A stretch of DNA of 64,000 nt. Source: a virus. Position numbers and translations under genes: made by a program. The stretch lies in the IMG/VR virus record IMGVR_UViG_3300022921_001386; one strand, given 5' to 3'. Shown piece after piece: positions 1 through 64,000 of this stretch. The notes beneath the pieces were generated by a model. That model searched no databases. It had not been told where the DNA came from and worked only from the letters and a program-made list of their open reading frames with translations. The first letter of the stretch is position 1. Each line of letters starts with the position of its first letter.

Positions 1-1
1 T

Positions 2-223
2 GCATTGCAAGGCGAACATGTAGTAGGTGTAGCATTGCAAGGTAGAGTCCCTTGTAAAGTTATTGGTAAGGTTGCCAAAGGTGACATGCTTGTTACAAGT
101 GCTGTACCAGGTTATGCTATTGTCAACAACACACCAAATGTCGGACAAGTTATTGGTAAGGCAGTTGGAACAAAAGACGACAGCGAACGTGGTGTTGTTG
201 AAGTAGTAGTAGGGAGAGTATAA
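2..223 (+). CDS. C-terminal part of a tail fibre/virion protein (5'-truncated by window)
   Basis: Open frame from window start; VALQGRVPCKVIGKVAKGDMLVTS...G...VIGKA is a typical C-terminal domain of phage tail-fibre proteins. Confidence 0.65.
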   Translation, partial: ALQGEHVVGVALQGRVPCKVIGKVAKGDMLVTSAVPGYAIVNNTPNVGQVIGKAVGTKDDSERGVVEVVVGRV

Positions 224-522
224 TGGCACAACAAACAATAAATGTAGGCACTGGAGCAAATACCGGAGGGGGAGATCCCCTCCGCAATGCAATGATAAAA
301 ATCAATGAAAACTTTACAGAAGTTTATGCAGACATTGCAGGATTAGCAGATGGACAAGTCAACACTGATATCAAAGGCAGTGTGTTTGCAGACGATAGTA
401 CATTACTTGTAGACGCTGTAAACGGCATTATACCAGGATATATTAGCATTGTAACATTGCAAACTGAAGTAGCAGCAAGTGCGGATTTTGATGCATTTAA
501 AGCAAGAATAGCAGCATTGTAA
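223..522 (+). CDS. virion structural protein, T4 gp9/gp10-like N-terminal motif
   Basis: MAQQTINVGTGANTGGGDPLRNAMIKINENFTEVY matches the 'INIG..ANDGTGDxLR.AF.KIN.NF' baseplate/tail motif. Confidence 0.7.
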   Translation: MAQQTINVGTGANTGGGDPLRNAMIKINENFTEVYADIAGLADGQVNTDIKGSVFADDSTLLVDAVNGIIPGYISIVTLQTEVAASADFDAFKARIAAL

Positions 523-558
523 ATATACGATAAATATACAAAACAATAGGATAAAAGA

Positions 559-1923
559 ATGGCAAATAGATTTCCACTAGTAGTAGACACAAATGACGGT
601 AACAGACTGAAAGAAATCCCTAGTGGCGACTCATTAGATTTTTCAAGTGTTGGCATTGCTAACCTAACTAGTCTAAGCGTAAGCGGATCACTAAGCGGTA
701 GTACATTATCTACCACCGGAAACGTTTCCTTAGGCGGTACATTAAATGTAACTGGTGCTAGTACAATAACCACACTGTCAGCAACTACAATGACTGCAAC
801 TTCGCTAACACTCAATGGGAATCTTGTTGTTCCGCAAGTACAAAGTGATTGGACTGAAACAGATACAAACAGTGCTGCATTTATTCTCAACAAACCAGAT
901 CTTCAAGCTATTGACAACCTAGATGATATCGGAGACGTTTTTGTTGCCGATGCTGTTTTAAATGATGTATTAAAATATGACGGAACAAGTTGGCAGGCAT
1001 CACCAGAAGCAGGCGGTATAGGATTTGCTGATTTTAGTGTTGTAACCAATCCAGCAAGCGGTCAAGGTAGTTTGATATATAATGCTGCCGGTGTGTTTAC
1101 ATTTACTCCGGCCGATGCACTAACTACAGGTTCTAATATTAGTTTACTAACCAATGATAGTGAATTTACAACCATTGCTGAGATTAATTCAAACAACTAT
1201 TTACAACAAAGCGATGTTATTGGTAGCGGAAGAATTACAGCTACAGCAGCAAGCGGACAAGTTACACTTACATTTGATGCAACAGGTTTGTTAACAATTG
1301 AAACTGACACACTTGCAACTGTTACAAGCAGAGGTGCAACCACTACAACGGCGCTCGAAGCAGATGCATTTAATCAAGCACCTACAAGTACAAGCACTAA
1401 CACACTAAAAGATGTGAGCATAGAAACACTTGATATTTTAACAAGTATTACAAGTACAGCAGCCAACTTTAGTACAGGCGGTAGTATAAGTGCAAACACA
1501 GGTACTGTCACTGGAAATACAGTAACAGCTCTAAGTACATTAAATGCATCGACAGTTGCAGGAGTTGGATCTATAACGAATACTGCTACAATTTCGGTAA
1601 ACCCAGGAACAAACAATGCTCTTAAGATCGAAAGCGGGAGGCTAGAACTACTAGCAACCACGTTACCACCAACAAGTCCAGTAGCAGGACAAATTTTCTA
1701 TGATGGCGGTGCATTCTACGGATATGTAGGCGACAACGGCAGCGGAAGTGCTGGCGCTGTAATGTTTCCAGCGTTTAACTCAATACTTGGATTACAACTT
1801 CCTGCATTTGAAAATGCTGATTTGCCAAGCGCAGCAGAAGGATCCAATGAAGGAATGATAGCATGGGATTTAACAAATAGTAGTGTTGTAGTATTTAATG
1901 GAACAAGTTGGTCAAACGTATAA
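559..1923 (+). CDS. tail fibre-like structural protein
   Basis: Thr/Ser/Gly-rich beta-repeats, VQSDW..TD...AFILNKP and LDDIGDV motifs typical of tail fibres; late-promoter motif upstream. Confidence 0.65.
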   Translation: MANRFPLVVDTNDGNRLKEIPSGDSLDFSSVGIANLTSLSVSGSLSGSTLSTTGNVSLGGTLNVTGASTITTLSATTMTATSLTLNGNLVVPQVQSDWTETDTNSAAFILNKPDLQAIDNLDDIGDVFVADAVLNDVLKYDGTSWQASPEAGGIGFADFSVVTNPASGQGSLIYNAAGVFTFTPADALTTGSNISLLTNDSEFTTIAEINSNNYLQQSDVIGSGRITATAASGQVTLTFDATGLLTIETDTLATVTSRGATTTTALEADAFNQAPTSTSTNTLKDVSIETLDILTSITSTAANFSTGGSISANTGTVTGNTVTALSTLNASTVAGVGSITNTATISVNPGTNNALKIESGRLELLATTLPPTSPVAGQIFYDGGAFYGYVGDNGSGSAGAVMFPAFNSILGLQLPAFENADLPSAAEGSNEGMIAWDLTNSSVVVFNGTSWSNV

Positions 1924-1961
1924 TACTAGTTTCTGATAAATATGTATAACAGGAGACTAAC

Positions 1962-2663
1962 ATGGCAATTCAAGATATTAATGTAGGATTACTTGCTAAC
2001 GACGGCACAGGCGATGATTTACGAGAAGCATTTATTAAGGTAAATCAAAACTTTGACGAGCTAGATTTAAAAGTATCAGCCGTCACAGAAATCTCAGCAG
2101 AAAATATTGGCGATGCTGGTTACGGAATATTTGCACAAGAAGTTTCAAATACGTTCCAGTTTAGAAAACTATTAGTCGATCCATTATATTCAGATACGAT
2201 GAGTATACGTATTAGTGATGACGGCAACAATGTTTATCTAGCTAGTGCAACTGGGTATACTAGAATAACTGACGGAACTACAAGTGCTGTTGTATCTCCA
2301 ACGACTTTTATTACAATCAATGGTACTGGTGCTGCACAAGCAACAGTAGCAGGCGGCGTTGCCCCTAGTATAACAATAGATAGTTTGCTTTCGAGAGAAA
2401 CAACTCCAACACTTAATGCAACACTAAATGCTAATAGTAATCCTATTACTAACATTACTTCTCTTAATGATATTACTATGGCAGAACTCGAACAAGCGTT
2501 TGAATGGGACTTTGGAGACCTAACAAGAAATAGAACTAGCATCATTGATTTTATTTTGAAATCAGTAGATGTTGACTTTGGTACATCTCAAGATGTATTC
2601 TCTCCTGCAGATGGCACTGCTGATTTTGGAAATAGTAACGCAACATTCGATGAAGCTTTGTAA
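1962..2663 (+). CDS. baseplate/tail structural protein, gp9/gp10-like N-terminus
   Basis: MAIQDINVGLLANDGTGDDLREAFIKVNQNFDEL motif; AGGAG RBS. Confidence 0.7.
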   Translation: MAIQDINVGLLANDGTGDDLREAFIKVNQNFDELDLKVSAVTEISAENIGDAGYGIFAQEVSNTFQFRKLLVDPLYSDTMSIRISDDGNNVYLASATGYTRITDGTTSAVVSPTTFITINGTGAAQATVAGGVAPSITIDSLLSRETTPTLNATLNANSNPITNITSLNDITMAELEQAFEWDFGDLTRNRTSIIDFILKSVDVDFGTSQDVFSPADGTADFGNSNATFDEAL

Positions 2664-2673
2664 GGGGATATAA

Positions 2674-5600
2674 ATGGCACTACCAAGCTGGACTAAAATA
2701 TCAGGATCAGAACTTGCAAGTATACAAGAAAGAACTGATGTTAGCATTGCATTACCGCTAGAAGAAACAAGTGATATAACAGTTACGCTGATATCTGGTG
2801 CATTGCCAACTGGACTTCGTATTAATGATTATCGTATAAAAGGTGTTGCAGTCGAAGTTAGTAAAACCACTGAGTTTGAGTTTGTTTTGAGAGCAAGTAA
2901 TATTGAAGGAATAGCTGACAGAACTTACAAAATCGTAGTTGAAGGAGCCGATGCTCCTGTGTGGCAAACACCCGAAGGTGAACTAGGATTAACTAGAAGT
3001 TTCAGAAATCAATACTGGGTCGATACTCTTAATACCGAGTGGGGAATATATGAATCAAATGCTGGTAGCAGTTGGTTGGCTGTTGATGTTGATGTGTACG
3101 AAACTATTCCGAGTAGAGAAACAGGTAATAGTGGCGACTATGCTTATGTAAGCAGTTTAAAACAGTTTTGGTATAAAGTCGATACACGCTGGTATAGAAT
3201 AAACACAACACAAATACAAGGCATACTTGGTAATGATAAAACACTTGCTATTTCAAGTACTGTGCCTAATCCTAACATAGATGATTTTTGGTTCAACACC
3301 AATAAAAGCAACGACGGATTAAATCTAGTATTAAGATATTGGGACGAAGTTGCAATGGTATGGAAGCCACTAGATTATGTTGTAAGTAAAACACCTCCAA
3401 TATCACCGTTTGAAGATCAGATATGGGTTCACATTTTTGATGATACATTTGACTTTCAAATAAAAGTTTATAATGACAGCGAAAATATTTGGGAACTGGT
3501 TGATGCTACTTATAGTACAACTCCTCCAGATAGACTTAATATTGCTTACTTTATTTTAGACAGCAGCATAGTTGACTTTCAGTTAGAAGCAATAGATAGA
3601 GATTTAACAACTGGACAAAGTCTAAGATATTTTATTGCAGATGAAGACGGAGAGTTGCCTCCAGGTCTGAAACTTACAGAGGATGGAAAAATATCAGGTA
3701 TTGTTGATCCATTATTATCTTTGGATGTGGATGACGCAGCAGGGTATGACACCGGCGAGTACGATACTGTACCATTGGACTTGGTTGTATTGGACGACGA
3801 TGGCTACGATAGTTATTTTTATGACACTACATTTTATGGATTTAGTACACCAACGAGACGTCCAACAAAACTAAATCGCAAGTATACCTTTTCTGTAACA
3901 GTCGAAGATGATACTAGTTTTAGCAAACGTGAGTTTAGTATTTTTGTTGTAGGAGATGATTTCTTACGTGCAGACAATACTATAATGAAAGCTGCCACAG
4001 GATTATTTACAGCAGATAATACATATCTACGCAAACCAGTATGGCTAACATCTGGAAATCTTGGAGTTAAGAGAGCAGAAAACTATGTTACCATCTTCTT
4101 GGATGTATACGATCCAAACTCCTTACTAGGTCAAATAAGCTACAATCAGCAACCATTTAATGACGATGGTACTCCAAGTGTACTACCTCCAGGGTTAGTA
4201 CTTGATGGAATCACAGGAGAACTAGCAGGAACAATACCATATCAACCCGCTGTTAATAGAGAATACAAGTTTACTGTTGAAGCATTGAGACAAGAAGTAG
4301 ATAGCGATGATGTAGTAGAAATAAATATCGGTGTATATGAAGATACACTCACTGGCACATCTCAAATAAAAATAAACAAACTTCCTATTAGTAGGGACGA
4401 CGGTGTCGACGATCTATTAAGCCTCATTGAGCAAGACATAGTTATTGATAATCTAAGTTACACTGTAAGAAGTGTTAACAATGAAAATTCTGAATACGAC
4501 TTATTAAATCTTAGTAGACCTTTAGAGCCAACATACAAAGCTAAACGTATTAAAACTGCATATAATAATGCCATTGGACAGGATTATATATACATACTTG
4601 ATGACGGCGATAATAGAGTAGATGCTTGGAAAAATAAAACACTAAAATATAGTGCATCTGAAGCATATACTTTAGTAGATAATGATAAACAAAACATTCT
4701 TGGAACAACTATTACACGCAAATGGCATACTATGGTAAGATACACTATCGATGCTGGTGATAGTTCAGGAAACTTAGATTTAAACTACGGTGTTGCTAAT
4801 ATAGTTGATACGGGCGATTATGTAGCAGATTTTGAAACTTGGCTAGCAGGCAAAGGGATTGATACTACATACTTGTACAAAAGAGTAAGCTCAACACCTA
4901 CACAACTAATATTTGATATCCCACGTAACTCTATTGTTGAAAATACTATTATGAATCAAAACCTGTTTCATACCGATGACAGTGTGTATGGAAACTTGGA
5001 AATAACTCGTGGGCAACAGTTCTTTAAAGTATTTTTAGATAACACACTGCAACGTGCATTTAATCTATCAAATACGTTAGACGAACAATCAGGTCCGCAG
5101 ATTACATTAGGAGTGTTTAAAGATACACTGATTACTAAAAAAATCGGTGTAACAAATGTTGATACTATAAGCACTATAAAAACATTCACTGTAAATATAT
5201 TAGGAGAAGTTGATAGTACAGTAGCATGGATAACCAAGCCAGACTTGGGTACTATTCCTGCTAATAGAACAAGTTACTTACAACTAGTGGCTAATACTAC
5301 GTTGGCAGGTAGTAATTTAAGATATGATTTAGTTGGAGGAAAGTTGCCCAACGGATTAACACTAAAACGTGATGGCGAAATAGTTGGAAAGCCCAATCAG
5401 TATACAACTGGAACAACATTAGGTTTGACCACTATTGATACTAGAACAACAACATTTGATAATAGCACTACAACCATTGATAGAAAATATGTATTCAAAG
5501 TTCTAGTACGTGATTTGTTTGGTTATAGTAACAGTATACAAGAGTTTACACTAAATGTTACAGATACAGATGATAAAGTATATTCAAATGTGTTTATCAA

Positions 5601-6597
5601 GCCATACTTAAAACCATCACAGCGTACAGTTTTTAACAACTTTATCAACGATTACACAATATTTACACCTGAAAGTATATATCGTCCCTACGATGAAAAC
5701 TTTGGTCTTAAGAAAGACTTAACAACGTTGGTATATGCAGGCGTTGAATCTAAAAAGTTAGCTAACTTTGTTGCTAGTACAGCATTAAATCATAAACGCA
5801 AACGTTTTGTATTTGGAAACTTAAAAAGTGCAGTTGCTAAAAAAGAAGGAACAAATGAAGTTTTATATGAAGTTGTGTATGTTGAAATAACAGACCCACA
5901 ACAGCCAACCAAAGGTAATACAGCAGTATCGATAACATCGCCTACTGCAAACGATTTAAAAATAAATCAAGTTAAACTTGAAGTTAAAGATGATCAAAGT
6001 GCAGCAGAGATCGGACTCGATACGTTTCGTATAACAATGCGTGAAGGTGATCCAGTAAGAATAGCTGCTAGTAGTGGTAGTATTTCTATTACGACACGAA
6101 GTGGTGAAGTTGATGTTCCAGCACTTGGACAACTTGAAATAGTTTTAAACTCAGGACTAGTGATTGTTGTTAGAAGCAGTTCAACCACATCAACATCAAG
6201 TGGAGACCCATTTAGATTTAGGCCAAAAACAAATGTACTAACAGTTGACAATGTTGGTGTAAAAACAAGTCAAACTCAAAATGTAAAAAGATTTATTAGT
6301 AACATAGGAAATATGAGAAAACGTATTGCTGATATTGGTGCAAATGATAGACAGTTTTTACCTTTATGGATGAGAAGTAGTCAAACAACTACTGGTCAAG
6401 AGCTTGATTATATAACAGCAATGCCTATATGTTATTGCAAACCAGGAACAAGTGCAAGTATTATTGAGAATATTAAAAATGCAAACTTTGATTTTAGTCA
6501 GCTAGATTATGACATAGATAGATATATAGTTGATAGAACAGAAAATAACGAAAACCAACAGTTCATTCTGTTTAATGATTACAAACTAAATGTATAA
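2674..6597 (+). CDS. large baseplate/virion protein with repeated Ig/cadherin-like domains
   Basis: 1307 aa; repeated 'G.LPPGL.L...G.ISG' Ig-like (He_PIG-type) motifs; structural gene context. Confidence 0.7.
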   Translation: MALPSWTKISGSELASIQERTDVSIALPLEETSDITVTLISGALPTGLRINDYRIKGVAVEVSKTTEFEFVLRASNIEGIADRTYKIVVEGADAPVWQTPEGELGLTRSFRNQYWVDTLNTEWGIYESNAGSSWLAVDVDVYETIPSRETGNSGDYAYVSSLKQFWYKVDTRWYRINTTQIQGILGNDKTLAISSTVPNPNIDDFWFNTNKSNDGLNLVLRYWDEVAMVWKPLDYVVSKTPPISPFEDQIWVHIFDDTFDFQIKVYNDSENIWELVDATYSTTPPDRLNIAYFILDSSIVDFQLEAIDRDLTTGQSLRYFIADEDGELPPGLKLTEDGKISGIVDPLLSLDVDDAAGYDTGEYDTVPLDLVVLDDDGYDSYFYDTTFYGFSTPTRRPTKLNRKYTFSVTVEDDTSFSKREFSIFVVGDDFLRADNTIMKAATGLFTADNTYLRKPVWLTSGNLGVKRAENYVTIFLDVYDPNSLLGQISYNQQPFNDDGTPSVLPPGLVLDGITGELAGTIPYQPAVNREYKFTVEALRQEVDSDDVVEINIGVYEDTLTGTSQIKINKLPISRDDGVDDLLSLIEQDIVIDNLSYTVRSVNNENSEYDLLNLSRPLEPTYKAKRIKTAYNNAIGQDYIYILDDGDNRVDAWKNKTLKYSASEAYTLVDNDKQNILGTTITRKWHTMVRYTIDAGDSSGNLDLNYGVANIVDTGDYVADFETWLAGKGIDTTYLYKRVSSTPTQLIFDIPRNSIVENTIMNQNLFHTDDSVYGNLEITRGQQFFKVFLDNTLQRAFNLSNTLDEQSGPQITLGVFKDTLITKKIGVTNVDTISTIKTFTVNILGEVDSTVAWITKPDLGTIPANRTSYLQLVANTTLAGSNLRYDLVGGKLPNGLTLKRDGEIVGKPNQYTTGTTLGLTTIDTRTTTFDNSTTTIDRKYVFKVLVRDLFGYSNSIQEFTLNVTDTDDKVYSNVFIKPYLKPSQRTVFNNFINDYTIFTPESIYRPYDENFGLKKDLTTLVYAGVESKKLANFVASTALNHKRKRFVFGNLKSAVAKKEGTNEVLYEVVYVEITDPQQPTKGNTAVSITSPTANDLKINQVKLEVKDDQSAAEIGLDTFRITMREGDPVRIAASSGSISITTRSGEVDVPALGQLEIVLNSGLVIVVRSSSTTSTSSGDPFRFRPKTNVLTVDNVGVKTSQTQNVKRFISNIGNMRKRIADIGANDRQFLPLWMRSSQTTTGQELDYITAMPICYCKPGTSASIIENIKNANFDFSQLDYDIDRYIVDRTENNENQQFILFNDYKLNV

Positions 6598-6600
6598 ATA
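6593..6600 (+). promoter_or_regulatory. T4-type late promoter
   Basis: TATAAATA; related ATAAATA at 530, 1936, 18731, 21876, 26904, 32500, 61856 and CTAAATA at 11094. Confidence 0.6.
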
Positions 6601-6622
6601 CTGTTGCTAGAGAGGAAATAAC

Positions 6623-7213
6623 ATGGCAAGTAATATTGTACCCGATACAATCGACGATACATATCCAGTCGCTGGACAGGATAATAATAGTCAAGGATTT
6701 AGAGATAACTTCAACATTATAAAAACAAACTTCACGAGTGCAAAAAGTGAAATTGAAACCTTGCAGGATAATACTGCTAAAACAAATGCAGACAACGTAT
6801 TTTTTGAAAACACTCTTTCTAGATATACCAAGCTACAAGAAACTACAACACACGTTGGTCCTACTAATGTCAGTAGTGCTACGCCGTTGAGTTTTGATGC
6901 TGGACATTTTTATACGATAGTAGCTTCAAACGATGTTACATTAACACTTGAAGATTGGCCTACAAATAATGAATATGCTGAAATGTTGATACAAGTGTAT
7001 GGCGACGGTGCTGTTAATAGAACAGTAACTTTTGCATCAACTTATAGTGCAGGTGCAAGTCAGATGAGAGTTGACGGAAGCACTGAGTTTGGCGGCGGCG
7101 CAGCTATTACAACAAATACAGTAGTAACTCGTAGTCATCTTGTCAAAGCATTTACATATGATAATGGAACAAATGTTTTCCTACAATATTTAGGAACATT
7201 TGCAAACGTATGA
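6623..7213 (+). CDS. virion structural protein
   Basis: YPVAGQDNNSQGFRDNF N-terminal motif; TATAAATA late promoter and GAGG RBS upstream. Confidence 0.6.
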   Translation: MASNIVPDTIDDTYPVAGQDNNSQGFRDNFNIIKTNFTSAKSEIETLQDNTAKTNADNVFFENTLSRYTKLQETTTHVGPTNVSSATPLSFDAGHFYTIVASNDVTLTLEDWPTNNEYAEMLIQVYGDGAVNRTVTFASTYSAGASQMRVDGSTEFGGGAAITTNTVVTRSHLVKAFTYDNGTNVFLQYLGTFANV

Positions 7214-7446
7214 TACATCCTCATCAGCCTGATTTAAGTGAGTTTACAGATACACAACTTGAAGAAAAGCTACTCAAGTTGAATCATATGTATTTCATAA
7301 CCGATAATTCTGATGTAAGACAGCAGATAATTTTGTTAATAGATGGCTACAAACTTGAAATAGAAACTCGTAGAGCAGCAGCTAGAAGAAAACAAATTGA
7401 AGATCAAGAAGATAATTCACTTGACGATTTAATAAATGTAAGTTAA
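7210..7446 (+). CDS. hypothetical protein
   Basis: 78 aa ORF with ATGA overlap, helical/charged. Confidence 0.6.
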   Translation: MIHPHQPDLSEFTDTQLEEKLLKLNHMYFITDNSDVRQQIILLIDGYKLEIETRRAAARRKQIEDQEDNSLDDLINVS

Positions 7447-7449
7447 ACT
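7421..7449 (+). promoter_or_regulatory. sigma70-like promoter
   Basis: TTGACG-N17-TAAACT before the DnaE fragment. Confidence 0.5.
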
Positions 7450-7455
7450 TACTGT

Positions 7456-8013
7456 ATGCTAATGAAAACAGACACTCTCGGTATCCCACGGTTTACAAAC
7501 AAAGACTTAATTAACATGATCTATTCAGGTAATGCTGACAAAGTACACGTTGTGCTGTGTAGCGAATCTGATGAAATAGACAAATTCAATGCCGCTATGG
7601 AAGAGCAAGGCTTTGATAAACTACAAAAGTATATCCCATTAGATGTAGATCAAAAGACTTTTGACGGTGTATGTCAAAGCGAATGGTTTATGCCTGACAA
7701 ATATAAAGAACTTGATATAGGTGCAGATATAATGTCACGCCTAATGCTCAATATGCAAATCTTTGATGCGTATGACATGCAAGAAACAGTAGAATGGACT
7801 AGAGTTTGCGAAGAAATTGAAGCGTTTAGAGAGCGTGGTATGTTTGATCTGCTACGCTATATGGTGTATCTTGTAGACTTTATGCGTGAGAATAACATTG
7901 TATGGGGTGTAGGACGTGGATCAAGTGTAGCAAGTTATGTGCTGTATTTGATTGGAGTGCATCGTATTGACAGTATTAAATACAATTTAGATTGGCGTGA
8001 ATTCCTGCGATGA
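7456..8013 (+). CDS. DNA polymerase III alpha (DnaE)-like fragment
   Basis: VWGVGRGSSVASYVLYLIGVHRIDSIKYNLDWREFLR matches DnaE GPGRGSAAGSLVAY.LGIT..DP..Y.L.FERFL; stops before the catalytic PDIDxD. Confidence 0.8.
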   Translation: MLMKTDTLGIPRFTNKDLINMIYSGNADKVHVVLCSESDEIDKFNAAMEEQGFDKLQKYIPLDVDQKTFDGVCQSEWFMPDKYKELDIGADIMSRLMLNMQIFDAYDMQETVEWTRVCEEIEAFRERGMFDLLRYMVYLVDFMRENNIVWGVGRGSSVASYVLYLIGVHRIDSIKYNLDWREFLR

Positions 8014-9887
8014 ATATATACTTGATTCAAGCAAGTGATAATCATGGACCAAATAAATTTTTACCACTTGCAATAGGTTATCAATGGTGCTATGGTAAAA
8101 ACGACAACTGGACACTCAAAGATGTACTAATAGAAAAAACAGAACCTGTAGATTATGCAGCAACTATGGAATCTCCTGATCTAGTTGCTATGAGTAGTTA
8201 TGTATGGAACTGGGAATACAATAGAGAACTCGCAAAACAAATCAAACGCAAGTTTAGACAGTGCAAAGTTATAACAGGCGGCCCACAAATAAACAAATAC
8301 GATCCTGACTTTTTTGACAAGCATCCTATGTTTGATGCGTTTGTACATGGCGAAGGTGAAGAAGCATTTAAAAGCATACTTGCAGGCGACGATTGGGAAA
8401 CTATACCAAACGTACAAACACTGTATCATATGCCAGAGCCAGCAGTGCGTAGGAAAAACATAAATGATATACCTTCGCCTATACTAGAAGGCTTTTATGA
8501 ACCTATTATGGCAAAGTATCCTGAGGACACCATGTTTCAAGTTACTTGGGAAAGTTTGCGGGGCTGCCCATACCATTGCAGCTTTTGTGATATAGGTGAA
8601 AGTTACTGGAATAAACTTACATTGTTTGATATGGAACGTTGTAAAGCAGAAATAGAATGGATGGGTAAAAACCGTATTGAATATGTTAGCGTGTGCGATA
8701 GCAACTGGGGCATGTTGGATAGAGATTATGAACTAACACAACACGTATTAGAAACAAAGAAAAAATACGGATACCCCAAATGGTGGGATGCAACTTGGAG
8801 TAAAAATAATCACGATAAAAACTATGCGATAGCAAAATATGCACACGATAGTGGCGTTGATATTTTCAAAGGTATTACAGTAGCATTACAAAGTTTTAAC
8901 GATGATACATTAGAACATGTAGATAGATTTAATTTGGACTTTGACGAACTTAAAAAATATTTTGATCAGTATAAAAAAGATGGTATTAAAACTTATAGCG
9001 AACTTATATGGCCATTGCCTGGAGAAACATTCGATAGTTTAAAGTCTGGTATACAGCAACTTATAGATGCAGGACAAGACAACTATCTCATGATACACCC
9101 ATTAGTTGTTACTGACAACTCTCCAATGGGTAACAAAACATATCAAGAGCAGCATGGTTTAGATGTGCGTAAGATAGCATTAGACACTGTGTATTTAGAT
9201 GCAGATGAAAAATATATTACGGAATACACTGATGTAATATACGCTACAGACACAGCAGACCACGATACAGTTATCGAAGGGCACATGTATAGTTGGTTAG
9301 TAATATTAATGTATTACTATGGTTGGGGACATTATCTTGCTAAGTACATGCGTAAGCAAAATATTTTAGAAACTGACCTGTATTATAAACTATTTGAATG
9401 GATCAAACACAATCCGGGATTATTACATGACGAATACATAGAAACTAAAAAAAGTTTTGAAGATGTATATGCAAAACGTGCATTGTGGGGTAGACAAGCA
9501 TTTGGTGAAGACGATATGCTTTGGGAATACAAAGGCGCAAGTAGTGCAAGGATAAGTAAAGCAGTATATAGACTAGAAACAGATTTATATAACTTTTTAT
9601 TAAGTACAAAACTAATATCGGAATGGAAAGTACGTGATATCGTTGCTCTCAATCTTAGAATGTGCAGAGAAAAAGATATAGAATATCCTATTACTGTAAC
9701 TGTTTTAAAAGAAGTTGCACGTGATATGGTAGGTATTGATGCAGATCGTATACATATTGATCATTTTGATAAGACAACACCAACAAATGATTGGCACAGA
9801 ACAGCATATCATTATCAAAGAAAAATAGGATACTGGAAATGCAATGCATCAAAAAATAAAAAACCACTTGACATATGTCATAAGTAG
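8010..9887 (+). CDS. cobalamin-binding radical SAM enzyme
   Basis: N-terminal B12-binding-like domain (SSYVWN, GGPQ, GEGE) plus RGCPYHCSFC CxxxCxxC motif. Confidence 0.85.
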   Translation: MNIYLIQASDNHGPNKFLPLAIGYQWCYGKNDNWTLKDVLIEKTEPVDYAATMESPDLVAMSSYVWNWEYNRELAKQIKRKFRQCKVITGGPQINKYDPDFFDKHPMFDAFVHGEGEEAFKSILAGDDWETIPNVQTLYHMPEPAVRRKNINDIPSPILEGFYEPIMAKYPEDTMFQVTWESLRGCPYHCSFCDIGESYWNKLTLFDMERCKAEIEWMGKNRIEYVSVCDSNWGMLDRDYELTQHVLETKKKYGYPKWWDATWSKNNHDKNYAIAKYAHDSGVDIFKGITVALQSFNDDTLEHVDRFNLDFDELKKYFDQYKKDGIKTYSELIWPLPGETFDSLKSGIQQLIDAGQDNYLMIHPLVVTDNSPMGNKTYQEQHGLDVRKIALDTVYLDADEKYITEYTDVIYATDTADHDTVIEGHMYSWLVILMYYYGWGHYLAKYMRKQNILETDLYYKLFEWIKHNPGLLHDEYIETKKSFEDVYAKRALWGRQAFGEDDMLWEYKGASSARISKAVYRLETDLYNFLLSTKLISEWKVRDIVALNLRMCREKDIEYPITVTVLKEVARDMVGIDADRIHIDHFDKTTPTNDWHRTAYHYQRKIGYWKCNASKNKKPLDICHK

Positions 9888-9896
9888 TTATAGTAT
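9868..9896 (+). promoter_or_regulatory. sigma70-like promoter
   Basis: TTGACA-N17-TAGTAT. Confidence 0.65.
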
Positions 9897-9917
9897 AATA
9901 ATTGGAGATACGTAAAC

Positions 9918-10334
9918 ATGGGAACTAGACAAAAAGGTCGTAAAACATACAGAAGTATGCAAGGCAGAGTTGTAGACTTAGATATGTTGATTAAAAGAAA
10001 TGAACTTACTCCTGCCGTCGGCAATGCTAGAGTAAATGCTAGAGGCGACGAGCTAGGACCAGGTGGAAAAATTATCCGTAAACGAGAAGAAGTTGTAAAG
10101 GATTATTATAGTACAGGAAGTGAACCTGTACAACATGAAAAAAGTGCAGCTCAAACTGAAGAGCTAACACAAGCAGAACAAGAAGAGTTGATGGCGTTTG
10201 ATGAAGAAGTTGTTCCCGCAAAACCAAAAGCATCGCCTCCTAAATCAACTCCAACTCCTAAACCCATAACAGCCCAGATTCAAGATGAATGGGTCGAAGA
10301 CGAAGATGGCAATTTTATAAAAAAAGGTGATTAA
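9918..10334 (+). CDS. hypothetical phage protein
   Basis: ORF with GGAG RBS and sigma70-like promoter; VGNARVNARGDELGPGG motif. Confidence 0.7.
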   Translation: MGTRQKGRKTYRSMQGRVVDLDMLIKRNELTPAVGNARVNARGDELGPGGKIIRKREEVVKDYYSTGSEPVQHEKSAAQTEELTQAEQEELMAFDEEVVPAKPKASPPKSTPTPKPITAQIQDEWVEDEDGNFIKKGD

Positions 10335-10741
10335 TGGCATTAAACATGAATACAATACAAGGTACTCTAACTCCTATTAATGATAGAGTAATTGTAAGCA
10401 ATATGTACTTTGGAGAGCAAACTCTTAAAAGTGGAATTATTATTAGTGATGATAACGGATCAACTCGTGGTATCTATCCACGCTGGGGACAGGTACATGC
10501 AAAAGGTCCTAAAAATGATTCAGCATATCAGATCGGAGATTGGGTATTGATTGAACACGGTCGTTGGACTCGTGGTGTAAAAATTGATGAAGGTTCGGGA
10601 GAGTTAGAACTGCGTATGGTAGATGCAGATTGTATCTTAGCATTTAGTAATGAAAAACCCACTGGTGTACAGTTTGGTAAAGAATACAACGATGGCGATC
10701 ATGCAACGATTAGTCCAGAATCATTTGGAGCCGGCGCATAA
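10334..10741 (+). CDS. groES: co-chaperonin GroES-like protein (gp31-type)
   Basis: LTPINDRVIV...SGIII...G.V.A.GP...IGDWV GroES pattern. Confidence 0.75.
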   Translation: MALNMNTIQGTLTPINDRVIVSNMYFGEQTLKSGIIISDDNGSTRGIYPRWGQVHAKGPKNDSAYQIGDWVLIEHGRWTRGVKIDEGSGELELRMVDADCILAFSNEKPTGVQFGKEYNDGDHATISPESFGAGA

Positions 10742-11097
10742 TGACAAACCCATTTAAAGATATTGACACGTTTCATACAGCGTGTGACCAAGAGCCCAGT
10801 GCAGCAAACTACAAAATGTATTTGTCGCTTGTTGACGAAGAAGTAAGCGAACTTGTAGAAGCAGTTTTAGCAGATGACCAGGTAGAACAACTCGATGCAC
10901 TTGTAGACATTCTTGTTGTAACTATGGGTGCTATTCGTGCAGGCGGCTTTGACGGAGAAGGCGCATGGAAAGAAGTAATGGACACAAACTTTGCTAAGAT
11001 TGATGCAGAAACAGGCAAAGTACGCAAGCGTGAAGACGGCAAAGTGCTAAAACCAGAAGGTTGGCAACCGCCACAACTTGCACAGTTTGTAGGCTAA
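10741..11097 (+). CDS. MazG-like/PRA-PH family NTP pyrophosphohydrolase
   Basis: EEVSEL...LDALVDILVV...N.AK...REDGKVLKPEGW. Confidence 0.75.
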   Translation: MTNPFKDIDTFHTACDQEPSAANYKMYLSLVDEEVSELVEAVLADDQVEQLDALVDILVVTMGAIRAGGFDGEGAWKEVMDTNFAKIDAETGKVRKREDGKVLKPEGWQPPQLAQFVG

Positions 11098-11118
11098 ATA
11101 CTACAAAGGAGAACTGCT

Positions 11119-11742
11119 GTGAATAAATCTGATATCAAAAAAGCAATCATTAGAAGTCAACATTGTCAACGTAACTGGGATTTAAGTAAAACTATTCCAG
11201 ATGAGGATATCGAGGTTATTAGAACAGCCGTTGCCGATTGTCCTAGTAAACAAAATGTAGCATATTACAAAGTTATATTTGTTACAGATAGAGATAAGAT
11301 TGAACGTATATATCAAACAACCAACGGTTTTATCTCTAACTTTCAAACAAATGAAACTGTTACAAACAGTCAGGTATTAGCAAATTTGTTGGTCGTATTT
11401 GCAGAATCAAACGAAGAACCAAAAGAAAATATTTTTGGAGATGTATTTGTTCCAAGCAAGGATTTAGAAAAGCCCGAAGACTTGCTCAAAGACAAACACA
11501 TGGCAGTGGGTATTGCAGCAGGATATGCAAATATTACAGCAAGTATGCTAGGTTATAGCACAGGTTGTTGCGCATGTTTTGATCCTGCACAAGTTGCAGA
11601 AATATTAGATATTGATACACATGTACATTTGTTGATGGGTATAGGATTCAAAGACGAAACTCGTCCACGACGTGAACATCACGCAGAGGATTTTGTTTTT
11701 CCTACCAAGAAGAAACAAAAAATACAAGTGGATAAATGCTAA
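11119..11742 (+). CDS. nitroreductase-family flavoprotein
   Basis: R..QRNW....IP.E.I..I...A..CPSKQN; GIAAG....A..LGYSTGC; LLMGIG. Confidence 0.75.
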   Translation: MNKSDIKKAIIRSQHCQRNWDLSKTIPDEDIEVIRTAVADCPSKQNVAYYKVIFVTDRDKIERIYQTTNGFISNFQTNETVTNSQVLANLLVVFAESNEEPKENIFGDVFVPSKDLEKPEDLLKDKHMAVGIAAGYANITASMLGYSTGCCACFDPAQVAEILDIDTHVHLLMGIGFKDETRPRREHHAEDFVFPTKKKQKIQVDKC

Positions 11743-12644
11743 ACGGTAGAATACTTAAAAACGAAAAAATACTAGTTCATGCATTACAATGGTATATCGG
11801 TCATAGTTGTAACTTAACTTGTACAAACTGTAGTAACTTTAATAACTTTGCTATTAGTGGACAAGAAAAGTTTAGTGACTTTGCAAGAGAAGCACAGAGA
11901 TGGAGTGAAAAACTTCATGTAAATGATTTTGGTATTATTGGTGGCGAACCTTTTACAAACAATGATTTAGACAACTGGGTTCACGGATTACGTGATGTAT
12001 TCACTTGTAGAGATTTTAGAGTGGTAACAAACGGGACTTTATTATCTAAACATGCAGATAAAATGAAAGCCTGGTTTGACAGAGGAGTTACTGTAGAACT
12101 TAGTTTTCATTCTCAGGATCATGTTCCAAAAGCATTTGCAATTATTGACGAAGTACTAGACGGCAAATACGAAAAATATACAGTAACAAAAAACAACTTT
12201 ATCAAAGATCAAGCACGCCATGCTGGGTGCTATTATGAAGAAGCTATTCTTGTAGGGGATCATCCAGCATTTATAATAAACTATAAAGACAAGTTTATGC
12301 CATGGGGTGTAAAAAGTATCGACAACGGTGTTTATAACTTTTATGAAAGCGATAGAGAACAGGCACACACTGCATGTTGGCACAATGACTGTCCGTATAT
12401 ATATAAAGGTAAAATGTACAAATGCGGTACTGTTGTAGGAGCACAAGCGTTTGTTAAGAAATATCCTGTAAGAAAACAGGATAAAGATCTATATGAAAGC
12501 TATAAACCCATTGATGCATTTTCAAATACACTAGAAGAACAGGTATCTGCACTTTCAAATAGTGTACCACAATGTGTATTATGTCCTATTAACTCTGGTA
12601 GTGTAGAAAAGATTTCACTTGACAAAAAGAAAATTATGCCGTAG
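11736..12644 (+). CDS. radical SAM protein with C-terminal Cys cluster
   Basis: CNLTCTNC, GGEP, TNG motifs; extra C-terminal Cys residues. Confidence 0.85.
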   Translation: MLNGRILKNEKILVHALQWYIGHSCNLTCTNCSNFNNFAISGQEKFSDFAREAQRWSEKLHVNDFGIIGGEPFTNNDLDNWVHGLRDVFTCRDFRVVTNGTLLSKHADKMKAWFDRGVTVELSFHSQDHVPKAFAIIDEVLDGKYEKYTVTKNNFIKDQARHAGCYYEEAILVGDHPAFIINYKDKFMPWGVKSIDNGVYNFYESDREQAHTACWHNDCPYIYKGKMYKCGTVVGAQAFVKKYPVRKQDKDLYESYKPIDAFSNTLEEQVSALSNSVPQCVLCPINSGSVEKISLDKKKIMP

Positions 12645-12647
12645 TAT
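12619..12647 (+). promoter_or_regulatory. sigma70-like promoter
   Basis: TTGACA-N17-TAGTAT. Confidence 0.65.
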
Positions 12648-12677
12648 AAAATATACAAAACAACAACGAGGCATATT

Positions 12678-13196
12678 ATGATTCACGCAATGATCGACTT
12701 AGAAACACTAGATGTAACTCCACAAGCAACTGTGCTTACAGTTGGCGGTGTAAAGTTTGATCCCAACAGTGATGCTGAACCACACAGTGAGTTTTACTAC
12801 AAACTGGATTTAGACTCACAAGATCGTAGTGTAAATGATAGCACTATTGCTTGGTGGGGTCAGCAGGATCAAAAAGTGCAAGACGAAGCATTTGGCACTG
12901 AAGGACGAGAGCACGTTGATGTGTTCTTAGACAGTCTTCCAAAGTGGATGGTAGGTGTAGATGTGCTGTGGGGACACGGCTACGGATTTGATATTACCAT
13001 CATTGAAGATATGCTACGGCAGCGTGGAAAGAATATTCCATGGCAGTTTTGGCAAGTGCGTGATAGTCGTACATTGTTTGCACTAGCAAAAGTAGATCCA
13101 CGTAAAGCAATGCAAAGTGATCTACACAACGCACTAGCGGATGCTTACTTTCAAGCAAAAGGTGTACAAATGGTATATAAGGAACTTGGACTATGA
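12678..13196 (+). CDS. DEDDh 3'-5' exonuclease
   Basis: MIDLETL, FDI, HNALADA motifs. Confidence 0.8.
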   Translation: MIHAMIDLETLDVTPQATVLTVGGVKFDPNSDAEPHSEFYYKLDLDSQDRSVNDSTIAWWGQQDQKVQDEAFGTEGREHVDVFLDSLPKWMVGVDVLWGHGYGFDITIIEDMLRQRGKNIPWQFWQVRDSRTLFALAKVDPRKAMQSDLHNALADAYFQAKGVQMVYKELGL

Positions 13197-13417
13197 GAAT
13201 CGACGGACTTACACAAGAACAATGCAATATGCTTGATGAAATGTGGAAACGAGATTCTACAGACGAATTGTTTGCATTTTTTGCAACACTTCCACAGAAG
13301 AAGTTTGAAATGGCTATGACACTGCACAATATGATGTTACAAGAATTATGCGAAGACATGGTCAAAGTAGAAGATGGAAAGCAACTATTAAAAAATATAG
13401 GAGTTAATGTTGCTTAG
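13193..13417 (+). CDS. hypothetical protein
   Basis: ORF translationally coupled to neighbours. Confidence 0.6.
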   Translation: MRIDGLTQEQCNMLDEMWKRDSTDELFAFFATLPQKKFEMAMTLHNMMLQELCEDMVKVEDGKQLLKNIGVNVA

Positions 13418-13628
13418 ATGGTATGAATTTTGGGTGAAGAAAAGAATGACGACGATAGTTAATTTGAATAACATTGGCAAGACGACAGAAGAACGGCGTG
13501 AGGCTATAATGTGGTTATACACAAAGTATGGCCCTACCATTCAAGGTAAGTGGAAAGTTCGTGGATTGTCAGAAGTTGTTTTTAAAGAAGATAAACACGC
13601 AACATATTTTAGTTTGAGGTTTGCATGA
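13407..13628 (+). CDS. hypothetical protein
   Basis: AGGAG RBS; ends F..E..AT.F.LRF, a common small-phage-protein pattern. Confidence 0.6.
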   Translation: MLLRWYEFWVKKRMTTIVNLNNIGKTTEERREAIMWLYTKYGPTIQGKWKVRGLSEVVFKEDKHATYFSLRFA

Positions 13629-13789
13629 TACGGTGGTATGATTATCCTATAGCATTTTTAGTAGCAAGTGCAATGATTAATGCTTTTTTCACCATCCCTA
13701 TCTTAGGTGCATTTATTGCTTATGGTGTACATGAACTTTGGATGGATATATATTGTCAATGGAGGTTGAAACAAGAAGATGGAAAATAG
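13625..13789 (+). CDS. small membrane protein (54 aa, not in ORF track)
   Basis: GAGG RBS, ATGA overlap; MIRWYDYPIAFLVASAMINAFFTIPILGAFIAYG... hydrophobic. Confidence 0.55.
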   Translation: MIRWYDYPIAFLVASAMINAFFTIPILGAFIAYGVHELWMDIYCQWRLKQEDGK

Positions 13790-14057
13790 TCCTATTAACA
13801 CACTACAACAACTGATGTGTATTACTATGGAAGAGTGCGGTGAACTAACGCAACGCTGTTCAAAGATGATGCGCAAGTTTGAAACAATCGAAGATGCTAC
13901 AGAAAAACAGCGTGTAAAACTGTTAGAAGAAGCAGGCGATGTGTTGTGTATGATTGAACTAATGGTAGAACATGGTCTCTTGACAAATGAAGAATTAGGT
14001 GTTAGAGTAAATGTAAAGCGAGATAAACTAAAGACTTGGAGCGATCTTATAAAATGA
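13779..14057 (+). CDS. MazG-like nucleotide pyrophosphohydrolase
   Basis: MEECGEL.Q...K....LLEEAGDV motif. Confidence 0.7.
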   Translation: MENSPINTLQQLMCITMEECGELTQRCSKMMRKFETIEDATEKQRVKLLEEAGDVLCMIELMVEHGLLTNEELGVRVNVKRDKLKTWSDLIK

Positions 14058-14230
14058 CTAGACTTCGTAAGAAAAGACTGTTACTATTAGCTAAACACGG
14101 TGGAAACCACAAGCGTTGGTACAGTCAGTATTGCGAACTTATAAAAGAAGATCTAGTAACCTGGCAGTTTGGATTTGCCGCACTTACTCAGAAAGGTCGT
14201 ATCGAAATGCAGGATTGTCATGAAGATTAA
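14054..14230 (+). CDS. hypothetical protein
   Basis: ATGA-coupled ORF. Confidence 0.5.
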   Translation: MTRLRKKRLLLLAKHGGNHKRWYSQYCELIKEDLVTWQFGFAALTQKGRIEMQDCHED

Positions 14231-14849
14231 AATAAGTTGTTACCGTGATCGTTGTACGAGTTATGTCCACGACCGCTATATGAACAAAAAGTATGGCTAC
14301 ACCGATTGGCCTGAAACACAAACACGTTTTGAAAACTTTGTAGAAAAGACGGAAGATGTGTTGCAGTGGATTTACGACCATACGATCAACTTTACACTTG
14401 ATAAGCGTAACAGTCAAAAAATCCGTGTGCGTATAGACCGCTGGGATACTTGGAGTATGGATCATACTCTTGCTCCTATCATCCTGCCTATGCTAGTGCA
14501 GTTGAAAGAAACAAAACACGGCGCTCCTATGGTAGACATGAAAGATGTTCCAAAAGAACTACGTGCTACTAAAAAGCAACTAGATGCACACAGAAAAAAT
14601 GGCGATGTTGATCCAAAACACTGTGAACGCTGGGATTGGGTGCTGGACGAAATGATTTGGGCGTTTGAACAAAAGTGTCGTGACGATTGGCGAGAAGATT
14701 ACTATGGTCCGTATATCGAAAGCGAGGATGATAATCCTCTAAGCGGACACTTTGAATGGGTTGATGACGAAGGTCGTAACGCTCACCAAGCTCGTATGAC
14801 CAACGGTTTTAAGTTGTTTGGAACTTACTTTGAGAACTTGTGGGACTGA
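14220..14849 (+). CDS. conserved hypothetical T4-like phage protein
   Basis: IDRWDTWSMDHTLA.II.PML.QLK...HG.P; W.WVLDEMIWAF; LFG.YF..LWD. Confidence 0.7.
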   Translation: MKIKISCYRDRCTSYVHDRYMNKKYGYTDWPETQTRFENFVEKTEDVLQWIYDHTINFTLDKRNSQKIRVRIDRWDTWSMDHTLAPIILPMLVQLKETKHGAPMVDMKDVPKELRATKKQLDAHRKNGDVDPKHCERWDWVLDEMIWAFEQKCRDDWREDYYGPYIESEDDNPLSGHFEWVDDEGRNAHQARMTNGFKLFGTYFENLWD

Positions 14850-14853
14850 TAGG

Positions 14854-15027
14854 ATGAAAAAACTTTGGAGACTGTGGGCAAAAAGCCTCGGTGAGAAAGT
14901 TGGAGAAACAGACAGCCAAGCAGACAGTGTGGCTGTTATTAGAACCATTTGGTGGTTGACACATATGGTAACTTGCTTTATGATTATTATACATAATGGC
15001 GCAAAATTAGGATGGTGGTTAAATTGA
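14854..15027 (+). CDS. small hypothetical membrane protein
   Basis: MKKLWRLWAKSLGEK...AD.VA.IRT pattern; hydrophobic C-terminus. Confidence 0.55.
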   Translation: MKKLWRLWAKSLGEKVGETDSQADSVAVIRTIWWLTHMVTCFMIIIHNGAKLGWWLN

Positions 15028-15938
15028 AAGAACTCTGGGTAGAAAAATATAGACCTAAAACAGTAGATGGGTATGTGTTTCGAGATGAAGCACAAAAAGC
15101 ACAAGTAAACACTTGGATCAAAGACGCAAGCATTCCGCACTTGCTGTTTAGTGGCAATGCCGGAATTGGTAAAACAACACTTGCTAAACTGTTGTTCAAC
15201 GAACTTGATGTAAATCCTCTTGATATTCTTGAGATCAACGCAAGTCGTACAAACAGCGTTGAAGATGTGCGAGACAAGATTGTTTCGTTTGTACAGATGA
15301 TTCCGTTTGGTGACTTTAAAGTTGTACTACTTGATGAGGCTGATTACTTGTCGCCAAACGCACAAGCAGCACTACGTGGTGTTATGGAAGAGTATCATAC
15401 TACAGCACGTTTTATTCTAACATGCAACTATCCCAACAGAATCATTCCTGCGATTCACAGTCGTTGTCAAGGGTTTCATATCGCTAAAGTTGATCAAACA
15501 GAATTTACTGCCAGAGTTGCAACTATTCTTATCACAGAAGGTATTACTCCAGACTTGGACACACTGGACACTTATGTAAAAGCAACATATCCAGACTTGC
15601 GCAAGTGTATCAACATGGTACAAATGAATAGTGTAGACGGCGAGTTGATATCACCACAAGAAGGCGACAGCGGCGAAGCTGACTGGAAACTTGAAATGGT
15701 TGAACTGTTCAAAGCAGGCAAGATTCATGATGCAAGAAAACTGTTGTGCGGCGCGGTACGAGCAGAAGAAATGGAAGAGATTTATCGCTGGTTGTATGAC
15801 AACATTGAGTTGTTCGGAACAGATGCTCAACAGGATCAAGCAGTGCTAATTATTAAGCAAGGGTTAGTTGATCATACACTTGTTGTAGATCCAGAGATCA
15901 ACTTAGCAGCAACACTTATTCGACTAGGAGCACTATGA
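15012..15938 (+). CDS. clamp loader ATPase subunit (gp44/RFC small subunit-like)
   Basis: [28 protein letters not shown] motifs. Confidence 0.92.
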
Positions 15939-16276
15939 CATATATTGTAAATGATGCATGTATTAAATGTAAACACATGGATTGTGTAGAAGTTTGTCCA
16001 GTAGATTGTTTCTACGAAGGCGAAAACATGCTGGTTATTAATCCAATAGAATGCATTGACTGTGGCGTCTGCGAGCCGGAATGTCCTGCAGATGCAATTC
16101 TTCCTGATACAGCACCTGGTGCAGCAGAGTGGGTTGACTTTAATCAAAAGTATGCAGACTTGTGGCCTGTGATTACAGAAATGCGGACAGAAGATGTACC
16201 TGAGGATGCCAAAGAATGGCATGGGGTAGAAGGCAAAATGCAATACTTTTCAGAGGAGCCAGGACAAGGTGATTAG
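15935..16276 (+). CDS. fdxA: 7Fe ferredoxin (FdxA type)
   Basis: [21 protein letters not shown]...[12 protein letters not shown]. Confidence 0.92.
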
Positions 16277-16751
16277 AGCAATACTAGCATGTGACGATGC
16301 ATGGGGCATTGGCAAAAGCGGAACACTTCCGTGGCCACATAACCCTGCCGACCTGCAATGGTTCAAAGAATGTACAATCAATAGTACAGTTGTTATGGGT
16401 AGAGCAACTTGGGATGATCCTGACATGCCCAAGCCAATGCCTAGACGACACAATGTTATTGTATCAAGAACAATGAGAGAAAACAGTCACGAGCGCATTG
16501 AAGTAGTGCGTCCTGATATTTACAAGTCTCGTTGTGTTACTATGAATATGACTGATGATGTTTGGATCATTGGTGGCGCTAAACTAGTTGCTGATAGCCT
16601 CGACATCATTGACGAAATTTGGCTGAGTCGTATTGATGGCACGTATGATTGCGACACATTTCTACCGCGAGAACTCATTGAAACTACGTTTAGTCTTGTA
16701 AGTAGTCAACACGAAGGCGATTTATATATTGATAAGTGGAGAGCATATTGA
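16269..16751 (+). CDS. folA: dihydrofolate reductase
   Basis: GIG..G.LPW...DL.WFK.T...VVMGR.TW; IIGGA; CDTF. Confidence 0.9.
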
Positions 16752-17614
16752 AACAGTATTTAGAAGCATTAGAATATATTTTAGCTAATGGCAAAGACCG
16801 CAACGACAGAACAGGGGTAGGAACACGTGGCGTGTTTGGCTACCAAATGCGTTTTAATCTGCGTGAAAGTTTTCCAGCTGTTACTACAAAGAAACTTGCT
16901 TGGAAAAGTGTTGTTAGCGAATTACTGTGGTTCCTAGAAGGCAGTTCGGACGAAAGACGTCTTGCTGAAATACATTACGGAAAGTCTCGTGAAGAACTAG
17001 TAGGCAAGAACACTATTTGGACTGCCAATGCTGATAAACAGGCAGCAGATTTAGGTTATACAAATACCGATACTGTAAAAGATTTGGGCCCAGTATACGG
17101 GCACCAATGGCGCACCTGGGATTCACAGCTGGGATATGTGGATCAAATTGCACAAGTGTTAGAAGGTCTTAAACACGATCCAGACAGCAGACGGCATATT
17201 GTAAGTGCCTGGAACGCAGATCGTGTACCTGTAATGGCATTGCCGCCTTGTCATACCATGTTTCAGTTTTATGTGCAGGACGGTGAACTAAGCTGTCAAC
17301 TTTATCAACGCAGTGCTGATATGTTCCTAGGTGTGCCTTTTAATATTGCAAGTTATAGTTTGCTTACACATATGTTTGCTAACCTGTTAGAGTTAAAAGT
17401 TGGTGATTTTATTTGGACTGGTGGCGATTGTCATATCTATCAAAATCATATGGATCAAGTAAAAGAGCAAATCACTCGTGAACCACACAGCGGTCCGCAT
17501 TTGTTGATGCCAGCATTTAGCACACTAAACGAGTTGATTGCTACAAAAGCAATGGATTACAAACTGATCAACTATACTCCAATGGATAGTATTTCTGCAC
17601 CTATGGCAGTGTAA
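16748..17614 (+). CDS. thyA: thymidylate synthase
   Basis: DRTGVGT, ELLWF, MALPPCH, YQRSADMFLGVPFNIASY; TTG start after GGAG (track start 16736). Confidence 0.95.
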   Translation: MKQYLEALEYILANGKDRNDRTGVGTRGVFGYQMRFNLRESFPAVTTKKLAWKSVVSELLWFLEGSSDERRLAEIHYGKSREELVGKNTIWTANADKQAADLGYTNTDTVKDLGPVYGHQWRTWDSQLGYVDQIAQVLEGLKHDPDSRRHIVSAWNADRVPVMALPPCHTMFQFYVQDGELSCQLYQRSADMFLGVPFNIASYSLLTHMFANLLELKVGDFIWTGGDCHIYQNHMDQVKEQITREPHSGPHLLMPAFSTLNELIATKAMDYKLINYTPMDSISAPMAV

Positions 17615-17853
17615 TGCCCCAAACAGTTGAAATAGATATAGAATGGAAACAACGCTATGCATGGTTACCCGTGCGTAGCAGTTGGAGTAAAAAACGTATC
17701 TGGTTGAAGACGTATTGGACAGGTCAGATATATTTTGATGCCATGGGCCGACCGCCGATCAAAGCAAGATATTGGCAACTCATTTATACTGAAAATGAGT
17801 ACTTGTTAATGTTGTTGAGAGGATGCCAAGTATCAACATCCTCTCGGGTTTAA
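17614..17853 (+). CDS. hypothetical protein
   Basis: Coupled ORF; W...YAWLPV......IWL..Y motif. Confidence 0.55.
   Translation: MPQTVEIDIEWKQRYAWLPVRSSWSKKRIWLKTYWTGQIYFDAMGRPPIKARYWQLIYTENEYLLMLLRGCQVSTSSRV
17817..17845. terminator. hairpin between convergent transcription units
   Basis: GAGAGGATG-N11-CATCCTCTC at the junction of the thyA operon and phoH; weak U-tract. Confidence 0.4.
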
Positions 17854-17865
17854 AAGTGTTAGAGT

Positions 17866-18603
17866 TTAAACGTCTCCGTAAATCTCTAATACTTCTTTAA
17901 CTGCTTCATGTCTTTCGATGTCGCCTTTATGAAACACAACAGTACTAATACGACTTGATGAGCTGTTTTCTAAATGGTTAACAAAGTCAAGTAATCCGTT
18001 ATCTTTTAATCTATCTGCTTGAGCCAAATCACCTGTAACAACCATTTTTGATCCTGTGCCTATACGTGTTAACAACATTTTCATTTGGTTCGGTGTAGCA
18101 TTTTGCATTTCGTCTGCAATAATATAAGCATCTTTAAAAGTTCTTCCTCGCATATATGCAAGTGGTGATATTTCAATAACACCTTCTTTTATCATACCTT
18201 CAATTTCATTTGCATAAAAATGTTCTCTAAATACATCAAAAATAGGCCTAGTCCAAGGTGCCATTTTTTCTTCTAATGTACCTGGTAGAAAACCTAAATC
18301 TTCATCAGCACTTACTGCCGGCCTTGTAACAACTATACGTTCTATTTCGCCATTTAAAAATGCTTTAACAGCACTCTGACATGCCAGAAGTGTTTTACCT
18401 GTACCAGCTGGACCAATACCAAAAACTATGTTTTTATCCGTATCCAGTAGTTCTAGGACGTATTCTTCTTGGTTGCGATTTCTTGGAAGTATATCAACAT
18501 TTCGTTGTTTTTTTGGAAGGAAAGTGTTTAGTTTAACAACATTATTAATGTTATTATTTGATTTAATGTGTGCTTGCCTTTTAGCGGCTCTAGCTTTACC
18601 CAT
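17866..18603 (-). CDS. phoH: PhoH-family ATPase
   Basis: GPAGTGKT, RPAV, LGFLPG, MRGRT, DEMQN, GD..Q.D; AGGAGG RBS; only clear minus-strand gene. Confidence 0.95.
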   Translation of the reverse strand: MGKARAAKRQAHIKSNNNINNVVKLNTFLPKKQRNVDILPRNRNQEEYVLELLDTDKNIVFGIGPAGTGKTLLACQSAVKAFLNGEIERIVVTRPAVSADEDLGFLPGTLEEKMAPWTRPIFDVFREHFYANEIEGMIKEGVIEISPLAYMRGRTFKDAYIIADEMQNATPNQMKMLLTRIGTGSKMVVTGDLAQADRLKDNGLLDFVNHLENSSSSRISTVVFHKGDIERHEAVKEVLEIYGDV

Positions 18604-18625
18604 GTAGTCCTCCTATGAGTTAGAA

Positions 18626-18672
18626 CAGGGGATGTTTCCTTTGCAGGAAACCTTCCCTGCACTCGTATTTAC
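18626..18672 (-). promoter_or_regulatory. late-type promoter (GTAAATA) and GCAA-tetraloop hairpin in phoH leader
   Basis: Minus strand: GTAAATA (18672-18666), then CAGGG-AAG-GTTTCCT-GCAA-AGGAAAC-ATC-CCCTG. Confidence 0.5.
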
Positions 18673-18760
18673 TCTTTTTATGATTGTATTATATACGTAG
18701 TGAATTATTTTATTAACATTACTATAGGTGATAAATAGTTATAATAAAGCGAGGACAACA

Positions 18761-19342
18761 ATGCCTAATATATTAGACACTCTTGATGTGATAGAAAATC
18801 TTAGTTCGATCTATGAAAACGATCGTGCGTTTGCAGTACTTAAAGACTTTGAAAGAGTCATTGATGAGTTAGGGTTGTATGTGTATGACAACTGGGAAGA
18901 AGGCGAACTAGCAGCTGGCCCAGAAATAGATCGTCACTGGGTCAAATGTAGTTTTATGTGGCCAAGAAAACGTATGCCTGACCCACAAGGTGGTAAGCGT
19001 TTGCTTGATTATGATTGTAAAATACAATATGAAAAATCAAGTATCATTAAACCACGTCAAATAAAAAAACCAGGAGATATTCGTCCTGGAACTAAAAAAG
19101 GTAAACTTGATAAAGTTCCAGTATGGTTAGTGCATATAACTATGCCTAAAAAACTAATCATTAGTATTTTTGGTGGAGATGTCGAAACTATCGATCTACC
19201 AGATACTGAAAGTAAAAATGCAGCAGGTGCACCAGCACCAGCAGGTGGAGCAATGCCAGCACCAATGGCAGCACCAGCACCAGTAGGTGGAGCAGCACCA
19301 GCCGCTGGCGAAGCGCCAGCACCAGGAGCAGGAGCAGTATAA
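18761..19342 (+). CDS. hypothetical protein with Ala/Pro-rich tail
   Basis: GAGG RBS, ATAAATA upstream; APAPAGG repeats at C-terminus. Confidence 0.7.
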   Translation: MPNILDTLDVIENLSSIYENDRAFAVLKDFERVIDELGLYVYDNWEEGELAAGPEIDRHWVKCSFMWPRKRMPDPQGGKRLLDYDCKIQYEKSSIIKPRQIKKPGDIRPGTKKGKLDKVPVWLVHITMPKKLIISIFGGDVETIDLPDTESKNAAGAPAPAGGAMPAPMAAPAPVGGAAPAAGEAPAPGAGAV

Positions 19343-20061
19343 TGGGATTAAGAGCCAACGATTTACACGACTTAATAAAATCAGTATTTGAAATAGATAG
19401 TTTTCAAAGTAAAATGGGAACGGACGAAGATATTGTAGTAGTAAGTTTTAGTGTACTAGACGAACAAGCTGCAAAAGATCTTGTAGACTTTATTGAAAAA
19501 GGCTACGGATTTGTACTCGATGCAGATGCTACACCTGGAGAAATTGAAAACAATGTTTATAAAGTATTTGTAGAAATGGAAAGAAATACCAAAGTTCCTA
19601 CAAATATTTTAGAATTATTAGACGGAGTTGGAAAACTAGCAGAGATTGAAAACTTTAGGTTTCGTTATCATAAAAGTTTTACAAGCTACGATGCAAGTGT
19701 AGATAATCTATCAGAGATGATACCAGCAGATCAATTTATCTATAATGATACTATTGTTCAAGAAGGCAATATGAATAACTTTAAAGATTTTTTTAGTAAG
19801 AGCTTTATGGAAAGTATTGAAATATTTGGAGATCAACTGCTAGTTAAACGAGCATTTGCTGATCCAGTTGGGTTTACTATAAAAGATTTTAACACTACTC
19901 ATTATATAAATAAAAATTTAACTGAAAAAATAAACATGAATGATTATGCAGAAATATTATTTTTAACTAAATATCTCGGTGATTACAATGTTACTAAATT
20001 TGGTAAAAATACACTAACGTTTGAAAACGAAGGACACACACTTGTCGTTGAAAGACTTTAA
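19342..20061 (+). CDS. hypothetical protein
   Basis: 239 aa coupled ORF. Confidence 0.7.
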   Translation: MGLRANDLHDLIKSVFEIDSFQSKMGTDEDIVVVSFSVLDEQAAKDLVDFIEKGYGFVLDADATPGEIENNVYKVFVEMERNTKVPTNILELLDGVGKLAEIENFRFRYHKSFTSYDASVDNLSEMIPADQFIYNDTIVQEGNMNNFKDFFSKSFMESIEIFGDQLLVKRAFADPVGFTIKDFNTTHYINKNLTEKINMNDYAEILFLTKYLGDYNVTKFGKNTLTFENEGHTLVVERL

Positions 20062-20212
20062 TAAGAATCACTGCAACAACTGCGGGCGTCCATCACATTG
20101 TGGCGTTCCATACTATCAAGACTTACAAGACTATAATCAGCCGCCAGTTACAACTAAAATATGTGACCATTGCAGATGCGGCCGCTGCACTACTATAGAG
20201 GATAAAAAATAA
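20021..20212 (+). CDS. small Cys-rich (zinc-finger-like) protein
   Basis: CNNCGRPSHC...CDHCRCGRC; start uncertain (TTG at 20042/20048 possible). Confidence 0.55.
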   Translation: MKTKDTHLSLKDFNKNHCNNCGRPSHCGVPYYQDLQDYNQPPVTTKICDHCRCGRCTTIEDKK

Positions 20213-21075
20213 TGGCTAAAGAAGATTTCGACTTTGATTTTGAGCCTTGGATGGCTGAAGAACTAATCCACAGAAGCGACTGGGAAGAATGGTATGAAGC
20301 TATGCTTGAAATACTTCCACTATGGGATGTAAACACAATACCAAGAGTTGCAGGATTTATTGCACAATGCGGACACGAATCAGGCGGTTTTAGGGTACTA
20401 AGTGAAAACTTAAACTATAGTGCTAAGGCACTCAACACAATCTTTCCAAAATATTTTAAACGTGCAGGAAGAGATGCAAATGAATATCATAGACAACCTG
20501 AAAAAATTGCGAACGTTATTTACGCAAACAGAATGGACAACGGTGATACCGACAGTGGTGATGGCTGGAGATTTAGAGGCGGCGGCATTCTGCAACTTAC
20601 AGGCAGATACAACTATACCGAGTTCGCCGAAGATGTCGAAATGACACCAGAAGAAGCAGTAGACTATGTGCGTACTAAAAAAGGTGCGTTGGATAGTGCT
20701 TGCTGGTTCTGGGATGAAAACAACATCAACAAACACTGCGATGCTATGGACATACTAAAAATGACCAAACGTATCAACGGCGGCACTATTGGACTGGAAG
20801 ATCGTAAAAAGCATTGGGCACACGCATTAGATGTGCTAGGTGGCGATATGGAAATTGAACCGGAAGAAGAAAAAGAGTTAAACACAAATCAAACAATACG
20901 TCAAGGTTCACGTGGTCCATTAGTACAAGAAGTACAAGAAATACTGGGCATTGCACCAGCTGATGGCATCTTTGGACCAGGCACTGCTAGACTTGTCAAA
21001 GAATGGCAATCGGCAAACGGATTAGTTGCCGATGGTATTGTAGGACCAAACACGCTGGGAAAGTTATTAGGGTAG
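20212..21075 (+). CDS. endolysin: GH19 glycoside hydrolase with C-terminal peptidoglycan-binding domain
   Basis: FIAQCGHESGGF, ENLNYS, RGGG.LQLTGR.NY, INGG..GL..R; ADGIFGPGT...ADGIVGPNT. Confidence 0.92.
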   Translation: MAKEDFDFDFEPWMAEELIHRSDWEEWYEAMLEILPLWDVNTIPRVAGFIAQCGHESGGFRVLSENLNYSAKALNTIFPKYFKRAGRDANEYHRQPEKIANVIYANRMDNGDTDSGDGWRFRGGGILQLTGRYNYTEFAEDVEMTPEEAVDYVRTKKGALDSACWFWDENNINKHCDAMDILKMTKRINGGTIGLEDRKKHWAHALDVLGGDMEIEPEEEKELNTNQTIRQGSRGPLVQEVQEILGIAPADGIFGPGTARLVKEWQSANGLVADGIVGPNTLGKLLG

Positions 21076-21086
21076 GTGGTATTGGT

Positions 21087-21575
21087 ATGGGCATGAAACT
21101 TGCAGGAGTAATGTTTTTAGTGATGTGTATTATGGGTGGCATAGGCTACTGGTATTACAATGACACACAGGAACGTATGGCCATACTACAAGAAAACAAT
21201 GCTAAACTTGAAATAGCTGTAGAAACAAACGAAGCAGCATTAGAAAGTTTGCAAACAAGTTATGCAAGTGCCCAAGCAGAAAATACTAGACTGAATGATG
21301 CATATGCAAGTATACGCAGACAGAATCAAGCACTAGCAGACAAACTACAACAGATTGATTTAACAGCAGCAGCAATAGCAAATGCGGAAGGCATTGAACG
21401 TGCTGTAAACAGAGGCACAGAAAATGCAGGCAGATGCTTTGAACTGCTATCAGGGGCACAACTTACAGACAGAGAAAGGAATGCAGAAAATGACATCGCT
21501 TTTAACAAAGAGTGTCCTTGGCTTTACGATGATTATAAGTCTCGCGGCTTGCTCAACGAAACCACAGGTAATTGA
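21087..21575 (+). CDS. putative i-spanin (Rz-like)
   Basis: N-terminal TM helix, long coiled coil, two C-terminal Cys; follows endolysin. Confidence 0.7.
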   Translation: MGMKLAGVMFLVMCIMGGIGYWYYNDTQERMAILQENNAKLEIAVETNEAALESLQTSYASAQAENTRLNDAYASIRRQNQALADKLQQIDLTAAAIANAEGIERAVNRGTENAGRCFELLSGAQLTDRERNAENDIAFNKECPWLYDDYKSRGLLNETTGN

Positions 21576-21879
21576 AGTAAGTGCAAAACCGATTGAAAAA
21601 CCTACACTAACTCTGCCTCCTGTTGACGAACTAAACATGCGCAAACTAGAGTGGATTGTTATCAATGAAGATAATGTTGATGCTGTAATAGCAAGACTTG
21701 CAGCAAGTGGAAAGTCGTTTGCTATATACGGATTAAGTGGTGACGGGTACGGAGACTTGGGATTAAACTTTAGTGACATTAGAGCATTAGTACAACAACA
21801 GCAAGCAATCATAGCAGCATACGAAGGTTATTATGAACAGGCTGAACAAGCAATGGATAATGCTGTTGTAAACGAATAA
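21490..21879 (+). CDS. putative o-spanin (Rz1-like lipoprotein)
   Basis: Signal peptide with lipobox LAAC, Pro-rich segment; overlaps 3' end of i-spanin in another frame; AAAGGA RBS. Confidence 0.7.
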   Translation: MTSLLTKSVLGFTMIISLAACSTKPQVIEVSAKPIEKPTLTLPPVDELNMRKLEWIVINEDNVDAVIARLAASGKSFAIYGLSGDGYGDLGLNFSDIRALVQQQQAIIAAYEGYYEQAEQAMDNAVVNE

Positions 21880-21906
21880 ATACACACATAATAAGAGGGC
21901 TTTTAT

Positions 21907-22218
21907 ATGTGGGAAATGATACAAAACATGGCGGGAGATCGCACATGGATTTATACTAGTATAGCAGGCAGTATTTTGGGCGCCGTAGTACTAGCATATT
22001 TAAGTACAACAAGAATAGGATTATGGGGCTACGCTAAGTTTGACTTAGCTGTAGACTATCTTGTTGAGCGTTGGGGTCTTACATGGCTCGAACAACCAGA
22101 GGATGCATGGAGAAAAAAGTATCCTAAAATCACGGCAAAAATAGATGATCTAGAGAGCAGATTACAAAAATTGGAGGGTAACAATGCCACGAAGAAAACC
22201 GGAAGAACTAAAAAGTAA
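21907..22218 (+). CDS. membrane protein (holin/antiholin candidate)
   Basis: TM helix WIYTSIAGSILGAVVLAYL, basic C-terminus; in lysis cassette. Confidence 0.5.
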   Translation: MWEMIQNMAGDRTWIYTSIAGSILGAVVLAYLSTTRIGLWGYAKFDLAVDYLVERWGLTWLEQPEDAWRKKYPKITAKIDDLESRLQKLEGNNATKKTGRTKK

Positions 22219-22639
22219 GTCAACACCAGCACCTGCGGCAAAAGTAGAACCAGTTAGTTCTGCGCCAGCAAAACCATCAGTTGCTGTAACTCCAGCACCT
22301 GTGGCTGCAACTCCAGTAGTTGCTTCTCAACCATCTGGATTTCATCCTGCAGATATAAACGGCGATGGGCATATTGACGAAGAAGAAAAACGAATGGAAC
22401 TTGAGTTTAGACGCAAGGCATTAGAAGATGCAGATGCAATGCGTGATGCACAACGTAACATGGCATGGTTTGCATTGTTCGGTATGCTACTATACCCATT
22501 TGCTGTTGTACTAGCAGTATTTGCAGGATTAGACGAAGCTGCAAAAACACTAGGATCAATGGCTCCAACATATTTTGTTGCTGTTGCTGGTATTGTTGCT
22601 GCGTTTTTTGGCGCACAAGCATATACTAAGAAAAAATAA
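22184..22639 (+). CDS. membrane protein with EF-hand-like loop and two TM helices (holin candidate)
   Basis: DINGDGHIDEEE loop; two hydrophobic helices; KKK terminus; GGAGG RBS. Confidence 0.55.
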   Translation: MPRRKPEELKSKSTPAPAAKVEPVSSAPAKPSVAVTPAPVAATPVVASQPSGFHPADINGDGHIDEEEKRMELEFRRKALEDADAMRDAQRNMAWFALFGMLLYPFAVVLAVFAGLDEAAKTLGSMAPTYFVAVAGIVAAFFGAQAYTKKK

Positions 22640-22656
22640 TCACTACTAACCAACCT

Positions 22657-22693
22657 TAATAGTCTGTGCGATAAGTATTTGCATGGACTATTA
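22657..22693 (+). promoter_or_regulatory. hairpin sequestering dnaJ start codon, with late-promoter-like ATAAGTA in the loop
   Basis: TAATAGTCTGTGCGA / TTGCATGGACTATTA pair over 15 bp with three G-U pairs. Confidence 0.55.
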
Positions 22694-23489
22694 TAATATA
22701 CTAGGTGTTAATAAACAAGCAACTCAGGATGAAATCAAAAAAGCATACCGCAAGTCTGCTATGGCTAATCATCCTGACCGCAATGGCGGTGATGATACAC
22801 AGTTTAAACGCATTAATGAAGCATACGAAACATTAAAAGATCCTAGCAAAAGACAACAATACGATAATCCTCGGCCACAAGCAGACATTAATATGAATTC
22901 ACAAAATATGAATGACATATTTGGTCAGTTCTTTAGACAAGCACAAAGGCCACGTAAAAATCAAGACGTTACAATAAATGTAAGAATTACCTTAAATGAT
23001 GTAATGACAGGTAAAGATATTGTTGGAAGATACAGACTTGGCACAGGCAGAGAAGAGATTGCAACTATACGATTGCCACCAGGTATTGAAAGCGGAATAA
23101 TAATGCGTTATCAAGGACTAGGTGATGATTCAATTCGTCAACTTCCAAGAGGCGATTTAAACGTACAAATAATCGTAGAAAATCATCCAGATTTTGTAAG
23201 AGATAGGTCGCATATTCGAACAAAGTGTAGTATAAATGTATTAGAACTAATATTAGGTACAAATGTTATAATAACCGATTTGGCAGGAAAAGATGTAAAT
23301 GTAAAAATACCAGCTGGCACAAATCCTGGAACCATAATGAGTATTGCAGGACATGGGTTACCTGATATAAATGGCCGTAGAAACGGTAATATGTATTTAG
23401 AAATAAAAGGAACTACTCCCAAAATAGAAGATTGGGAAACACTAGACACAATAAGGAAAATAAATGATGGAACTACTACTGGCACCTGA
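22683..23489 (+). CDS. dnaJ: DnaJ-class co-chaperone without zinc finger (CbpA-like)
   Basis: DYYNILGV...IKKAYRK...HPDR J-domain; C-terminal GDL.V, IPAGT.PG domain. Confidence 0.9.
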
Positions 23490-23988
23490 TGGTAGACTAG
23501 AAACAAAACTTGAAAGATTTGATTTTGAACAAATGCATCCTGCGCCTGTTGCAGTAGATATGATTGAACTAATGAACCAACACAGTGGATTAGGATTAAG
23601 TGCAAACCAAGTTGGGTTTCCTATGCAGATCTTTGTAATGAAGGCATTACTAAACAAAAAACACGGAGATCCTGTTATTGTAATGAATCCTATTATCAAA
23701 GGACTGAGTGAAGAAATCGAAGCAGGTGTTGAAGGATGTTTAAGTCATCCAGATTTAATATTAAAAATAAGACGGCCAGTTAGTGTAATGGTCGAATTTG
23801 ATACCTTGACATCTGACCTAAAGGATGTTATACATATAGAAGCAAAGTACGACGATATCGATGCACGAATATTTCTACACGAATATGATCATTTGTATGG
23901 TATTCAGTTTATTGATAGAGTCAGCAAACTAAAACTAGACATGGCAGAAAAAAAGCGTCTAAAAAAAGGAAAAAAAGTTAATGGTTGA
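23464..23988 (+). CDS. def: peptide deformylase
   Basis: [23 protein letters not shown]. Confidence 0.93.
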
Positions 23989-26224
23989 ACCATCAAAAGA
24001 GTTACAGGCAGTGTTTGATAAAGCAGTTAACGATGCTAAGAAACTTCAGCACGAATATATTACATTAGAACATTTACTATTTGCTATGCTCTGCGAAGAA
24101 ACATTCGGAACCTTGATATCAGGTTATGGTGCAGACGCTGAACATATGCGTAAAGAACTAGAAAACTATTTAAAAACACATCTAAATGATATTAAGATTG
24201 AAGAAAAGAAATATAAACCAAAGAAAACTACCACAGTAGAACGTGTTTTAAATCGTGCATTTACACAAGTACTTTTCCAAGGCAGAAACGATATTACTAT
24301 TGCCGATGTGTTTATTAGTATCTTAACTGAAAAGAAAAGTTGGGCATACTTTATTACAAAAAAAGTTGGCATTGACAAAGAAAAGTTTCAGAACTATATT
24401 AGTGCAGAAACAGAAATATATGATAACCAAGACGAAAACGAAAACAAAGGCATTGCTAACAAAGCACTACGAGATTTTACTACAGATCTAAATCAACAAG
24501 TTAGTATGAATAAGATTGATCCAGTGATTGGTAGAGATGAAGAAATTGAACAAGTTGCTCTTGCATTAGGACGCCGTACAAAATCAAATGTTCTTATTGT
24601 TGGTGATCCAGGTGTTGGTAAAACTGCTATTGCAGAAGGTCTTGCTTATCAGATTGTTAACGGAAATGTACCAGAGTTTCTAAAAGAATACCGAGTGTTT
24701 AGTTTAGACATTGGCGCTATGCTTGCTGGATCAAAATATCGCGGCGACTTTGAAGAACGTTTTAAAATGGTGCTTGCAGGGTTAAAAGGCAAAGGCAAAA
24801 CTATTATGTTTATTGACGAAGCACACATGATTAGTGGTGCGGGCGCAGGCGGCAGTGGTGGATCGAATGATTTGGCTAATATGTTAAAACCTGCACTTGC
24901 AAAAGGAAACATCAATGTTGTTGCTTCAACTACTTGGGAAGAATATCGCAAGTTCTTTGAAAAGGATCGGGCTCTTATGCGCCGATTCCAGAGAGTAAGT
25001 GTTGACGAACCGGATAGAGAAACTACACTAAAAATCCTTGAAGGTATTAAAACATACTACGAAGAGTTTCATAGTGTTAATATTCAACAGGAGGCACTTG
25101 AAGCAGCAGTTGATTTAAGTATGAAATATCAAAACGATAAAAAACTTCCTGACAAAGCTATTGATTTGATTGACGTAGCATGTGCAAGATTTAAAGTACG
25201 TGATATTACTGAAGACAAAGTTGTAACCAAAGATAGTGTTCAGTTTGAACTTGCAAAAATGATTAAACTTCCTGAAGAACAAATAAAAGAGCGTGAAAGT
25301 GAAAATCTTGCACACTTGGAAGATAACTTGAAAAAGGTAGTGTACGGACAAGACAAAGCAATCGACGATATTGTTGACAAAATACTTGTAAGTCAAGCAG
25401 GACTTAAAAGTGACAACAAACCAGTAGGATCTTTTGTGTTTATGGGTCCAACAGGTGTAGGTAAAACTGAACTTGCCAAACAACTTAGCAACCAACTCGG
25501 TGTAAAACTTGTACGTTTTGATATGAGTGAATATCAAGAAAAACATAGTATTAGTAAACTAATCGGATCACCTCCAGGATATGTTGGATACGAAGACAAT
25601 GCCGGCGGTTTATTGATTGATAAGATTCAAGAGAATCCTAACTGTGTGTTGCTATTGGACGAGATTGAAAAAGCACATCCAGATGTAAGTAGCGTACTAC
25701 TACAGATTATGGACAATGGCAAGATTACAGGATCTAATGGTAAAGAAGCAGATGCACGTAACTGTACACTGATTCTTACTACCAACTTGGGTGCGCAAGA
25801 GGCAGAAAAGAATACTATTGGATTTAGTGATAGTATGGAAAAAGATTATGACGATGTCGATCTTAAAAAGTTCTTTACTCCAGAGTTTAGAAATAGACTA
25901 GATGGTGTTATTACGTTTGGCAAACTCAGCAAAGAAGTCATGCTGAAGATTGTTGGCAAGTTTCTTGTTGAACTTAAAACACAAGTACAGAAAAAAGATA
26001 TTGCTATTAACATCACAGATGATGCTCTTGATTATCTTGTAGACAAAGGATTTGATCCTAAGATGGGTGCTCGTCCGTTACAACGTGTTATTGACAACGA
26101 AATCAAACGTCCACTTAGTCGTCAAATGTTGTTTGGCGATCTAAAAGCTGGTGGCAGTGTTACTATTGATTATCGAGAGAAAGAGATTAAACTCGATTGT
26201 GAAATAGAATATGAGACTGTATGA
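23981..26224 (+). CDS. clpA: ATP-dependent Clp protease ATPase subunit ClpA
   Basis: Clp N-domain (HEYITLEHLL), two AAA modules (GDPGVGKT; GPTGVGKTE), IGF ClpP-docking loop, GARPL. Confidence 0.92.
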   Translation: MVEPSKELQAVFDKAVNDAKKLQHEYITLEHLLFAMLCEETFGTLISGYGADAEHMRKELENYLKTHLNDIKIEEKKYKPKKTTTVERVLNRAFTQVLFQGRNDITIADVFISILTEKKSWAYFITKKVGIDKEKFQNYISAETEIYDNQDENENKGIANKALRDFTTDLNQQVSMNKIDPVIGRDEEIEQVALALGRRTKSNVLIVGDPGVGKTAIAEGLAYQIVNGNVPEFLKEYRVFSLDIGAMLAGSKYRGDFEERFKMVLAGLKGKGKTIMFIDEAHMISGAGAGGSGGSNDLANMLKPALAKGNINVVASTTWEEYRKFFEKDRALMRRFQRVSVDEPDRETTLKILEGIKTYYEEFHSVNIQQEALEAAVDLSMKYQNDKKLPDKAIDLIDVACARFKVRDITEDKVVTKDSVQFELAKMIKLPEEQIKERESENLAHLEDNLKKVVYGQDKAIDDIVDKILVSQAGLKSDNKPVGSFVFMGPTGVGKTELAKQLSNQLGVKLVRFDMSEYQEKHSISKLIGSPPGYVGYEDNAGGLLIDKIQENPNCVLLLDEIEKAHPDVSSVLLQIMDNGKITGSNGKEADARNCTLILTTNLGAQEAEKNTIGFSDSMEKDYDDVDLKKFFTPEFRNRLDGVITFGKLSKEVMLKIVGKFLVELKTQVQKKDIAINITDDALDYLVDKGFDPKMGARPLQRVIDNEIKRPLSRQMLFGDLKAGGSVTIDYREKEIKLDCEIEYETV

Positions 26225-26903
26225 AACTAAAAAACTACACTATGGCAAATACTTTTATAAACTTGCCATAGTGAACTGTTGTGCAAGATATTTTAGAACA
26301 GAGTTTCAAACAGACGGAAGTTTGAAATATGCTAGACGCAAACTTGATGAAGTTAACAAACATTATGTTCCGGCAACTCATGATCGGAACATTGAAGTAC
26401 CATTAGCAACAAGCTATAACGATATTATTCCTGTTGAGCATTTTTGGGATGCTATTGATATTTACAGACATTTACTCAAACACACTGATTATAAAATAAG
26501 ATGCGAACATAATCAATTAATGATTTACAGTAACAATAGAAAAATGTTAGTAGATTTAGGAAACAAACTTAGACAAAAATACACTGTTTTTTGGGAGCCA
26601 AATCCTGAAACTATACAAGCACTGAGTTCTGAAAAAAATGCTATCATAGTAAACAAACCTCCGCAGTATGAATATAAAGTTACTCTTGGAAATAAAAAAG
26701 GTGTTGCAGCACTTGCCGAGTGGATAGAACGTAATCCAAAACTTGCATCAATGGGTATAAGAGCTAAAGAAGGTTGTAGAAATGAAGATTATGTGTATGG
26801 ATATTATTTTCATGTTAGAGATCTCAAAACGCTGTTGATAATACAAATGATAGCTGGTGATAATATACGCCGCATAGATAAATTTGTTTATATCAAACAA
26901 TAG
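26211..26903 (+). CDS. hypothetical protein
   Basis: 230 aa ORF overlapping clpA end. Confidence 0.65.
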   Translation: MRLYETKKLHYGKYFYKLAIVNCCARYFRTEFQTDGSLKYARRKLDEVNKHYVPATHDRNIEVPLATSYNDIIPVEHFWDAIDIYRHLLKHTDYKIRCEHNQLMIYSNNRKMLVDLGNKLRQKYTVFWEPNPETIQALSSEKNAIIVNKPPQYEYKVTLGNKKGVAALAEWIERNPKLASMGIRAKEGCRNEDYVYGYYFHVRDLKTLLIIQMIAGDNIRRIDKFVYIKQ

Positions 26904-26914
26904 ATAAATACAAT

Positions 26915-27280
26915 ATGGCGAGTTCAAGTGAAATAATTTTATCAAATCAAGTTCATCCAGGAGACAGTACAACTGAAACTGTTACCGGCGACGACTTCAA
27001 AGGGGATGGTTACTACGGACGTAGTGACGGGTTCCATACTGTTCAATATAGTCTCGATGGCTTTATTGGTACATTGGTTATACAAGCAACATTAGCAGTA
27101 GAACCAACTAGTAGTGATTGGTTTACATTAACCGAAACAACACATACTAGTGCAAATGACAGTAGTAACAACGCAGATGGCGGATTTTTATACAACTTCA
27201 CAGGAAATTATGTCTGGGTACGTGCATATATCAGTAACTGGACTGATGGAACAATATCAAATATATTATTAAATCATTAA
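26915..27280 (+). CDS. hypothetical (probable virion) protein
   Basis: ATAAATA immediately upstream; beta-rich, FTGNYVWVRA. Confidence 0.6.
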   Translation: MASSSEIILSNQVHPGDSTTETVTGDDFKGDGYYGRSDGFHTVQYSLDGFIGTLVIQATLAVEPTSSDWFTLTETTHTSANDSSNNADGGFLYNFTGNYVWVRAYISNWTDGTISNILLNH

Positions 27281-27289
27281 GGTAGAGAC

Positions 27290-29968
27290 ATGAAACATTT
27301 TATTAGTATAATAATAGACAACGATGGAATAAATGAAAGCAGAGATTTCGTCTTAGACACTGTCTTAAATACAGCTAACATTGGGCTATTAGAAAATACT
27401 ATGGAATATGAAATATACGAAAGTGAAAATAACACACAAGTATTAAGTATTCCTATTGCACGTGAACTAAACGAAAAACAACAAGCATATCTTGCAAAAA
27501 AACTTGCCAATAAACTATTTGACAAAGGTTATAATAACTTTGATATTGAGTTTAGTCTTAGTGAATCAAGCCTTAATGAAGCAGATCCACAAGCTGTAGC
27601 AGCAGTAGCTAGAACAGATGACAGAGGACGCAGTAGAATAGGCACAGATGCCGGTGACGGATTAGTATGGATTGTAGGCAATACTAATGCTCTTGTAAGA
27701 GTTAGTCCAAATGATCCAAGAGTAGCAGCTCAAAGAGCTGCTATATCTCAACCGCAAGCAGCAGCAGCACCAGCAGCAGCAGCACCAGCAGCAGCACCAG
27801 CAGCAGCAGCAGGTAATGGTACTTTACGCAAAGGCAGTAGAGGCCCAGCAGTTAGAAAGCTACAACTAGATTTAGGTGTTCAGCCTGCAGACGGCGTATT
27901 TGGGCCAGCAACTGAAGCAGCCGTTAAAGATTTTCAACAGCGTATGATGCCAGGTGAAGCAGCAGACGGTATTGTAGGACCAAAAACTAATACAGCTATA
28001 CAACAATCGGCAGCAATAGATACAGGTGATAATCCAGAGATTGAAAAGTCTGATCCTCGCTCTCAGTTTGCTGCACTAAGTGGATTTGCTACTAGTAGAA
28101 GAGGCGGCATTGCCAATAATCCATCGCAAGTAGATGCTATCAAAGAACTACAAGCTGAGTTAAAACGTAGAGGATTGCTTGATGGCGAAGTTGACGGCAA
28201 ATATGGTCCTCAAACAAGAGCAGCAGTAAGAGCATTCCAAGAACAAAATGATTTGTATGTAGATGGAGACGCAGGCCCAAGAACTATTCAAAAGTTGATG
28301 CAGCGTGAAGACCCTAACATCACAATGACGCCGTTAGATGAGCCACAAGATCAAGCTGCTGCTGATGGCAGAATAAGTGGAGCAGATCAAATAGACGTTG
28401 ACAATGATCAAGAAGTAGATCAAGATGCAAACTTAGGAACAGGACCTGAACGTATTCAAGGTGCATTACCTCAAAATATAACAGATCAATATAATCAAGC
28501 AACAGCAGATAAAGATTATATTGCAGTGCTAAGACTCGTTGATCAATACCAAGTTCTTTATAATAGATTTGCTGAGATAGAAAACCCAGAAGGCGAAGGG
28601 ACGCTGTATGATTGGCTTACAGCAAAAGCAGCAGATGACAGTTCTGATTTTCCTGGAGCAGAAGAACCAGCAGTTGCTAATCAACAACAAGCACCGGCAG
28701 GAGTTGCTGTAGGTGATGTTGCAACACAAGAACAATCAGATACACTAAAAGCAATAAATCCAACAAACTATCCTATGACCGGCGAAAAACTTAATCAAGC
28801 AGATGTAGATGCACTCAATGATACAGATGACCTTGCCTCAGATACAATAGCTGCATTAGATGCAAACCCAACGCAACAAGGCGAACTTAGTGCAACAGAC
28901 CAAGCACAAACTGGAACAGCAGCAAATGATCAACAACAAGATGCAGCAGGATCAGTAGTAGATTGGGAAGAACTTGATACAAACGCAGCACCTGAAGGTT
29001 ATACACTGTTTATTAAACGACAAGAAACACCTGTATTTACATATGGTTTAGAAGGTGGCGAACCAGTTGACACAGAATACGCTACTCAGCGAGAAGCAAT
29101 AGCAGCAGCAGCAAATGATCAACAGGCAGCAGAGGCTCCAGAACTTGAAATATTTGACAATCAGCCTAGAGGCTATGGCATGGAGCAAGGTAAAGTAATA
29201 GTAAAACGTGGCGAAAGATATTTTGAGGTTGATGTTAGTAGAACAAGAAACTTTAATGGTCAGTCAAGATATCGTGGAAGCTCTTTACCAGGATATGAAT
29301 ATGACGCTGATAATCCACAAGCACCTAGCAGAACAAATGCAGACGCTGTATATTTTGATCCGGCAACCTTTGATGATGTTACAACAGACGGAAACACTGT
29401 AGAACCAAGACCAACTGCCAGCGGCGTACAAGGCGACTATGCTAGAAATGATTGGGATCAAAAATACGGCGGAACACACAACGCAGACGGAACTCGTAAA
29501 GAAGCAAACGAAAGTGTTGAACCAATGCCCAAAGGTGCATTTATGGTTGAGGATCGTGCTATATGGCGTTCGCTGTATGAAAGCACACACTACACAAACG
29601 GCAAGCCTCGTCCACGTACATTTATTACAGAAAGCAAACGTGCTATTCCAGAAATAACATTTGAAGATGATGACAAGTTCTTTGAAAACTACGGTGTTAT
29701 GTGGTTCAATGAAGACGATGTTATAGACGAAGCAGAGTATCAAGGACGTAAAGTTAAACTTGGCAAGCCTATGGCTGGCGATGTTAAAAAGTTTAAAGTA
29801 TATGTTAAGAATCCAAAGGGCAATGTAGTCAAAGTTAACTTTGGACAAAAAGGTGCTAAAATCAAAAAGAACAATCCAGAACGTAGACGCAGTTTCCGTG
29901 CAAGACACAACTGCGATAATCCTGGACCTAGACATAAAGCAAGATATTGGAGTTGCAGAAAATGGTAA
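27290..29968 (+). CDS. modular protein with two peptidoglycan-binding domains and a basic C-terminal domain
   Basis: LRKGSRGPAVRKLQ...ADGVFGPATEAAV; LQAEL...VDGKYGPQTRAAVRAFQ; C-terminal KFKVYVKNPKGNVVKVNFG...ARYWSCRKW. Confidence 0.75.
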   Translation: MKHFISIIIDNDGINESRDFVLDTVLNTANIGLLENTMEYEIYESENNTQVLSIPIARELNEKQQAYLAKKLANKLFDKGYNNFDIEFSLSESSLNEADPQAVAAVARTDDRGRSRIGTDAGDGLVWIVGNTNALVRVSPNDPRVAAQRAAISQPQAAAAPAAAAPAAAPAAAAGNGTLRKGSRGPAVRKLQLDLGVQPADGVFGPATEAAVKDFQQRMMPGEAADGIVGPKTNTAIQQSAAIDTGDNPEIEKSDPRSQFAALSGFATSRRGGIANNPSQVDAIKELQAELKRRGLLDGEVDGKYGPQTRAAVRAFQEQNDLYVDGDAGPRTIQKLMQREDPNITMTPLDEPQDQAAADGRISGADQIDVDNDQEVDQDANLGTGPERIQGALPQNITDQYNQATADKDYIAVLRLVDQYQVLYNRFAEIENPEGEGTLYDWLTAKAADDSSDFPGAEEPAVANQQQAPAGVAVGDVATQEQSDTLKAINPTNYPMTGEKLNQADVDALNDTDDLASDTIAALDANPTQQGELSATDQAQTGTAANDQQQDAAGSVVDWEELDTNAAPEGYTLFIKRQETPVFTYGLEGGEPVDTEYATQREAIAAAANDQQAAEAPELEIFDNQPRGYGMEQGKVIVKRGERYFEVDVSRTRNFNGQSRYRGSSLPGYEYDADNPQAPSRTNADAVYFDPATFDDVTTDGNTVEPRPTASGVQGDYARNDWDQKYGGTHNADGTRKEANESVEPMPKGAFMVEDRAIWRSLYESTHYTNGKPRPRTFITESKRAIPEITFEDDDKFFENYGVMWFNEDDVIDEAEYQGRKVKLGKPMAGDVKKFKVYVKNPKGNVVKVNFGQKGAKIKKNNPERRRSFRARHNCDNPGPRHKARYWSCRKW
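27758..27811 (+). repeat. GCA/CCA tandem repeat encoding an Ala-Pro linker
   Basis: gcagcagcagcaccagcagcagcagcaccagcagcagcacca... Confidence 0.8.
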
Positions 29969-30099
29969 AATCAGAAGCACAGTTAATAAGAGAGTTAGGC
30001 GATCGTCTTTCAAAAATTAATCCGGTCGATGAAAGTGCAGAAGATAATACTCCTGCAAGACCTTTTTATGTAAAAGTAGAAAAATCTAAAGAGAAGTAA
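29962..30099 (+). CDS. small hypothetical protein (45 aa, not in ORF track)
   Basis: GGAG upstream; MVKSEAQLIRELGDRLSKINPVDESAEDN...; fills the gap exactly. Confidence 0.5.
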   Translation: MVKSEAQLIRELGDRLSKINPVDESAEDNTPARPFYVKVEKSKEK

Positions 30100-30100
30100 T

Positions 30101-30493
30101 ATGAAAATAAACGAATTTCACGATATGGATATACCAGATGAGATTGTTCCAAAGCCTGACTATGATGTAGCAGCAGACTTACTAATCTTTATGCGTAACG
30201 ATCCTATGTTTTATAGAAAAACATTTTTCCCAGCGGTAGAAACATACAAAGAAAATGACAAGGATACTTCGCCTATTGAAAATATGATCAAGGGCGGACT
30301 AGGACAGTATTGTCAAAAGTTTAATATTCTTAACCCAACAGACGAACTAATGGGCGAAGGTGATATACAAGAACTTGCATTAAAAATAATACAAGATGAA
30401 ATGGAAGACATTTCTGAAGGTAGAAGTCCTCATAAAAAAGGTACTAAAGCATACAAAAAGCACATGGCAGCGATCCACGCTAACGGAGGCTAA
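30101..30493 (+). CDS. hypothetical, putative head-packaged protein
   Basis: MKINE N-terminus; basic C-terminal module after ISE. Confidence 0.65.
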   Translation: MKINEFHDMDIPDEIVPKPDYDVAADLLIFMRNDPMFYRKTFFPAVETYKENDKDTSPIENMIKGGLGQYCQKFNILNPTDELMGEGDIQELALKIIQDEMEDISEGRSPHKKGTKAYKKHMAAIHANGG

Positions 30494-30494
30494 C

Positions 30495-30695
30495 ATGGAC
30501 ATCAAAGACTTACAGCACCTAGCAGGAATACGCAATAAGTTTACCGGGTACACACCTTATGTTCCTGAAAACATGAGTATCACAGGTACTGAAAAAGCTA
30601 AGATACAACGCAAGAAAAAAATACAACCTGGCACTGAAGAATGGTTTAAACTATGGTTTAGTCAGCCGCATCTAACAGGCGAAAAACCAACATGA
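30495..30695 (+). CDS. hypothetical protein
   Basis: GGAGG RBS; MDIKDLQHLAGI...IQPGTEEWFKLWF. Confidence 0.65.
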   Translation: MDIKDLQHLAGIRNKFTGYTPYVPENMSITGTEKAKIQRKKKIQPGTEEWFKLWFSQPHLTGEKPT

Positions 30696-31150
30696 GAATG
30701 CAAGAAATAACCGAAGGACGCCTTTGGGCACAAACAAACGATTATTTAAATATGGAGCCGCCTCCGGCTGTATATGCCAAGTATGCTGTGTCGCATTCGC
30801 AGTTTCCAGAACTTAAAGTTATTAAAGGAAATATACAGGCGCTTGTTGATAACAAACAAGATTTGGCACAACTTCAACAGTGGCTCAACAGTAATGGGTA
30901 TGATGCAGGAGCAGTAGACGGAACATGGGGTCCACAGACTCGTGCTGCATTGCAAGCGTTTAATCAACATTTTGTAAATTCATATAATCGTGCTAAACAA
31001 CAAAGAGATTTAGCTAGATTCTTTAGAGTAGTTGATGCTGTTATGTTTGTTGCTAATCCGGCTGCTTTTGTTACAAATAAAGTTCGTGGAGCAGCAACAG
31101 ATGCAGTAGCAGGTACAGTACAAAACGCATTTCAAGGAAAAACCAGTTGA
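30692..31150 (+). CDS. peptidoglycan-binding domain protein
   Basis: MRMQEITE leader; LQQWL...GYDAGAVDGTWGPQTRAALQAF. Confidence 0.7.
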   Translation: MRMQEITEGRLWAQTNDYLNMEPPPAVYAKYAVSHSQFPELKVIKGNIQALVDNKQDLAQLQQWLNSNGYDAGAVDGTWGPQTRAALQAFNQHFVNSYNRAKQQRDLARFFRVVDAVMFVANPAAFVTNKVRGAATDAVAGTVQNAFQGKTS

Positions 31151-32043
31151 AGATTGAACACTTAGATGAAGGCGTAGGACGTATTATAAAAGGTGTAAAC
31201 ACTACGCCCGATGTCGGAGTGAATCAAACCAGTATAGAAGCAGGTAAGTTTGGAAACAAAGTAGACAAAGATGGACGTCCTCCTACACTTAGTAGTGCAG
31301 TTAAAGGTAAAAGTACAAATGTACTGTTTAACTTAGGACTTACCGAAGGTATAAAGTTGCGTTTAGAACGTGATAAGAATATTGATGTATTGCATATTAT
31401 GGACACCAATGACAAGCAACGTATTGAAGTGCGTGGTAAAAAAGGTTACGAAAGCGGTGGCTATGATTCAAAGGATAAACTACACCAAGTATTAGACCGT
31501 GTGGGCAAAGCTGCTAATATAAGTGAACTTATGAACGGTGAAGTAGTAAGTATCAATCCTAACCATCCACAAGGCACAAGAGCAATACGCACTGCTAGAG
31601 ATGTGCTACAAACTGAAAGTGCTCGCAGCATAATGGAACAGGCCATTATAGAAGGTGGACATAGTTTAGACGACTTAGACAAGCCTACACCAACTATAGC
31701 AGAGCTTGTTAAAATGCACGGTGTACCTGCTAAACAAATACTAAAACAACTTGAAATGGGCATCGAAGCAGAATATGAACACACTAGTGATTTTGAAGTT
31801 GCTAAAGAAATAGCATTAGATCACATTGCCGAAGATCCGAGTTATTATGACAAACTAAAATTTATAGAAAACTTTGCTGATGGTAAGAAAAAAGAAACTA
31901 TAGAAGAAACTATTCGCAAGCAAGGTGACAAATATGTTATCTATAGCAAAGATGGTAAAAAGAAACTTGGCACATACAGCAGTCGCAAGGCTGCTGAAAA
32001 ACGTTTAGGACAAATAGAGTATTTTAAACATGCTGGTAAGTGA
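31147..32043 (+). CDS. modular hypothetical protein (putative polyprotein)
   Basis: TTG start; distinct modules separated by (L/I)xE sites, incl. MGIEAEYEHT....AKEIALDH..EDP.YY.KL. Confidence 0.7.
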   Translation: MKIEHLDEGVGRIIKGVNTTPDVGVNQTSIEAGKFGNKVDKDGRPPTLSSAVKGKSTNVLFNLGLTEGIKLRLERDKNIDVLHIMDTNDKQRIEVRGKKGYESGGYDSKDKLHQVLDRVGKAANISELMNGEVVSINPNHPQGTRAIRTARDVLQTESARSIMEQAIIEGGHSLDDLDKPTPTIAELVKMHGVPAKQILKQLEMGIEAEYEHTSDFEVAKEIALDHIAEDPSYYDKLKFIENFADGKKKETIEETIRKQGDKYVIYSKDGKKKLGTYSSRKAAEKRLGQIEYFKHAGK

Positions 32044-32227
32044 GATTACAGAAAACTTTGCTGACGGTAAAGTAAAAGGCAAAAGCAGACCAGGACGAGT
32101 AAAGAAGTCTGGTGCTAGTTGCAATGGTAGTGTTACAGCACTACGCAAACGTGCTAAAAATGCAAGTGGTGAAAAGGCTAAAATGTATCACTGGTGCGCT
32201 AATATGAAAAGTGGTAAAAAGAAATGA
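32030..32227 (+). CDS. small basic hypothetical protein
   Basis: MLVSEITE leader, then NFADGK...HWCANMKSGKKK. Confidence 0.65.
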   Translation: MLVSEITENFADGKVKGKSRPGRVKKSGASCNGSVTALRKRAKNASGEKAKMYHWCANMKSGKKK

Positions 32228-32337
32228 CACAAGAAGAACTAGCACACTACATAGCAAAGTATAAAGAACATGAAGTGCAAAGAGCTAGTACTAACGAACG
32301 CAATGCGTATTGGAGAGAATACAATGAAAATAAATGA
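32224..32337 (+). CDS. small hypothetical protein (37 aa, not in ORF track)
   Basis: ATGA-coupled; MTQEELAHYIAKYKEHEVQRASTNERNAYWREYNENK. Confidence 0.4.
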   Translation: MTQEELAHYIAKYKEHEVQRASTNERNAYWREYNENK

Positions 32338-32503
32338 ACTATTAGAAACAACTAGTGCAGGAAGCGTAGCAGCAGTAGCAGCACCAATCGGTGGTATGCA
32401 ATCTCGTCAACCTAAAAACCCAGATGGTACTGCTAAAAATGCATTAGACAGTGATACATTAATGGCTGGAAAGAAAAAGAAGACTAAGAGTAAAAAGGCA
32501 TAA
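32324..32503 (+). CDS. small hypothetical protein
   Basis: GGAG RBS; MKINELLETTSAGSVA... Confidence 0.65.
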   Translation: MKINELLETTSAGSVAAVAAPIGGMQSRQPKNPDGTAKNALDSDTLMAGKKKKTKSKKA

Positions 32504-32533
32504 ATACTTAAACTACTAGTATGGAGCCAATCA

Positions 32534-32896
32534 ATGACTAAAAAAACAAATGAAGGTCTTGCAGACTTAGCTGATGTAGCTGAGCGCGACCACGAAGTAC
32601 AAATGGCACGAAGCGATTTGTACAAACTTGCAAAATATTCTATCAAACTACACGAGATGCTAAAAAATGTAAGTGAAGCAGAAGGTATAGAAGGATGGCA
32701 GCAAGCTAAGATTACCAAAGCAGCAGATTATATTTCAAGTGTATATCACGCATTGGATTATGACACAAAGTTTGAAAGTGTAAATGTAGCAGAAGATGCA
32801 AAGCCAAAAACAATAAAACGTACATTATCTGATTCTCAAGTTAAATCTTACAAAGGCAGTTTATCTGAAAAACTTTCAACTATAACAGGGAGATAA
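32534..32896 (+). CDS. hypothetical, putative head-packaged protein
   Basis: ATAAATA and GGAG upstream; DHEVQMARSDLY...EGWQQAKITKAADY. Confidence 0.7.
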   Translation: MTKKTNEGLADLADVAERDHEVQMARSDLYKLAKYSIKLHEMLKNVSEAEGIEGWQQAKITKAADYISSVYHALDYDTKFESVNVAEDAKPKTIKRTLSDSQVKSYKGSLSEKLSTITGR

Positions 32897-32898
32897 TC

Positions 32899-33105
32899 AT
32901 GAGAATACGTGAGCTATTTGAATCAGCAACTCTATGCAACGAATGCGGAAATCCTAGTTGGAAAACACTCGAGTCAGATGATCTTGATGAAGGTAAAAAG
33001 AAAAAGAAATCAACCAAGAAAAAAGGCAGCCACGGTAAAGTGTGCTGGAAGGGCTATCGCAGAGGTAAAGGTGATAGTTGTCATAAAGTAAAAGGGGACG
33101 GTTAA
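32899..33105 (+). CDS. small basic Cys-containing protein
   Basis: MRIRELFE leader; CNECG; LDE then Lys-rich CWKGY module. Confidence 0.65.
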   Translation: MRIRELFESATLCNECGNPSWKTLESDDLDEGKKKKKSTKKKGSHGKVCWKGYRRGKGDSCHKVKGDG

Positions 33106-33746
33106 TGGACTTTAATGCACTACAACACAAACTATTTGCAATGGATCCAGTTGATCCTAAAGAAGATATAGCAAGAATGAAAGCACAAGCTGCCGCTCCA
33201 GCAGTTGAAAGCAATAGCATTGACTATATTAACGAGAGTGCTATAGTTCCTGAAGGTTCCTTAAAAATGGATCGTGATTATAGTGTAACAGATTTTGCTG
33301 CACTAGCAGGTGTTACTATAACTGAATCACAAAGAACTGGCAGTGCTGGACAAGCAAAAGCCAATGCACCGATGCCGGCGGCAAAACCAGGGCGTACTAC
33401 ACATCCATTAAAAGATAAACTAGTAGGTGAATGCGCTGATGATACAGTTCGCATAGAAAAACTTGAAGATAAAATTAAATCACTAGAAGCTATTGTTATA
33501 AAACTAGCTGCAAAAGCAGGATTAGTTGAACGTGAACTTAGTAACGACGAAGAAAAAGAAAAAGAACGTCTTGTTAAGGGCATGAAGAAAAACAAAAGCG
33601 ATTTCAAAGATCGTTACGGAGATGATGCAGAAGCAGTTATGTATGCTACTGCTACAAAACGTGCAAAACAAACCGCAAGTGTGGATTATTCAGATGATAT
33701 TAAAACAAGATTGTATGATGCGTTAAATAAGAAAATGGGTGTATAA
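33105..33746 (+). CDS. modular hypothetical protein
   Basis: Modules incl. HPLKDKLVGE and E.LVKGMKK....FK.RYG....VMYATATK.AK. Confidence 0.7.
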   Translation: MDFNALQHKLFAMDPVDPKEDIARMKAQAAAPAVESNSIDYINESAIVPEGSLKMDRDYSVTDFAALAGVTITESQRTGSAGQAKANAPMPAAKPGRTTHPLKDKLVGECADDTVRIEKLEDKIKSLEAIVIKLAAKAGLVERELSNDEEKEKERLVKGMKKNKSDFKDRYGDDAEAVMYATATKRAKQTASVDYSDDIKTRLYDALNKKMGV

Positions 33747-36409
33747 TGAAACTAAACGAGTTTATCGTTGAAAATGTTTTAAAACAATTTAGGACAGCAG
33801 CAGGTCCAGGACTTTCAATGAATAATCCCGGTAATCCCGATGGCAGTCATGTTGTAGAAATCAAACGAGCTTTAAAGAAGCATACTCTTGTAACAGGAAA
33901 AACACAAAATGGCAGTTTTCAAACTGCTGGGCCTGCATGGTCAGGTGATGAGTCAGGAACTTGGGATCAAACATTAGACGATGCTATTAAAACTTGGAAA
34001 AATAGTATCAACATACAAGTTAATAATCCAAACGAACTAAACACTGCTTTAGGAGAACTACGAGAAAAAGATATTCGCTATCTTATTAGTACTAGTCTTT
34101 TTCCAGCTGGAAGCGGATCTATGGCAGGATTGCTACAAATAGGCAACAGTGGCACAACTCCTGGAAATCAAAATACTACTGCTACCTGGGAAGGACAAGA
34201 AGTTGATGTAAATCATGTTATTGATACTCCAGTTGGACAAGTAACTGATACAGCACAAATGATTGCTGCTATTGGCTTTAGTGGCTGGTATTTTATTCTA
34301 CAAGAACTACTTAACAAACGTGAAGAAAACACACAAGGAATACAACAAAGTCGAAACGCAAGACTAGCCGAACTCAATAGAATGATGGTAACCATCTATG
34401 AAAGACAAAATGAGCTTGGATCTAGATGGCTAGAGGAAGTATGGAAAAGAGGAGTTGTCCTTAAAATAAGTGACGGACTGACTGCTACTCTTGCAAATGG
34501 CGAGGAAATGGAGTTTTCACCGCCAAACTGGCGCAATGGGTCAATGCGTGAAGAAGCACAACAACTTTACGAATATTTTAGACAACTTGCAACAGGATTA
34601 ATAGCCAAGTTTAAACAACAAGACTCCGAAGCTGATGCAGCAAGAAATGCTCCAGATGTAGTTGATACACCTACATTAGATGCAACTACTACAACAGCAT
34701 GGGTTACTGCAATGAATCAGGCATTCGAAAATAGTATTGGTGCAGGTATTATACCAGGGGGTCGAGGATTTGGATATGATCGTGAAAAGATCAGCGATCT
34801 AATGAATCAACTAAACACAGCAGGAGATTGGGACCAAGTTGAGGAAGCATACGATGCACAGTTTGAAGATCTATCAACACAGCTAGTTGATGAACTTAGC
34901 GAAGCTGATTATCAAGCCCTAGTTATAAGACGACTTACTGCATTAAGAAGAATAAATCCAAAACTGTTGTATGCATCTATTGTTTGGGGACAAGACACTG
35001 ATAGCATGGATGTTAGTATTGATGATGACACCTATACTGTTGTTAAACAGTTAGATAGTAATGGGTTTCCTGTGGTCAACAAAGGCAGACGTGAAGTTAA
35101 CGATGTATTAGTTATTGATGATGCATTGAAGGCAGCGATTGAACTATCTGGTGGAACTGTTCCTGATCTAAACATTGAAGCTAATGAAGAACACCGTGCA
35201 ATGGGCGGCGCTATTATTGTAACAGTAATAAACGATCGTGTTCCAGAAATGACAGCGTTTTATACAATGCAAGATCCGTTTAGTGAATCACAGTTTAAAT
35301 CATTAGGTCCGAGACGGTTGCTAGGTATAAGTGAAGGTGCTGCGGTGCTTGTAGCAAATGGTTCAAGTGAAGAATCTGTTGCACAATGGATACACGGACA
35401 AGTTATAGACGATAGACTTTGGCTTATTGGCGATGAATCTCAAGATATCGAAGGTGCTGCTAATGTTCATTTTGATAGTAGGTATAGAGACGAAAGTGAA
35501 CAATCAGACGGATTCGAAAGCGATGATGATGATGTTGAAAATACAGAACTCGAAACTGATCTTATAAACAGATTATTCAGTCCTGATGCACGAAATGCTG
35601 CATTGGCAGAACTTGGACAAATATCTCCAGACACAGAACTACAAAGAGTATATGACAGAGTTTATCGCGGATATCAAAGTACACACGGCAAATGGCTAGA
35701 CGAAGATATTACACAAGTAAGCGAATTAGAAAACTATGTAGAAGGTGATCAAAACAATATTCCAGATGGCTTTAAATCTATCATGGGTAAAATAGGCATT
35801 CCATATGCTGCACCAACACTGATGGCCCAAATATTTAAAGAAAGTATGGAACCTGGATGGTTTGGTTGGGGAACTGATGATAATCTATTAGGTGCGTTGA
35901 TTGCACAAATAAGAAATAGAGAAGATTATTTACAAGTAAATGAAAGATACAAAGCAAAATACGGTAGCGACTTAATCGACGATGTTGATGCAGAGGATAG
36001 TAGTTGGAAACTCAACAATGATGGTGAATTTGTTGAAGCACTTAAACTTGCTATTGGAGAAGATGTTGATATTACACGAGAAGGTATAAGCACGCCTGCT
36101 ATGAGAGCATTTTCTACAATGCGTAACGAACCTACAGAAAATAATATTGCAGCCTTTAGAGCAAAGATTAGTAAATCTAACTTTGATAGTGTTGGCGCAG
36201 TAATGTATATACTAGATGAAATCAATAATATTGTATTAGCAACTCCAGGTGCATCACCGGAACAACAAGAAGAGTTTTTACAAATCATTGCAGATTTTGA
36301 AGAAACATTTGAAGGTGAAAGAGCTGAGCGTAGAGGATATAGTGCGCCAAAGTTTGAAGATATAATTGCTGACTGGAAACTAAACAACAGCGATCAATGG
36401 TTTCAATAA
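33746..36409 (+). CDS. large protein with annexin-like repeats and a degenerate N-terminal peptidoglycan-binding-like segment
   Basis: MKLNEFIVE leader; GWGTDDNLLGALIAQIRNREDYLQVNERYKAKYGSDLIDDVDAE resembles the annexin repeat. Confidence 0.6.
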   Translation: MKLNEFIVENVLKQFRTAAGPGLSMNNPGNPDGSHVVEIKRALKKHTLVTGKTQNGSFQTAGPAWSGDESGTWDQTLDDAIKTWKNSINIQVNNPNELNTALGELREKDIRYLISTSLFPAGSGSMAGLLQIGNSGTTPGNQNTTATWEGQEVDVNHVIDTPVGQVTDTAQMIAAIGFSGWYFILQELLNKREENTQGIQQSRNARLAELNRMMVTIYERQNELGSRWLEEVWKRGVVLKISDGLTATLANGEEMEFSPPNWRNGSMREEAQQLYEYFRQLATGLIAKFKQQDSEADAARNAPDVVDTPTLDATTTTAWVTAMNQAFENSIGAGIIPGGRGFGYDREKISDLMNQLNTAGDWDQVEEAYDAQFEDLSTQLVDELSEADYQALVIRRLTALRRINPKLLYASIVWGQDTDSMDVSIDDDTYTVVKQLDSNGFPVVNKGRREVNDVLVIDDALKAAIELSGGTVPDLNIEANEEHRAMGGAIIVTVINDRVPEMTAFYTMQDPFSESQFKSLGPRRLLGISEGAAVLVANGSSEESVAQWIHGQVIDDRLWLIGDESQDIEGAANVHFDSRYRDESEQSDGFESDDDDVENTELETDLINRLFSPDARNAALAELGQISPDTELQRVYDRVYRGYQSTHGKWLDEDITQVSELENYVEGDQNNIPDGFKSIMGKIGIPYAAPTLMAQIFKESMEPGWFGWGTDDNLLGALIAQIRNREDYLQVNERYKAKYGSDLIDDVDAEDSSWKLNNDGEFVEALKLAIGEDVDITREGISTPAMRAFSTMRNEPTENNIAAFRAKISKSNFDSVGAVMYILDEINNIVLATPGASPEQQEEFLQIIADFEETFEGERAERRGYSAPKFEDIIADWKLNNSDQWFQ

Positions 36410-37086
36410 TAGTGGACGAGTACGATTTAGACGAGCACGAACTTTATCTAAAATATCCACAACATCACAAATGGTGGAATAAACTTTATCTAGCAGAAAC
36501 CATGGGCTATAGTTGTGGTCCAGGGGGTGTAAGAATACCCAGCACAGGCGAATATGTAATACGTCCTATATACAATCTTATAGGCATGGGTGTGTGTACA
36601 ACTATAAAAGTATTAAAACAAGGTGATTGTACCAGCACACCTCCGGGTTACTTTTGGTGCGAATACTTAGAAGGCAATCATTACAGTGCTACATACGAAA
36701 ATATCAACGGTACATGGAAACCTTTACACTGCTGGCAAGGATTTAACCGGAAATCAAATGTTGTAAAGTTTAATAAATGGATACGCAGTGATTATACACC
36801 AACCATTCCCAAAGCTATTGCTAATATAAATAATGTAAAGTATATCAACATTGAATACAAAGGCGACAATCCTATTGAGTTGCATTTTCGTCCTAGTGGC
36901 AATCCAGATGGTACATCGATTAGTAAGTGGAATGAATATATTCCTATATGGCATGATACTACACAGTTTGAAAAAGACAAACTAGTTGACCAAGGATACA
37001 CTTGGATAGATAATCCGTATGATAACTGGATGGAAGACATGGAGCCGTATTTGAACGAAAGGCGGCTCGGGTACTATGTACGGTAG
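36397..37086 (+). CDS. hypothetical protein, possible ATP-grasp fold
   Basis: YVIRP..N..GMG, FWCEYLEG.HYS, INIEY....IELHFR resemble ATP-grasp motifs. Confidence 0.5.
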   Translation: MVSIIVDEYDLDEHELYLKYPQHHKWWNKLYLAETMGYSCGPGGVRIPSTGEYVIRPIYNLIGMGVCTTIKVLKQGDCTSTPPGYFWCEYLEGNHYSATYENINGTWKPLHCWQGFNRKSNVVKFNKWIRSDYTPTIPKAIANINNVKYINIEYKGDNPIELHFRPSGNPDGTSISKWNEYIPIWHDTTQFEKDKLVDQGYTWIDNPYDNWMEDMEPYLNERRLGYYVR

Positions 37087-37513
37087 AATTGATTTATCCA
37101 AAGTAAAATACAAACTAGATCCTGACATTTTTTTGCACAAACCTAGTTGGAAAGAAGCAGCACACGTATACAATGTCTATTGTAAATACAAAAACTTTGA
37201 TAGTGTGTTTCCATTGTATAGTGATGATATTTTACAGAATGATTTTCATTGTTTGTATATAGACAATAAACTTGTAGCATGGGAACAAACAAGAACATAT
37301 ACAAATGACAAAGTTGCATTTAGTGATCAGTTTGCATGGGATTACAGCAATCCAGAAGATAGAGTTGGTTGGAGATTTAGCTACCACGTTCCGGCTTATT
37401 ACAAGTCACAAGGTTATAAGTATCTATACTTAGGAGATCACCACGACTATAAAAGTCGTATTCAAGGATACGAAATATTAGGTCCAATAAAAACACTTGA
37501 CAACAAAACATAA
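37076..37513 (+). CDS. Ate/Bpt C-terminal-like (GNAT-fold) aminoacyl-transferase
   Basis: KLVAW...FAWDY......G......YYKSQGYKYLYLG....YKSRIQGYEIL resembles ATE_C. Confidence 0.5.
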   Translation: MYGRIDLSKVKYKLDPDIFLHKPSWKEAAHVYNVYCKYKNFDSVFPLYSDDILQNDFHCLYIDNKLVAWEQTRTYTNDKVAFSDQFAWDYSNPEDRVGWRFSYHVPAYYKSQGYKYLYLGDHHDYKSRIQGYEILGPIKTLDNKT

Positions 37514-37525
37514 CTACTGTATATT
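37497..37525 (+). promoter_or_regulatory. sigma70-like promoter
   Basis: TTGACA-N17-TATATT upstream of the DsbA-like/polymerase genes. Confidence 0.65.
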
Positions 37526-37549
37526 AAACTTAATAAAAAGGAGTATTGC

Positions 37550-37813
37550 ATGAGCGATAGAGTATATGGACAAGAAGAAAAAGCCAAGCTAGAACGTCTA
37601 GTTAAAGAAGGTGTAACTGTACTACAGGAAATCGAAGATCTGCAAGGCGGATTAAAAGAAACTGTAAAAGCAGTTGCCGAAGAACTAAATGTTAAACCAA
37701 GTCTTATTAACAAAGCCATCAAAGTTGCACAAAAACGTGACTGGAGTCGAGTTGCAGACGAATATGAAGATCTTGAAACTATTGTTGCTACAGTAGGATA
37801 CGATACGGAGTGA
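37550..37813 (+). CDS. dsDNA-binding protein (T4 DsbA-like)
   Basis: Helical; LKETVKAVAEEL.VKPSLINKAIK; AAGGAG RBS; sigma70-like promoter. Confidence 0.55.
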   Translation: MSDRVYGQEEKAKLERLVKEGVTVLQEIEDLQGGLKETVKAVAEELNVKPSLINKAIKVAQKRDWSRVADEYEDLETIVATVGYDTE

Positions 37814-37853
37814 ATGAAAAGAAATATAGTATAGTGAATAATAAGGAGACTCC

Positions 37854-40541
37854 ATGCCATACGTAGACGCATTTTTTGACAGAGATTCGGATATTATTCG
37901 AGTAGTTGAACGCAAGGACGGAAAAAGACATTTCCATGAATATCAATCAAAGTACACATTTTATTGTGAAGATCCGCGTGGTAAGTACAAAAGCATCTAC
38001 GGCGACCAACTAAGTCGGATTGTATGCAAAAACACAAAAGACTTTAGAAAAGAACTTGCTATCAACCGTGGCAAAAACTTGTTTGAAAGTGACATTAATC
38101 CAATCTTTCAGTGTTTGAGTGAAAACTATCTTAATCAAGATGCACCAAAGTTGAATGTAGCGTTTTGGGACATCGAAACCGACTTTGATCCAGAGCGTGG
38201 ATTTGCTCCAGTCGAAGATCCGTTTATGCCGATCACTGCTATCACTGTGTGCTTACAGTGGTTAGATAGTGCGCTAATAACTGTTGCTATGCCTCCCAAA
38301 GGCATGCCACTTGAAGAAGCAACAGCAATGTGCAAAAAACGCTGGGGTGATAATACTTGTATACTTTTTCCCAACAGCGAAGCAGGCGAAGGACAAATGC
38401 TTAGTATGTTCTTGGACTTGATTGAAGATGCTGATATCCACAGCGGATGGAACAGTGAAGGATACGATGTTCCATACACAGTTAACCGTATTAAACGTGT
38501 ACTAAGCAGTGATGATACACGTAGATTCTGCTTATGGGGACAAAAGCCCAAGCGTAGAGAATATGAAAAGTTTGGTAAGACAAGTGAGACATATGATACT
38601 ATCGGAAGAGTACATATGGACTATCTCAACTTGTATCGCAAGTATACATACGAAGAACGTCATACATATCGACTGGATGCCATCGGCGAACTGGAAGTAG
38701 GAGAGAACAAAACTGTATATGAAGGTACACTTGATCAGCTGTACAACAATGACTTTGAAACTTTTATTGAATACAACAGACAAGACGTTGCACTGTTAGA
38801 CAAACTAGACAAGAAACTAAAATTTATCGATCTTGCAAATGTACTAGCACACGAAAATACTGTGTTACTACAAACCACAATGGGTGCTGTTGCACTTACT
38901 GAGCAGGCTATTGTTAACGAGTCGCATAGACGTGGTATGCAAGTGCCGAATAGAAAACAACACGAAGGAAACACAGCAGCAGCAGGCGCATATGTTGCAT
39001 TTCCTAAAAAAGGTGTGCATGAATGGGTTGGATCAATGGACTTAAACAGCCTGTATCCAAGTGTTATTCGTGCATTAAATATGGGCCCCGAAACTGTAGT
39101 TGGTCAAATACGTTTGGATATTAGTGACGAGCGTATTCACAATGATACAACGCTAAAAAAGAAGAGCTTTGCAGGCAGCTGGGAAGGACGTTTTGCAACT
39201 GAAGAATATGAAGCAGTTATGGAACAAAAACGTGATGTAATGCTTACATTAGATTTAGAAAACGGGCAGGAAGAAGTGCTGAGTGCAGCAGAAGTTTGGA
39301 AGTTGATTTATGATAGTCATCAGCCATGGATGCTTAGTTCAAACGGTACAATCTTTACAAACGAGTTTGAAGGTGTTATTCCAGGACTACTAAAACGTTG
39401 GTACAGCGAACGTAAAGATCTACAAAAGAATCTTAAAAAAGCAAAAGATGCTAAGAACGAAGTAGAGATTGAATACTGGGATAAACGTCAGTTGGTTAAG
39501 AAGATTAACTTGAACAGTTTGTATGGTGCTATTCTCAATCCAGGTTGTAGATTCTTTGACAAGCGTATTGGACAGAGTACAACGCTAACAGGTAGAACTA
39601 TTGTTAAACATATGAGTGCAGAGGTTAATAAGATTATTACTGGTGAGTATGATCATGTTGGTAAAGCTGTTATCTATGGCGATACTGACTCTGTGTATTT
39701 TAGTGCATATCCTGTACTAAAAGATGACATTGCAGCGGGAAAGATTCCGTGGACCAAAGATAATGTAATAAAACTTTATGACCAAGTGTGCGAGCAGGCA
39801 AACGAAACATTTCCAGAAATGATGCTAAAAGCATTTCATTGTCCAAAGAGTCGTAGCGATGTTATTGCAGCAGGTAGAGAGATTGTTGCTGAAACTGGGC
39901 TGTTTATCACTAAGAAACGCTATGCAGCACTAGTGTACGACATTGAAGGATTTAGAACAGATGAAGATGGAAAACTAGGCAAAGTCAAAGCAATGGGCCT
40001 GGACTTGAAGCGTAGTGATACGCCGGTGTTTATGCAGGATTTCTTAAAAGAGTTGCTTGATATGGTACTACAGAAAAAACCTGAAGCAGAACTACTTGAA
40101 GCTATTAGTCAGTTTAGACGTGATTTCAAAGAACGTCCAGGGTTTGAAAAAGGTAGTCCAAAACGTGCAAACAAGATTGGACACTATCAGCGTCTTGAAG
40201 AGAAGCAAGGCAAAGCAAACATGCCCGGACACGTAAGAGCAAGTATCAACTGGAATACACTAAAGCGTATGAACGGTGACAAATACTCACAAGAAATCGT
40301 CGACGGTATGAAGGTTATTGTTTGTAAACTAAAACAAAATCCACTAGGATATACAAGTGTTGCATATCCAACAGATGAACTACGTATTCCGGATTGGTTC
40401 AAAGAACTGCCATTTGATGGCGATGCTATGGAAGAAGTTATTATTGACAACAAACTAGACAACTTGATTGGTGTGCTGGACTATGACTTAGAAAGTACAA
40501 AACAAAAAACTACATTTAATAACTTATTTGATTGGAGTTAA
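37854..40541 (+). CDS. family B DNA polymerase (gp43-like)
   Basis: DIETD exonuclease motif, DLNSLYPS, KINLNSLYG, YGDTDS, KKRY. Confidence 0.97.
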   Translation: MPYVDAFFDRDSDIIRVVERKDGKRHFHEYQSKYTFYCEDPRGKYKSIYGDQLSRIVCKNTKDFRKELAINRGKNLFESDINPIFQCLSENYLNQDAPKLNVAFWDIETDFDPERGFAPVEDPFMPITAITVCLQWLDSALITVAMPPKGMPLEEATAMCKKRWGDNTCILFPNSEAGEGQMLSMFLDLIEDADIHSGWNSEGYDVPYTVNRIKRVLSSDDTRRFCLWGQKPKRREYEKFGKTSETYDTIGRVHMDYLNLYRKYTYEERHTYRLDAIGELEVGENKTVYEGTLDQLYNNDFETFIEYNRQDVALLDKLDKKLKFIDLANVLAHENTVLLQTTMGAVALTEQAIVNESHRRGMQVPNRKQHEGNTAAAGAYVAFPKKGVHEWVGSMDLNSLYPSVIRALNMGPETVVGQIRLDISDERIHNDTTLKKKSFAGSWEGRFATEEYEAVMEQKRDVMLTLDLENGQEEVLSAAEVWKLIYDSHQPWMLSSNGTIFTNEFEGVIPGLLKRWYSERKDLQKNLKKAKDAKNEVEIEYWDKRQLVKKINLNSLYGAILNPGCRFFDKRIGQSTTLTGRTIVKHMSAEVNKIITGEYDHVGKAVIYGDTDSVYFSAYPVLKDDIAAGKIPWTKDNVIKLYDQVCEQANETFPEMMLKAFHCPKSRSDVIAAGREIVAETGLFITKKRYAALVYDIEGFRTDEDGKLGKVKAMGLDLKRSDTPVFMQDFLKELLDMVLQKKPEAELLEAISQFRRDFKERPGFEKGSPKRANKIGHYQRLEEKQGKANMPGHVRASINWNTLKRMNGDKYSQEIVDGMKVIVCKLKQNPLGYTSVAYPTDELRIPDWFKELPFDGDAMEEVIIDNKLDNLIGVLDYDLESTKQKTTFNNLFDWS

Positions 40542-40542
40542 T

Positions 40543-40962
40543 ATGAAAGTAGGTATTACATTTAGTGCATTTGATTTACTTCATGCCGGACACATCGGCA
40601 TGTTACGTGAAGCAAGAGCAAACTGCGATTATCTTATTGTAGGGTTGCAAACAGATCCTACAATCGATCGGGCCGATACCAAAAACAAACCAGTGCAAAC
40701 TCTAGTTGAACGCTATGCGCAACTTAATGCACTCAAGTTTATTGACGAGATTGTGCCATACGAAACTGAGCAGGACTTAATGGATATACTAGAGCTGTTT
40801 CAAATTGATGTAAGGTTCTTAGGCGAAGAATACAAAGAAGACGAGTTTAGTGGCAAAGATATATGTCGCAAGCGAGGTATTCAACTGCATTTTAACAAGC
40901 GTGATCACAGATTCAGCACAAGTGATTTACGCAAACGAGTTGCTGAAAGAGAGAACAAATGA
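40543..40962 (+). CDS. cytidylyltransferase (TagD/glycerol-3-phosphate CTase-like)
   Basis: FDLLHAGH, LIVGLQTD, RDHRFSTS. Confidence 0.85.
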   Translation: MKVGITFSAFDLLHAGHIGMLREARANCDYLIVGLQTDPTIDRADTKNKPVQTLVERYAQLNALKFIDEIVPYETEQDLMDILELFQIDVRFLGEEYKEDEFSGKDICRKRGIQLHFNKRDHRFSTSDLRKRVAERENK

Positions 40963-41150
40963 TTAAAGCATTTTGGACTGGGTTCAAACAAGGGTTTAAG
41001 CAAGGGTTTAAGCAGTTTTTTTGGATAGGTATAGCACTTGGTGTCGGAACATCACTAGGTAGTTGGAGTCATCCTTATGAACAGTGTAAGCGTATGTACG
41101 ACACGCCTGAAGATATTTCAGAGTGTGTTTGGATTAAGGAGGCTGAATAA
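40959..41150 (+). CDS. small membrane protein with GFKQ tandem repeat
   Basis: (GFKQ)x3 followed by a hydrophobic helix. Confidence 0.55.
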   Translation: MIKAFWTGFKQGFKQGFKQFFWIGIALGVGTSLGSWSHPYEQCKRMYDTPEDISECVWIKEAE

Positions 41151-41314
41151 TGAGTGAAGCAGCCGCAGCAATTGTGTTAGCGTTTAATGTAGGTGTTATG
41201 CTGGGCATTGGAGTAGCAACAGCAGAATGGAGCCTCATTTTTGGTGCTGCTGTATTACTGTTTGTAACTGTATGTTATTATCATAATTTTGTAAAACCCA
41301 AGGAGAATCCGTGA
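41150..41314 (+). CDS. small membrane protein (54 aa, not in ORF track)
   Basis: AAGGAGG RBS; two hydrophobic stretches. Confidence 0.6.
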   Translation: MSEAAAAIVLAFNVGVMLGIGVATAEWSLIFGAAVLLFVTVCYYHNFVKPKENP

Positions 41315-41484
41315 TGAGCAAATATACAAAAGCATTAACCGCCGAACAGTTGATACAATATATTGCTATTGATCGTCCTGAAATGTCACATGATAAAGTT
41401 AAGTGGCAGAGAGATCATTATATTAAAATCTGTCTTGAATGGTTAGAGGAGAATGTCAATGTGGACACTGTGGATCGTAAGTAG
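41314..41484 (+). CDS. small hypothetical protein (56 aa, not in ORF track)
   Basis: AAGGAG RBS, TGATG coupling. Confidence 0.55.
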   Translation: MSKYTKALTAEQLIQYIAIDRPEMSHDKVKWQRDHYIKICLEWLEENVNVDTVDRK

Positions 41485-41623
41485 CGTTATTGGTAGCGCA
41501 GAACCTAAATACACTCGATATGAAACTTTTGAAACTCAAAAAGAGTGCTTATTAGAACGAGCAGTACTTACTTCAACCTTTACACAAGGCGAAAGAGCAT
41601 TTTGCGAAGGAACAAATGAATAA
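41459..41623 (+). CDS. small hypothetical protein (54 aa, not in ORF track)
   Basis: GAGGAG RBS; MWTLWIV...FETQKEC...C. Confidence 0.55.
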   Translation: MWTLWIVSSVIGSAEPKYTRYETFETQKECLLERAVLTSTFTQGERAFCEGTNE

Positions 41624-42326
41624 ATTTATATTTGATGTGGACGGAACACTAACTCCGAGTAGGCAAAAGATTGATCCAACTTTTGAAAAGTTTTTTGAAT
41701 TGTTTTGTCGAGACAACGAAGTTTACCTTGTTACTGGCAGTGACTATCCTAAGACATTGGAGCAACTAGGTGAACGTATTGTAAACCAAGTAAAAGCTGT
41801 TTACAACTGTAGCGGCAATGATGTATGGCAGCATGGCAAAAACATCAAACGCAACAACTGGACACTTCCAGACGAGTGTCGTAAGTTTTTAGCAGGATGG
41901 ATTGAAGGTAGCGTGTTTCCAATCCGCACAGGCAATCACATTGAAGAACGACCAGGAACTGTAAACTTCTCGATTGTAGGACGTAACGCTACTCAAGAAC
42001 AACGTAAATTGTATGTAGAGTGGGATTTAGAACATCGTGAAAGAGAAAGCATTGCGTTGCAATTCAACATGATATACAAAGATCTTACTGCTACAGTAGG
42101 CGGAGATACCGGTATTGACATCTATCCTACAGGATATGACAAAGGTCAAATTATCAAAGATTTTAATCTAAGAAAAGATAAACTTTATTTCTTTGGTGAT
42201 AAAACATTGCCCGGCGGCAACGATGAACCGCTGGCAAAATTAATCAATCACACTTATCAAGTTAGAAACTGGCGAGACACTCACGAAAGACTTGGTTATT
42301 TTCAGGAGGCAAGGTTAGCAGGATGA
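41616..42326 (+). CDS. HAD-IIB phosphomannomutase-like enzyme
   Basis: FDVDGTLT, TGSD, IE.R...NFS..GR, FFGDK..PGGND. Confidence 0.85.
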   Translation: MNKFIFDVDGTLTPSRQKIDPTFEKFFELFCRDNEVYLVTGSDYPKTLEQLGERIVNQVKAVYNCSGNDVWQHGKNIKRNNWTLPDECRKFLAGWIEGSVFPIRTGNHIEERPGTVNFSIVGRNATQEQRKLYVEWDLEHRERESIALQFNMIYKDLTATVGGDTGIDIYPTGYDKGQIIKDFNLRKDKLYFFGDKTLPGGNDEPLAKLINHTYQVRNWRDTHERLGYFQEARLAG

Positions 42327-43078
42327 TTATTGCAGGATACGGTTTTGTAGGCAAGGCATACGAATTACTATTTAATGGTTTTCGTAGAGAAATAGTAGTA
42401 CACGATCCTCCCAAAGGTATGGTAGCAGACTTTGATAATACCAGTGCTGTTGTTGTTTGTGTGCCTACACCAGAATTAGAATCAGGAGCGTGTGACATCA
42501 GTGCTGTATACGATGTAATATCGCAGTGTAACAAAGATACTCCTATAATGATCAAAAGCACTATCAGTTTGCAAGGTTGGAAGTTTTTAAAAGAAACATT
42601 TCCTAATCATCGTTTGTGCTTTTCACCGGAGTTTTTACGTGCTGCAAACTACATGAACGATATTAAAAACTTGGACAGTGTTATTCTAAGTGGTGATACT
42701 GATTACTGGCGAGATCAATATAGTTACAATTGGCCTAAGATTAAAATCCACACCGTAATACCAGAAGAAGCTATTGCTATTAAATATTTCCGCAATGCAT
42801 TTTTAGCAACCAAGGTTAGTTTCTTCAACGAGATCTATGATTTTTGTACAGCATATGGAATCGACTTTGATCAAGTAAGGGGCGGGGTTGCAGCAGACAC
42901 CCGTATTGGAGATAGTCATACGTATGTATGGCCCAATGAAAATGTAAGAGGATTTGGAGGCTATTGTTTTCCAAAAGACACTAGTGCGCTATTAAAAATG
43001 GCAGCAGAAAAGAAAATAAATCTAAATACTCTTGAAGCAGCAGTTGAATACAATAATAAAATAAAAAATAATGCTTGA
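42323..43078 (+). CDS. UDP-glucose/GDP-mannose dehydrogenase family
   Basis: GYGFVG, VCVPTP, IKST, SPEFLR, KY..NAFLA.KVSF.NE, GFGGYCFPKD. Confidence 0.88.
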   Translation: MIIAGYGFVGKAYELLFNGFRREIVVHDPPKGMVADFDNTSAVVVCVPTPELESGACDISAVYDVISQCNKDTPIMIKSTISLQGWKFLKETFPNHRLCFSPEFLRAANYMNDIKNLDSVILSGDTDYWRDQYSYNWPKIKIHTVIPEEAIAIKYFRNAFLATKVSFFNEIYDFCTAYGIDFDQVRGGVAADTRIGDSHTYVWPNENVRGFGGYCFPKDTSALLKMAAEKKINLNTLEAAVEYNNKIKNNA

Positions 43079-43103
43079 CTTTCTACAAGTTAAACATTAT
43101 AAT
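43075..43103 (+). promoter_or_regulatory. sigma70-like promoter
   Basis: TTGACT-N17-TATAAT upstream of the clamp/dpdA genes. Confidence 0.75.
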
Positions 43104-43123
43104 AAAACATATAGGAGATAAAA

Positions 43124-43852
43124 ATGCAAGACATTCTACAAGATATCGTAAGCCATACGCACTCGTTGGGCTTTATTACAACACTAAAAGTTACAGCAGA
43201 AACAGAAACACAGATTGAAAGCATGGCAGACGATCGTAGTGTTATTATGACTGCAACTACAAACACGCCAGTTGGAGAATTTGTTGGTACGTTTGGCATG
43301 CCAGACTTGGGTAAGCTGTCGTATCATTTGAAGAATCCAGAATACAAAGAAAATGCTAGTATTAAAGTCGTACAAGCAGAACGCAATGGAGAAACTATTC
43401 CAACACACATTCACTTTGAAAACACAGCAGGCGATTTTGAAAATGATTATCGCTTTATGAACAAAGCAGTGATTGAAGAGAAACTTAAAAGTGTTAAGTT
43501 TAAAGGCAACAGCTGGAATGTTGAGTTTCAGCCAAGTATGGCAAGTATTGCACGTATGAAACTTATGTCAGGCGCACATTCAGAAGAAACTGTGTTCCAA
43601 GTTAAGACAGAAGATGACAACCTAAACTTTTACTTTGGAGACGAAGCAACACACGCTGGATCATTTACATTTGAACACGGCGTTGAAGGCACATTAACTC
43701 ATACATGGGCGTGGCCAGTTGCACAAACTATTGCTATCTTGAACTTGGATGGCGATAAAACAATGAGCATTACAGACCAAGGTGCTATGAAGATTTCAGT
43801 AGATAGCGGTATGGCCAAGTATGACTACATCCTTCCAGCACAGCAGAAGTAA
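43124..43852 (+). CDS. probable sliding clamp (gp45/PCNA-like)
   Basis: 242 aa; size and alpha/beta pattern of clamps; ends Y.YILPA like PCNA; polymerase and clamp loader present. Confidence 0.55.
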   Translation: MQDILQDIVSHTHSLGFITTLKVTAETETQIESMADDRSVIMTATTNTPVGEFVGTFGMPDLGKLSYHLKNPEYKENASIKVVQAERNGETIPTHIHFENTAGDFENDYRFMNKAVIEEKLKSVKFKGNSWNVEFQPSMASIARMKLMSGAHSEETVFQVKTEDDNLNFYFGDEATHAGSFTFEHGVEGTLTHTWAWPVAQTIAILNLDGDKTMSITDQGAMKISVDSGMAKYDYILPAQQK

Positions 43853-43853
43853 T

Positions 43854-44249
43854 ATGGAAGATTTTGATATCAACGAGTTTGCACGTATGTTTGACGCAGC
43901 ACTTGCGTCAGACAACCCTACTGTTAAAAAAGCACTGCGTAACTTTATGATGGTTACTGCTATTGTTCACTCAAAAGAACAAACCACGCCAGCGTTGACC
44001 ATAGGGCCATTGGAAAGACTGGTCAAAAAAGTAGAAGAGCTTGAGCGTATGGTGTATGAACTACAAAATAATCGCGTGACAACAGGTTATAAAGACAAGT
44101 ACCAGCGGGATTATTATAATAATACTTGGACATACGCACCTAATACTAGCACTACAAGCGGAACTATTAGTGGTACCAGTGTTGACAAAGTATGGTATGA
44201 TGAAGCAACTGACATTGTAGACCTACTAAAGGACTTAAAAATTAGATGA
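43854..44249 (+). CDS. hypothetical protein
   Basis: Coupled ORF. Confidence 0.6.
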   Translation: MEDFDINEFARMFDAALASDNPTVKKALRNFMMVTAIVHSKEQTTPALTIGPLERLVKKVEELERMVYELQNNRVTTGYKDKYQRDYYNNTWTYAPNTSTTSGTISGTSVDKVWYDEATDIVDLLKDLKIR

Positions 44250-45793
44250 AAACAAACCTTACTGAAACACAAAATGACTATGCTGTCTTCTTGCCTAGTA
44301 TTAGTGGCTTTTATGCTACATTTATAGGCAAACAACGTTATAGCGAATATGTTGATCCAACTCGTGTTCCAGCAGGTATTGGCACTGTGGAAGCAATGAA
44401 CTTTTTAAATTCCAAAGAAGGAGTGTTCCATTACAAGTGGGCACTCTATTCAGCTGGACATGCAGAGCTTGATACAACCAAGCACAGTGAAAAAGAAGAT
44501 ATGCTTCGCAATCGTGATAGAGATAACTCATGGTTGCTGGGCGACTCGGGAGGCTTCCAGATTGCCAAAGGTCTTTGGCCTGGTGATTGGACTGATCCTA
44601 ACTGTCCACATGCTGCTAAAAAGCGTGAACTGGTTGTTAACTGGATGGAAGAATATATGGACTACGGAATGATGTTGGATATTCCAACTTGGACATTCCA
44701 GGATCCTAAAGCAGCAGAAGCAGCAAACATTCACAGCTATCAAGATGCTGTAGATGCTACACACATTAATGCAAAATACTATATGGCTAATCGTCGTGGT
44801 AACTTTAAAGTACTAAATGTTCTACAAGGCAGCAATCATGGTGACGCAGACAGCTGGTACGAAGAGTTTAAAGATTACTGCGACCCTGCTAAGTATCCAG
44901 ACACACACTTTAATGGCTGGGCAATGGGCGGACAAAACATGTGTGATGTGCATCTTATCCTAAGACGCCTTGTGCATATGATACACGATGGATTGCTTGA
45001 AGAAGGATTGCATGATGTAATGCACTTCCTTGGTACTAGTAAACTAGAGTGGGCTGTGTTACTTACAGACATTCAACGTGCTGTTCGCAAGTATCATAAT
45101 CCTAACTTTATGATCACTTATGACTGTGCATCGCCTTTCCTTGCTACTGCAAACGGACAGATTTATCACAGTATTCGTATTGAAGATCGCGGTAAGTGGA
45201 GTTACATGATGAGCCCTGGTGCTGATGCACTAAAGTATGCAACAGATACACGCAAGTTCAAAGATGCAGTTGTTACAGATCGTATCCTAGATGCATTTGA
45301 AGATTCTCCAATGAGTGTACATTGCAATATTAATGATATTTGTATATATGCAGAAGGTGATAAGAACAAGATTGGCACACCTAAAGTAAAAGCAGGTGAT
45401 GTTGATATAGACAAGCATGGCAATCCTATACTAGATGAAGATGGTAACCCTGTTGTTCGTAAGAAAGACAGTACCAGCTGGGATAGTTTCAGCTATGCAC
45501 TACAAATGGGGCATAATGTTTGGATGCACATCGAAAGCACACAACGTGCTAACAGAGAATATGACGCTGGCATTTCGCCTTATATGCTAATCAATGACAC
45601 AGACTTTCCGGGTTGGGGAGTTGTTAAGTTCAAAGAAGTAGTTGACGAGATCTTTAGTTTGAAAGACAGGCAGAAGAGCTTGGACTTGATCGAAAAATAT
45701 GATCGTTATTGGATGCATGTGATTGGTACACGCCTTAACATTGGTAAGAAGGCTAAAAACGCACTGACAAAATATGGAGAGTTATTTGAATGA
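44246..45793 (+). CDS. dpdA: tRNA-guanine transglycosylase-like DNA base-exchange enzyme (DpdA-like)
   Basis: LGDSGGFQ, MLDIP, NVLQG, GWAMGG, HFLG, TYDCASP: TGT barrel motifs; folE, queE and queD-like genes nearby. Confidence 0.7.
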   Translation: MKTNLTETQNDYAVFLPSISGFYATFIGKQRYSEYVDPTRVPAGIGTVEAMNFLNSKEGVFHYKWALYSAGHAELDTTKHSEKEDMLRNRDRDNSWLLGDSGGFQIAKGLWPGDWTDPNCPHAAKKRELVVNWMEEYMDYGMMLDIPTWTFQDPKAAEAANIHSYQDAVDATHINAKYYMANRRGNFKVLNVLQGSNHGDADSWYEEFKDYCDPAKYPDTHFNGWAMGGQNMCDVHLILRRLVHMIHDGLLEEGLHDVMHFLGTSKLEWAVLLTDIQRAVRKYHNPNFMITYDCASPFLATANGQIYHSIRIEDRGKWSYMMSPGADALKYATDTRKFKDAVVTDRILDAFEDSPMSVHCNINDICIYAEGDKNKIGTPKVKAGDVDIDKHGNPILDEDGNPVVRKKDSTSWDSFSYALQMGHNVWMHIESTQRANREYDAGISPYMLINDTDFPGWGVVKFKEVVDEIFSLKDRQKSLDLIEKYDRYWMHVIGTRLNIGKKAKNALTKYGELFE

Positions 45794-45984
45794 ATTATGA
45801 TAGTCTTGAGGCACATTTAGATGAGCTTGTTAAAAAACATCGAAAACTTGATGAAGAAGTCGAGCAGTTGTCGACCCAGCATGTTAGTGCAGAACTAAGG
45901 CAACTAAAAACACAAAAACTTTGGCTCAAGGATGAAATACATCGTATACAAAAACAACTCAAAGGAAGTAACGGCCATGGATAG
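45790..45984 (+). CDS. DUF465/YdcH-like coiled-coil protein
   Basis: L...H..LD..V......L..LK..KL.LKDEI. Confidence 0.65.
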   Translation: MNYDSLEAHLDELVKKHRKLDEEVEQLSTQHVSAELRQLKTQKLWLKDEIHRIQKQLKGSNGHG

Positions 45985-46144
45985 TAAACAGATCCAACTT
46001 ACTAACTTAGAACTTGCACTAGAAGATCTTGATAAAATCATTGACAATATGAAAAAGAACAACTATAGTAAAGAAGAGTTAAATGAATACGTGAAAAAAC
46101 GTTGGAATGTTTGGAACGAAATGCATCAGGTAAAAAAACAATGA
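45977..46144 (+). CDS. hypothetical protein
   Basis: AAGGA RBS; coupled ORF. Confidence 0.55.
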   Translation: MDSKQIQLTNLELALEDLDKIIDNMKKNNYSKEELNEYVKKRWNVWNEMHQVKKQ

Positions 46145-46668
46145 AACGAATATATGACCAAGGCGACAAGATTGAAAACGTGCAATACTTTACAGGCACC
46201 GAAGTAGAACATACTCCGCAATATGGAAAACGCACACTGTTTGTTGTAGGTGTTAAAGATGCAGAAGAAGTAATTGCTACAGCAGAAGAAGCTGGGTGCA
46301 AACACATCTACCTTGGTGCTAATATGAGCTTTAATGTTACCAGCAATACTGAAAGCGAATGGCAACCTTGGGAAGCTATGGTATTTCCGTTGCTCAAAGA
46401 AGGATATTGGGTAACGCTAGATGTAGATGCGAACCAAGTAGAAGGGTTACTAGAAACTGGCTTTACAGAATACAACCGCTTTATTCCAATGATTAGTGTA
46501 AAGATTCCGTACATCGAACAACTCGGATACAATGCTTGTTTAAAAGTTGACGACAAAGACTTTGATGCAAGCAACCCGGGTGTTTGGGTACATCGTGTAC
46601 ATGATTTAAAAAATAAATCTGTGTTTACAGATTGGTCTAAATACACCACAGACACAATTATTAGTTGA
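46141..46668 (+). CDS. hypothetical protein within the deazaguanine cluster
   Basis: F.G.EVEHTP..G..TLFV; HIYLGAN; DD.DF..SNPGVW. Confidence 0.7.
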   Translation: MKRIYDQGDKIENVQYFTGTEVEHTPQYGKRTLFVVGVKDAEEVIATAEEAGCKHIYLGANMSFNVTSNTESEWQPWEAMVFPLLKEGYWVTLDVDANQVEGLLETGFTEYNRFIPMISVKIPYIEQLGYNACLKVDDKDFDASNPGVWVHRVHDLKNKSVFTDWSKYTTDTIIS

Positions 46669-46693
46669 CAAAATGACACAAGAATCGTATTAT
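46665..46693 (+). promoter_or_regulatory. sigma70-like promoter
   Basis: TTGACA-N17-TATTAT at the queD-like gene start. Confidence 0.55.
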
Positions 46694-47146
46694 AACTATA
46701 TGAAACGGCGCAGCAAAGAAGAGGACGCTAAATTGACAGAAGCAAGTACAACTATTAATGTACCCATGACAACAGCAAAACGTAGTATTTGGGTAACCTT
46801 TACCAAAGAGGGTATTCACAAATATCCAGCAGCACTAGAAGATCCTAAACTTGCTACTGGTGATGAGTATGATGTAAGTTTCTTAGGATACCCGCATCGA
46901 CATACTTTTCATTTTAAAGTGCAAATTGAAGTATTTCACAACGATCGTGATATTGAGTTTATTCAATTCAAGCGTTGGTTGGAAAACTTGTACAAAGATG
47001 ATGTATTGCAACTTGATTACCTATCATGTGAAATGATTTCAGATTCCTTGTACACACAGATTAACAGCAGATATCCCGGCCGGTTTGTTGTTATTGATGT
47101 CGCCGAAGATGGCGAAAACGGCTGTCAAATTGTTTACCCAGCATAA
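46673..47146 (+). CDS. queD: QueD/6-pyruvoyl-tetrahydropterin synthase-like T-fold protein
   Basis: EGIH..., PHRHTFHFKV, IEF, SCEM, V.EDGENG; true start may be downstream of 46673. Confidence 0.6.
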   Translation: MTQESYYNYMKRRSKEEDAKLTEASTTINVPMTTAKRSIWVTFTKEGIHKYPAALEDPKLATGDEYDVSFLGYPHRHTFHFKVQIEVFHNDRDIEFIQFKRWLENLYKDDVLQLDYLSCEMISDSLYTQINSRYPGRFVVIDVAEDGENGCQIVYPA

Positions 47147-47160
47147 AGGAATAAAGGTAA

Positions 47161-47361
47161 ATGACTATTACAAATCCAGTAGTAAACAAAATATTTAACG
47201 ATCTTGAAGAGTTCCACGACTTCTGTCGTACTGAAGGACACCCTTTTAACAAGGAAGATTTATATCGCAACGATCGTCGGCCGTGGATGGCCTTCCAGAA
47301 ATACAAAAACTGGCTACGTGCAAAAGCTCGCGGTGGCGAAAGAAAGCCTCGTAATGCGTAA
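47161..47361 (+). CDS. hypothetical protein
   Basis: IF.DLE....FC...G..F....LY. Confidence 0.6.
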   Translation: MTITNPVVNKIFNDLEEFHDFCRTEGHPFNKEDLYRNDRRPWMAFQKYKNWLRAKARGGERKPRNA

Positions 47362-48532
47362 ACTGTTTTATATGGGGCTAGAGCCCTATGAAGGCAGGTA
47401 CACACTCCAGTTGCAAGACTGGAGTGAACGTGCATTTAAAAAACGTGGCATTGACTACGTTGTTGTACCTGGCAAAACTATTGACAATACTAAAGCTATT
47501 AGTGTTGGACAAGTGTTAGATGCACACGGACGCAGTTACTTTGGTATGAGTCAGATGATGAATCTTGTACAAATGATGCGTGAAGGTGAATGTACTGGCG
47601 AAGACGTTGTTTTCTTTGAAGACATGTTTCAGCCAGGCATGGAATCACTTCCATATATTATGGATCAGATTCCAGAAGAACAACGCCCTAAGGTTTGGGT
47701 GCGTTGTTTGGCACAAGCCGTAGACCCAGATGACTTTGTTCATGTTTGGGGTATGGGCAAATGGATGAGTTTGTATGAAGAAATGTGCAACGAGTTTGTT
47801 ACTGGCGTACTAGCAAGTAATGAAGAAATGGTTGCTAACATGAAGATTGCAAACTGGAAGGCTCCTCTCTACAATGTCAGTGGACTTGCATTTGATAAGA
47901 CTGAAGTGCAAGAACGTGTAAATGGTGTAATCAAAGATTGGACAGATCGTAAGGATCGTGTTGTGTTTACTGCACGGTTTGATCAAGAAAAACAACCAGA
48001 CTTCTACATGGATTTGATTGAAGAATGGTACGGTACACCCGGAACACCTGAAGTAGAGTTTGCTATTTTACAAGGCGGACCATTGCGTAGTAACAATCAA
48101 AAGTATATTGATCGTGCTAGAAAAATGGCAGAACGTGGCCAACTTGTTATCTACGAAAACTTGAAGAAGGACGAATATTACGATATTGTAAACAACAGTA
48201 AAGTATTGTTTAACTGTGCATTGCAGGACTGGACAAGCAATACTGTCAGCGAAGCAGACGCATTAGGTTGTAATGTGCTGTTTCCAGCGTATCGTAGTTT
48301 TCCTGAAATCTTTAACAACGATCATACACGCTTGTATGTTCCGTGGAGTATTGAAGATGCAATGAACAAAATGCAAACTTTATTACACATTCCACACAAA
48401 GATGTTGGCAAGATTTCAGATTGGACCACTGGTACTATTGATCGTTACATTGATATTATGCAAGGCAACGGTGAACAATGGAACCGCAACAGTAACCGCT
48501 ACAGAGATGAAGTAGCAACTACAAAATACTGA
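47354..48532 (+). CDS. GT-B glycosyltransferase (GT4-like)
   Basis: VVFTARFDQEKQP, Y......KVLFN.ALQD......EA...GC....P....FPE. Confidence 0.75.
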   Translation: MRKLFYMGLEPYEGRYTLQLQDWSERAFKKRGIDYVVVPGKTIDNTKAISVGQVLDAHGRSYFGMSQMMNLVQMMREGECTGEDVVFFEDMFQPGMESLPYIMDQIPEEQRPKVWVRCLAQAVDPDDFVHVWGMGKWMSLYEEMCNEFVTGVLASNEEMVANMKIANWKAPLYNVSGLAFDKTEVQERVNGVIKDWTDRKDRVVFTARFDQEKQPDFYMDLIEEWYGTPGTPEVEFAILQGGPLRSNNQKYIDRARKMAERGQLVIYENLKKDEYYDIVNNSKVLFNCALQDWTSNTVSEADALGCNVLFPAYRSFPEIFNNDHTRLYVPWSIEDAMNKMQTLLHIPHKDVGKISDWTTGTIDRYIDIMQGNGEQWNRNSNRYRDEVATTKY

Positions 48533-48540
48533 GTAATAAT

Positions 48541-48957
48541 ATGTCAAATGTTGTTAGCATTCATAAAGCATACGCACCAAAGTGCTGTCATCCAAACTGT
48601 TCTACTCGGGTAGGATATCATAATAAAAAAAGAAAAACAGACGGCTCGTGGAGTTATAAATGGAAGGCATTTTGCGAATATCATCGTACTGATGTTGTTG
48701 GTAAAAGTCTTGTAGATGCATTTAAAGCTTCTCGAGGCGGATGTGAAAGCCAAATACTTGGATGGCCGTGCCCCGGTCACCATGGCGACTTAACTATTGA
48801 TCACTACGACGGCGACAAGCATAATAACAACGAAGATAACTTGTTGGTATTATGCCCAAATTGCCATGCAAAGAAAACAAAGTTGTATGGTGATAATCGA
48901 GTAAGGTATAATAATATTCAAGCATTGCCTGCTCACTTATGGGATGTAAAAGCATGA
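48541..48957 (+). mobile_element. free-standing HNH endonuclease gene
   Basis: DHYDGDKHNNNEDNLLVLCPNCH; inserted between glycosyltransferase and galE. Confidence 0.75.
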
Positions 48958-49826
48958 GAGTATTGGTCACAGGCGCAACTGGTTATATTGGTAGCCATGT
49001 TTGTAAACTATTAAAAGAGCACGGACATCATGTTACTGCTTGGGATATTAACATTCACGGTGAATACAATGACATCATGGCATACTGTGACCAATACTCG
49101 AGCTCTGATATTACAAAGTTTGTACACGGCTCGTATGATGCTGTTGTACACTTAGCAGGACGCAGTGTGGTGCCGCAGAGCTTGTTAGAGCCCACAGAGT
49201 ACTATAGAGTAAATGTAATGGGCACTGCTAACTTGTTAGAGCGTGTACAAACTGATCACATACTGTTTGCTAGTACCAGTAGTGCTTGGGAAATGGCTTC
49301 GCCTTATGCTAGAAGCAAAGTAGCAGCAGAAGATGTAATCAAGGAGAAAGCCAATGGATACACAATCTTTAGATTTTTTAACGTATCTGGTACTGACGGC
49401 GTTAATCGTCAACTAGGCGATCCTACCCATCTTATTCGTGTTGCTGCTATGGTGGCTGCTGAGAAACTACCCGACATTAAGATCTTTGGTACGGACTATG
49501 ATACTAGGGATGGCACTTGTATTCGTGATTATATTCATGTTGTTGATTTGGCTCGTGCCATTGTCAACGGAGTGGAACGAGGTCCTGCCAACACACCATA
49601 CGAATGTCTTGGTTCTAACGTAGGATACAGTGTGCGTGAAGTAATCAATACCATGCAGCAAGTCACTGGTAAAAAGTTAAATACTATTAAAGCAGAACGC
49701 AGAGAAGGTGATGCTGTATCTAGTGTTGTAGATAATCTTAGTGATTTAGTAACATTAGAAAAAAGCATCGAAGATATGTGTTTAGATCAATACACCCTGG
49801 AGATTAGAAAAAATGGAAAAACTTAA
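48954..49826 (+). CDS. galE: UDP-glucose 4-epimerase-like NAD-dependent epimerase
   Basis: VTGATGYIGSH, YARSK, RFFNV, IFGTDYDTRDGTCIRDYIHVVDLA. Confidence 0.88.
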   Translation: MRVLVTGATGYIGSHVCKLLKEHGHHVTAWDINIHGEYNDIMAYCDQYSSSDITKFVHGSYDAVVHLAGRSVVPQSLLEPTEYYRVNVMGTANLLERVQTDHILFASTSSAWEMASPYARSKVAAEDVIKEKANGYTIFRFFNVSGTDGVNRQLGDPTHLIRVAAMVAAEKLPDIKIFGTDYDTRDGTCIRDYIHVVDLARAIVNGVERGPANTPYECLGSNVGYSVREVINTMQQVTGKKLNTIKAERREGDAVSSVVDNLSDLVTLEKSIEDMCLDQYTLEIRKNGKT

Positions 49827-50040
49827 TAAACTCACATTACAAATAGTAGAGATGTTAGATAATGGCGATCTTATGGGATGCTATAGTTTATTTGAAGCAG
49901 AGATAAGAGATATTATACCAACTTTAGATCAAGAATCAGAAATAGGAAAAACGTGGCTACATCAAGTTAAACTGATCGACGACGAAGACTGGGGCGGAGT
50001 AATGGAAAATATGGAAAATATTAGAAAGTTTGTTGAATAA
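49813..50040 (+). CDS. hypothetical protein
   Basis: GGAG RBS, coupled ORF. Confidence 0.55.
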   Translation: MEKLNKLTLQIVEMLDNGDLMGCYSLFEAEIRDIIPTLDQESEIGKTWLHQVKLIDDEDWGGVMENMENIRKFVE

Positions 50041-50360
50041 TGGAAGAAGATACTATTACTATTAGTAGTGACAATGAATATACGTTTGACATCGCTGATT
50101 TAACAGTTGATACCATTGATATTAGTAGTATTACATCAAGTACTGTTAGTACTATTACACTTGAAGGCACACACTGGTCAGACGGGATTACTTGGGAACA
50201 AGTTGAGTTCGAAGATAGTATGCCCAGTGTTGCCAAAGTAGAAGATATGTGCAATGATTATCCGGCATTGGCAACAGCATACGAAAACTTTAAAACTATC
50301 TACTCTCTAGTACATCAAGACTGGAAAGGCAAACAAAATGATGATGCGCATCCATTCTAA
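50040..50360 (+). CDS. hypothetical protein
   Basis: MC..YPAL..AYENFKT.Y.LV..DW. Confidence 0.6.
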   Translation: MEEDTITISSDNEYTFDIADLTVDTIDISSITSSTVSTITLEGTHWSDGITWEQVEFEDSMPSVAKVEDMCNDYPALATAYENFKTIYSLVHQDWKGKQNDDAHPF

Positions 50361-50862
50361 TATAACACCAGATTGGAATATTGATGATTACAAATCATTA
50401 AGCTTCAAACGTGATACTGTAAAAGGGCAAACTACAGTACAGGAATACTTTCGAGTAGGACATCAGCCTGGCCGAATGACAATGCTCAACTATTTTGAAC
50501 CTAACCCTATGCCTAGTAGTGTTGATTATGTTAAAACATTTTTCAGCGATTTAGTTAATGTTACTGCGGCGATTAATGTGTTTGAACCTGGACACTACTT
50601 ACCATTACATCGAGACAACTATAGAAAATATCAAAGTGTTGCTAAAGAGATTTTAAAAGACAGAGGCATAAATGCAATATACCGATATGTTGTTATGCTT
50701 GAAGATAGTGTTCCTGGGCAAATGATGCATATTGGAAGTACTATACATCATACATGGAGCGCTGGCGATGTATTTGGTTGGGTTGGTGACGAAATGCATA
50801 CATTTTATAATATGAGTTTAAAGGATCGATATGCAATACAAATTACAGGAATACAACCGTAG
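50338..50862 (+). CDS. 2OG-Fe(II) dioxygenase/cupin-like protein
   Basis: PG..LPLHRD...W..GD.....D.MH...N....RYAIQITG (HxD...H...R). Confidence 0.7.
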   Translation: MMMRIHSNITPDWNIDDYKSLSFKRDTVKGQTTVQEYFRVGHQPGRMTMLNYFEPNPMPSSVDYVKTFFSDLVNVTAAINVFEPGHYLPLHRDNYRKYQSVAKEILKDRGINAIYRYVVMLEDSVPGQMMHIGSTIHHTWSAGDVFGWVGDEMHTFYNMSLKDRYAIQITGIQP

Positions 50863-52108
50863 TGATGTTTTTTTAGATAACTGTTTGGTTATACAAATAA
50901 AAGGTCAAACTCGATTTGTAGATGAAAAATATAATATACTAAACAATCTCAACAACTATATTGGATGTGATCAAATGTATAAAATGAGTTTTTTAAGTCA
51001 TTATGATGGAAACTTTATACAAATACACGATATGGGACATCTTCCATACTTGGAGAATTTAAATCTAAGCTCTATTGATATTAATGAACTAAACAAAAAT
51101 AAGCTAACTATTTTTCTCACTGAACAAATAATTCATACTGATAACGATTATTGTAGAATATTACTAGGAACAGATGATACTGTAAGCACCTTAACGTCTG
51201 GCATTCCTTACAATACTACAAACACTATTTGGTCGCCCGAACTTGACAGTATTGAAATATTTGTAAAAAATAATAATCTAACCAATGTTTCAGTTTGTGT
51301 AAGTTTTGATGACATCACTGATATTTACAAAGACAGATACAGTTTTAACTTATATCGAAATGATGCTTGTTTAGATGCACTAAACAACTTATATAAATCA
51401 TTTGATGAGGTAGAACATATTCGACCTGTTGACATTAACAAAAAGTTTTGGTGTGCAAACTGGAGATATAGTTCTCATAGACATCTTATTACAGCATATG
51501 CTAGTACACTTGACACTGAATATAGTTGGGGATTTATTGACGACGACTTGAAAGTTTTAAAAAATTTATGGTTAGATTTAGAAAACTTTAAATTCAAAAA
51601 TAGCATTGTTGATAGATTAGAATATTTAAACAAAAACAATAGAAGTATAGATATACCAACTACGTCGATGGAGATTGATGGCAACATACTTGACGAAGCT
51701 AAACGTCTACAAGAAATACCAGCTGGACCATATGATACTAATCAATATGCTAGTAGTGATTTATTTAAAAATACATTTTGTTCAATTGTTAATTTAAGTA
51801 CATTTGCAGAGCCGTTTCCCTGCTACGATGAAAAACCACTAAATGCAATATTTAACTTACGTCCATTTATATTATGTGGACCACCGGGCAGTTTGGCACT
51901 TATGCGTAAAGATGGGTTTAAAACGTTTGGAGATTTTTGGGACGAATCATACGACAATGAGTTGGATCATACCAAACGTTTAGAAAAAATATTCAAACTA
52001 ATAGATGAGATAGATAGTTGGAGCATACGTGATTGTCAAGAAATATATGCCAACATGATTCCAACACTATTTGAAAACTATCATAAATTTAAAAAACCAA
52101 ACTTATGA
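50831..52108 (+). CDS. hypothetical protein, possible glycosyltransferase-related
   Basis: C-terminal EK....I....PFI..G....L..MR..GFKTF..FWDESYD family motif. Confidence 0.5.
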   Translation: MQYKLQEYNRSDVFLDNCLVIQIKGQTRFVDEKYNILNNLNNYIGCDQMYKMSFLSHYDGNFIQIHDMGHLPYLENLNLSSIDINELNKNKLTIFLTEQIIHTDNDYCRILLGTDDTVSTLTSGIPYNTTNTIWSPELDSIEIFVKNNNLTNVSVCVSFDDITDIYKDRYSFNLYRNDACLDALNNLYKSFDEVEHIRPVDINKKFWCANWRYSSHRHLITAYASTLDTEYSWGFIDDDLKVLKNLWLDLENFKFKNSIVDRLEYLNKNNRSIDIPTTSMEIDGNILDEAKRLQEIPAGPYDTNQYASSDLFKNTFCSIVNLSTFAEPFPCYDEKPLNAIFNLRPFILCGPPGSLALMRKDGFKTFGDFWDESYDNELDHTKRLEKIFKLIDEIDSWSIRDCQEIYANMIPTLFENYHKFKKPNL

Positions 52109-53034
52109 AATGTGCAGCGTTATACAATCATACTAACATAAGGGGAGGTGATCGCATCTTCCCTTGCTGCCGTTTTAAAAACAGCATACAATGGTTTGAC
52201 GGTGACGTAAACAACATACTAAACAGTTACAGTTACAATCTACTTAGAAGTAGAATGGAATCTGGCGAAAAGTTACCAGAATGTGCCAAGTGCTGGCATG
52301 AAGAAAATCTAGGCAAACCTAGTCTTAGACAATGGTTCAACGAAAACTACAGTACAGATGAAATCAAACTTAGATACCTTGAGGTAGGATTTGACAACAT
52401 TTGCGATCTAACCTGTGACGGATGTTGGGAAGAATGGAGCAGTAGTTGGTGGGTTAAAAAGAATCCCGGACTTCCTCCCAAACAAGGTATTACTAGTACA
52501 ACTGAATTTAGAAACATTCCAGAAAGCATTGAAAAGGTTGTGTTTTTAGGCGGTGAGCCTCTAATGACCAATAGGCACAGACGCTTCTTGGAAAGTTTTG
52601 ATACGTTAGAACATTTAGAAGTAGAATACTTTACAAACGGTATGCATAGTTTAACACAAGAGGATTACGCTGTATTGAGTAAATGCAAACGTGTACATTT
52701 CACTGTAAGCATAGATGGTGTCGGTGCACTAAATGAACAAGTACGTGGAAACAGTATTTGGAGTAAGGTTCTAAAAACACTAGACGAGATTGCTGACACA
52801 TTTGATTATACTATTCATACTACAATACATAAAAATAACTGGCATGGATTGCCTGATATGTACCAATGGACAAAAAAATATGCAAAATGGACAACAAATG
52901 TCTTGACATATCCTAAAAAATTAGATATAATAAACTTAGAGCAGTGTGACAAACAAAAACTTTTGGATATCTTAGATGAGTTTGATATTCCAAATAAACA
53001 ATATATAGGCACACACTTAAAAGGAGACGCATAA
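52105..53034 (+). CDS. radical SAM protein with N-terminal SPASM/twitch-like Cys cluster
   Basis: PCC...CAKCW; CDLTCDGC; GGEPL; TNG; SIDG. Confidence 0.85.
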   Translation: MKCAALYNHTNIRGGDRIFPCCRFKNSIQWFDGDVNNILNSYSYNLLRSRMESGEKLPECAKCWHEENLGKPSLRQWFNENYSTDEIKLRYLEVGFDNICDLTCDGCWEEWSSSWWVKKNPGLPPKQGITSTTEFRNIPESIEKVVFLGGEPLMTNRHRRFLESFDTLEHLEVEYFTNGMHSLTQEDYAVLSKCKRVHFTVSIDGVGALNEQVRGNSIWSKVLKTLDEIADTFDYTIHTTIHKNNWHGLPDMYQWTKKYAKWTTNVLTYPKKLDIINLEQCDKQKLLDILDEFDIPNKQYIGTHLKGDA

Positions 53035-53645
53035 TGGATATGCGAAGTTATGAAGATTGGCAAGTACACGATGCTACTGAAGGATCAGTAGAAGATGTTA
53101 CTTGGAACAGCAATGACCTTCTTACGTTACCGTGGGAAGCAACATATATGACAGACGAAATTCCCGAAGATAGTAGTTGGGATACATTTGCAACAAAAAA
53201 CAAAAAAGCATTAGAAGCAATGTACGCACAATGGGGAGTACCTAAAGAAGGTAGCTTACACTATATGAGCATACGTCCTGCACTTACAAAAGGACTAGGC
53301 AGTATTATTTCTCCGTATGCACATATGACATTTAACTATAACTTTTTAAAACTTACACCGGGTTGTAGTTTAATGTGGCACTTTGATACATATGCTACAT
53401 TTGTAAGATACAACAACATTGCAGAAGACGATGTTCACAATGTATGTAGAACTGTTATTATGATGAAAGACTGGGATAGAGGACAAGTATTACAAGTAGG
53501 TGATGAAGTTTACACACATTGGCAAGAAGGTGATACGTACACTTGGAAAGGCGATACGTGGCACGGTATGGCAAACTTTGGTCCTAGTGACATAGTTGTT
53601 GCACAAGTAACATTTTTGGATGAAAATGACCGATATACCCAATGA
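53034..53645 (+). CDS. 2OG-Fe(II) dioxygenase/cupin-like protein
   Basis: PG..LMWHFD...W..GD...W....WHG.AN.G; paralogue of 50338-50862. Confidence 0.7.
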   Translation: MDMRSYEDWQVHDATEGSVEDVTWNSNDLLTLPWEATYMTDEIPEDSSWDTFATKNKKALEAMYAQWGVPKEGSLHYMSIRPALTKGLGSIISPYAHMTFNYNFLKLTPGCSLMWHFDTYATFVRYNNIAEDDVHNVCRTVIMMKDWDRGQVLQVGDEVYTHWQEGDTYTWKGDTWHGMANFGPSDIVVAQVTFLDENDRYTQ

Positions 53646-54525
53646 TAAACGCAGCATGGATTTTGGCAGTGCATTTGCTATAGCAGATCCAGAAACTATA
53701 AAGCTGTTGCGTCAAACTTTTAATTTTACCGATCTTAACAGCGATAGTATCATTGATGAGTTTTTGAATGAATATGACACTTGGATTAAAAGTGGCACAC
53801 TAAATGTATTTACTGGATTAGAAGATTTCAAATACAAATGCTATAGTAATGGTACTACTGAAAGTTTTGATAAGTTTTACATGAAAAATTCCAAGCGTAG
53901 GTTTCGCTGCTACAAAGGCGAGTATATGTATCATAAACTTGCATGGCGTGATAAGTTTGATTGGCAATGGTTAGAAGAGGCCCCGTTGCACAAAAACGAT
54001 GCTGTTGTTATAAGTTTGCCGTTTGCAGACACTGGCGACAAGCATACATTGTATCATGAACTTATGCGCAAGTGCAGCAAGCTAAACATACCTGTGTTAG
54101 TAGATTGTGCATACTACGGGGCTTGTAGGCATATACATATTGATTTAGCGTATCCGTGTATTACAGATGTTACATTTTCGTTAAGCAAAACATTCCCTGT
54201 TGCATATGCACGTATCGGAATACGCTATACTAGAGTTGACGATGATGACACTATGTTTGTGTATCATAAAATAAACTACAACAATAAAATAGGTGCATTG
54301 CTAGGATTAGAATATTTTAAGAACTTTACACCCGATTATATATCAAACAAATATCTTGACAAACAAACAGAATTCTGTAATAATACTAATGTGTTACCAA
54401 GTAAGACAGTATTATTTGGTATTGACAACAATAATAAATACCCTCAATACAACCGAGGCGGAACTAGTAATCGACTAAGTTTCCACAAGCAATATATTAA
54501 AGGACTAGACTTTGCCAGTACATAG
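53620..54525 (+). CDS. PLP-dependent enzyme (fold type I, aminotransferase-like)
   Basis: NGTTESF, VLVDCAY, FSLSKTF....RIG. Confidence 0.7.
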   Translation: MKMTDIPNDKRSMDFGSAFAIADPETIKLLRQTFNFTDLNSDSIIDEFLNEYDTWIKSGTLNVFTGLEDFKYKCYSNGTTESFDKFYMKNSKRRFRCYKGEYMYHKLAWRDKFDWQWLEEAPLHKNDAVVISLPFADTGDKHTLYHELMRKCSKLNIPVLVDCAYYGACRHIHIDLAYPCITDVTFSLSKTFPVAYARIGIRYTRVDDDDTMFVYHKINYNNKIGALLGLEYFKNFTPDYISNKYLDKQTEFCNNTNVLPSKTVLFGIDNNNKYPQYNRGGTSNRLSFHKQYIKGLDFAST

Positions 54526-55567
54526 TAATAACGATTGGGATCCACTAGAAGAAATTATTATTGGCACAGCAGAAAACTGTGTACATCCTACTATGAATAA
54601 GAGTACACACAGTTTTATCTATGGCGGAGAACAACTTGAAGATATCAAACAGTTTGACGGTCAACCTATTGAACAATGGATTGTAGATGAAGCAAACGAA
54701 GACTTAGAAGGTCTTGAAAAATGTTTGCAAGGGCTAGGTGTTAAAACATTACGTCCTGAACCAATAGATCACAACAAGAAGTTTAGCACACCAGAATGGG
54801 AAACAACAGGCTGGTATACTTTTTGTCCACGTGACTTACTACTACCATTGGACAATATGATTATTGAATGTCCAAGCCCTATGCGAGCAAGATACTTTGA
54901 AACTAGAGCATACTATAAACACTTGTATCGTTGGATGCAAGAAGGCACACAATGGATCAATGCTCCTAAGCCTATCCTAACAGATGACAACTATCAACTA
55001 GAAGACAGGCGTGATGCTACACTAGTAAACAAAGAGATTATTTTTGATGCACCTAACATTGTGCGACTAGGCAGAGACTTGCTGTGTCAAGTAAGCAACA
55101 GTGGTAATCAACTAGGCTTTCAGTGGCTAAAGACTATCTTAGAACCCAAGGGATATCGTTTGCACGTTGCAGAGAAGTATTATAGCTTTGCACACTTTGA
55201 CAGTACAGTACTACCTTTACGCCCAGGTTTGGTACTATTAAACGCAGGAAGACTAAGCGAGGATTGGTATCCACCTATTTTCAAAGACTGGGATAAGATC
55301 TGGGTAGGCGAAGAAGACTTGCACGTTCCGGCTGCAAACACAGGTGTTGCTCCATGTAGTCCTTACATTGGACTTAACTTTTTAAGTGTTAACGAAGAAC
55401 TGGTTATTGTAGACGAAAAGCAAGAGTCATTAAGACGCATCTTGGGCAAGCATGGTATTGATACTATTGGGTTGCCCATGCGTCAAGCACGTAGTATGAG
55501 CGGCGGCTTTCACTGTGCAACACTAGATACAAAACGCAAAGGTACACTAGAGGATTATTTTCAATGA
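54512..55567 (+). CDS. L-arginine amidinotransferase family (glycine/inosamine-phosphate type)
   Basis: WDPLEEIIIG, CPRD, FDA, HFDST, GGFHCATLD; TTG start after AAAGGA. Confidence 0.88.
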   Translation: MPVHSNNDWDPLEEIIIGTAENCVHPTMNKSTHSFIYGGEQLEDIKQFDGQPIEQWIVDEANEDLEGLEKCLQGLGVKTLRPEPIDHNKKFSTPEWETTGWYTFCPRDLLLPLDNMIIECPSPMRARYFETRAYYKHLYRWMQEGTQWINAPKPILTDDNYQLEDRRDATLVNKEIIFDAPNIVRLGRDLLCQVSNSGNQLGFQWLKTILEPKGYRLHVAEKYYSFAHFDSTVLPLRPGLVLLNAGRLSEDWYPPIFKDWDKIWVGEEDLHVPAANTGVAPCSPYIGLNFLSVNEELVIVDEKQESLRRILGKHGIDTIGLPMRQARSMSGGFHCATLDTKRKGTLEDYFQ

Positions 55568-55746
55568 CCATGAACCCACGGCCAAACAAAAACACAGATC
55601 AAGAAATGATTGATGAGTTTTTAAACAAGGGTGGAAAGATCACCAAAGGCAAAACTAAAGCAATGCCCAGTGAACTTGGCATCAGTAACAATCAATGGAA
55701 CAACAAACTTACTAAAGCAGAAAAAGATGCAAAGGACGGCAAGTAA
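55564..55746 (+). CDS. hypothetical protein
   Basis: IDEFLNKGGKITK motif. Confidence 0.6.
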   Translation: MTMNPRPNKNTDQEMIDEFLNKGGKITKGKTKAMPSELGISNNQWNNKLTKAEKDAKDGK

Positions 55747-55970
55747 TGTTACATACTATTGAAGATCTTATACATCGTATTAATTTAATGAAAGACAAAG
55801 CAATCTTATTGCATCGAGTTCGCAACGAGTTTGCTGAGATTTCTTATAAAGAATATGACAAAATAACATGTCAAAATCTTATTGCCGATATTCAAAGCAT
55901 TGCTCGAGGTATTGCTAACGATACCCAAGGCGATGAAATAAAAACAGAAATGGATGAATGGAAGAAATGA
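55746..55970 (+). CDS. hypothetical protein
   Basis: Coupled ORF. Confidence 0.55.
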   Translation: MLHTIEDLIHRINLMKDKAILLHRVRNEFAEISYKEYDKITCQNLIADIQSIARGIANDTQGDEIKTEMDEWKK

Positions 55971-57046
55971 ACAACTATATTTTTACTAGCGAAAGTGTTA
56001 GCGAAGGACACCCAGATAAGGTTGCAGACCAAATCTCGGACGCACTCGTTGATGCTGGGCTAAAGGCAGGTGATACTACAACTCGCGTTGCTATTGAAAC
56101 ACTTGTAACTACCAATCATGTAACATTGGCAGGCGAAGTAAAAAACTTTAACGTGAACAAAGAAGAAGTCAAAGAAATTGTGCGCAACACGGTTCGTGAG
56201 ATTGGTTATGAACAAGAAGGGTTTCATTGGGATAAACTAAACATCTACAATGAAATCCACAATCAAAGTGCAGACATTGCGCTGGGCACAGATGACTTTG
56301 GTGCAGGCGATCAGGGTATTATGTTTGGTTATGCCTGCAACGACAACGATGCATACTTGCCAGCACCAATCTATTATGCACACGAAATACTTAAAGAACT
56401 TAAACAACAGCGTCAGCATGTTTTAGGTCCAGATGCTAAGTCACAAGTAAGTGTCGAGTATGAAGGCGGCAAAGTCAAACGTATTGACCAAGTTGTTATC
56501 AGTACACAACACGGAGAAGGTCAAGTTGAACAAGCAAGAAACATTAGCAAACTTGCTGCAATGAATGTATTAGGAGATTTAGTAGATGAAAAAACTGTAT
56601 GGCATCTCAATCCAACGGGTAACTTTGTTATTGGTGGTCCAGATGGTGATGCTGGTGTCACTGGGCGCAAAATTATCGTTGATACTTATGGCGGTTTTGC
56701 CCCTCACGGTGGTGGCGCTTTTAGTGGAAAAGACCCTACAAAAGTAGATCGCAGTGCAGCATATATGGCACGTTGGCTTGCTAAAAACGTAGTAGCAGAT
56801 GACATGGCAGACTGGTGCCAGATACAGTTAAGCTATGCTATTGGCGTTAAAGAACCTACAAGTATCTATGTAGATTCAAATGGACACAATCGTAGTATCG
56901 AGCGTTTCATTCGAGAGAACATTGATCTAACACCTAAAGGAATCATTGACAGATTTGATTTATTCAAGTATACTAACTATAGTAAGAACTGCACATACGG
57001 ACACTTTGGCAACAAAGATGTACCTTGGGAAAAAATTGGATGGTAA
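55967..57046 (+). CDS. metK: S-adenosylmethionine synthetase
   Basis: FTSESVSEGHPDK, GAGDQG, GRKIIVDTYGG, GGGAFSGKDPTKVDRS. Confidence 0.97.
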   Translation: MNNYIFTSESVSEGHPDKVADQISDALVDAGLKAGDTTTRVAIETLVTTNHVTLAGEVKNFNVNKEEVKEIVRNTVREIGYEQEGFHWDKLNIYNEIHNQSADIALGTDDFGAGDQGIMFGYACNDNDAYLPAPIYYAHEILKELKQQRQHVLGPDAKSQVSVEYEGGKVKRIDQVVISTQHGEGQVEQARNISKLAAMNVLGDLVDEKTVWHLNPTGNFVIGGPDGDAGVTGRKIIVDTYGGFAPHGGGAFSGKDPTKVDRSAAYMARWLAKNVVADDMADWCQIQLSYAIGVKEPTSIYVDSNGHNRSIERFIRENIDLTPKGIIDRFDLFKYTNYSKNCTYGHFGNKDVPWEKIGW

Positions 57047-57594
57047 AAAAATACTACACATATGATGATGTACACAATGCTGCAATGCATATTGTATTGC
57101 AAATGTACAAAGACAACTGGCGGCCAGACTATGTTGTAGGCATTACAAGAGGCGGATTGCCTTTGGCATTGCGTATTAGTAACCTGCTAGATTGTCGTAT
57201 GGAAACACTCAAAGTTAAACTGCGAGACGGTAAGCCAGGCGAAGAATGCGAAAGCAACTGCTGGATGGCAGAAGATGCATTTGGATATGTGTCAGAGTTA
57301 GACCGCGACGGTATTATGGAAAATGTAAAAAGTGATTCAAATGCAAAGAAAAATATTCTCGTTGTAGATGACATTAATGATACTGGTGCTACATTTAACT
57401 GGATTAAACAAGACTGGATGAGCAGTTGTTTGCCCGACGATCCTAACTGGGATACTGTATGGGGCGGTAATGTAAGATTTGCTACTATGACTGAAAATTT
57501 TAGTAGTCAGTTTCCTGACGTCAACTATTGGTGGCACGAAGTAAATAAGTCAGAAGAAAATACCTGGCTAGTATATCCATGGGAATATGATTAA
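57040..57594 (+). CDS. purine phosphoribosyltransferase (Gpt/Xpt-like)
   Basis: GITRGGL, ILVVDDINDTGAT, W..YPWE. Confidence 0.85.
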   Translation: MVKKYYTYDDVHNAAMHIVLQMYKDNWRPDYVVGITRGGLPLALRISNLLDCRMETLKVKLRDGKPGEECESNCWMAEDAFGYVSELDRDGIMENVKSDSNAKKNILVVDDINDTGATFNWIKQDWMSSCLPDDPNWDTVWGGNVRFATMTENFSSQFPDVNYWWHEVNKSEENTWLVYPWEYD

Positions 57595-57603
57595 GGAGAT
57601 AAT

Positions 57604-57747
57604 ATGAGTTGTGGTTGCGGAAGATCGCCAACAGGTAGATGTGTTGGCTGGCATAGTTTGACAGAAGAAGAATATCATGTTAAACTAGATGAATACAATA
57701 AAAGACAAGCATTAAAGGAGAAAAAAAATGCAGGAACAACTAGTTAA
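57604..57747 (+). CDS. small CDGSH-like Cys3His protein (47 aa, not in ORF track)
   Basis: TAAGGAG RBS; MSCGCGRSPTGRCVGWH. Confidence 0.6.
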   Translation: MSCGCGRSPTGRCVGWHSLTEEEYHVKLDEYNKRQALKEKKNAGTTS

Positions 57748-57928
57748 AGCGGCGCGGATGCATGCCGAAGGAGAACTCGAAAGAGCAAAAACAAACATCT
57801 TGGTATACATGAATCACAGTGTAGGTATTGGTGAACACAGTGATATTGTAGAAGCTATTCAAGAAGAACTTGATAAAATGGCAGCAGCAACTGATCGTAT
57901 TGAAATGTTAAACGTACATTTTAGTTGA
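57728..57928 (+). CDS. hypothetical protein
   Basis: AAGGAG RBS; VGIGEHSDI motif. Confidence 0.65.
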   Translation: MQEQLVKAARMHAEGELERAKTNILVYMNHSVGIGEHSDIVEAIQEELDKMAAATDRIEMLNVHFS

Positions 57929-57953
57929 CAAAAGATCTAAATAATGTTACTAT
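57925..57953 (+). promoter_or_regulatory. sigma70-like promoter
   Basis: TTGACA-N17-TACTAT upstream of folE-queE. Confidence 0.7.
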
Positions 57954-57994
57954 AAACCTATATAGACATCCACGTCTATAACTCGGAGAAATAA

Positions 57995-58726
57995 ATGATA
58001 AAAAATAATACTGGACTTGATACTGATACTGTAGATACAGTTAAAATAAGTGAAGTCGTTCGCGAGCGTTTGCGTAAAAACGGCGTTCGCTTTTTTGCTA
58101 ATGACAACATTAGCGAACATATTAGTGAATTTGAGTTACAAGAGATTCAAAATGAACTAGCCTACAAGTTTCAAGATGTACTTGAAACATTGATTATCGA
58201 TACTGATAACGATCCTAATAGCGAAGGCACTGCAAAGCGACTTGCTAAAATGTATATTAATGAACTTATGCAAGGACGTTATTTTAAAGCACCTAATGCA
58301 ACTTCGTTTCCAAATGAAACAGACGACCCATATGACGGTATGTTAGTTGTACGCAGTGAACTAAAAAGTGTTTGTTCACATCACCACCAGCCTGTAACAG
58401 GTGTTGCGTATATTGGTATTCTTGCAGCTGATAAACTTATTGGTCTTAGCAAATATACACGTATTGCACAATGGTGTGCTAGACGTGGAACATTGCAAGA
58501 AGAACTGTGTATGGACATTACTAAAGAAATTATGAAAGTAACAGGTGCTAAAGACTGTGGCGTTTATATCCAAGCTATACACGGTTGCTGTGAGAATCGT
58601 GGCATTATGGCACATAGTAGTCTTACACAAACAAGTGTGCTTAAAGGTGCATTTAAAACCGATCCAGGTACAAAGAAAGAGTTCTTTGACAACATTAAAC
58701 TACAGCAGGAGTTTGCACCGAGATGA
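57995..58726 (+). CDS. folE: GTP cyclohydrolase I
   Basis: T..RLAKMY, SVCSHHH, GLSK..R, LQEE, HGC...RG. Confidence 0.93.
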   Translation: MIKNNTGLDTDTVDTVKISEVVRERLRKNGVRFFANDNISEHISEFELQEIQNELAYKFQDVLETLIIDTDNDPNSEGTAKRLAKMYINELMQGRYFKAPNATSFPNETDDPYDGMLVVRSELKSVCSHHHQPVTGVAYIGILAADKLIGLSKYTRIAQWCARRGTLQEELCMDITKEIMKVTGAKDCGVYIQAIHGCCENRGIMAHSSLTQTSVLKGAFKTDPGTKKEFFDNIKLQQEFAPR

Positions 58727-59619
58727 AACTAAGATATTCAGAAGCATTTTACAGTGTGCAAGGTGAAGGTAAGTTCGTAGGAGTACCTAGTGTATTCCTA
58801 CGCACATTCGGTTGTAACTTCCGTTGTATGAACTTTGGTGTTGACAAAAGTGTCGGCGATCGTTGGGAACAACACGCACGAGGCGAACGTTATAATGCAG
58901 AAGTAAAAGCATTGCTCGATGCAGGTGTACACGAAACAACTGAAAAGTTTGAGGACTTGCCTATCATTCACACAGGTTGTGATACATACGCAAGTATCTA
59001 TCCTGAGTTTAAAGACTTTAACAAGTTGGCAACTATTGACGAAGTAGTCGAACACTTGCTTAGTTTGTTGCCAGAAGGCAAATGGACTATGGATAATGGT
59101 CAAGACGTGCATTTGATCTTGACAGGCGGCGAACCACTGCTTGCTTGGCAACGACTGTATGTCGAGTTATTTGAACACCCAGGTATGAAGGATCTAAAAA
59201 ATGTCACAATCGAAACCAACACTACACAGCATCTACATGATGACTTCTACAATTACCTCAACAATCACGAAACAATTAAACTCACTTTTAGCTGCTCACC
59301 AAAGCTATCCGTTTCGGGCGAGTCTTGGGATGATGCTATTAAGCCTGATGTTGCTCGTGAGTATTCCCTTGTGGATGGCAGCGATATGTATTTTAAGTTT
59401 GTTGTTGCTGATCAAGAAGATGTTGATGAAGTTACTCGGGCTGTTCAGCAATACAGGGATTCCGGGTTGGAATGTCCAGTATATCTTATGCCAATGGGTG
59501 GACGCAGTGAAGAATATTCCCTCAACGTTAAAGAAGTGGCGGAACTCTGTATGGAAAGAGGATGGCGATTCACTCCCCGGCTCCACATTAGCTTATTCGG
59601 AAATGCCTGGGGGACTTAA
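58723..59619 (+). CDS. queE: 7-carboxy-7-deazaguanine synthase (radical SAM)
   Basis: EAFYSVQGEG, FLRTFGCNFRC...CDT, TGGEP, ETN, SPK, RLH. Confidence 0.88.
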   Translation: MKLRYSEAFYSVQGEGKFVGVPSVFLRTFGCNFRCMNFGVDKSVGDRWEQHARGERYNAEVKALLDAGVHETTEKFEDLPIIHTGCDTYASIYPEFKDFNKLATIDEVVEHLLSLLPEGKWTMDNGQDVHLILTGGEPLLAWQRLYVELFEHPGMKDLKNVTIETNTTQHLHDDFYNYLNNHETIKLTFSCSPKLSVSGESWDDAIKPDVAREYSLVDGSDMYFKFVVADQEDVDEVTRAVQQYRDSGLECPVYLMPMGGRSEEYSLNVKEVAELCMERGWRFTPRLHISLFGNAWGT

Positions 59620-59691
59620 TAAGGAAGATTTAGAAATCCTCCAAGGCAAGAAGATTACACAAGAACAGTACGAAGCTATAAGGAAACAAAT

Positions 59692-60096
59692 ATGAAAAAT
59701 TTTATTAAAAAAATAACAGGTATTACTGCTCGAGAAGAAGCACTTGAAGCAGCAGAAATACGCATCGTAGAAGAAGAAATGCAACTTCTCAAAAAGAAAG
59801 ATCCAAAAGAATATGCTACACGCCGCAAAGAGCCTTGGGTAAATGTTCTTGATATGCAAGTAAACGAAGAGAACATCCGAAATGGGTTTTTCGAACTTGA
59901 TTGGAATGACTTGTTTATTAAAGAACTCATTACTAATGGGTACGGCACTAATGATGATCCACAAGAAGAAATTGTAGATCGTTGGTTCCGTGATATTGTG
60001 TATAACATGTTAGCAGAAGAAGGCATGGACACAGATCGAGGTGCTGGTTACATTAATGTTGTACCTATTGACAAAGGACGCAGTGAAGTATCATGA
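59692..60096 (+). CDS. hypothetical protein
   Basis: AAGGA RBS; GFFELDWN..FI motif. Confidence 0.7.
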   Translation: MKNFIKKITGITAREEALEAAEIRIVEEEMQLLKKKDPKEYATRRKEPWVNVLDMQVNEENIRNGFFELDWNDLFIKELITNGYGTNDDPQEEIVDRWFRDIVYNMLAEEGMDTDRGAGYINVVPIDKGRSEVS

Positions 60097-60109
60097 AATA
60101 CATTATAAC

Positions 60110-60138
60110 TTGACAAACGATGATTTTAATGCTACAAT
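60110..60138 (+). promoter_or_regulatory. sigma70-like promoter
   Basis: TTGACA-N17-TACAAT. Confidence 0.7.
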
Positions 60139-60174
60139 CAGTAATAACATTAAACAAATAACAGAGGCATCTAA

Positions 60175-61158
60175 ATGAGCACTTATATCTTAGTAGATAC
60201 AGCAAACACATTCTTTCGTGCAAGACATGTAGTACGTGGTGATCTTGATACTAAACTCGGCATGGCACTACATATTACACTTAATAGTGTAAAGAAAGCA
60301 TGGTTGGACTTTAATGCAGATCATGTTGTGTTCTGCTTAGAAGGCCGTAGTTGGCGCAAGGATTACTACGAGCCTTACAAGCGTAATCGTAAAGAACATC
60401 GCGATGCAATGACTGTACAACAGCAAGAAGAAGATACATTGTTTTGGGAGATCTTTGATGAGTTTAAAGACTTTATTGGCAATAAAACTAACTGTACTGT
60501 AATGCAAAATCCTGTACTAGAAGCAGATGACTTGATTGCAGGCTGGGTGCAGGCACATCCTAATGACAATCATGTTATTATCAGCACAGACGGTGACTTT
60601 GCACAACTTATTGCTCCTAATGTTAGACAGTACAATGGGGTAAGTAATACTACTATTACAGTTGAAGGATACTTTGATGACAAAGGCAAGCCCGTCTTGG
60701 ATAAGAAGACAAAGGAGCCAAAGCCTGCTCCAGAACCTGAATTCATGTTGTTTGAAAAATGTATGCGTGGCGACACTAGTGACAATGTGTTTAGCGCCTA
60801 TCCAGGTGTTAGAAAAAAAGGCACAAAAAACAAAGTTGGACTCCTAGAAGCATTTGCTGACAAAACTACAAAAGGCTTTAGTTGGAATAATATGATGTTG
60901 CAACGCTGGACTGATCATGAAGGCGTAGAACATCGTGTACTAGATGATTATACACGCAATGTTACATTGTGTGATTTAACTGCGCAGCCCGAACATATCA
61001 GACAAGAAATAGATAACACTGTTGCAGAAGTTAAACCTAAAGACATTACACAAGTTGGCATGCGTCTTATGAAGTTTTGTGCTAAATGGGATATGCAACG
61101 TATTGCAGACCAAGCAGCGAGTTATGCAGATCCATTACAAGCGAGATATCCACAATGA
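60175..61158 (+). CDS. 5'-3' exonuclease/RNase H (T4 Rnh/FEN family)
   Basis: LVD..N.FFR, SWRK..Y..YK.NR, EADD, STDGDF.QL, GD.SDNV. Confidence 0.9.
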   Translation: MSTYILVDTANTFFRARHVVRGDLDTKLGMALHITLNSVKKAWLDFNADHVVFCLEGRSWRKDYYEPYKRNRKEHRDAMTVQQQEEDTLFWEIFDEFKDFIGNKTNCTVMQNPVLEADDLIAGWVQAHPNDNHVIISTDGDFAQLIAPNVRQYNGVSNTTITVEGYFDDKGKPVLDKKTKEPKPAPEPEFMLFEKCMRGDTSDNVFSAYPGVRKKGTKNKVGLLEAFADKTTKGFSWNNMMLQRWTDHEGVEHRVLDDYTRNVTLCDLTAQPEHIRQEIDNTVAEVKPKDITQVGMRLMKFCAKWDMQRIADQAASYADPLQARYPQ

Positions 61159-61628
61159 CTATGAAAGCTAAACCAGTACTAGAAAATAAATTCTGGATCG
61201 TTGAAGAAGAAGGATTACGAGTCGGTACTCTTTCAAAAAACGATGAAGGATTTGTTGTTAGTCAAAAAGGTTCTGTTAAGTTTTATCGAAGTGAAAATCA
61301 GTTAAAAAAGACATTTGGAAAAAACTTTTTAGTTGCAAATATTAAAAATGAAACTAAACATTCAAACAGAGAAGTACACGGATATCCAACCCGTACAACT
61401 CCTTACAACAGCATGTACGATATTAAACATAAACTGCCATTGTTTACTAAAAGTAAAAAGTCTAAAAGTGTATATTGTGCTGGATATTATCTTGTTAAGT
61501 TTAATGTTAACTGGCTTAAAAGTTACTGTCCAAAGCTAATTACTATTGAACGTAATGAATATTTAGGTCCATACAAGACTGAGTTAGAAATGAAAGCAGC
61601 ACTAAGCAATGTCAACAGATCCTATTAA
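61155..61628 (+). CDS. hypothetical protein
   Basis: ATGA-coupled ORF. Confidence 0.65.
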   Translation: MTMKAKPVLENKFWIVEEEGLRVGTLSKNDEGFVVSQKGSVKFYRSENQLKKTFGKNFLVANIKNETKHSNREVHGYPTRTTPYNSMYDIKHKLPLFTKSKKSKSVYCAGYYLVKFNVNWLKSYCPKLITIERNEYLGPYKTELEMKAALSNVNRSY

Positions 61629-61851
61629 TACAATGCCAATACAGCAGCTGATCCAAATGGTGAAAGCTGCTGAACAAAGTAAAGCAAGAGAAATAAGACT
61701 TGATATAAATCAAGCAAAAATATTAGCACTTACATTAGGCGAAGTTATGGCAAGGTTACATGGAGATTTAGAAAAAATCATTGATAGTAAACTTGAAAAG
61801 CTCAATGAAGATCAAATCATTGAAGTAAATATGGACTCTGGGGCTTGGTAA
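61609..61851 (+). CDS. hypothetical protein
   Basis: Coupled ORF. Confidence 0.6.
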   Translation: MSTDPINTMPIQQLIQMVKAAEQSKAREIRLDINQAKILALTLGEVMARLHGDLEKIIDSKLEKLNEDQIIEVNMDSGAW

Positions 61852-61890
61852 AAAGATAAATATATGCGTAGTTAATAAAGGACACGCATT

Positions 61891-62178
61891 ATGAGTAGAC
61901 CAAAACCAGTTATTAGACTTGAGTATACAAATAAAGTCACCTACAAATGTGAACAAATTTTAGATGCAGAAGCTATTTGGGCAGTGTTCTATCAAGATAA
62001 ACCATTTAATTTGAAAAGTTCAAATGCATTGACCAACTATCCAGGTCCTAAATATAAGAAAACTAGTTTTTCAAATCCTGGACATGCACATAATCTAGCT
62101 AAAAAACTAAACAATATGTTTAACTGCAATGACTTTTCGGTATATATGTTATCTGAAGGTGAGAAGTTGTTTGACTGA
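61891..62178 (+). CDS. hypothetical protein
   Basis: ATAAATA and AAGGA upstream; MSRPKP, YKK.SFSNPGHA.NLA.KLN. Confidence 0.7.
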   Translation: MSRPKPVIRLEYTNKVTYKCEQILDAEAIWAVFYQDKPFNLKSSNALTNYPGPKYKKTSFSNPGHAHNLAKKLNNMFNCNDFSVYMLSEGEKLFD

Positions 62179-62581
62179 CAAAGTTACCTATACTAAACTT
62201 TTTTTAAAAGAACTTAATAAAAGTTATAATGATATTAACGTAAAAGAATACATGCCATTGTGGTGGCAGAATACACGTACCAAAGGCAATGGTGGTCTAA
62301 GACTCACAGAAGAAGGGTTTGATGTCATCAATCAAATTGGCATTACTACATATGATATACCTTATCCAAGAGACATTCCTCTAACCACACAGATTATAAT
62401 ACACCTTGATAAGTTTATAACTTGTCCATATTATCTTACAAATCGAAGTATAACGGTTACAGATGAACGTAAAGCAATCGAGCTTGGGCTGTTTAGTGGT
62501 GATTTACGCAAGTATGGATTGACTAAAGCAATGAATAGACAGAATCAAGATGAGATTTCCGCAGGCAGCAGAGCAGACTAA
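62171..62581 (+). CDS. hypothetical protein
   Basis: Probable TTG start; GLRLT.EG motif. Confidence 0.6.
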   Translation: MTDKVTYTKLFLKELNKSYNDINVKEYMPLWWQNTRTKGNGGLRLTEEGFDVINQIGITTYDIPYPRDIPLTTQIIIHLDKFITCPYYLTNRSITVTDERKAIELGLFSGDLRKYGLTKAMNRQNQDEISAGSRAD

Positions 62582-62604
62582 TCTATATTGGATCGGTCAA
62601 GGTG

Positions 62605-62639
62605 AAGGGAGTAGTTGCCGCTACTCCCTTTTTCTTTTA
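62605..62639 (+). terminator. rho-independent terminator
   Basis: AAGGGAGTAG-TTGCCG-CTACTCCCTT followed by T-rich tract. Confidence 0.85.
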
Positions 62640-62679
62640 TAATAAAATAAAAAAATATCAAAAAACTTTACTTTAAAGG

Positions 62680-62708
62680 TTGACACTAATAGCAGTTAAT
62701 GCTATTGT
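62680..62708 (+). promoter_or_regulatory. sigma70-like promoter
   Basis: TTGACA-N17-TATTGT with A-rich UP-like element. Confidence 0.65.
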
Positions 62709-62748
62709 ACTGTATAGGCACTGAACACAAATCTAAAAGGAATATAAA

Positions 62749-63834
62749 ATGTCAGACGTAATTCGCACCGTTTCTCCAAATAAAGCAAAAAACGCTCTTC
62801 GTCATGCAATGCAAAAGAAGCGTCCTGTTTTTCTTTGGGGACCTCCAGGTATTGGTAAATCCGATATTGTAGAACAGATTACTGCAAGTTTTTCTAACTC
62901 GCATCTTATTGATATTCGGTTGAGTCTTTGGGATCCAACTGACATTAAGGGTATTCCATACTTTGACAGTAATAATGTTAAAATGGCATGGGGTGCTCCA
63001 AGTGAACTGCCAGATCAAGAAATGGCAGCACAATACGACAATATTGTACTTTTCTTAGATGAAATGAACTCAGCGGCACCTGCTGTGCAAGCGGCAGCAT
63101 ACCAGCTAATCCTTAACCGTCGTGTAGGTACTTATAAACTACCTGACAATGTTATTATTGTTGCAGCCGGCAATCGCGAAAGCGATAAAGGTGTTACATA
63201 TCGTATGCCTGCGCCGTTGGCTAACCGCTTTGTACACTTGGAACTTGCTGTCAACTTCGATGACTGGTTTGAGTGGAGTGTTAACAATAATATCCACAAA
63301 GACGTTGTAGGTTACTTGACGTTTGCAAAAAAAGACTTGTATGATTTTGATCCAAAGTCAGCAAGCCGTTCGTTTGCAACGCCACGTAGTTGGTCTTTTG
63401 TTAGTGAACTAATCGCAGACGAAATTGACGATAATACAACTACTGACTTGGTTGCAGGTACAGTAGGTGAAGGTCTTGCTGTCAAGTTTATGGCACACCG
63501 TAAGGTTGCCTCAAGTATGCCAAACCCAACAGATATTCTAGCAGGTAAAGTAAAAGAGCTAAAAACTAAAGAAATCAGTGCTATGTATTCCTTAACAGTT
63601 TCACTCTGCTACGAACTGAAAGAAGCATGTGATAAAAATGACAAGAAGTTCGATGACAAAGTAAATAACTTCCTGCGCTTTGCAATGGACAATTTTGATG
63701 TTGAATTGGTTGTTATGGGTGTCAAACTTGCTATTACCCAATATGCACTTCCTATCGATCCAGACGAAGTGGAATGCTTTGATGAGTTCCACGATCGCTA
63801 TGGTAAGTATATTAAGGCAGCGCAACAGGTTTAA
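62749..63834 (+). CDS. MoxR-like AAA+ ATPase
   Basis: GPPGIGKS, FLDEMN, AAGNR, PLANRF. Confidence 0.85.
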   Translation: MSDVIRTVSPNKAKNALRHAMQKKRPVFLWGPPGIGKSDIVEQITASFSNSHLIDIRLSLWDPTDIKGIPYFDSNNVKMAWGAPSELPDQEMAAQYDNIVLFLDEMNSAAPAVQAAAYQLILNRRVGTYKLPDNVIIVAAGNRESDKGVTYRMPAPLANRFVHLELAVNFDDWFEWSVNNNIHKDVVGYLTFAKKDLYDFDPKSASRSFATPRSWSFVSELIADEIDDNTTTDLVAGTVGEGLAVKFMAHRKVASSMPNPTDILAGKVKELKTKEISAMYSLTVSLCYELKEACDKNDKKFDDKVNNFLRFAMDNFDVELVVMGVKLAITQYALPIDPDEVECFDEFHDRYGKYIKAAQQV

Positions 63835-63842
63835 GTTGGTAC

Positions 63843-63877
63843 ATAATGGGCAGTTTCGGCTGCCCATTATTCTATTT
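63843..63877 (+). terminator. rho-independent terminator
   Basis: ATAATGGGCAGT-TTCG-GCTGCCCATTAT plus T-rich tail. Confidence 0.8.
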
Positions 63878-63882
63878 AAAGG

Positions 63883-63910
63883 TTGACATTAATAGTAAAT
63901 ATGTTATATT
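63883..63910 (+). promoter_or_regulatory. sigma70-like promoter
   Basis: TTGACA-N16-TATATT with TG extension. Confidence 0.55.
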
Positions 63911-63940
63911 AAATATATAACACTTATATGAGGTGAGGAC

Positions 63941-64000
63941 ATGGCTACTAAAGATACAGCAAGTAAACTAAAAAACTGGACGCCAAATCCAGATATTACT
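63941..64000 (+). CDS. start of next gene (3'-truncated)
   Basis: GAGG RBS, ATG, open to window end. Confidence 0.55.
   Translation, partial: MATKDTASKLKNWTPNPDIT

Follow-up and report, generated by a model that had tools for sequence, protein, structure and literature searches.

The analysed window is a 64,000-nucleotide stretch of the IMG/VR virus record IMGVR_UViG_3300022921_001386. At positions 33746–36409, just upstream of the polB operon, it carries an open reading frame encoding an 887-amino acid protein on the plus strand, as are the parts of this gene and the leader-bearing small genes described below. The predicted product is acidic (98.8 kDa, pI 4.4) and soluble, with no transmembrane or hydrophobic segment (maximum Kyte–Doolittle value of 1.16) and no signal peptide. 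It belongs to a family of 16–17 close homologues and ~33 full-length distant ones (50% clustering), for which the synteny with polB persists down to 22–24% identity. Judged by sequence, the gene is conserved in its phage clade and encodes a modular protein; its carrier is an uncultured jumbo phage belonging to the T4 superfamily. Searches with the 887-aa protein retrieved no matching family in PHROGs and no BFVD viral structure at E ≤ 1e-3; BFVD rows labeled “internal virion protein” were too weak (probability ≤ 0.41) and were set aside.

The upstream region (30692–33105) contains small genes, identified through a pattern search, whose products start with the same type of leader as the 887-aa protein (MKLNEFIVE): MRMQEITE at 30692, MKIEHLDE at 31147, MLVSEITE at 32030, MKINELLE at 32324, and MRIRELFE at 32899. 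The first of these genes also carries a PG_binding_1 domain (E 3.1e-10). Within the 64-kb window, the strict leader pattern was confined to this cluster, with zero occurrences on the minus strand, and related contigs harbored other leader-bearing cassettes (MKIREVTEE, MRFREIIE). An 892-aa PG_binding_1 protein (27290–29968), evaluated as a possible paralogue of the 887-aa protein, was rejected (BLASTP E ≥ 2.9). Consensus scans of the window for promoters and terminators yielded no more matches than expected by chance, and TATAAATA showed no enrichment.

Annexins are textbook calcium- and membrane-binding proteins of eukaryotes, with a patchy distribution in bacteria. A canonical annexin repeat (repeat C, aa 688–771; 35807–36058) was identified toward the C-terminus of the 887-aa protein by Pfam, phmmer, and predicted fold. 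Repeat C matched the Pfam family PF00191 with an E-value of 1e-5 (26 bits for a cutoff of 25), a near-identical copy (G001) scored 28.4 bits against the annexin HMM, and annexin Pfam matches were also obtained for 9 of 17 close homologues. In phmmer searches against PDB, annexins A4 and A5 were recovered at E 7e-8 to 1e-3, always across aa 690–752. The predicted model of repeat C is a five-helix right-handed superhelix, which could be superposed on annexin A13a with an rmsd of 2.3 Å over 75 residues (Z 8.8), and the best 49 Foldseek matches in PDB were all annexins (E from 7.6e-5, probability 0.97–1.00). An earlier note on this DNA had proposed an annexin repeat at 35822–36002 (aa 693–752), with structure prediction and Foldseek as a check: the repeat was confirmed and the annexin fold is present in the model. 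Like eukaryotic annexins (A4, A5, A2, A13), the protein is thus built on a ~70-aa five-helix repeat that is present in a second homologous copy (repeat A). In addition, repeat C displays a putative type II calcium site (G707-W-G709-T710 … E750), i.e., it shares with annexins the GxGT loop and an acidic cap ~39 residues downstream. These positions are largely conserved across the family (G709 in 35/41 members, T710 in 33/41, D/N711 in 35/41, E750 in 37/41), and E750 aligns with the capping glutamate in the “SELS” of annexin A4.

Repeat A (aa 313–399; 34682–34942) was detected by profile–profile comparison only, and not by Pfam. In hhalign, this region matched repeat C with a probability of 97.7% (E 2.4e-12) and a profile built from 41 canonical annexin repeats with a probability of 97.8% (E 7e-13), so that the second repeat suggested earlier at 34697–34912 (aa 318–389) stands; repeat A was also the best-matching part of the protein for Pfam-verified multi-repeat annexin proteins. 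Its putative calcium-site residues (G-F-G-Y-D345 … E383) include D345, found in 36/41 members, and E383, found in 33/41. The third segment of the earlier note, at 35600–35710 (aa 619–655), fared less well: repeat B (aa 600–687; 35543–35806) is a degenerate annexin-fold repeat lacking the GxGT loop, which can be recognized from predicted structure only, while its hhalign signal is non-significant (E 2e-3 to 4e-3, probability 8–14%). Specifically, repeats B and C together (aa 601–771) aligned to the annexin A2 fusion 6t58_A with Z 9.9 and an rmsd of 4.0 Å over 129 residues, and aa 600–771 aligned to repeats I–II of Capsicum annexin 24 with Z 8.9 and an rmsd of 4.6 Å over 142 residues, i.e., in the predicted model the two repeats are packed as in an annexin two-repeat module. 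The profile search also paired region B with a CARD-repeat protein (P0070), which we dismissed as an artefact of helical repeats, and there was no sequence support for a fourth repeat at aa 454–561 or 776–887 (E ≥ 0.037).

With two repeats identified by sequence and one by fold, the protein does not form the core disc of four or eight repeats, and whole-core annexin superpositions yielded an rmsd of ~21 Å, an unrelated insert of 200 aa splitting repeat A from B and C. The protein further differs from known annexins in that repeat B has no calcium loop, a peptidoglycan (PG)-binding domain and a phage leader are fused to the repeats, and the gene is phage-encoded. Bacterial annexins likewise depart from the four-repeat rule, with a variable number of repeats and fusions to other domains (Kodavali et al. 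2014, PMC3894181). The insert is predicted to form an alpha/beta domain (aa 400–595; 34943–35530, from the model and family alignment). Conservation within the family is highest here, with P473, Y506, G521, D556, and L560 invariant. No annexin likeness was detected for this insert by sequence (hhalign), and an ESM Atlas search with aa 396–600 returned zero usable matches. Conversely, the most variable part across close homologues is the C-terminus (aa 776–887; 36071–36406), a predicted ARM/HEAT-like helical repeat for which the VIA matches were generic helical ones (Kap123 with Z 8.9 and an rmsd of 3.2 Å over 92 residues, CNOT9 with Z 8.0).

At the other end of the protein, aa ~20–118 (33803–34099) are predicted to adopt the three-helix fold of PG_binding_1 domains, with an inserted beta-hairpin (aa 47–63). 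In the AF2 model of aa 1–310 (pLDDT 86), this domain matched the N-domain of SleB (6tci_A) with Z 10.5 and an rmsd of 1.9 Å over 73/73 residues, and phiKZ gp144 with Z 9.2; the best 15 VIA matches were all PG-binding domains, while unrelated rows did not exceed Z 4.4. The three-helix fold is thus common to this domain, SleB (6tci), phiKZ gp144 (3bkh), and the AP3 endolysin (5nm7), and the core motif “DG.W...L..AI..WK” resembles the “DG.fG..T..AV..FQ” of PG_binding_1. The domain has, however, diverged beyond the Pfam model, carries the additional hairpin, and is not attached to a catalytic lytic domain. Accordingly, the PG-binding-like segment noted earlier held at the level of predicted fold but was missed by Pfam, with zero PF01471 matches in the 887-aa protein even at E up to 10. 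A comparison of the domain with the PG_binding_1 segments of the same window gave a probability of 38% in hhalign (E 3.4e-4), and Foldseek returned zero PDB matches for the N-terminal model. The domain is basic (pI 8.3). It is followed by a helical domain (aa ~150–300; 34193–34645) with predicted helices at 169–195, 203–217, 225–238, and 267–300, whose fold is not assignable from its weak and generic helical-bundle matches (Z ≤ 4.4).

The first nine residues, MKLNEFIVE (33746–33772), form a putative capsid-targeting propeptide, as suggested by both conservation and likeness to phage T4. The leader picked out in the earlier note is real, being conserved in all 41 members examined: M1, K/R2, and E9 were found in 41/41, and E/D/Q5 and I/L7 in 39/41. 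It is also the sole [LI]xE site conserved in ≥60% of family members, and no conserved internal (L/I)xE cleavage site was found in the family beyond it. In T4, the first 10 residues of the capsid targeting sequence suffice for packaging, with cleavage directed by residues 8 and 10 (PMC9026906). The leader of the 887-aa protein has the corresponding form, i.e., an N-terminal propeptide of ~10 residues with an (L/I)-x-E end, and is closely similar to the N-termini of T4 IPII and IPIII (MKTYQEFIAE, read from AF158101), from which we predict that cleavage occurs after Glu9 (I7-V8-E9 / N10). Compared to the T4 internal proteins IPI, IPII, and IPIII and to Alt, which carry the capsid targeting sequence and are trimmed by gp21 (PMC9026906, PMC3012670), the leader is one residue shorter (MKLNEFIVE/N vs MKTYQEFIAE/A). 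In both systems, the leader-bearing genes form a variable cassette cluster with a cargo that differs among related phages.

Next, we considered relatives of this phage. In the four cultured phages nearest by PolB (Vibrio 2.275.O, Atu_ph07, Phosso, and Turkey3), a Peptidase_S77 protease was found in 4/4, and head-module genes beside this gp21-type protease begin with MKLVELFE, MSKLEQLLKE, MRASELFE, and similar leaders. Neither a homologue of the 887-aa protein nor any annexin was found in these four phages, while positive controls worked. Zero matches to a prohead protease were obtained on six related IMG/VR fragments of 16–68 kb, and zero to Gp23/capsid on related fragments, which is uninformative given that these are fragments. 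A related uncultured phage (JGI 3300033182), with a PolB 83% identical, encodes an 809-aa protein (P0077) at the same locus. P0077 consists of a leader (MRKYLDLLNE), a PG_binding_1 domain (E 2.4e-17), and two annexin repeats (E 1.4e-13), and thus shares with the 887-aa protein (P0001) the three modules and a position upstream of small genes and polB. The order and spacing of the domains differ, however, and those of P0077 are canonical enough to be recognized by Pfam. Identity between the two proteins (32–44%) is confined to the annexin repeats, and because similarity outside of these repeats is undetectable, we interpret P0077 as an alternative cassette rather than an orthologue. Across the 50,697 GenBank phage records of INPHARED, tblastn yielded no match to the whole 887-aa protein, nor to the two canonical annexin repeats of P0077. 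A dedicated 2014 survey of annexins found none in viruses (PMC3894181), and viral annexins had not been reported before.

The best reading of these data, although one to which we give slightly less than an even chance, is that of a cargo loaded into the capsid, trimmed by a protease, and ejected to bind the cell wall and, via calcium, an anionic membrane. Specifically, the leader would dock the 887-aa protein into the prohead core, where a gp21-type prohead protease would clip it after Glu9. The mature protein would then ride in the capsid and be ejected at infection, ejection being the presumed route into the periplasm because the protein has no signal peptide or transmembrane segment. Once there, the PG-binding domain would grip the cell wall and calcium-loaded annexin repeats would attach to anionic phospholipid of a host membrane, so that the combined binding may tether or stabilize the entry site while the genome is delivered. 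The earlier note had envisioned a head-packaged ejection protein acting on the host inner membrane. The leader evidence, i.e., the match to T4 IPII/IPIII, the sole conserved (I/L)xE site, the neighboring genes, and the prohead-module genes of relatives, lends indirect support to the first part of this proposal, which is thus partly supported. We also take P0077, with its three modules at the same locus, as independent corroboration of the best reading. As for the target membrane, whose identity we infer, the PG-binding domain, together with the absence of a signal peptide or transmembrane segment, suggests that the protein acts in the periplasm, and not specifically on the inner membrane.

Since a PG_binding_1 domain is typical of endolysins, the protein might instead remain unpackaged and assist lysis or egress, i.e., build up in the cytoplasm, leave it through holin lesions as endolysins do, bind peptidoglycan, and aggregate or destabilize membranes through its annexin repeats, thereby contributing to the breakdown of the envelope in a spanin-like manner. 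Membrane aggregation is a known property of eukaryotic annexins, the PHROG matches of the neighboring genes are all “endolysin” through their PG_binding_1 domain, an endolysin-like gene is located at 20212–21075, and a protein devoid of signal peptide and transmembrane segment would fit with such a role. We nevertheless consider it unlikely: zero catalytic lytic domains were detected in the 887-aa protein by Pfam, Foldseek, or VIA, and a lysis accessory would explain neither the invariant M-K-x-x-E-h-(I/L)-x-E leader nor its presence on the head-module genes of relatives.

The same leader would also be left unexplained if the protein were a cytoplasmic scaffold working with the adjacent replication and DNA-modification genes, its folds being reused as protein–protein or membrane-tethering modules without any periplasmic role. 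The location directly upstream of polB, retained down to 22–24% identity, and the nearby ClpA/B-like, DnaJ-like, clamp-loader, and ThyA genes favor such a scaffold, while a sigma-70-like promoter (TTGACA-17-TATATT, 11/12; 37497–37525) separates the cluster from the polB operon, albeit with consensus scans at chance level. The cytoplasm contains no peptidoglycan and very little free calcium, yet the PG-binding fold has been conserved, as have the residues of the calcium site, making this scenario improbable in our view. Finally, we see very little prospect for an external virion component associated with the tail, baseplate, or fibre, which would hold wall and membrane from outside the particle during penetration rather than travel in the head: although jumbo phages are known to have virion-associated PG-binding proteins, the fold matches include phiKZ gp144, and tail-fibre-like genes occur in the same window, searches of the 887-aa protein (Pfam, PHROGs, Foldseek, BFVD) revealed no domain typical of tails, baseplates, or fibres, and in relatives this type of leader belongs to prohead-core and not to tail proteins.

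Several observations also count against an ejected capsid cargo. The gene adjoins replication genes rather than a recognized head module, and its product is large and acidic (99 kDa, pI 4.4) compared to T4 IPII and IPIII (100 and 193 aa). In repeat A, the motif threonine is replaced by tyrosine (GYDR here vs GTDE in distant members), and in the whole-protein model the geometry between domains is uncertain (pTM 0.36). A more detailed version of the capsid cargo reading, which we put forward as possible but rather doubtful, is that of a first annexin encoded by a virus, ejected by jumbo phages from marine or salt-marsh habitats, that would bridge peptidoglycan and an anionic host membrane within a calcium-rich periplasm so as to build or stabilize the genome-entry site, and would represent a swappable PG-binding/annexin cargo module at a fixed locus.

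Joining an annexin, a wall-binding domain, and a T4-like tag in a phage family with ~33 full-length representatives widens the known range of the annexin fold, and makes this family a candidate vehicle for the transfer of annexin genes between aquatic microbes. While T4 IPI* inhibits a host restriction enzyme (PMC3012670), the predicted domains of the 887-aa protein aim at the envelope, suggesting that phages may inject a class of proteins acting there instead of blocking restriction. The family also offers a test case for how far the T4 “tag, load, clip, inject” system may reach into jumbo phages.

The annexin-protein gene occupies positions 33746-36409 on the plus strand as a single open reading frame, encoding 887 aa (P0001; 98.8 kDa, pI 4.4). 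In a word-indexed protein search, 16 metagenomic proteins of about 890 aa emerged as homologues (31–98% identity), none of which (0/16) carried a functional name, while an exhaustive search of 1.8 billion cluster representatives yielded 33 proteins, mostly full-length, matching the family profile at E < 1e-30. A homologue with just 22–24% identity keeps this setting: the two conserved small genes come before it, and small genes, polB and a cytidylyltransferase gene follow directly, as in the window. The P0001 gene is a stable component of the phage clade to which it belongs. The window also encodes a T4-type PolB, clamp loader, ThyA, a ClpA/B-like ATPase and an endolysin; its closest IMG/VR record is a 68-kb fragment (CheckV completeness 19%), and the closest cultured phages by PolB comparison (41–49% identity) are 350–490-kb jumbo phages, i.e., Sinorhizobium Phosso, Agrobacterium Atu_ph07, Vibrio 2.275.O and E. 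coli 121Q/Turkey3-like.

The tightly packed run that includes the annexin gene opens with the gene for an 892-aa protein (27290-29968, +) bearing a pair of PG_binding_1 domains (E 1.9e-28) and, at its C-terminus, a phrog_7595 module; this protein was rejected as a paralogue of the annexin protein. Products of the two genes immediately upstream of the annexin gene (32534-32896 and 33105-33746, +) have N-termini, MTKK.NEGLADLAD..AERDHEVQMAR and MDFNALQHKLFAMDP.DP, that are nearly constant across the clade and kept even where annexin protein identity is 22%; one homologue carries DUF3008. Two overlapping genes directly downstream (36397-37513, +), the last of the cluster, encode a 229-aa protein with phrog_3577 and a 145-aa protein without family match. 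A strong, near-consensus sigma-70-type promoter predicted at 37497-37525 (+; TTGACA-17-TATATT), just ahead of a small gene and polB, is the putative operon boundary parting the annexin gene cluster from the polB operon. T4-late-promoter-like KATAAATA matches, not above chance in total, fall at window positions 529, 1935, 6593, 18730, 19905, 26903, 36825 and 61855, all on the coding strand (8/8); several lie 19–28 nt upstream of start codons of tail-fibre-like genes, and that at 26903 precedes the gene run 26915-37513.

Annexin homology is clearest in repeat C (aa 688-771), where Pfam Annexin matched aa 707-752 (E 1e-5; 26 bits, gathering score 25) and phmmer matches to the PDB were annexins only, always over aa 690-752 (A4 at E 7e-8). 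In the phmmer alignment, G707-W-G709-T710 pairs with the annexin KGxGT loop and E750 with the capping Glu of annexin “SELS”, together a predicted type II calcium site; among 41 family members these columns are well populated (G709 35/41, T710 33/41, D/N711 35/41, E750 37/41). A second annexin segment proposed in an earlier note from sequence alone corresponds to repeat A (aa 313-399) and was borne out: by hhalign it is homologous to repeat C (probability 97.7%, E 2.4e-12) and to a profile of 41 canonical repeats taken from Pfam-verified annexin proteins (97.8%, E 7e-13). In the profile search, this region was also the best match of Pfam-verified multi-repeat annexins to P0001; its motif reads GYDR in P0001 vs GTDE in distant family members. 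The third proposed segment, inside repeat B (aa 600-687), held up as an annexin-like predicted fold but not as a significant sequence signal (hhalign E 2e-3 to 4e-3). In the AlphaFold model (mean pLDDT 80.6), aa 601-771 fit two-repeat annexin modules as a rigid body (annexin A2, Z 9.9, rmsd 4.0 Å over 129 residues; Capsicum annexin 24 repeats I-II, Z 8.9, 4.6 Å over 142 residues), and predicted repeat C alone superposed on annexin A13a at 2.3 Å over 75 residues. All top 49 Foldseek matches of the whole model in the PDB were annexins; whole-core superpositions were poor. Unlike classical annexins, P0001 lacks the four-repeat organisation: a conserved 200-aa alpha/beta domain separates repeat A from repeats B/C, and no fourth repeat was detected in the protein.

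The N-terminal region had no Pfam match. When aa 1-310 were modelled separately (pLDDT 86, pTM 0.60) and compared with 48,161 PDB representatives, all top 15 matches were peptidoglycan-binding domains, including the SleB N-domain (6tci_A; Z 10.5, rmsd 1.9 Å, 73/73 residues), phiKZ gp144 (Z 9.2), AP3 endolysin (Z 9.1), CtpB and several L,D-transpeptidases, with the first unrelated rows at Z 4.4. The PG_binding_1 segments of the window itself gave a profile match that is weak (E 3.4e-4) but consistent with these folds. On this combined evidence, the “degenerate PG-binding-like segment” noted earlier is real at the fold level.

All 41 family members start M-(K/R)-(L/V)-x-(E/D/Q)-h-(I/L)-x-E with M1 and E9 invariant, and I7-x-E9 is the sole conserved [LI]xE site within the 887 residues. 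T4 IPII and IPIII begin MKTYQEFIAE (AF158101); these ten residues are enough for capsid loading in T4, residues 8 and 10 directing gp21 cleavage (PMC9026906). Leaders of this type recur in five nearby genes, spanning 30692 to 33105 (MRMQEITE, MKIEHLDE, MLVSEITE, MKINELLE and MRIRELFE), one with a PG_binding_1 domain (E 3.1e-10); the strict pattern was absent elsewhere on both strands of the 64-kb window, and related contigs hold other leader-bearing cassettes at the corresponding place. The four nearest cultured relatives all encode a Peptidase_S77 (T4 gp21) protease, flanked by genes with the same leader type in Vibrio 2.275.O (MKLVELFE, MSKLEQLLKE), Turkey3 (MLKDIFE, MSKLEKLLKE) and Phosso (MRASELFE). 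Across the head modules of these three phages and Atu_ph07, protease, scaffold and small core genes start with short leaders ending (L/I/F)-x-E, e.g., MSTKLTE; a common cleavage logo is suggested.

At the same locus of a related uncultured phage (PolB 83% identical to the window's), the 809-aa P0077 (L024:1901-4330) resembles P0001 only in the annexin repeats (32–44% identity). P0077 opens with the ten-residue leader MRKYLDLLNE; its PG_binding_1 domain (E 2.4e-17) and its two annexin repeats (E 1.4e-13) are all canonical. That two differing proteins at one locus both carry leader, wall-binding and annexin modules argues that the combination is functional.

Peptidoglycan, the ligand of the PG-binding domain, is periplasmic, and annexin repeats require high calcium, available outside the cytoplasm and particularly in saline water. 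Given these needs, the leader evidence and the absence of any signal peptide or transmembrane segment in P0001, the most economical reading, which goes beyond the domain assignments, is that P0001 would be loaded into the capsid via its leader, clipped after Glu9 and ejected at infection, after which it may bind both cell wall and anionic membrane at the point of entry. P0001 might alternatively be an external virion protein. A role as a holin-dependent lysis accessory would leave the leader unexplained, as would a cytoplasmic scaffold tied to the adjoining replication genes.

No viral annexins were reported in a dedicated survey (PMC3894181). Full-text literature searches found no phage-encoded annexin, nor did tblastn of 50,697 GenBank phage records or searches of four cultured relatives, in which positive controls worked. 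Among P0059-P0084 from the profile search, proteins of ~225–255 aa combine an N-terminal transmembrane helix with two annexin-like repeats; three of them (P0063, P0072, P0074) match Pfam Annexin (E 1e-9 to 1e-5), and the family looks like membrane-anchored prokaryotic mini-annexins. Loading through a capsid-targeting sequence is an already known kind of system, for which P0001, as a putative capsid-loaded wall and membrane binder, would be a new cargo type; it also has a new annexin architecture.

Follow-up and report, generated by a model that had tools for sequence, protein, structure and literature searches.

The locus described here raises the question of which base an uncultured marine jumbo phage (a relative of PA5oct and Phosso with a genome of ~350 kb) introduces into its DNA, and whether the responsible genes form a new pathway. 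The analysed window, i.e., a stretch of 64 kb of that genome, carries an array of genes, all on the + strand and directly 3' of a family-B DNA polymerase gene (Table 1). A sequence-only reading had recognised here a phage locus for 7-deazaguanine modification of DNA, centred on a TGT-fold enzyme, which is supported by the TGT fold, the DpdL signature, FolE, and QueE; the gene order downstream of the polymerase was also as described, most of the genes being supported by family models or by sequences of solved structures. The polymerase shares 42–49% identity with its counterparts in Phosso, Atu_ph07, and Vibrio phage 2.275.O; it anchors the replication module and lies outside the modification pathway. 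The probable clamp shows 32% identity to the "DNA polymerase III sliding clamp beta" of Phosso and 36% identity to gp170 of PA5oct, and it is kept in 80/80 relatives. All linkage counts were taken among related contigs with enough flank for the gene in question.

Table 1. Features of the locus and the evidence for their assignment.
Feature	Coordinates	Strand	Evidence or remark
Family-B DNA polymerase	37854..40541	+	Pfam DNA_pol_B E 3e-38; exonuclease domain
Cytidylyltransferase-like nucleotidyltransferase	40528..40962	+	Pfam CTP_transf_like E 1.6e-12; HxGH motif (HAGH)
Eukaryote-type phosphomannomutase (PMM; HAD family)	41616..42326	+	Pfam PMM E 5.4e-29
Short UDP-glucose/GDP-mannose (nucleotide-sugar 6-) dehydrogenase-like protein	42323..43078	+	Pfam UDPG_MGDP_dh central domain E 1.6e-25
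Probable sliding clamp (replication protein)	43124..43852	+	phrog_12062
Putative DpdA-like DNA guanine transglycosylase (P0001)	44246..45793	+	long, divergent TGT-fold member, 515 aa
Conserved 175-aa protein (P0152 family), between dpdA and dpdL	46141..46668	+	
DpdL, QueD paralogue, proposed CDG decarboxylase	46673..47146	+	LxxxHRHxF signature
GT-B (GT4-like) glycosyltransferase, ~392 aa	47354..48532	+	weak Pfam Glycos_transf_1 match
HNH homing endonuclease	48541..48957	+	Pfam HNH E 3e-4
NAD-dependent sugar epimerase/dehydratase (GalE-like)	48939..49826	+	Pfam Epimerase E 1e-37
Variable tailoring cassette	50338..55567	+	order: cupin/2OG-like, unknown 425 aa, radical SAM, cupin/2OG-like, PLP, amidinotransferase
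Cupin/2OG-like protein, 174 aa	50338–50862	+	HxD...H motif
N-twitch radical SAM enzyme	52105–53034	+	NF033640, 189 bits (cut-off 170)
Cupin/2OG-like protein, 203 aa	53034–53645	+	HxD...H motif
PLP aminotransferase-like enzyme	53620–54525	+	weak aminotransferase match; SLSK motif
StrB1-type amidinotransferase, 351 aa	54512–55567	+	E 4.6e-85 to 1bwd, full length
S-adenosylmethionine synthetase (MetK)	55958..57046	+	all three Pfam domains, E 1e-34 to 3e-58
Purine-type phosphoribosyltransferase (PRTase)	57025..57594	+	Pfam Pribosyltran E 2e-13; VVDDINDTGAT motif
GTP cyclohydrolase I (FolE)	57995..58726	+	Pfam E 3.2e-38; NCBIfam FolE E 3.4e-39
QueE (CDG synthase)	58723..59619	+	five NCBIfam QueE models, E 1e-9 to 1e-13

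The P0001 protein has the TIM-barrel TGT fold, and its residues D100, S101, G103, D145, and D293, as well as the DSGG motif, are invariant across 43 homologues. Judging by motif order, and not by residue-level superposition, its aspartates may be the equivalents of TGT Asp102, Asp156, and Asp280. The proposed kinship with TGT/DpdA enzymes was thus upheld for the fold and the catalytic Asp motifs, but not for the Pfam signature or the zinc site: the TGT model PF01702 matched neither P0001 nor any of the 43 family members at E 0.1, the family profile retrieved no TGT from the PDB sequences, and the zinc site (CxCxxC...H) is absent, there being no Cys in any invariant or near-invariant column of the alignment. 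Profile comparison (hhalign) aligned P0001 over the catalytic core with gp123, the DpdA of ACP17 (probability 96.9%, E 1.5e-10), to which it appears to be related; the match to CGPG_00065, the phiST member of the DpdA3 subfamily (to which enzymes of Campylobacter phages also belong), was partial (82%, 83 columns only). Because of the gene context, i.e., the clamp-dpdA-dpdL order within the replication module, P0001 is considered a putative enzyme of guanine exchange that acts on DNA and not on tRNA. In all relatives the transglycosylase was present with its catalytic motifs intact, and dpdA was accompanied by the P0152 gene in 70/70, dpdL in 69/69, the glycosyltransferase gene in 57/57, and the epimerase gene in 46/46 relatives.

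The gene following that of P0152 had been read as QueD-like. Its product, however, carries in the segment L71-G-Y-P-H75-R-H77-T-F79 the published DpdL signature LxxxHRHxF (PMC10516641), which replaces the CxxxHGH of QueD; L71, H75, H77, and F79 do not vary among 11 homologues, and R76 hardly does. The protein is homologous to CGPG_00067 of phiST (tblastn: 35% identity, E 2e-10; family HMM: E 2.7e-23) and tblastn and HMM matches extend to ACP17 gp125 and PA5oct gp166; the dDG phages phiST, phi13:1, and phi19:2 all encode homologues of it. The gene therefore represents dpdL, and the supposedly new QueC-less system follows an already known QueC-independent route, in which FolE, QueD, QueE, DpdL, and DpdA3 yield 2'-deoxy-7-deazaguanosine (dDG) in Cellulophaga phage phiST (Nucleic Acids Res 2023, PMC10516641). 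The base expected from the DpdL route is 7-deazaguanine, and not 7-carboxy-7-deazaguanine (CDG), as had been suggested. It should be stressed that the decarboxylase activity of DpdL is a published prediction only, and that heterologous expression gave no dDG: ACP17 dpdL and dpdA alone did not produce it in E. coli, and further enzymes may be needed according to the authors (PMC10516641).

As regards the supply of CDG, the QueE protein contains the three cluster cysteines and the QGEG and TGGEP motifs, and its E15, R27, C31, C35, C86, and T134-G135-G136-x-P138 do not vary among nine phage QueEs, that of phiST included. It is 38% identical to QueE of BUCT-ZZ01, carries an insertion of ~50 aa in the iron-sulfur cluster loop, and scores at best 50 bits, below the NCBIfam equivalog cut-off of 260. 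Canonical QueD (PF01242, CxxxHGH) had no match among the scanned window ORFs, a phage-QueD HMM found none in the window, and none was found in relatives G002 (93% complete) and G003. With no canonical QueD found in the window or in the 93%-complete relative, one step towards CDG has no assigned enzyme, which counts against the explanation favoured below.

The window and phiST have in common FolE, QueE, DpdL with its signature, a TGT-fold transglycosylase, the lack of QueC in the cluster, and the location beside the DNA polymerase. They differ in the transglycosylase (515 aa in the window versus 259 aa in phiST, only distantly related), in canonical QueD, which is part of the phiST system, and in the glycosyltransferase, P0152, epimerase, PRTase, and sugar-nucleotide genes, all of which are added in the window and missing from phiST. 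In ACP17, the genes for FolE, a P0152 homologue, DpdA, the glycosyltransferase, DpdL, and QueE are consecutive, while PA5oct shares with the window the synteny of the replication module (clamp, DpdA of 34% identity, glycosyltransferase gp167, DpdL of 60% identity, and QueE). Unlike the window, both phages have canonical QueD genes, and the epimerase gene, the PMM/dehydrogenase set, and the genes of the amidino cassette are missing from their loci. No published identity of the final DNA base of ACP17 or PA5oct was found in the searched literature; for PA5oct DNA, the enzyme-resistance pattern points to modified G (PMC12191111). The DpdA1/DpdA2 systems of bacteria and phages (preQ0, preQ1, archaeosine; Nat Commun 2019, PMC6884629) likewise rely on post-replicative guanine exchange by a TGT-family enzyme and are fed by FolE, QueD, and QueE, but they need QueC (with or without QueF, Gat-QueC, or ArcS), which the window cluster lacks, and their DpdA proteins are found by sequence models, whereas the window enzyme is recognised by fold only.

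The glycosyltransferase is the part that no published pathway explains. Its start is most likely at 47354, and not at 47204, as revised from relatives. The Glycos_transf_1 score of the window protein (19.6 bits) is under the cut-off of 26.4, whereas the BUCT-ZZ01 orthologue (70% identical) reaches 26.5 and 28.3 bits, exceeding the Pfam cut-offs; a (D/E)x7E motif is conserved in eight sequences together with R258, K263, and P265, and by domain and motif the protein appears to be a GT-B/GT4-like enzyme. The proposed linkage of the sugar genes to dpdA holds in the clade and extends beyond it, as homologous glycosyltransferase genes lie within 8 kb of dpdL, and in most cases adjoin it, in six other phage lineages, i.e., PA5oct (gp167; hhalign 99.7% to the window protein), ACP17 (gp124), BUCT-ZZ01, Phosso, BUDD/X1, and BCSR5. 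Among the sugar-nucleotide genes, the cytidylyltransferase-like one, a candidate activator of sugar-1-phosphate, is present in 73/80 relatives, that of phosphomannomutase in 65/80, and that of the dehydrogenase in 62/80. The dehydrogenase shows GxGxxG (GYGFVG) and GGYCFPKD motifs and comprises the N-terminal and central domains only, with no C-terminal domain. An HNH endonuclease gene is inserted between the glycosyltransferase and epimerase genes in four loci only.

Starting from the enzyme identities, folds, and linkage established here, we infer the chemistry, the sugar acceptor, and the final base as follows. The explanation that we favour, with reasonable though not high confidence, is a DpdL-type, QueC-independent 7-deazaguanine DNA-modification module, in which the glycosyltransferase and its partners most likely add a sugar to the deazaguanine. 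FolE and QueE would turn GTP into CDG, with the 6-carboxytetrahydropterin synthase step contributed either by a host enzyme or by a phage gene not recognised here; DpdL would then strip or rework the carboxyl group, and the divergent DpdA would exchange guanine in finished phage DNA for the resulting base. The adjoining PRTase would most likely recycle the released guanine, and MetK may supply the radical SAM enzymes. Finally, the GT4-like glycosyltransferase, with the 175-aa protein, phosphomannomutase, nucleotidyltransferase, dehydrogenase, and epimerase, would most likely place a sugar on the deazaguanine. That the glycosyltransferase always travels with the deazaguanine set predicts a sugar-bearing purine in DNA. 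The enzyme-resistance pattern of PA5oct DNA and the absence of dDG when only ACP17 dpdL and dpdA were expressed also speak for the favoured explanation. No description of a sugar-bearing purine in DNA was found in the searched literature, and such a base, if real, would be one so far undescribed.

A less probable alternative, to which we still give some weight, is that the module yields plain dDG, as in phiST, and that the sugar genes act elsewhere (on proteins of the virion, sugars of the host envelope, or a different DNA base), their position next to dpdL reflecting no more than a shared early/replication block. Indeed, phiST makes dDG with no glycosyltransferase, phage glycosyltransferases act on many targets, and 6/12 of the examined DpdL lineages have no glycosyltransferase gene within 8 kb of dpdL. 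Moreover, C7 of 7-deazaguanine offers no evident hydroxyl or amine group as a sugar acceptor, which counts against the sugar reading. On the other hand, the glycosyltransferase gene is found a few genes from those of DpdL/DpdA in seven lineages with otherwise unrelated genomes, one of them a T4-like cyanophage with the enzyme 70% identical to that of the window, and it is constant in the clade. Nor was any hydroxymethyl-pyrimidine pathway seen, and the thymidylate synthase, whose gene adjoins that of DHFR, looks canonical (E 1.7e-100).

An improbable alternative is that QueC-like enzymes are encoded elsewhere in the genome. The base placed in the DNA would in that case stem from preQ0, from ADG (an amide), or from another amide, and DpdL and the glycosyltransferase would modify this base instead of 7-deazaguanine. 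The term "QueC-less" is correct for the window, in which no match to six QueC-like proteins of relatives was obtained and no QueC appeared in the Pfam scans, but the nearest large relatives (79–92% DpdA identity) encode divergent QueC-like proteins 25–60 kb downstream of dpdA, beyond the point where the window ends. These proteins (217–251 aa) combine an SGGxDS loop with a CGxCxWCxER zinc motif at the C-terminus, with QueC as the best-scoring Pfam family (15.6–28.3 bits; cut-off 22). Against their involvement, they are several divergent paralogues encoded far from dpdA, several of the genes neighbour twitch radical SAM genes, in some cases immediately, and none has deazaguanine genes beside it, and the published DpdL phages have no QueC.

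The PRTase, matched best in NCBIfam by xanthine PRTase (E 1.2e-7), is present in 28/30 relatives, and its gene adjoins that of QueE also in BUCT-ZZ01. Its linkage to FolE and QueE in both genomes could suggest that the PRTase brings the deazapurine into DNA, or lets it act as a free nucleotide/nucleoside, without base exchange in DNA, as in toyocamycin/tubercidin biosynthesis, but this is very improbable, given the ever-present transglycosylase with intact motifs, the simpler account offered by guanine salvage, and the lack of a clear PRTase in the PA5oct, ACP17, and BUDD modules.

The amidino, radical SAM, and PLP genes had been counted as part of the pathway. The four-gene core of this cassette is present in only 10/30 relatives (the 425-aa gene in 5/30), and it is therefore regarded as a variable insertion and not as a conserved pathway part. 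The two putative "2OG oxygenases" are recognised only by their HxD...H motifs and a Pfam match at E 0.03, and the putative PLP enzyme by its SLSK motif and a weak family match. The amidinotransferase aligns over residues 5–349, including the GGFHCATLD active-site cysteine segment, to StrB1 (PDB 1bwd), the L-arginine:inosamine-phosphate amidinotransferase of streptomycin biosynthesis, and it also matches HsvA, SxtG, and AGAT (E ~1e-60 to 1e-54). Unlike StrB1, it is encoded in a phage cassette with twitch radical SAM, two cupin-like, and small PLP proteins, and its linkage to the deazaguanine genes is not conserved. The cassette probably makes its own guanidino compound.

The gene cluster that begins directly after the family-B DNA polymerase gene is the known DpdL route combined with a dedicated glycosyltransferase. 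The sequence-only reading had described this region as a candidate new hypermodification system, i.e., a QueC-less 7-deazaguanine pathway embedded in sugar and amidino tailoring enzymes; its observation as a whole was confirmed, and its interpretation was partly supported. Every gene downstream of 33.7 kb in the window is located on the plus strand. Most of the listed genes were borne out by family models, i.e., those encoding the cytidylyltransferase-like protein and the short UDP-glucose/GDP-mannose dehydrogenase (catalytic motifs are visible in both), the eukaryote-type phosphomannomutase (PMM), the NAD-dependent epimerase, MetK, the phosphoribosyltransferase (PRTase) and FolE. The radical SAM enzyme is of the N-twitch type and scores over the NCBIfam cut-off, and the 351-aa amidinotransferase is of the StrB1 type, matching 1bwd over its full length (E 4.6e-85). 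The two 2OG oxygenases are putative, as they show HxD...H motifs and a single Pfam match (E 0.03), and a weak aminotransferase match together with an SLSK motif suggests the PLP enzyme. PDB sequence searches with the 203-aa, 425-aa and PLP-like proteins and with the glycosyltransferase gave nothing useful, and no close relative of the locus was detected by megablast among cultured phages. The 142-aa ORF was considered as a polyamine synthase and rejected (weak match with E 0.003, low-complexity sequence, presence in just 19 loci).

Coordinates of the features discussed in the text (positions in the window unless a locus of another phage is given)
Feature	Coordinates	Strand
DNA polymerase III alpha-like ORF (fragment-sized)	7456-8013	
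B12-binding radical SAM enzyme	8010-9887	
Nitroreductase-family gene followed by radical SAM gene	11119-12644	
PhoH	17866-18603	-
DnaJ	22683-23489	
Family-B DNA polymerase	37854-40541	+
142-aa ORF	43821-44249	+
DpdA-like transglycosylase	44246-45793	+
175-aa protein	46141-46668	+
DpdL	46673-47146	+
Glycosyltransferase (most likely start)	47354	+
HNH endonuclease	48541-48957	+
Radical SAM/cupin/PLP/amidinotransferase block	50338-55567	+
Amidinotransferase	54512-55567	+
QueE	58723-59619	+
QueC-like PP-loop genes, relative G002	L094:16259-17969; L095:2936-6784	
QueC-like PP-loop genes, relative G003	L098:10644-12378	
178-aa gene annotated as 'glycosylase', Phosso	L105 7400-7933	

The gene originally read as QueD-like encodes DpdL instead. 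Its 157-aa product contains the motif L71-G-Y-P-H75-R-H77-T-F79, kept in 11 homologues, and DpdL was defined as a paralogue of QueD that has LxxxHRHxF instead of CxxxHGH (PMC10516641). Moreover, tblastn and HMM searches linked this protein to phiST, phi13:1, phi19:2, ACP17, PA5oct and others. The identification is based on the published signature and the homology to phiST; comparisons of the DpdL family with canonical phage QueD (hhalign) and of its profile with the PDB gave nothing significant. Since the protein is DpdL, the QueC-less logic, previously presented as new, is already in print (PMC10516641). A canonical QueD was found neither among the scanned ORFs of the window, nor with a phage-QueD HMM in the window, nor by Pfam in the 93%-complete, 330-kb relative, and the QueD step would be supplied either by the host or by an unrecognised protein.

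The 515-aa protein with the DSGGFQ motif, claimed to be TGT/DpdA-like, was identified solely by a fold search, as it matched no Pfam, PHROGs or NCBIfam model and no PDB sequence (phmmer), and the profile of its 43-member family likewise had no match in the PDB. Profile comparison showed its kinship with DpdA from Acidovorax phage ACP17 (96.9%) and, more weakly and partially, with phiST DpdA3 (82%), and for this reason the protein is filed as a divergent TGT-fold DpdA, which upholds the claim. The family is large (920 clusters at E 0.001) and has invariant D100, S101, G103, D145, G224, H260, G263 and D293; unlike canonical TGT, which has a zinc site, it lacks one and shows no conserved cysteines. 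QueE gave weak model scores, and C31, C35, C86, QGEG and TGGEP proved invariant when it was aligned with eight further QueEs from phages (phiST included). Between its second and third cluster cysteines, the cluster loop is extended by about 50 inserted residues; the QueEs of PA5oct, BUDD and BUCT-ZZ01 have the same insertion, and those of ACP17 and phiST lack it.

The absence of QueC holds within the 64-kb window. The nearest record is a 68-kb fragment with a CheckV completeness of 19%, which gives a genome of about 350 kb, and two larger relatives, G002 and G003, were used as proxies for the sequence past base 64000. The larger relatives (79-92% DpdA identity) encode several divergent PP-loop proteins with SGGxDS and a C-terminal CGxCxWCxER, for which the best Pfam family is QueC (15.6-28.3 bits; cut-off 22). 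Their genes are localized 25-60 kb downstream of dpdA, past the point equivalent to the window end, and no homologues of these proteins were found in the window; "QueC-less" is therefore established for the window only. Several of the QueC-like genes have a twitch radical SAM gene in their vicinity, in some cases as the immediate neighbour; none is located next to a deazaguanine gene. It is also worth mentioning that the QueC-like proteins of G002 and G003 have 217-251 aa and that their pairing with N-twitch radical SAM paralogues recurs, with several copies per jumbo phage.

The search with the transglycosylase yielded 240 viral contigs, 80 of which were retrieved, and gene presence was counted in those related contigs whose flanks were long enough. 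The linkage was observed for a clamp-like gene (80/80), the 175-aa protein (70/70), DpdL (69/69), the glycosyltransferase (57/57) and the epimerase (46/46), as well as for the PRTase (28/30), the cytidylyltransferase (73/80), PMM (65/80) and the dehydrogenase (62/80); the 425-aa gene occurred in 5 of 30. The amidino genes had been included in the pathway, and we rejected them as its conserved tailoring arm: their block is present in only 10 of 30 relatives and is missing at the corresponding site of the 330-kb relative (a distant copy is located elsewhere in that genome), so this arm was inserted in some lineages and is no conserved component of the deazaguanine pathway. The amidinotransferase shares 92-96% identity among relatives vs. 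71-85% for its neighbours, which reflects either unusually strong constraint or a recent spread of the cassette. The HNH endonuclease gene between the glycosyltransferase and epimerase genes was found in just four related loci and is therefore probably a homing endonuclease insertion. The family of the 175-aa protein, encoded between dpdA and dpdL, proved unrelated (hhalign) to CGPG_00066 at the equivalent position of phiST. In Phosso, its slot before dpdL is occupied by the 178-aa 'glycosylase', to which the HMM of the 175-aa family gave no match.

The association of the glycosyltransferase with DpdL extends to cultured phages. The (D/E)x7E motif of this enzyme is conserved, and its start is most likely as tabulated, because the 5' portion of the long ORF is broken by stop codons in relatives. 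The best cultured-phage match is that of T4-like cyanophage BUCT-ZZ01 (70% identity), where QueE, PRTase, QueD, FolE, a second glycosyltransferase, a DSGGLQ transglycosylase (hhalign 90%), DpdL and the glycosyltransferase form one run. The order in ACP17 is FolE, a homologue of the 175-aa protein, DpdA, glycosyltransferase, DpdL and QueE, and PA5oct gp167, a glycosyltransferase homologue (99.7%), is flanked by gp168 (DpdA) and gp166 (DpdL). In Phosso, BUDD/X1 and BCSR5 the glycosyltransferase is at most a few genes from DpdL, whereas phiST, RHph_I1_18, Ahp1, Bakedbeans, D479 and MA9V-3 encode DpdL, but no glycosyltransferase in its vicinity.

The identities of these enzymes and their linkage are the established part, and the chemistry of all steps is inferred. 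GTP would be converted into 7-carboxy-7-deazaguanine (CDG) by FolE, a QueD activity from outside the identified genes, and QueE, and DpdL would then rework CDG, decarboxylation being the published proposal. DpdA would introduce the product into DNA in exchange for guanine, the released guanine would most likely be salvaged by the PRTase, and MetK would support radical SAM chemistry. Finally, the glycosyltransferase would add a sugar provided by the sugar-nucleotide enzymes. The electron-rich pyrrole carbon might accept this sugar in a C-glycosidic bond, or the attachment might proceed via a handle created by DpdL and the 175-aa protein.

It is possible, albeit short of probable, that the DNA of phages with DpdA, DpdL and the glycosyltransferase (for example, this marine clade, PA5oct, ACP17, BUCT-ZZ01 and Phosso) contains a glycosylated 7-deazaguanine. 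To our knowledge, all sugar-decorated DNA bases described so far are pyrimidines, and no glycosylated deazaguanine of DNA came up in literature searches. If present, such a base would be without precedent in any genome as a sugar-bearing purine analogue, it would extend DNA hypermodification by a new chemical class, and it would account for the absent product when dpdL and dpdA alone were used in E. coli. PA5oct was listed in a 2021 survey with a deazaguanine synthesis and incorporation system (PMC7824862), and its DNA withstands a number of restriction enzymes, the pattern of resistance pointing to modified G; in the corresponding paper QueE and a pterin synthase are mentioned, but no mass spectrum is presented for the base (PMC12191111). 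The prediction is directly testable, as the four named phages carrying the trio are cultured, and it bears on restriction evasion by jumbo phages and on the modification-sensing nucleases reported against PA5oct. The family is abundant, as shown by the number of transglycosylase contigs and by the DpdL relatives, which make up more than 8000 protein clusters, drawn in part from Tara Oceans.

Upstream of the locus, the window encodes a 625-aa B12-binding radical SAM enzyme, of which G002 has a distant copy, and a nitroreductase-family gene with a small overlap with the following radical SAM gene; G003 has two nitroreductase copies. Also found there are a fragment-sized ORF resembling DNA polymerase III alpha, a complete DnaJ and, as one of the few minus-strand genes, PhoH.
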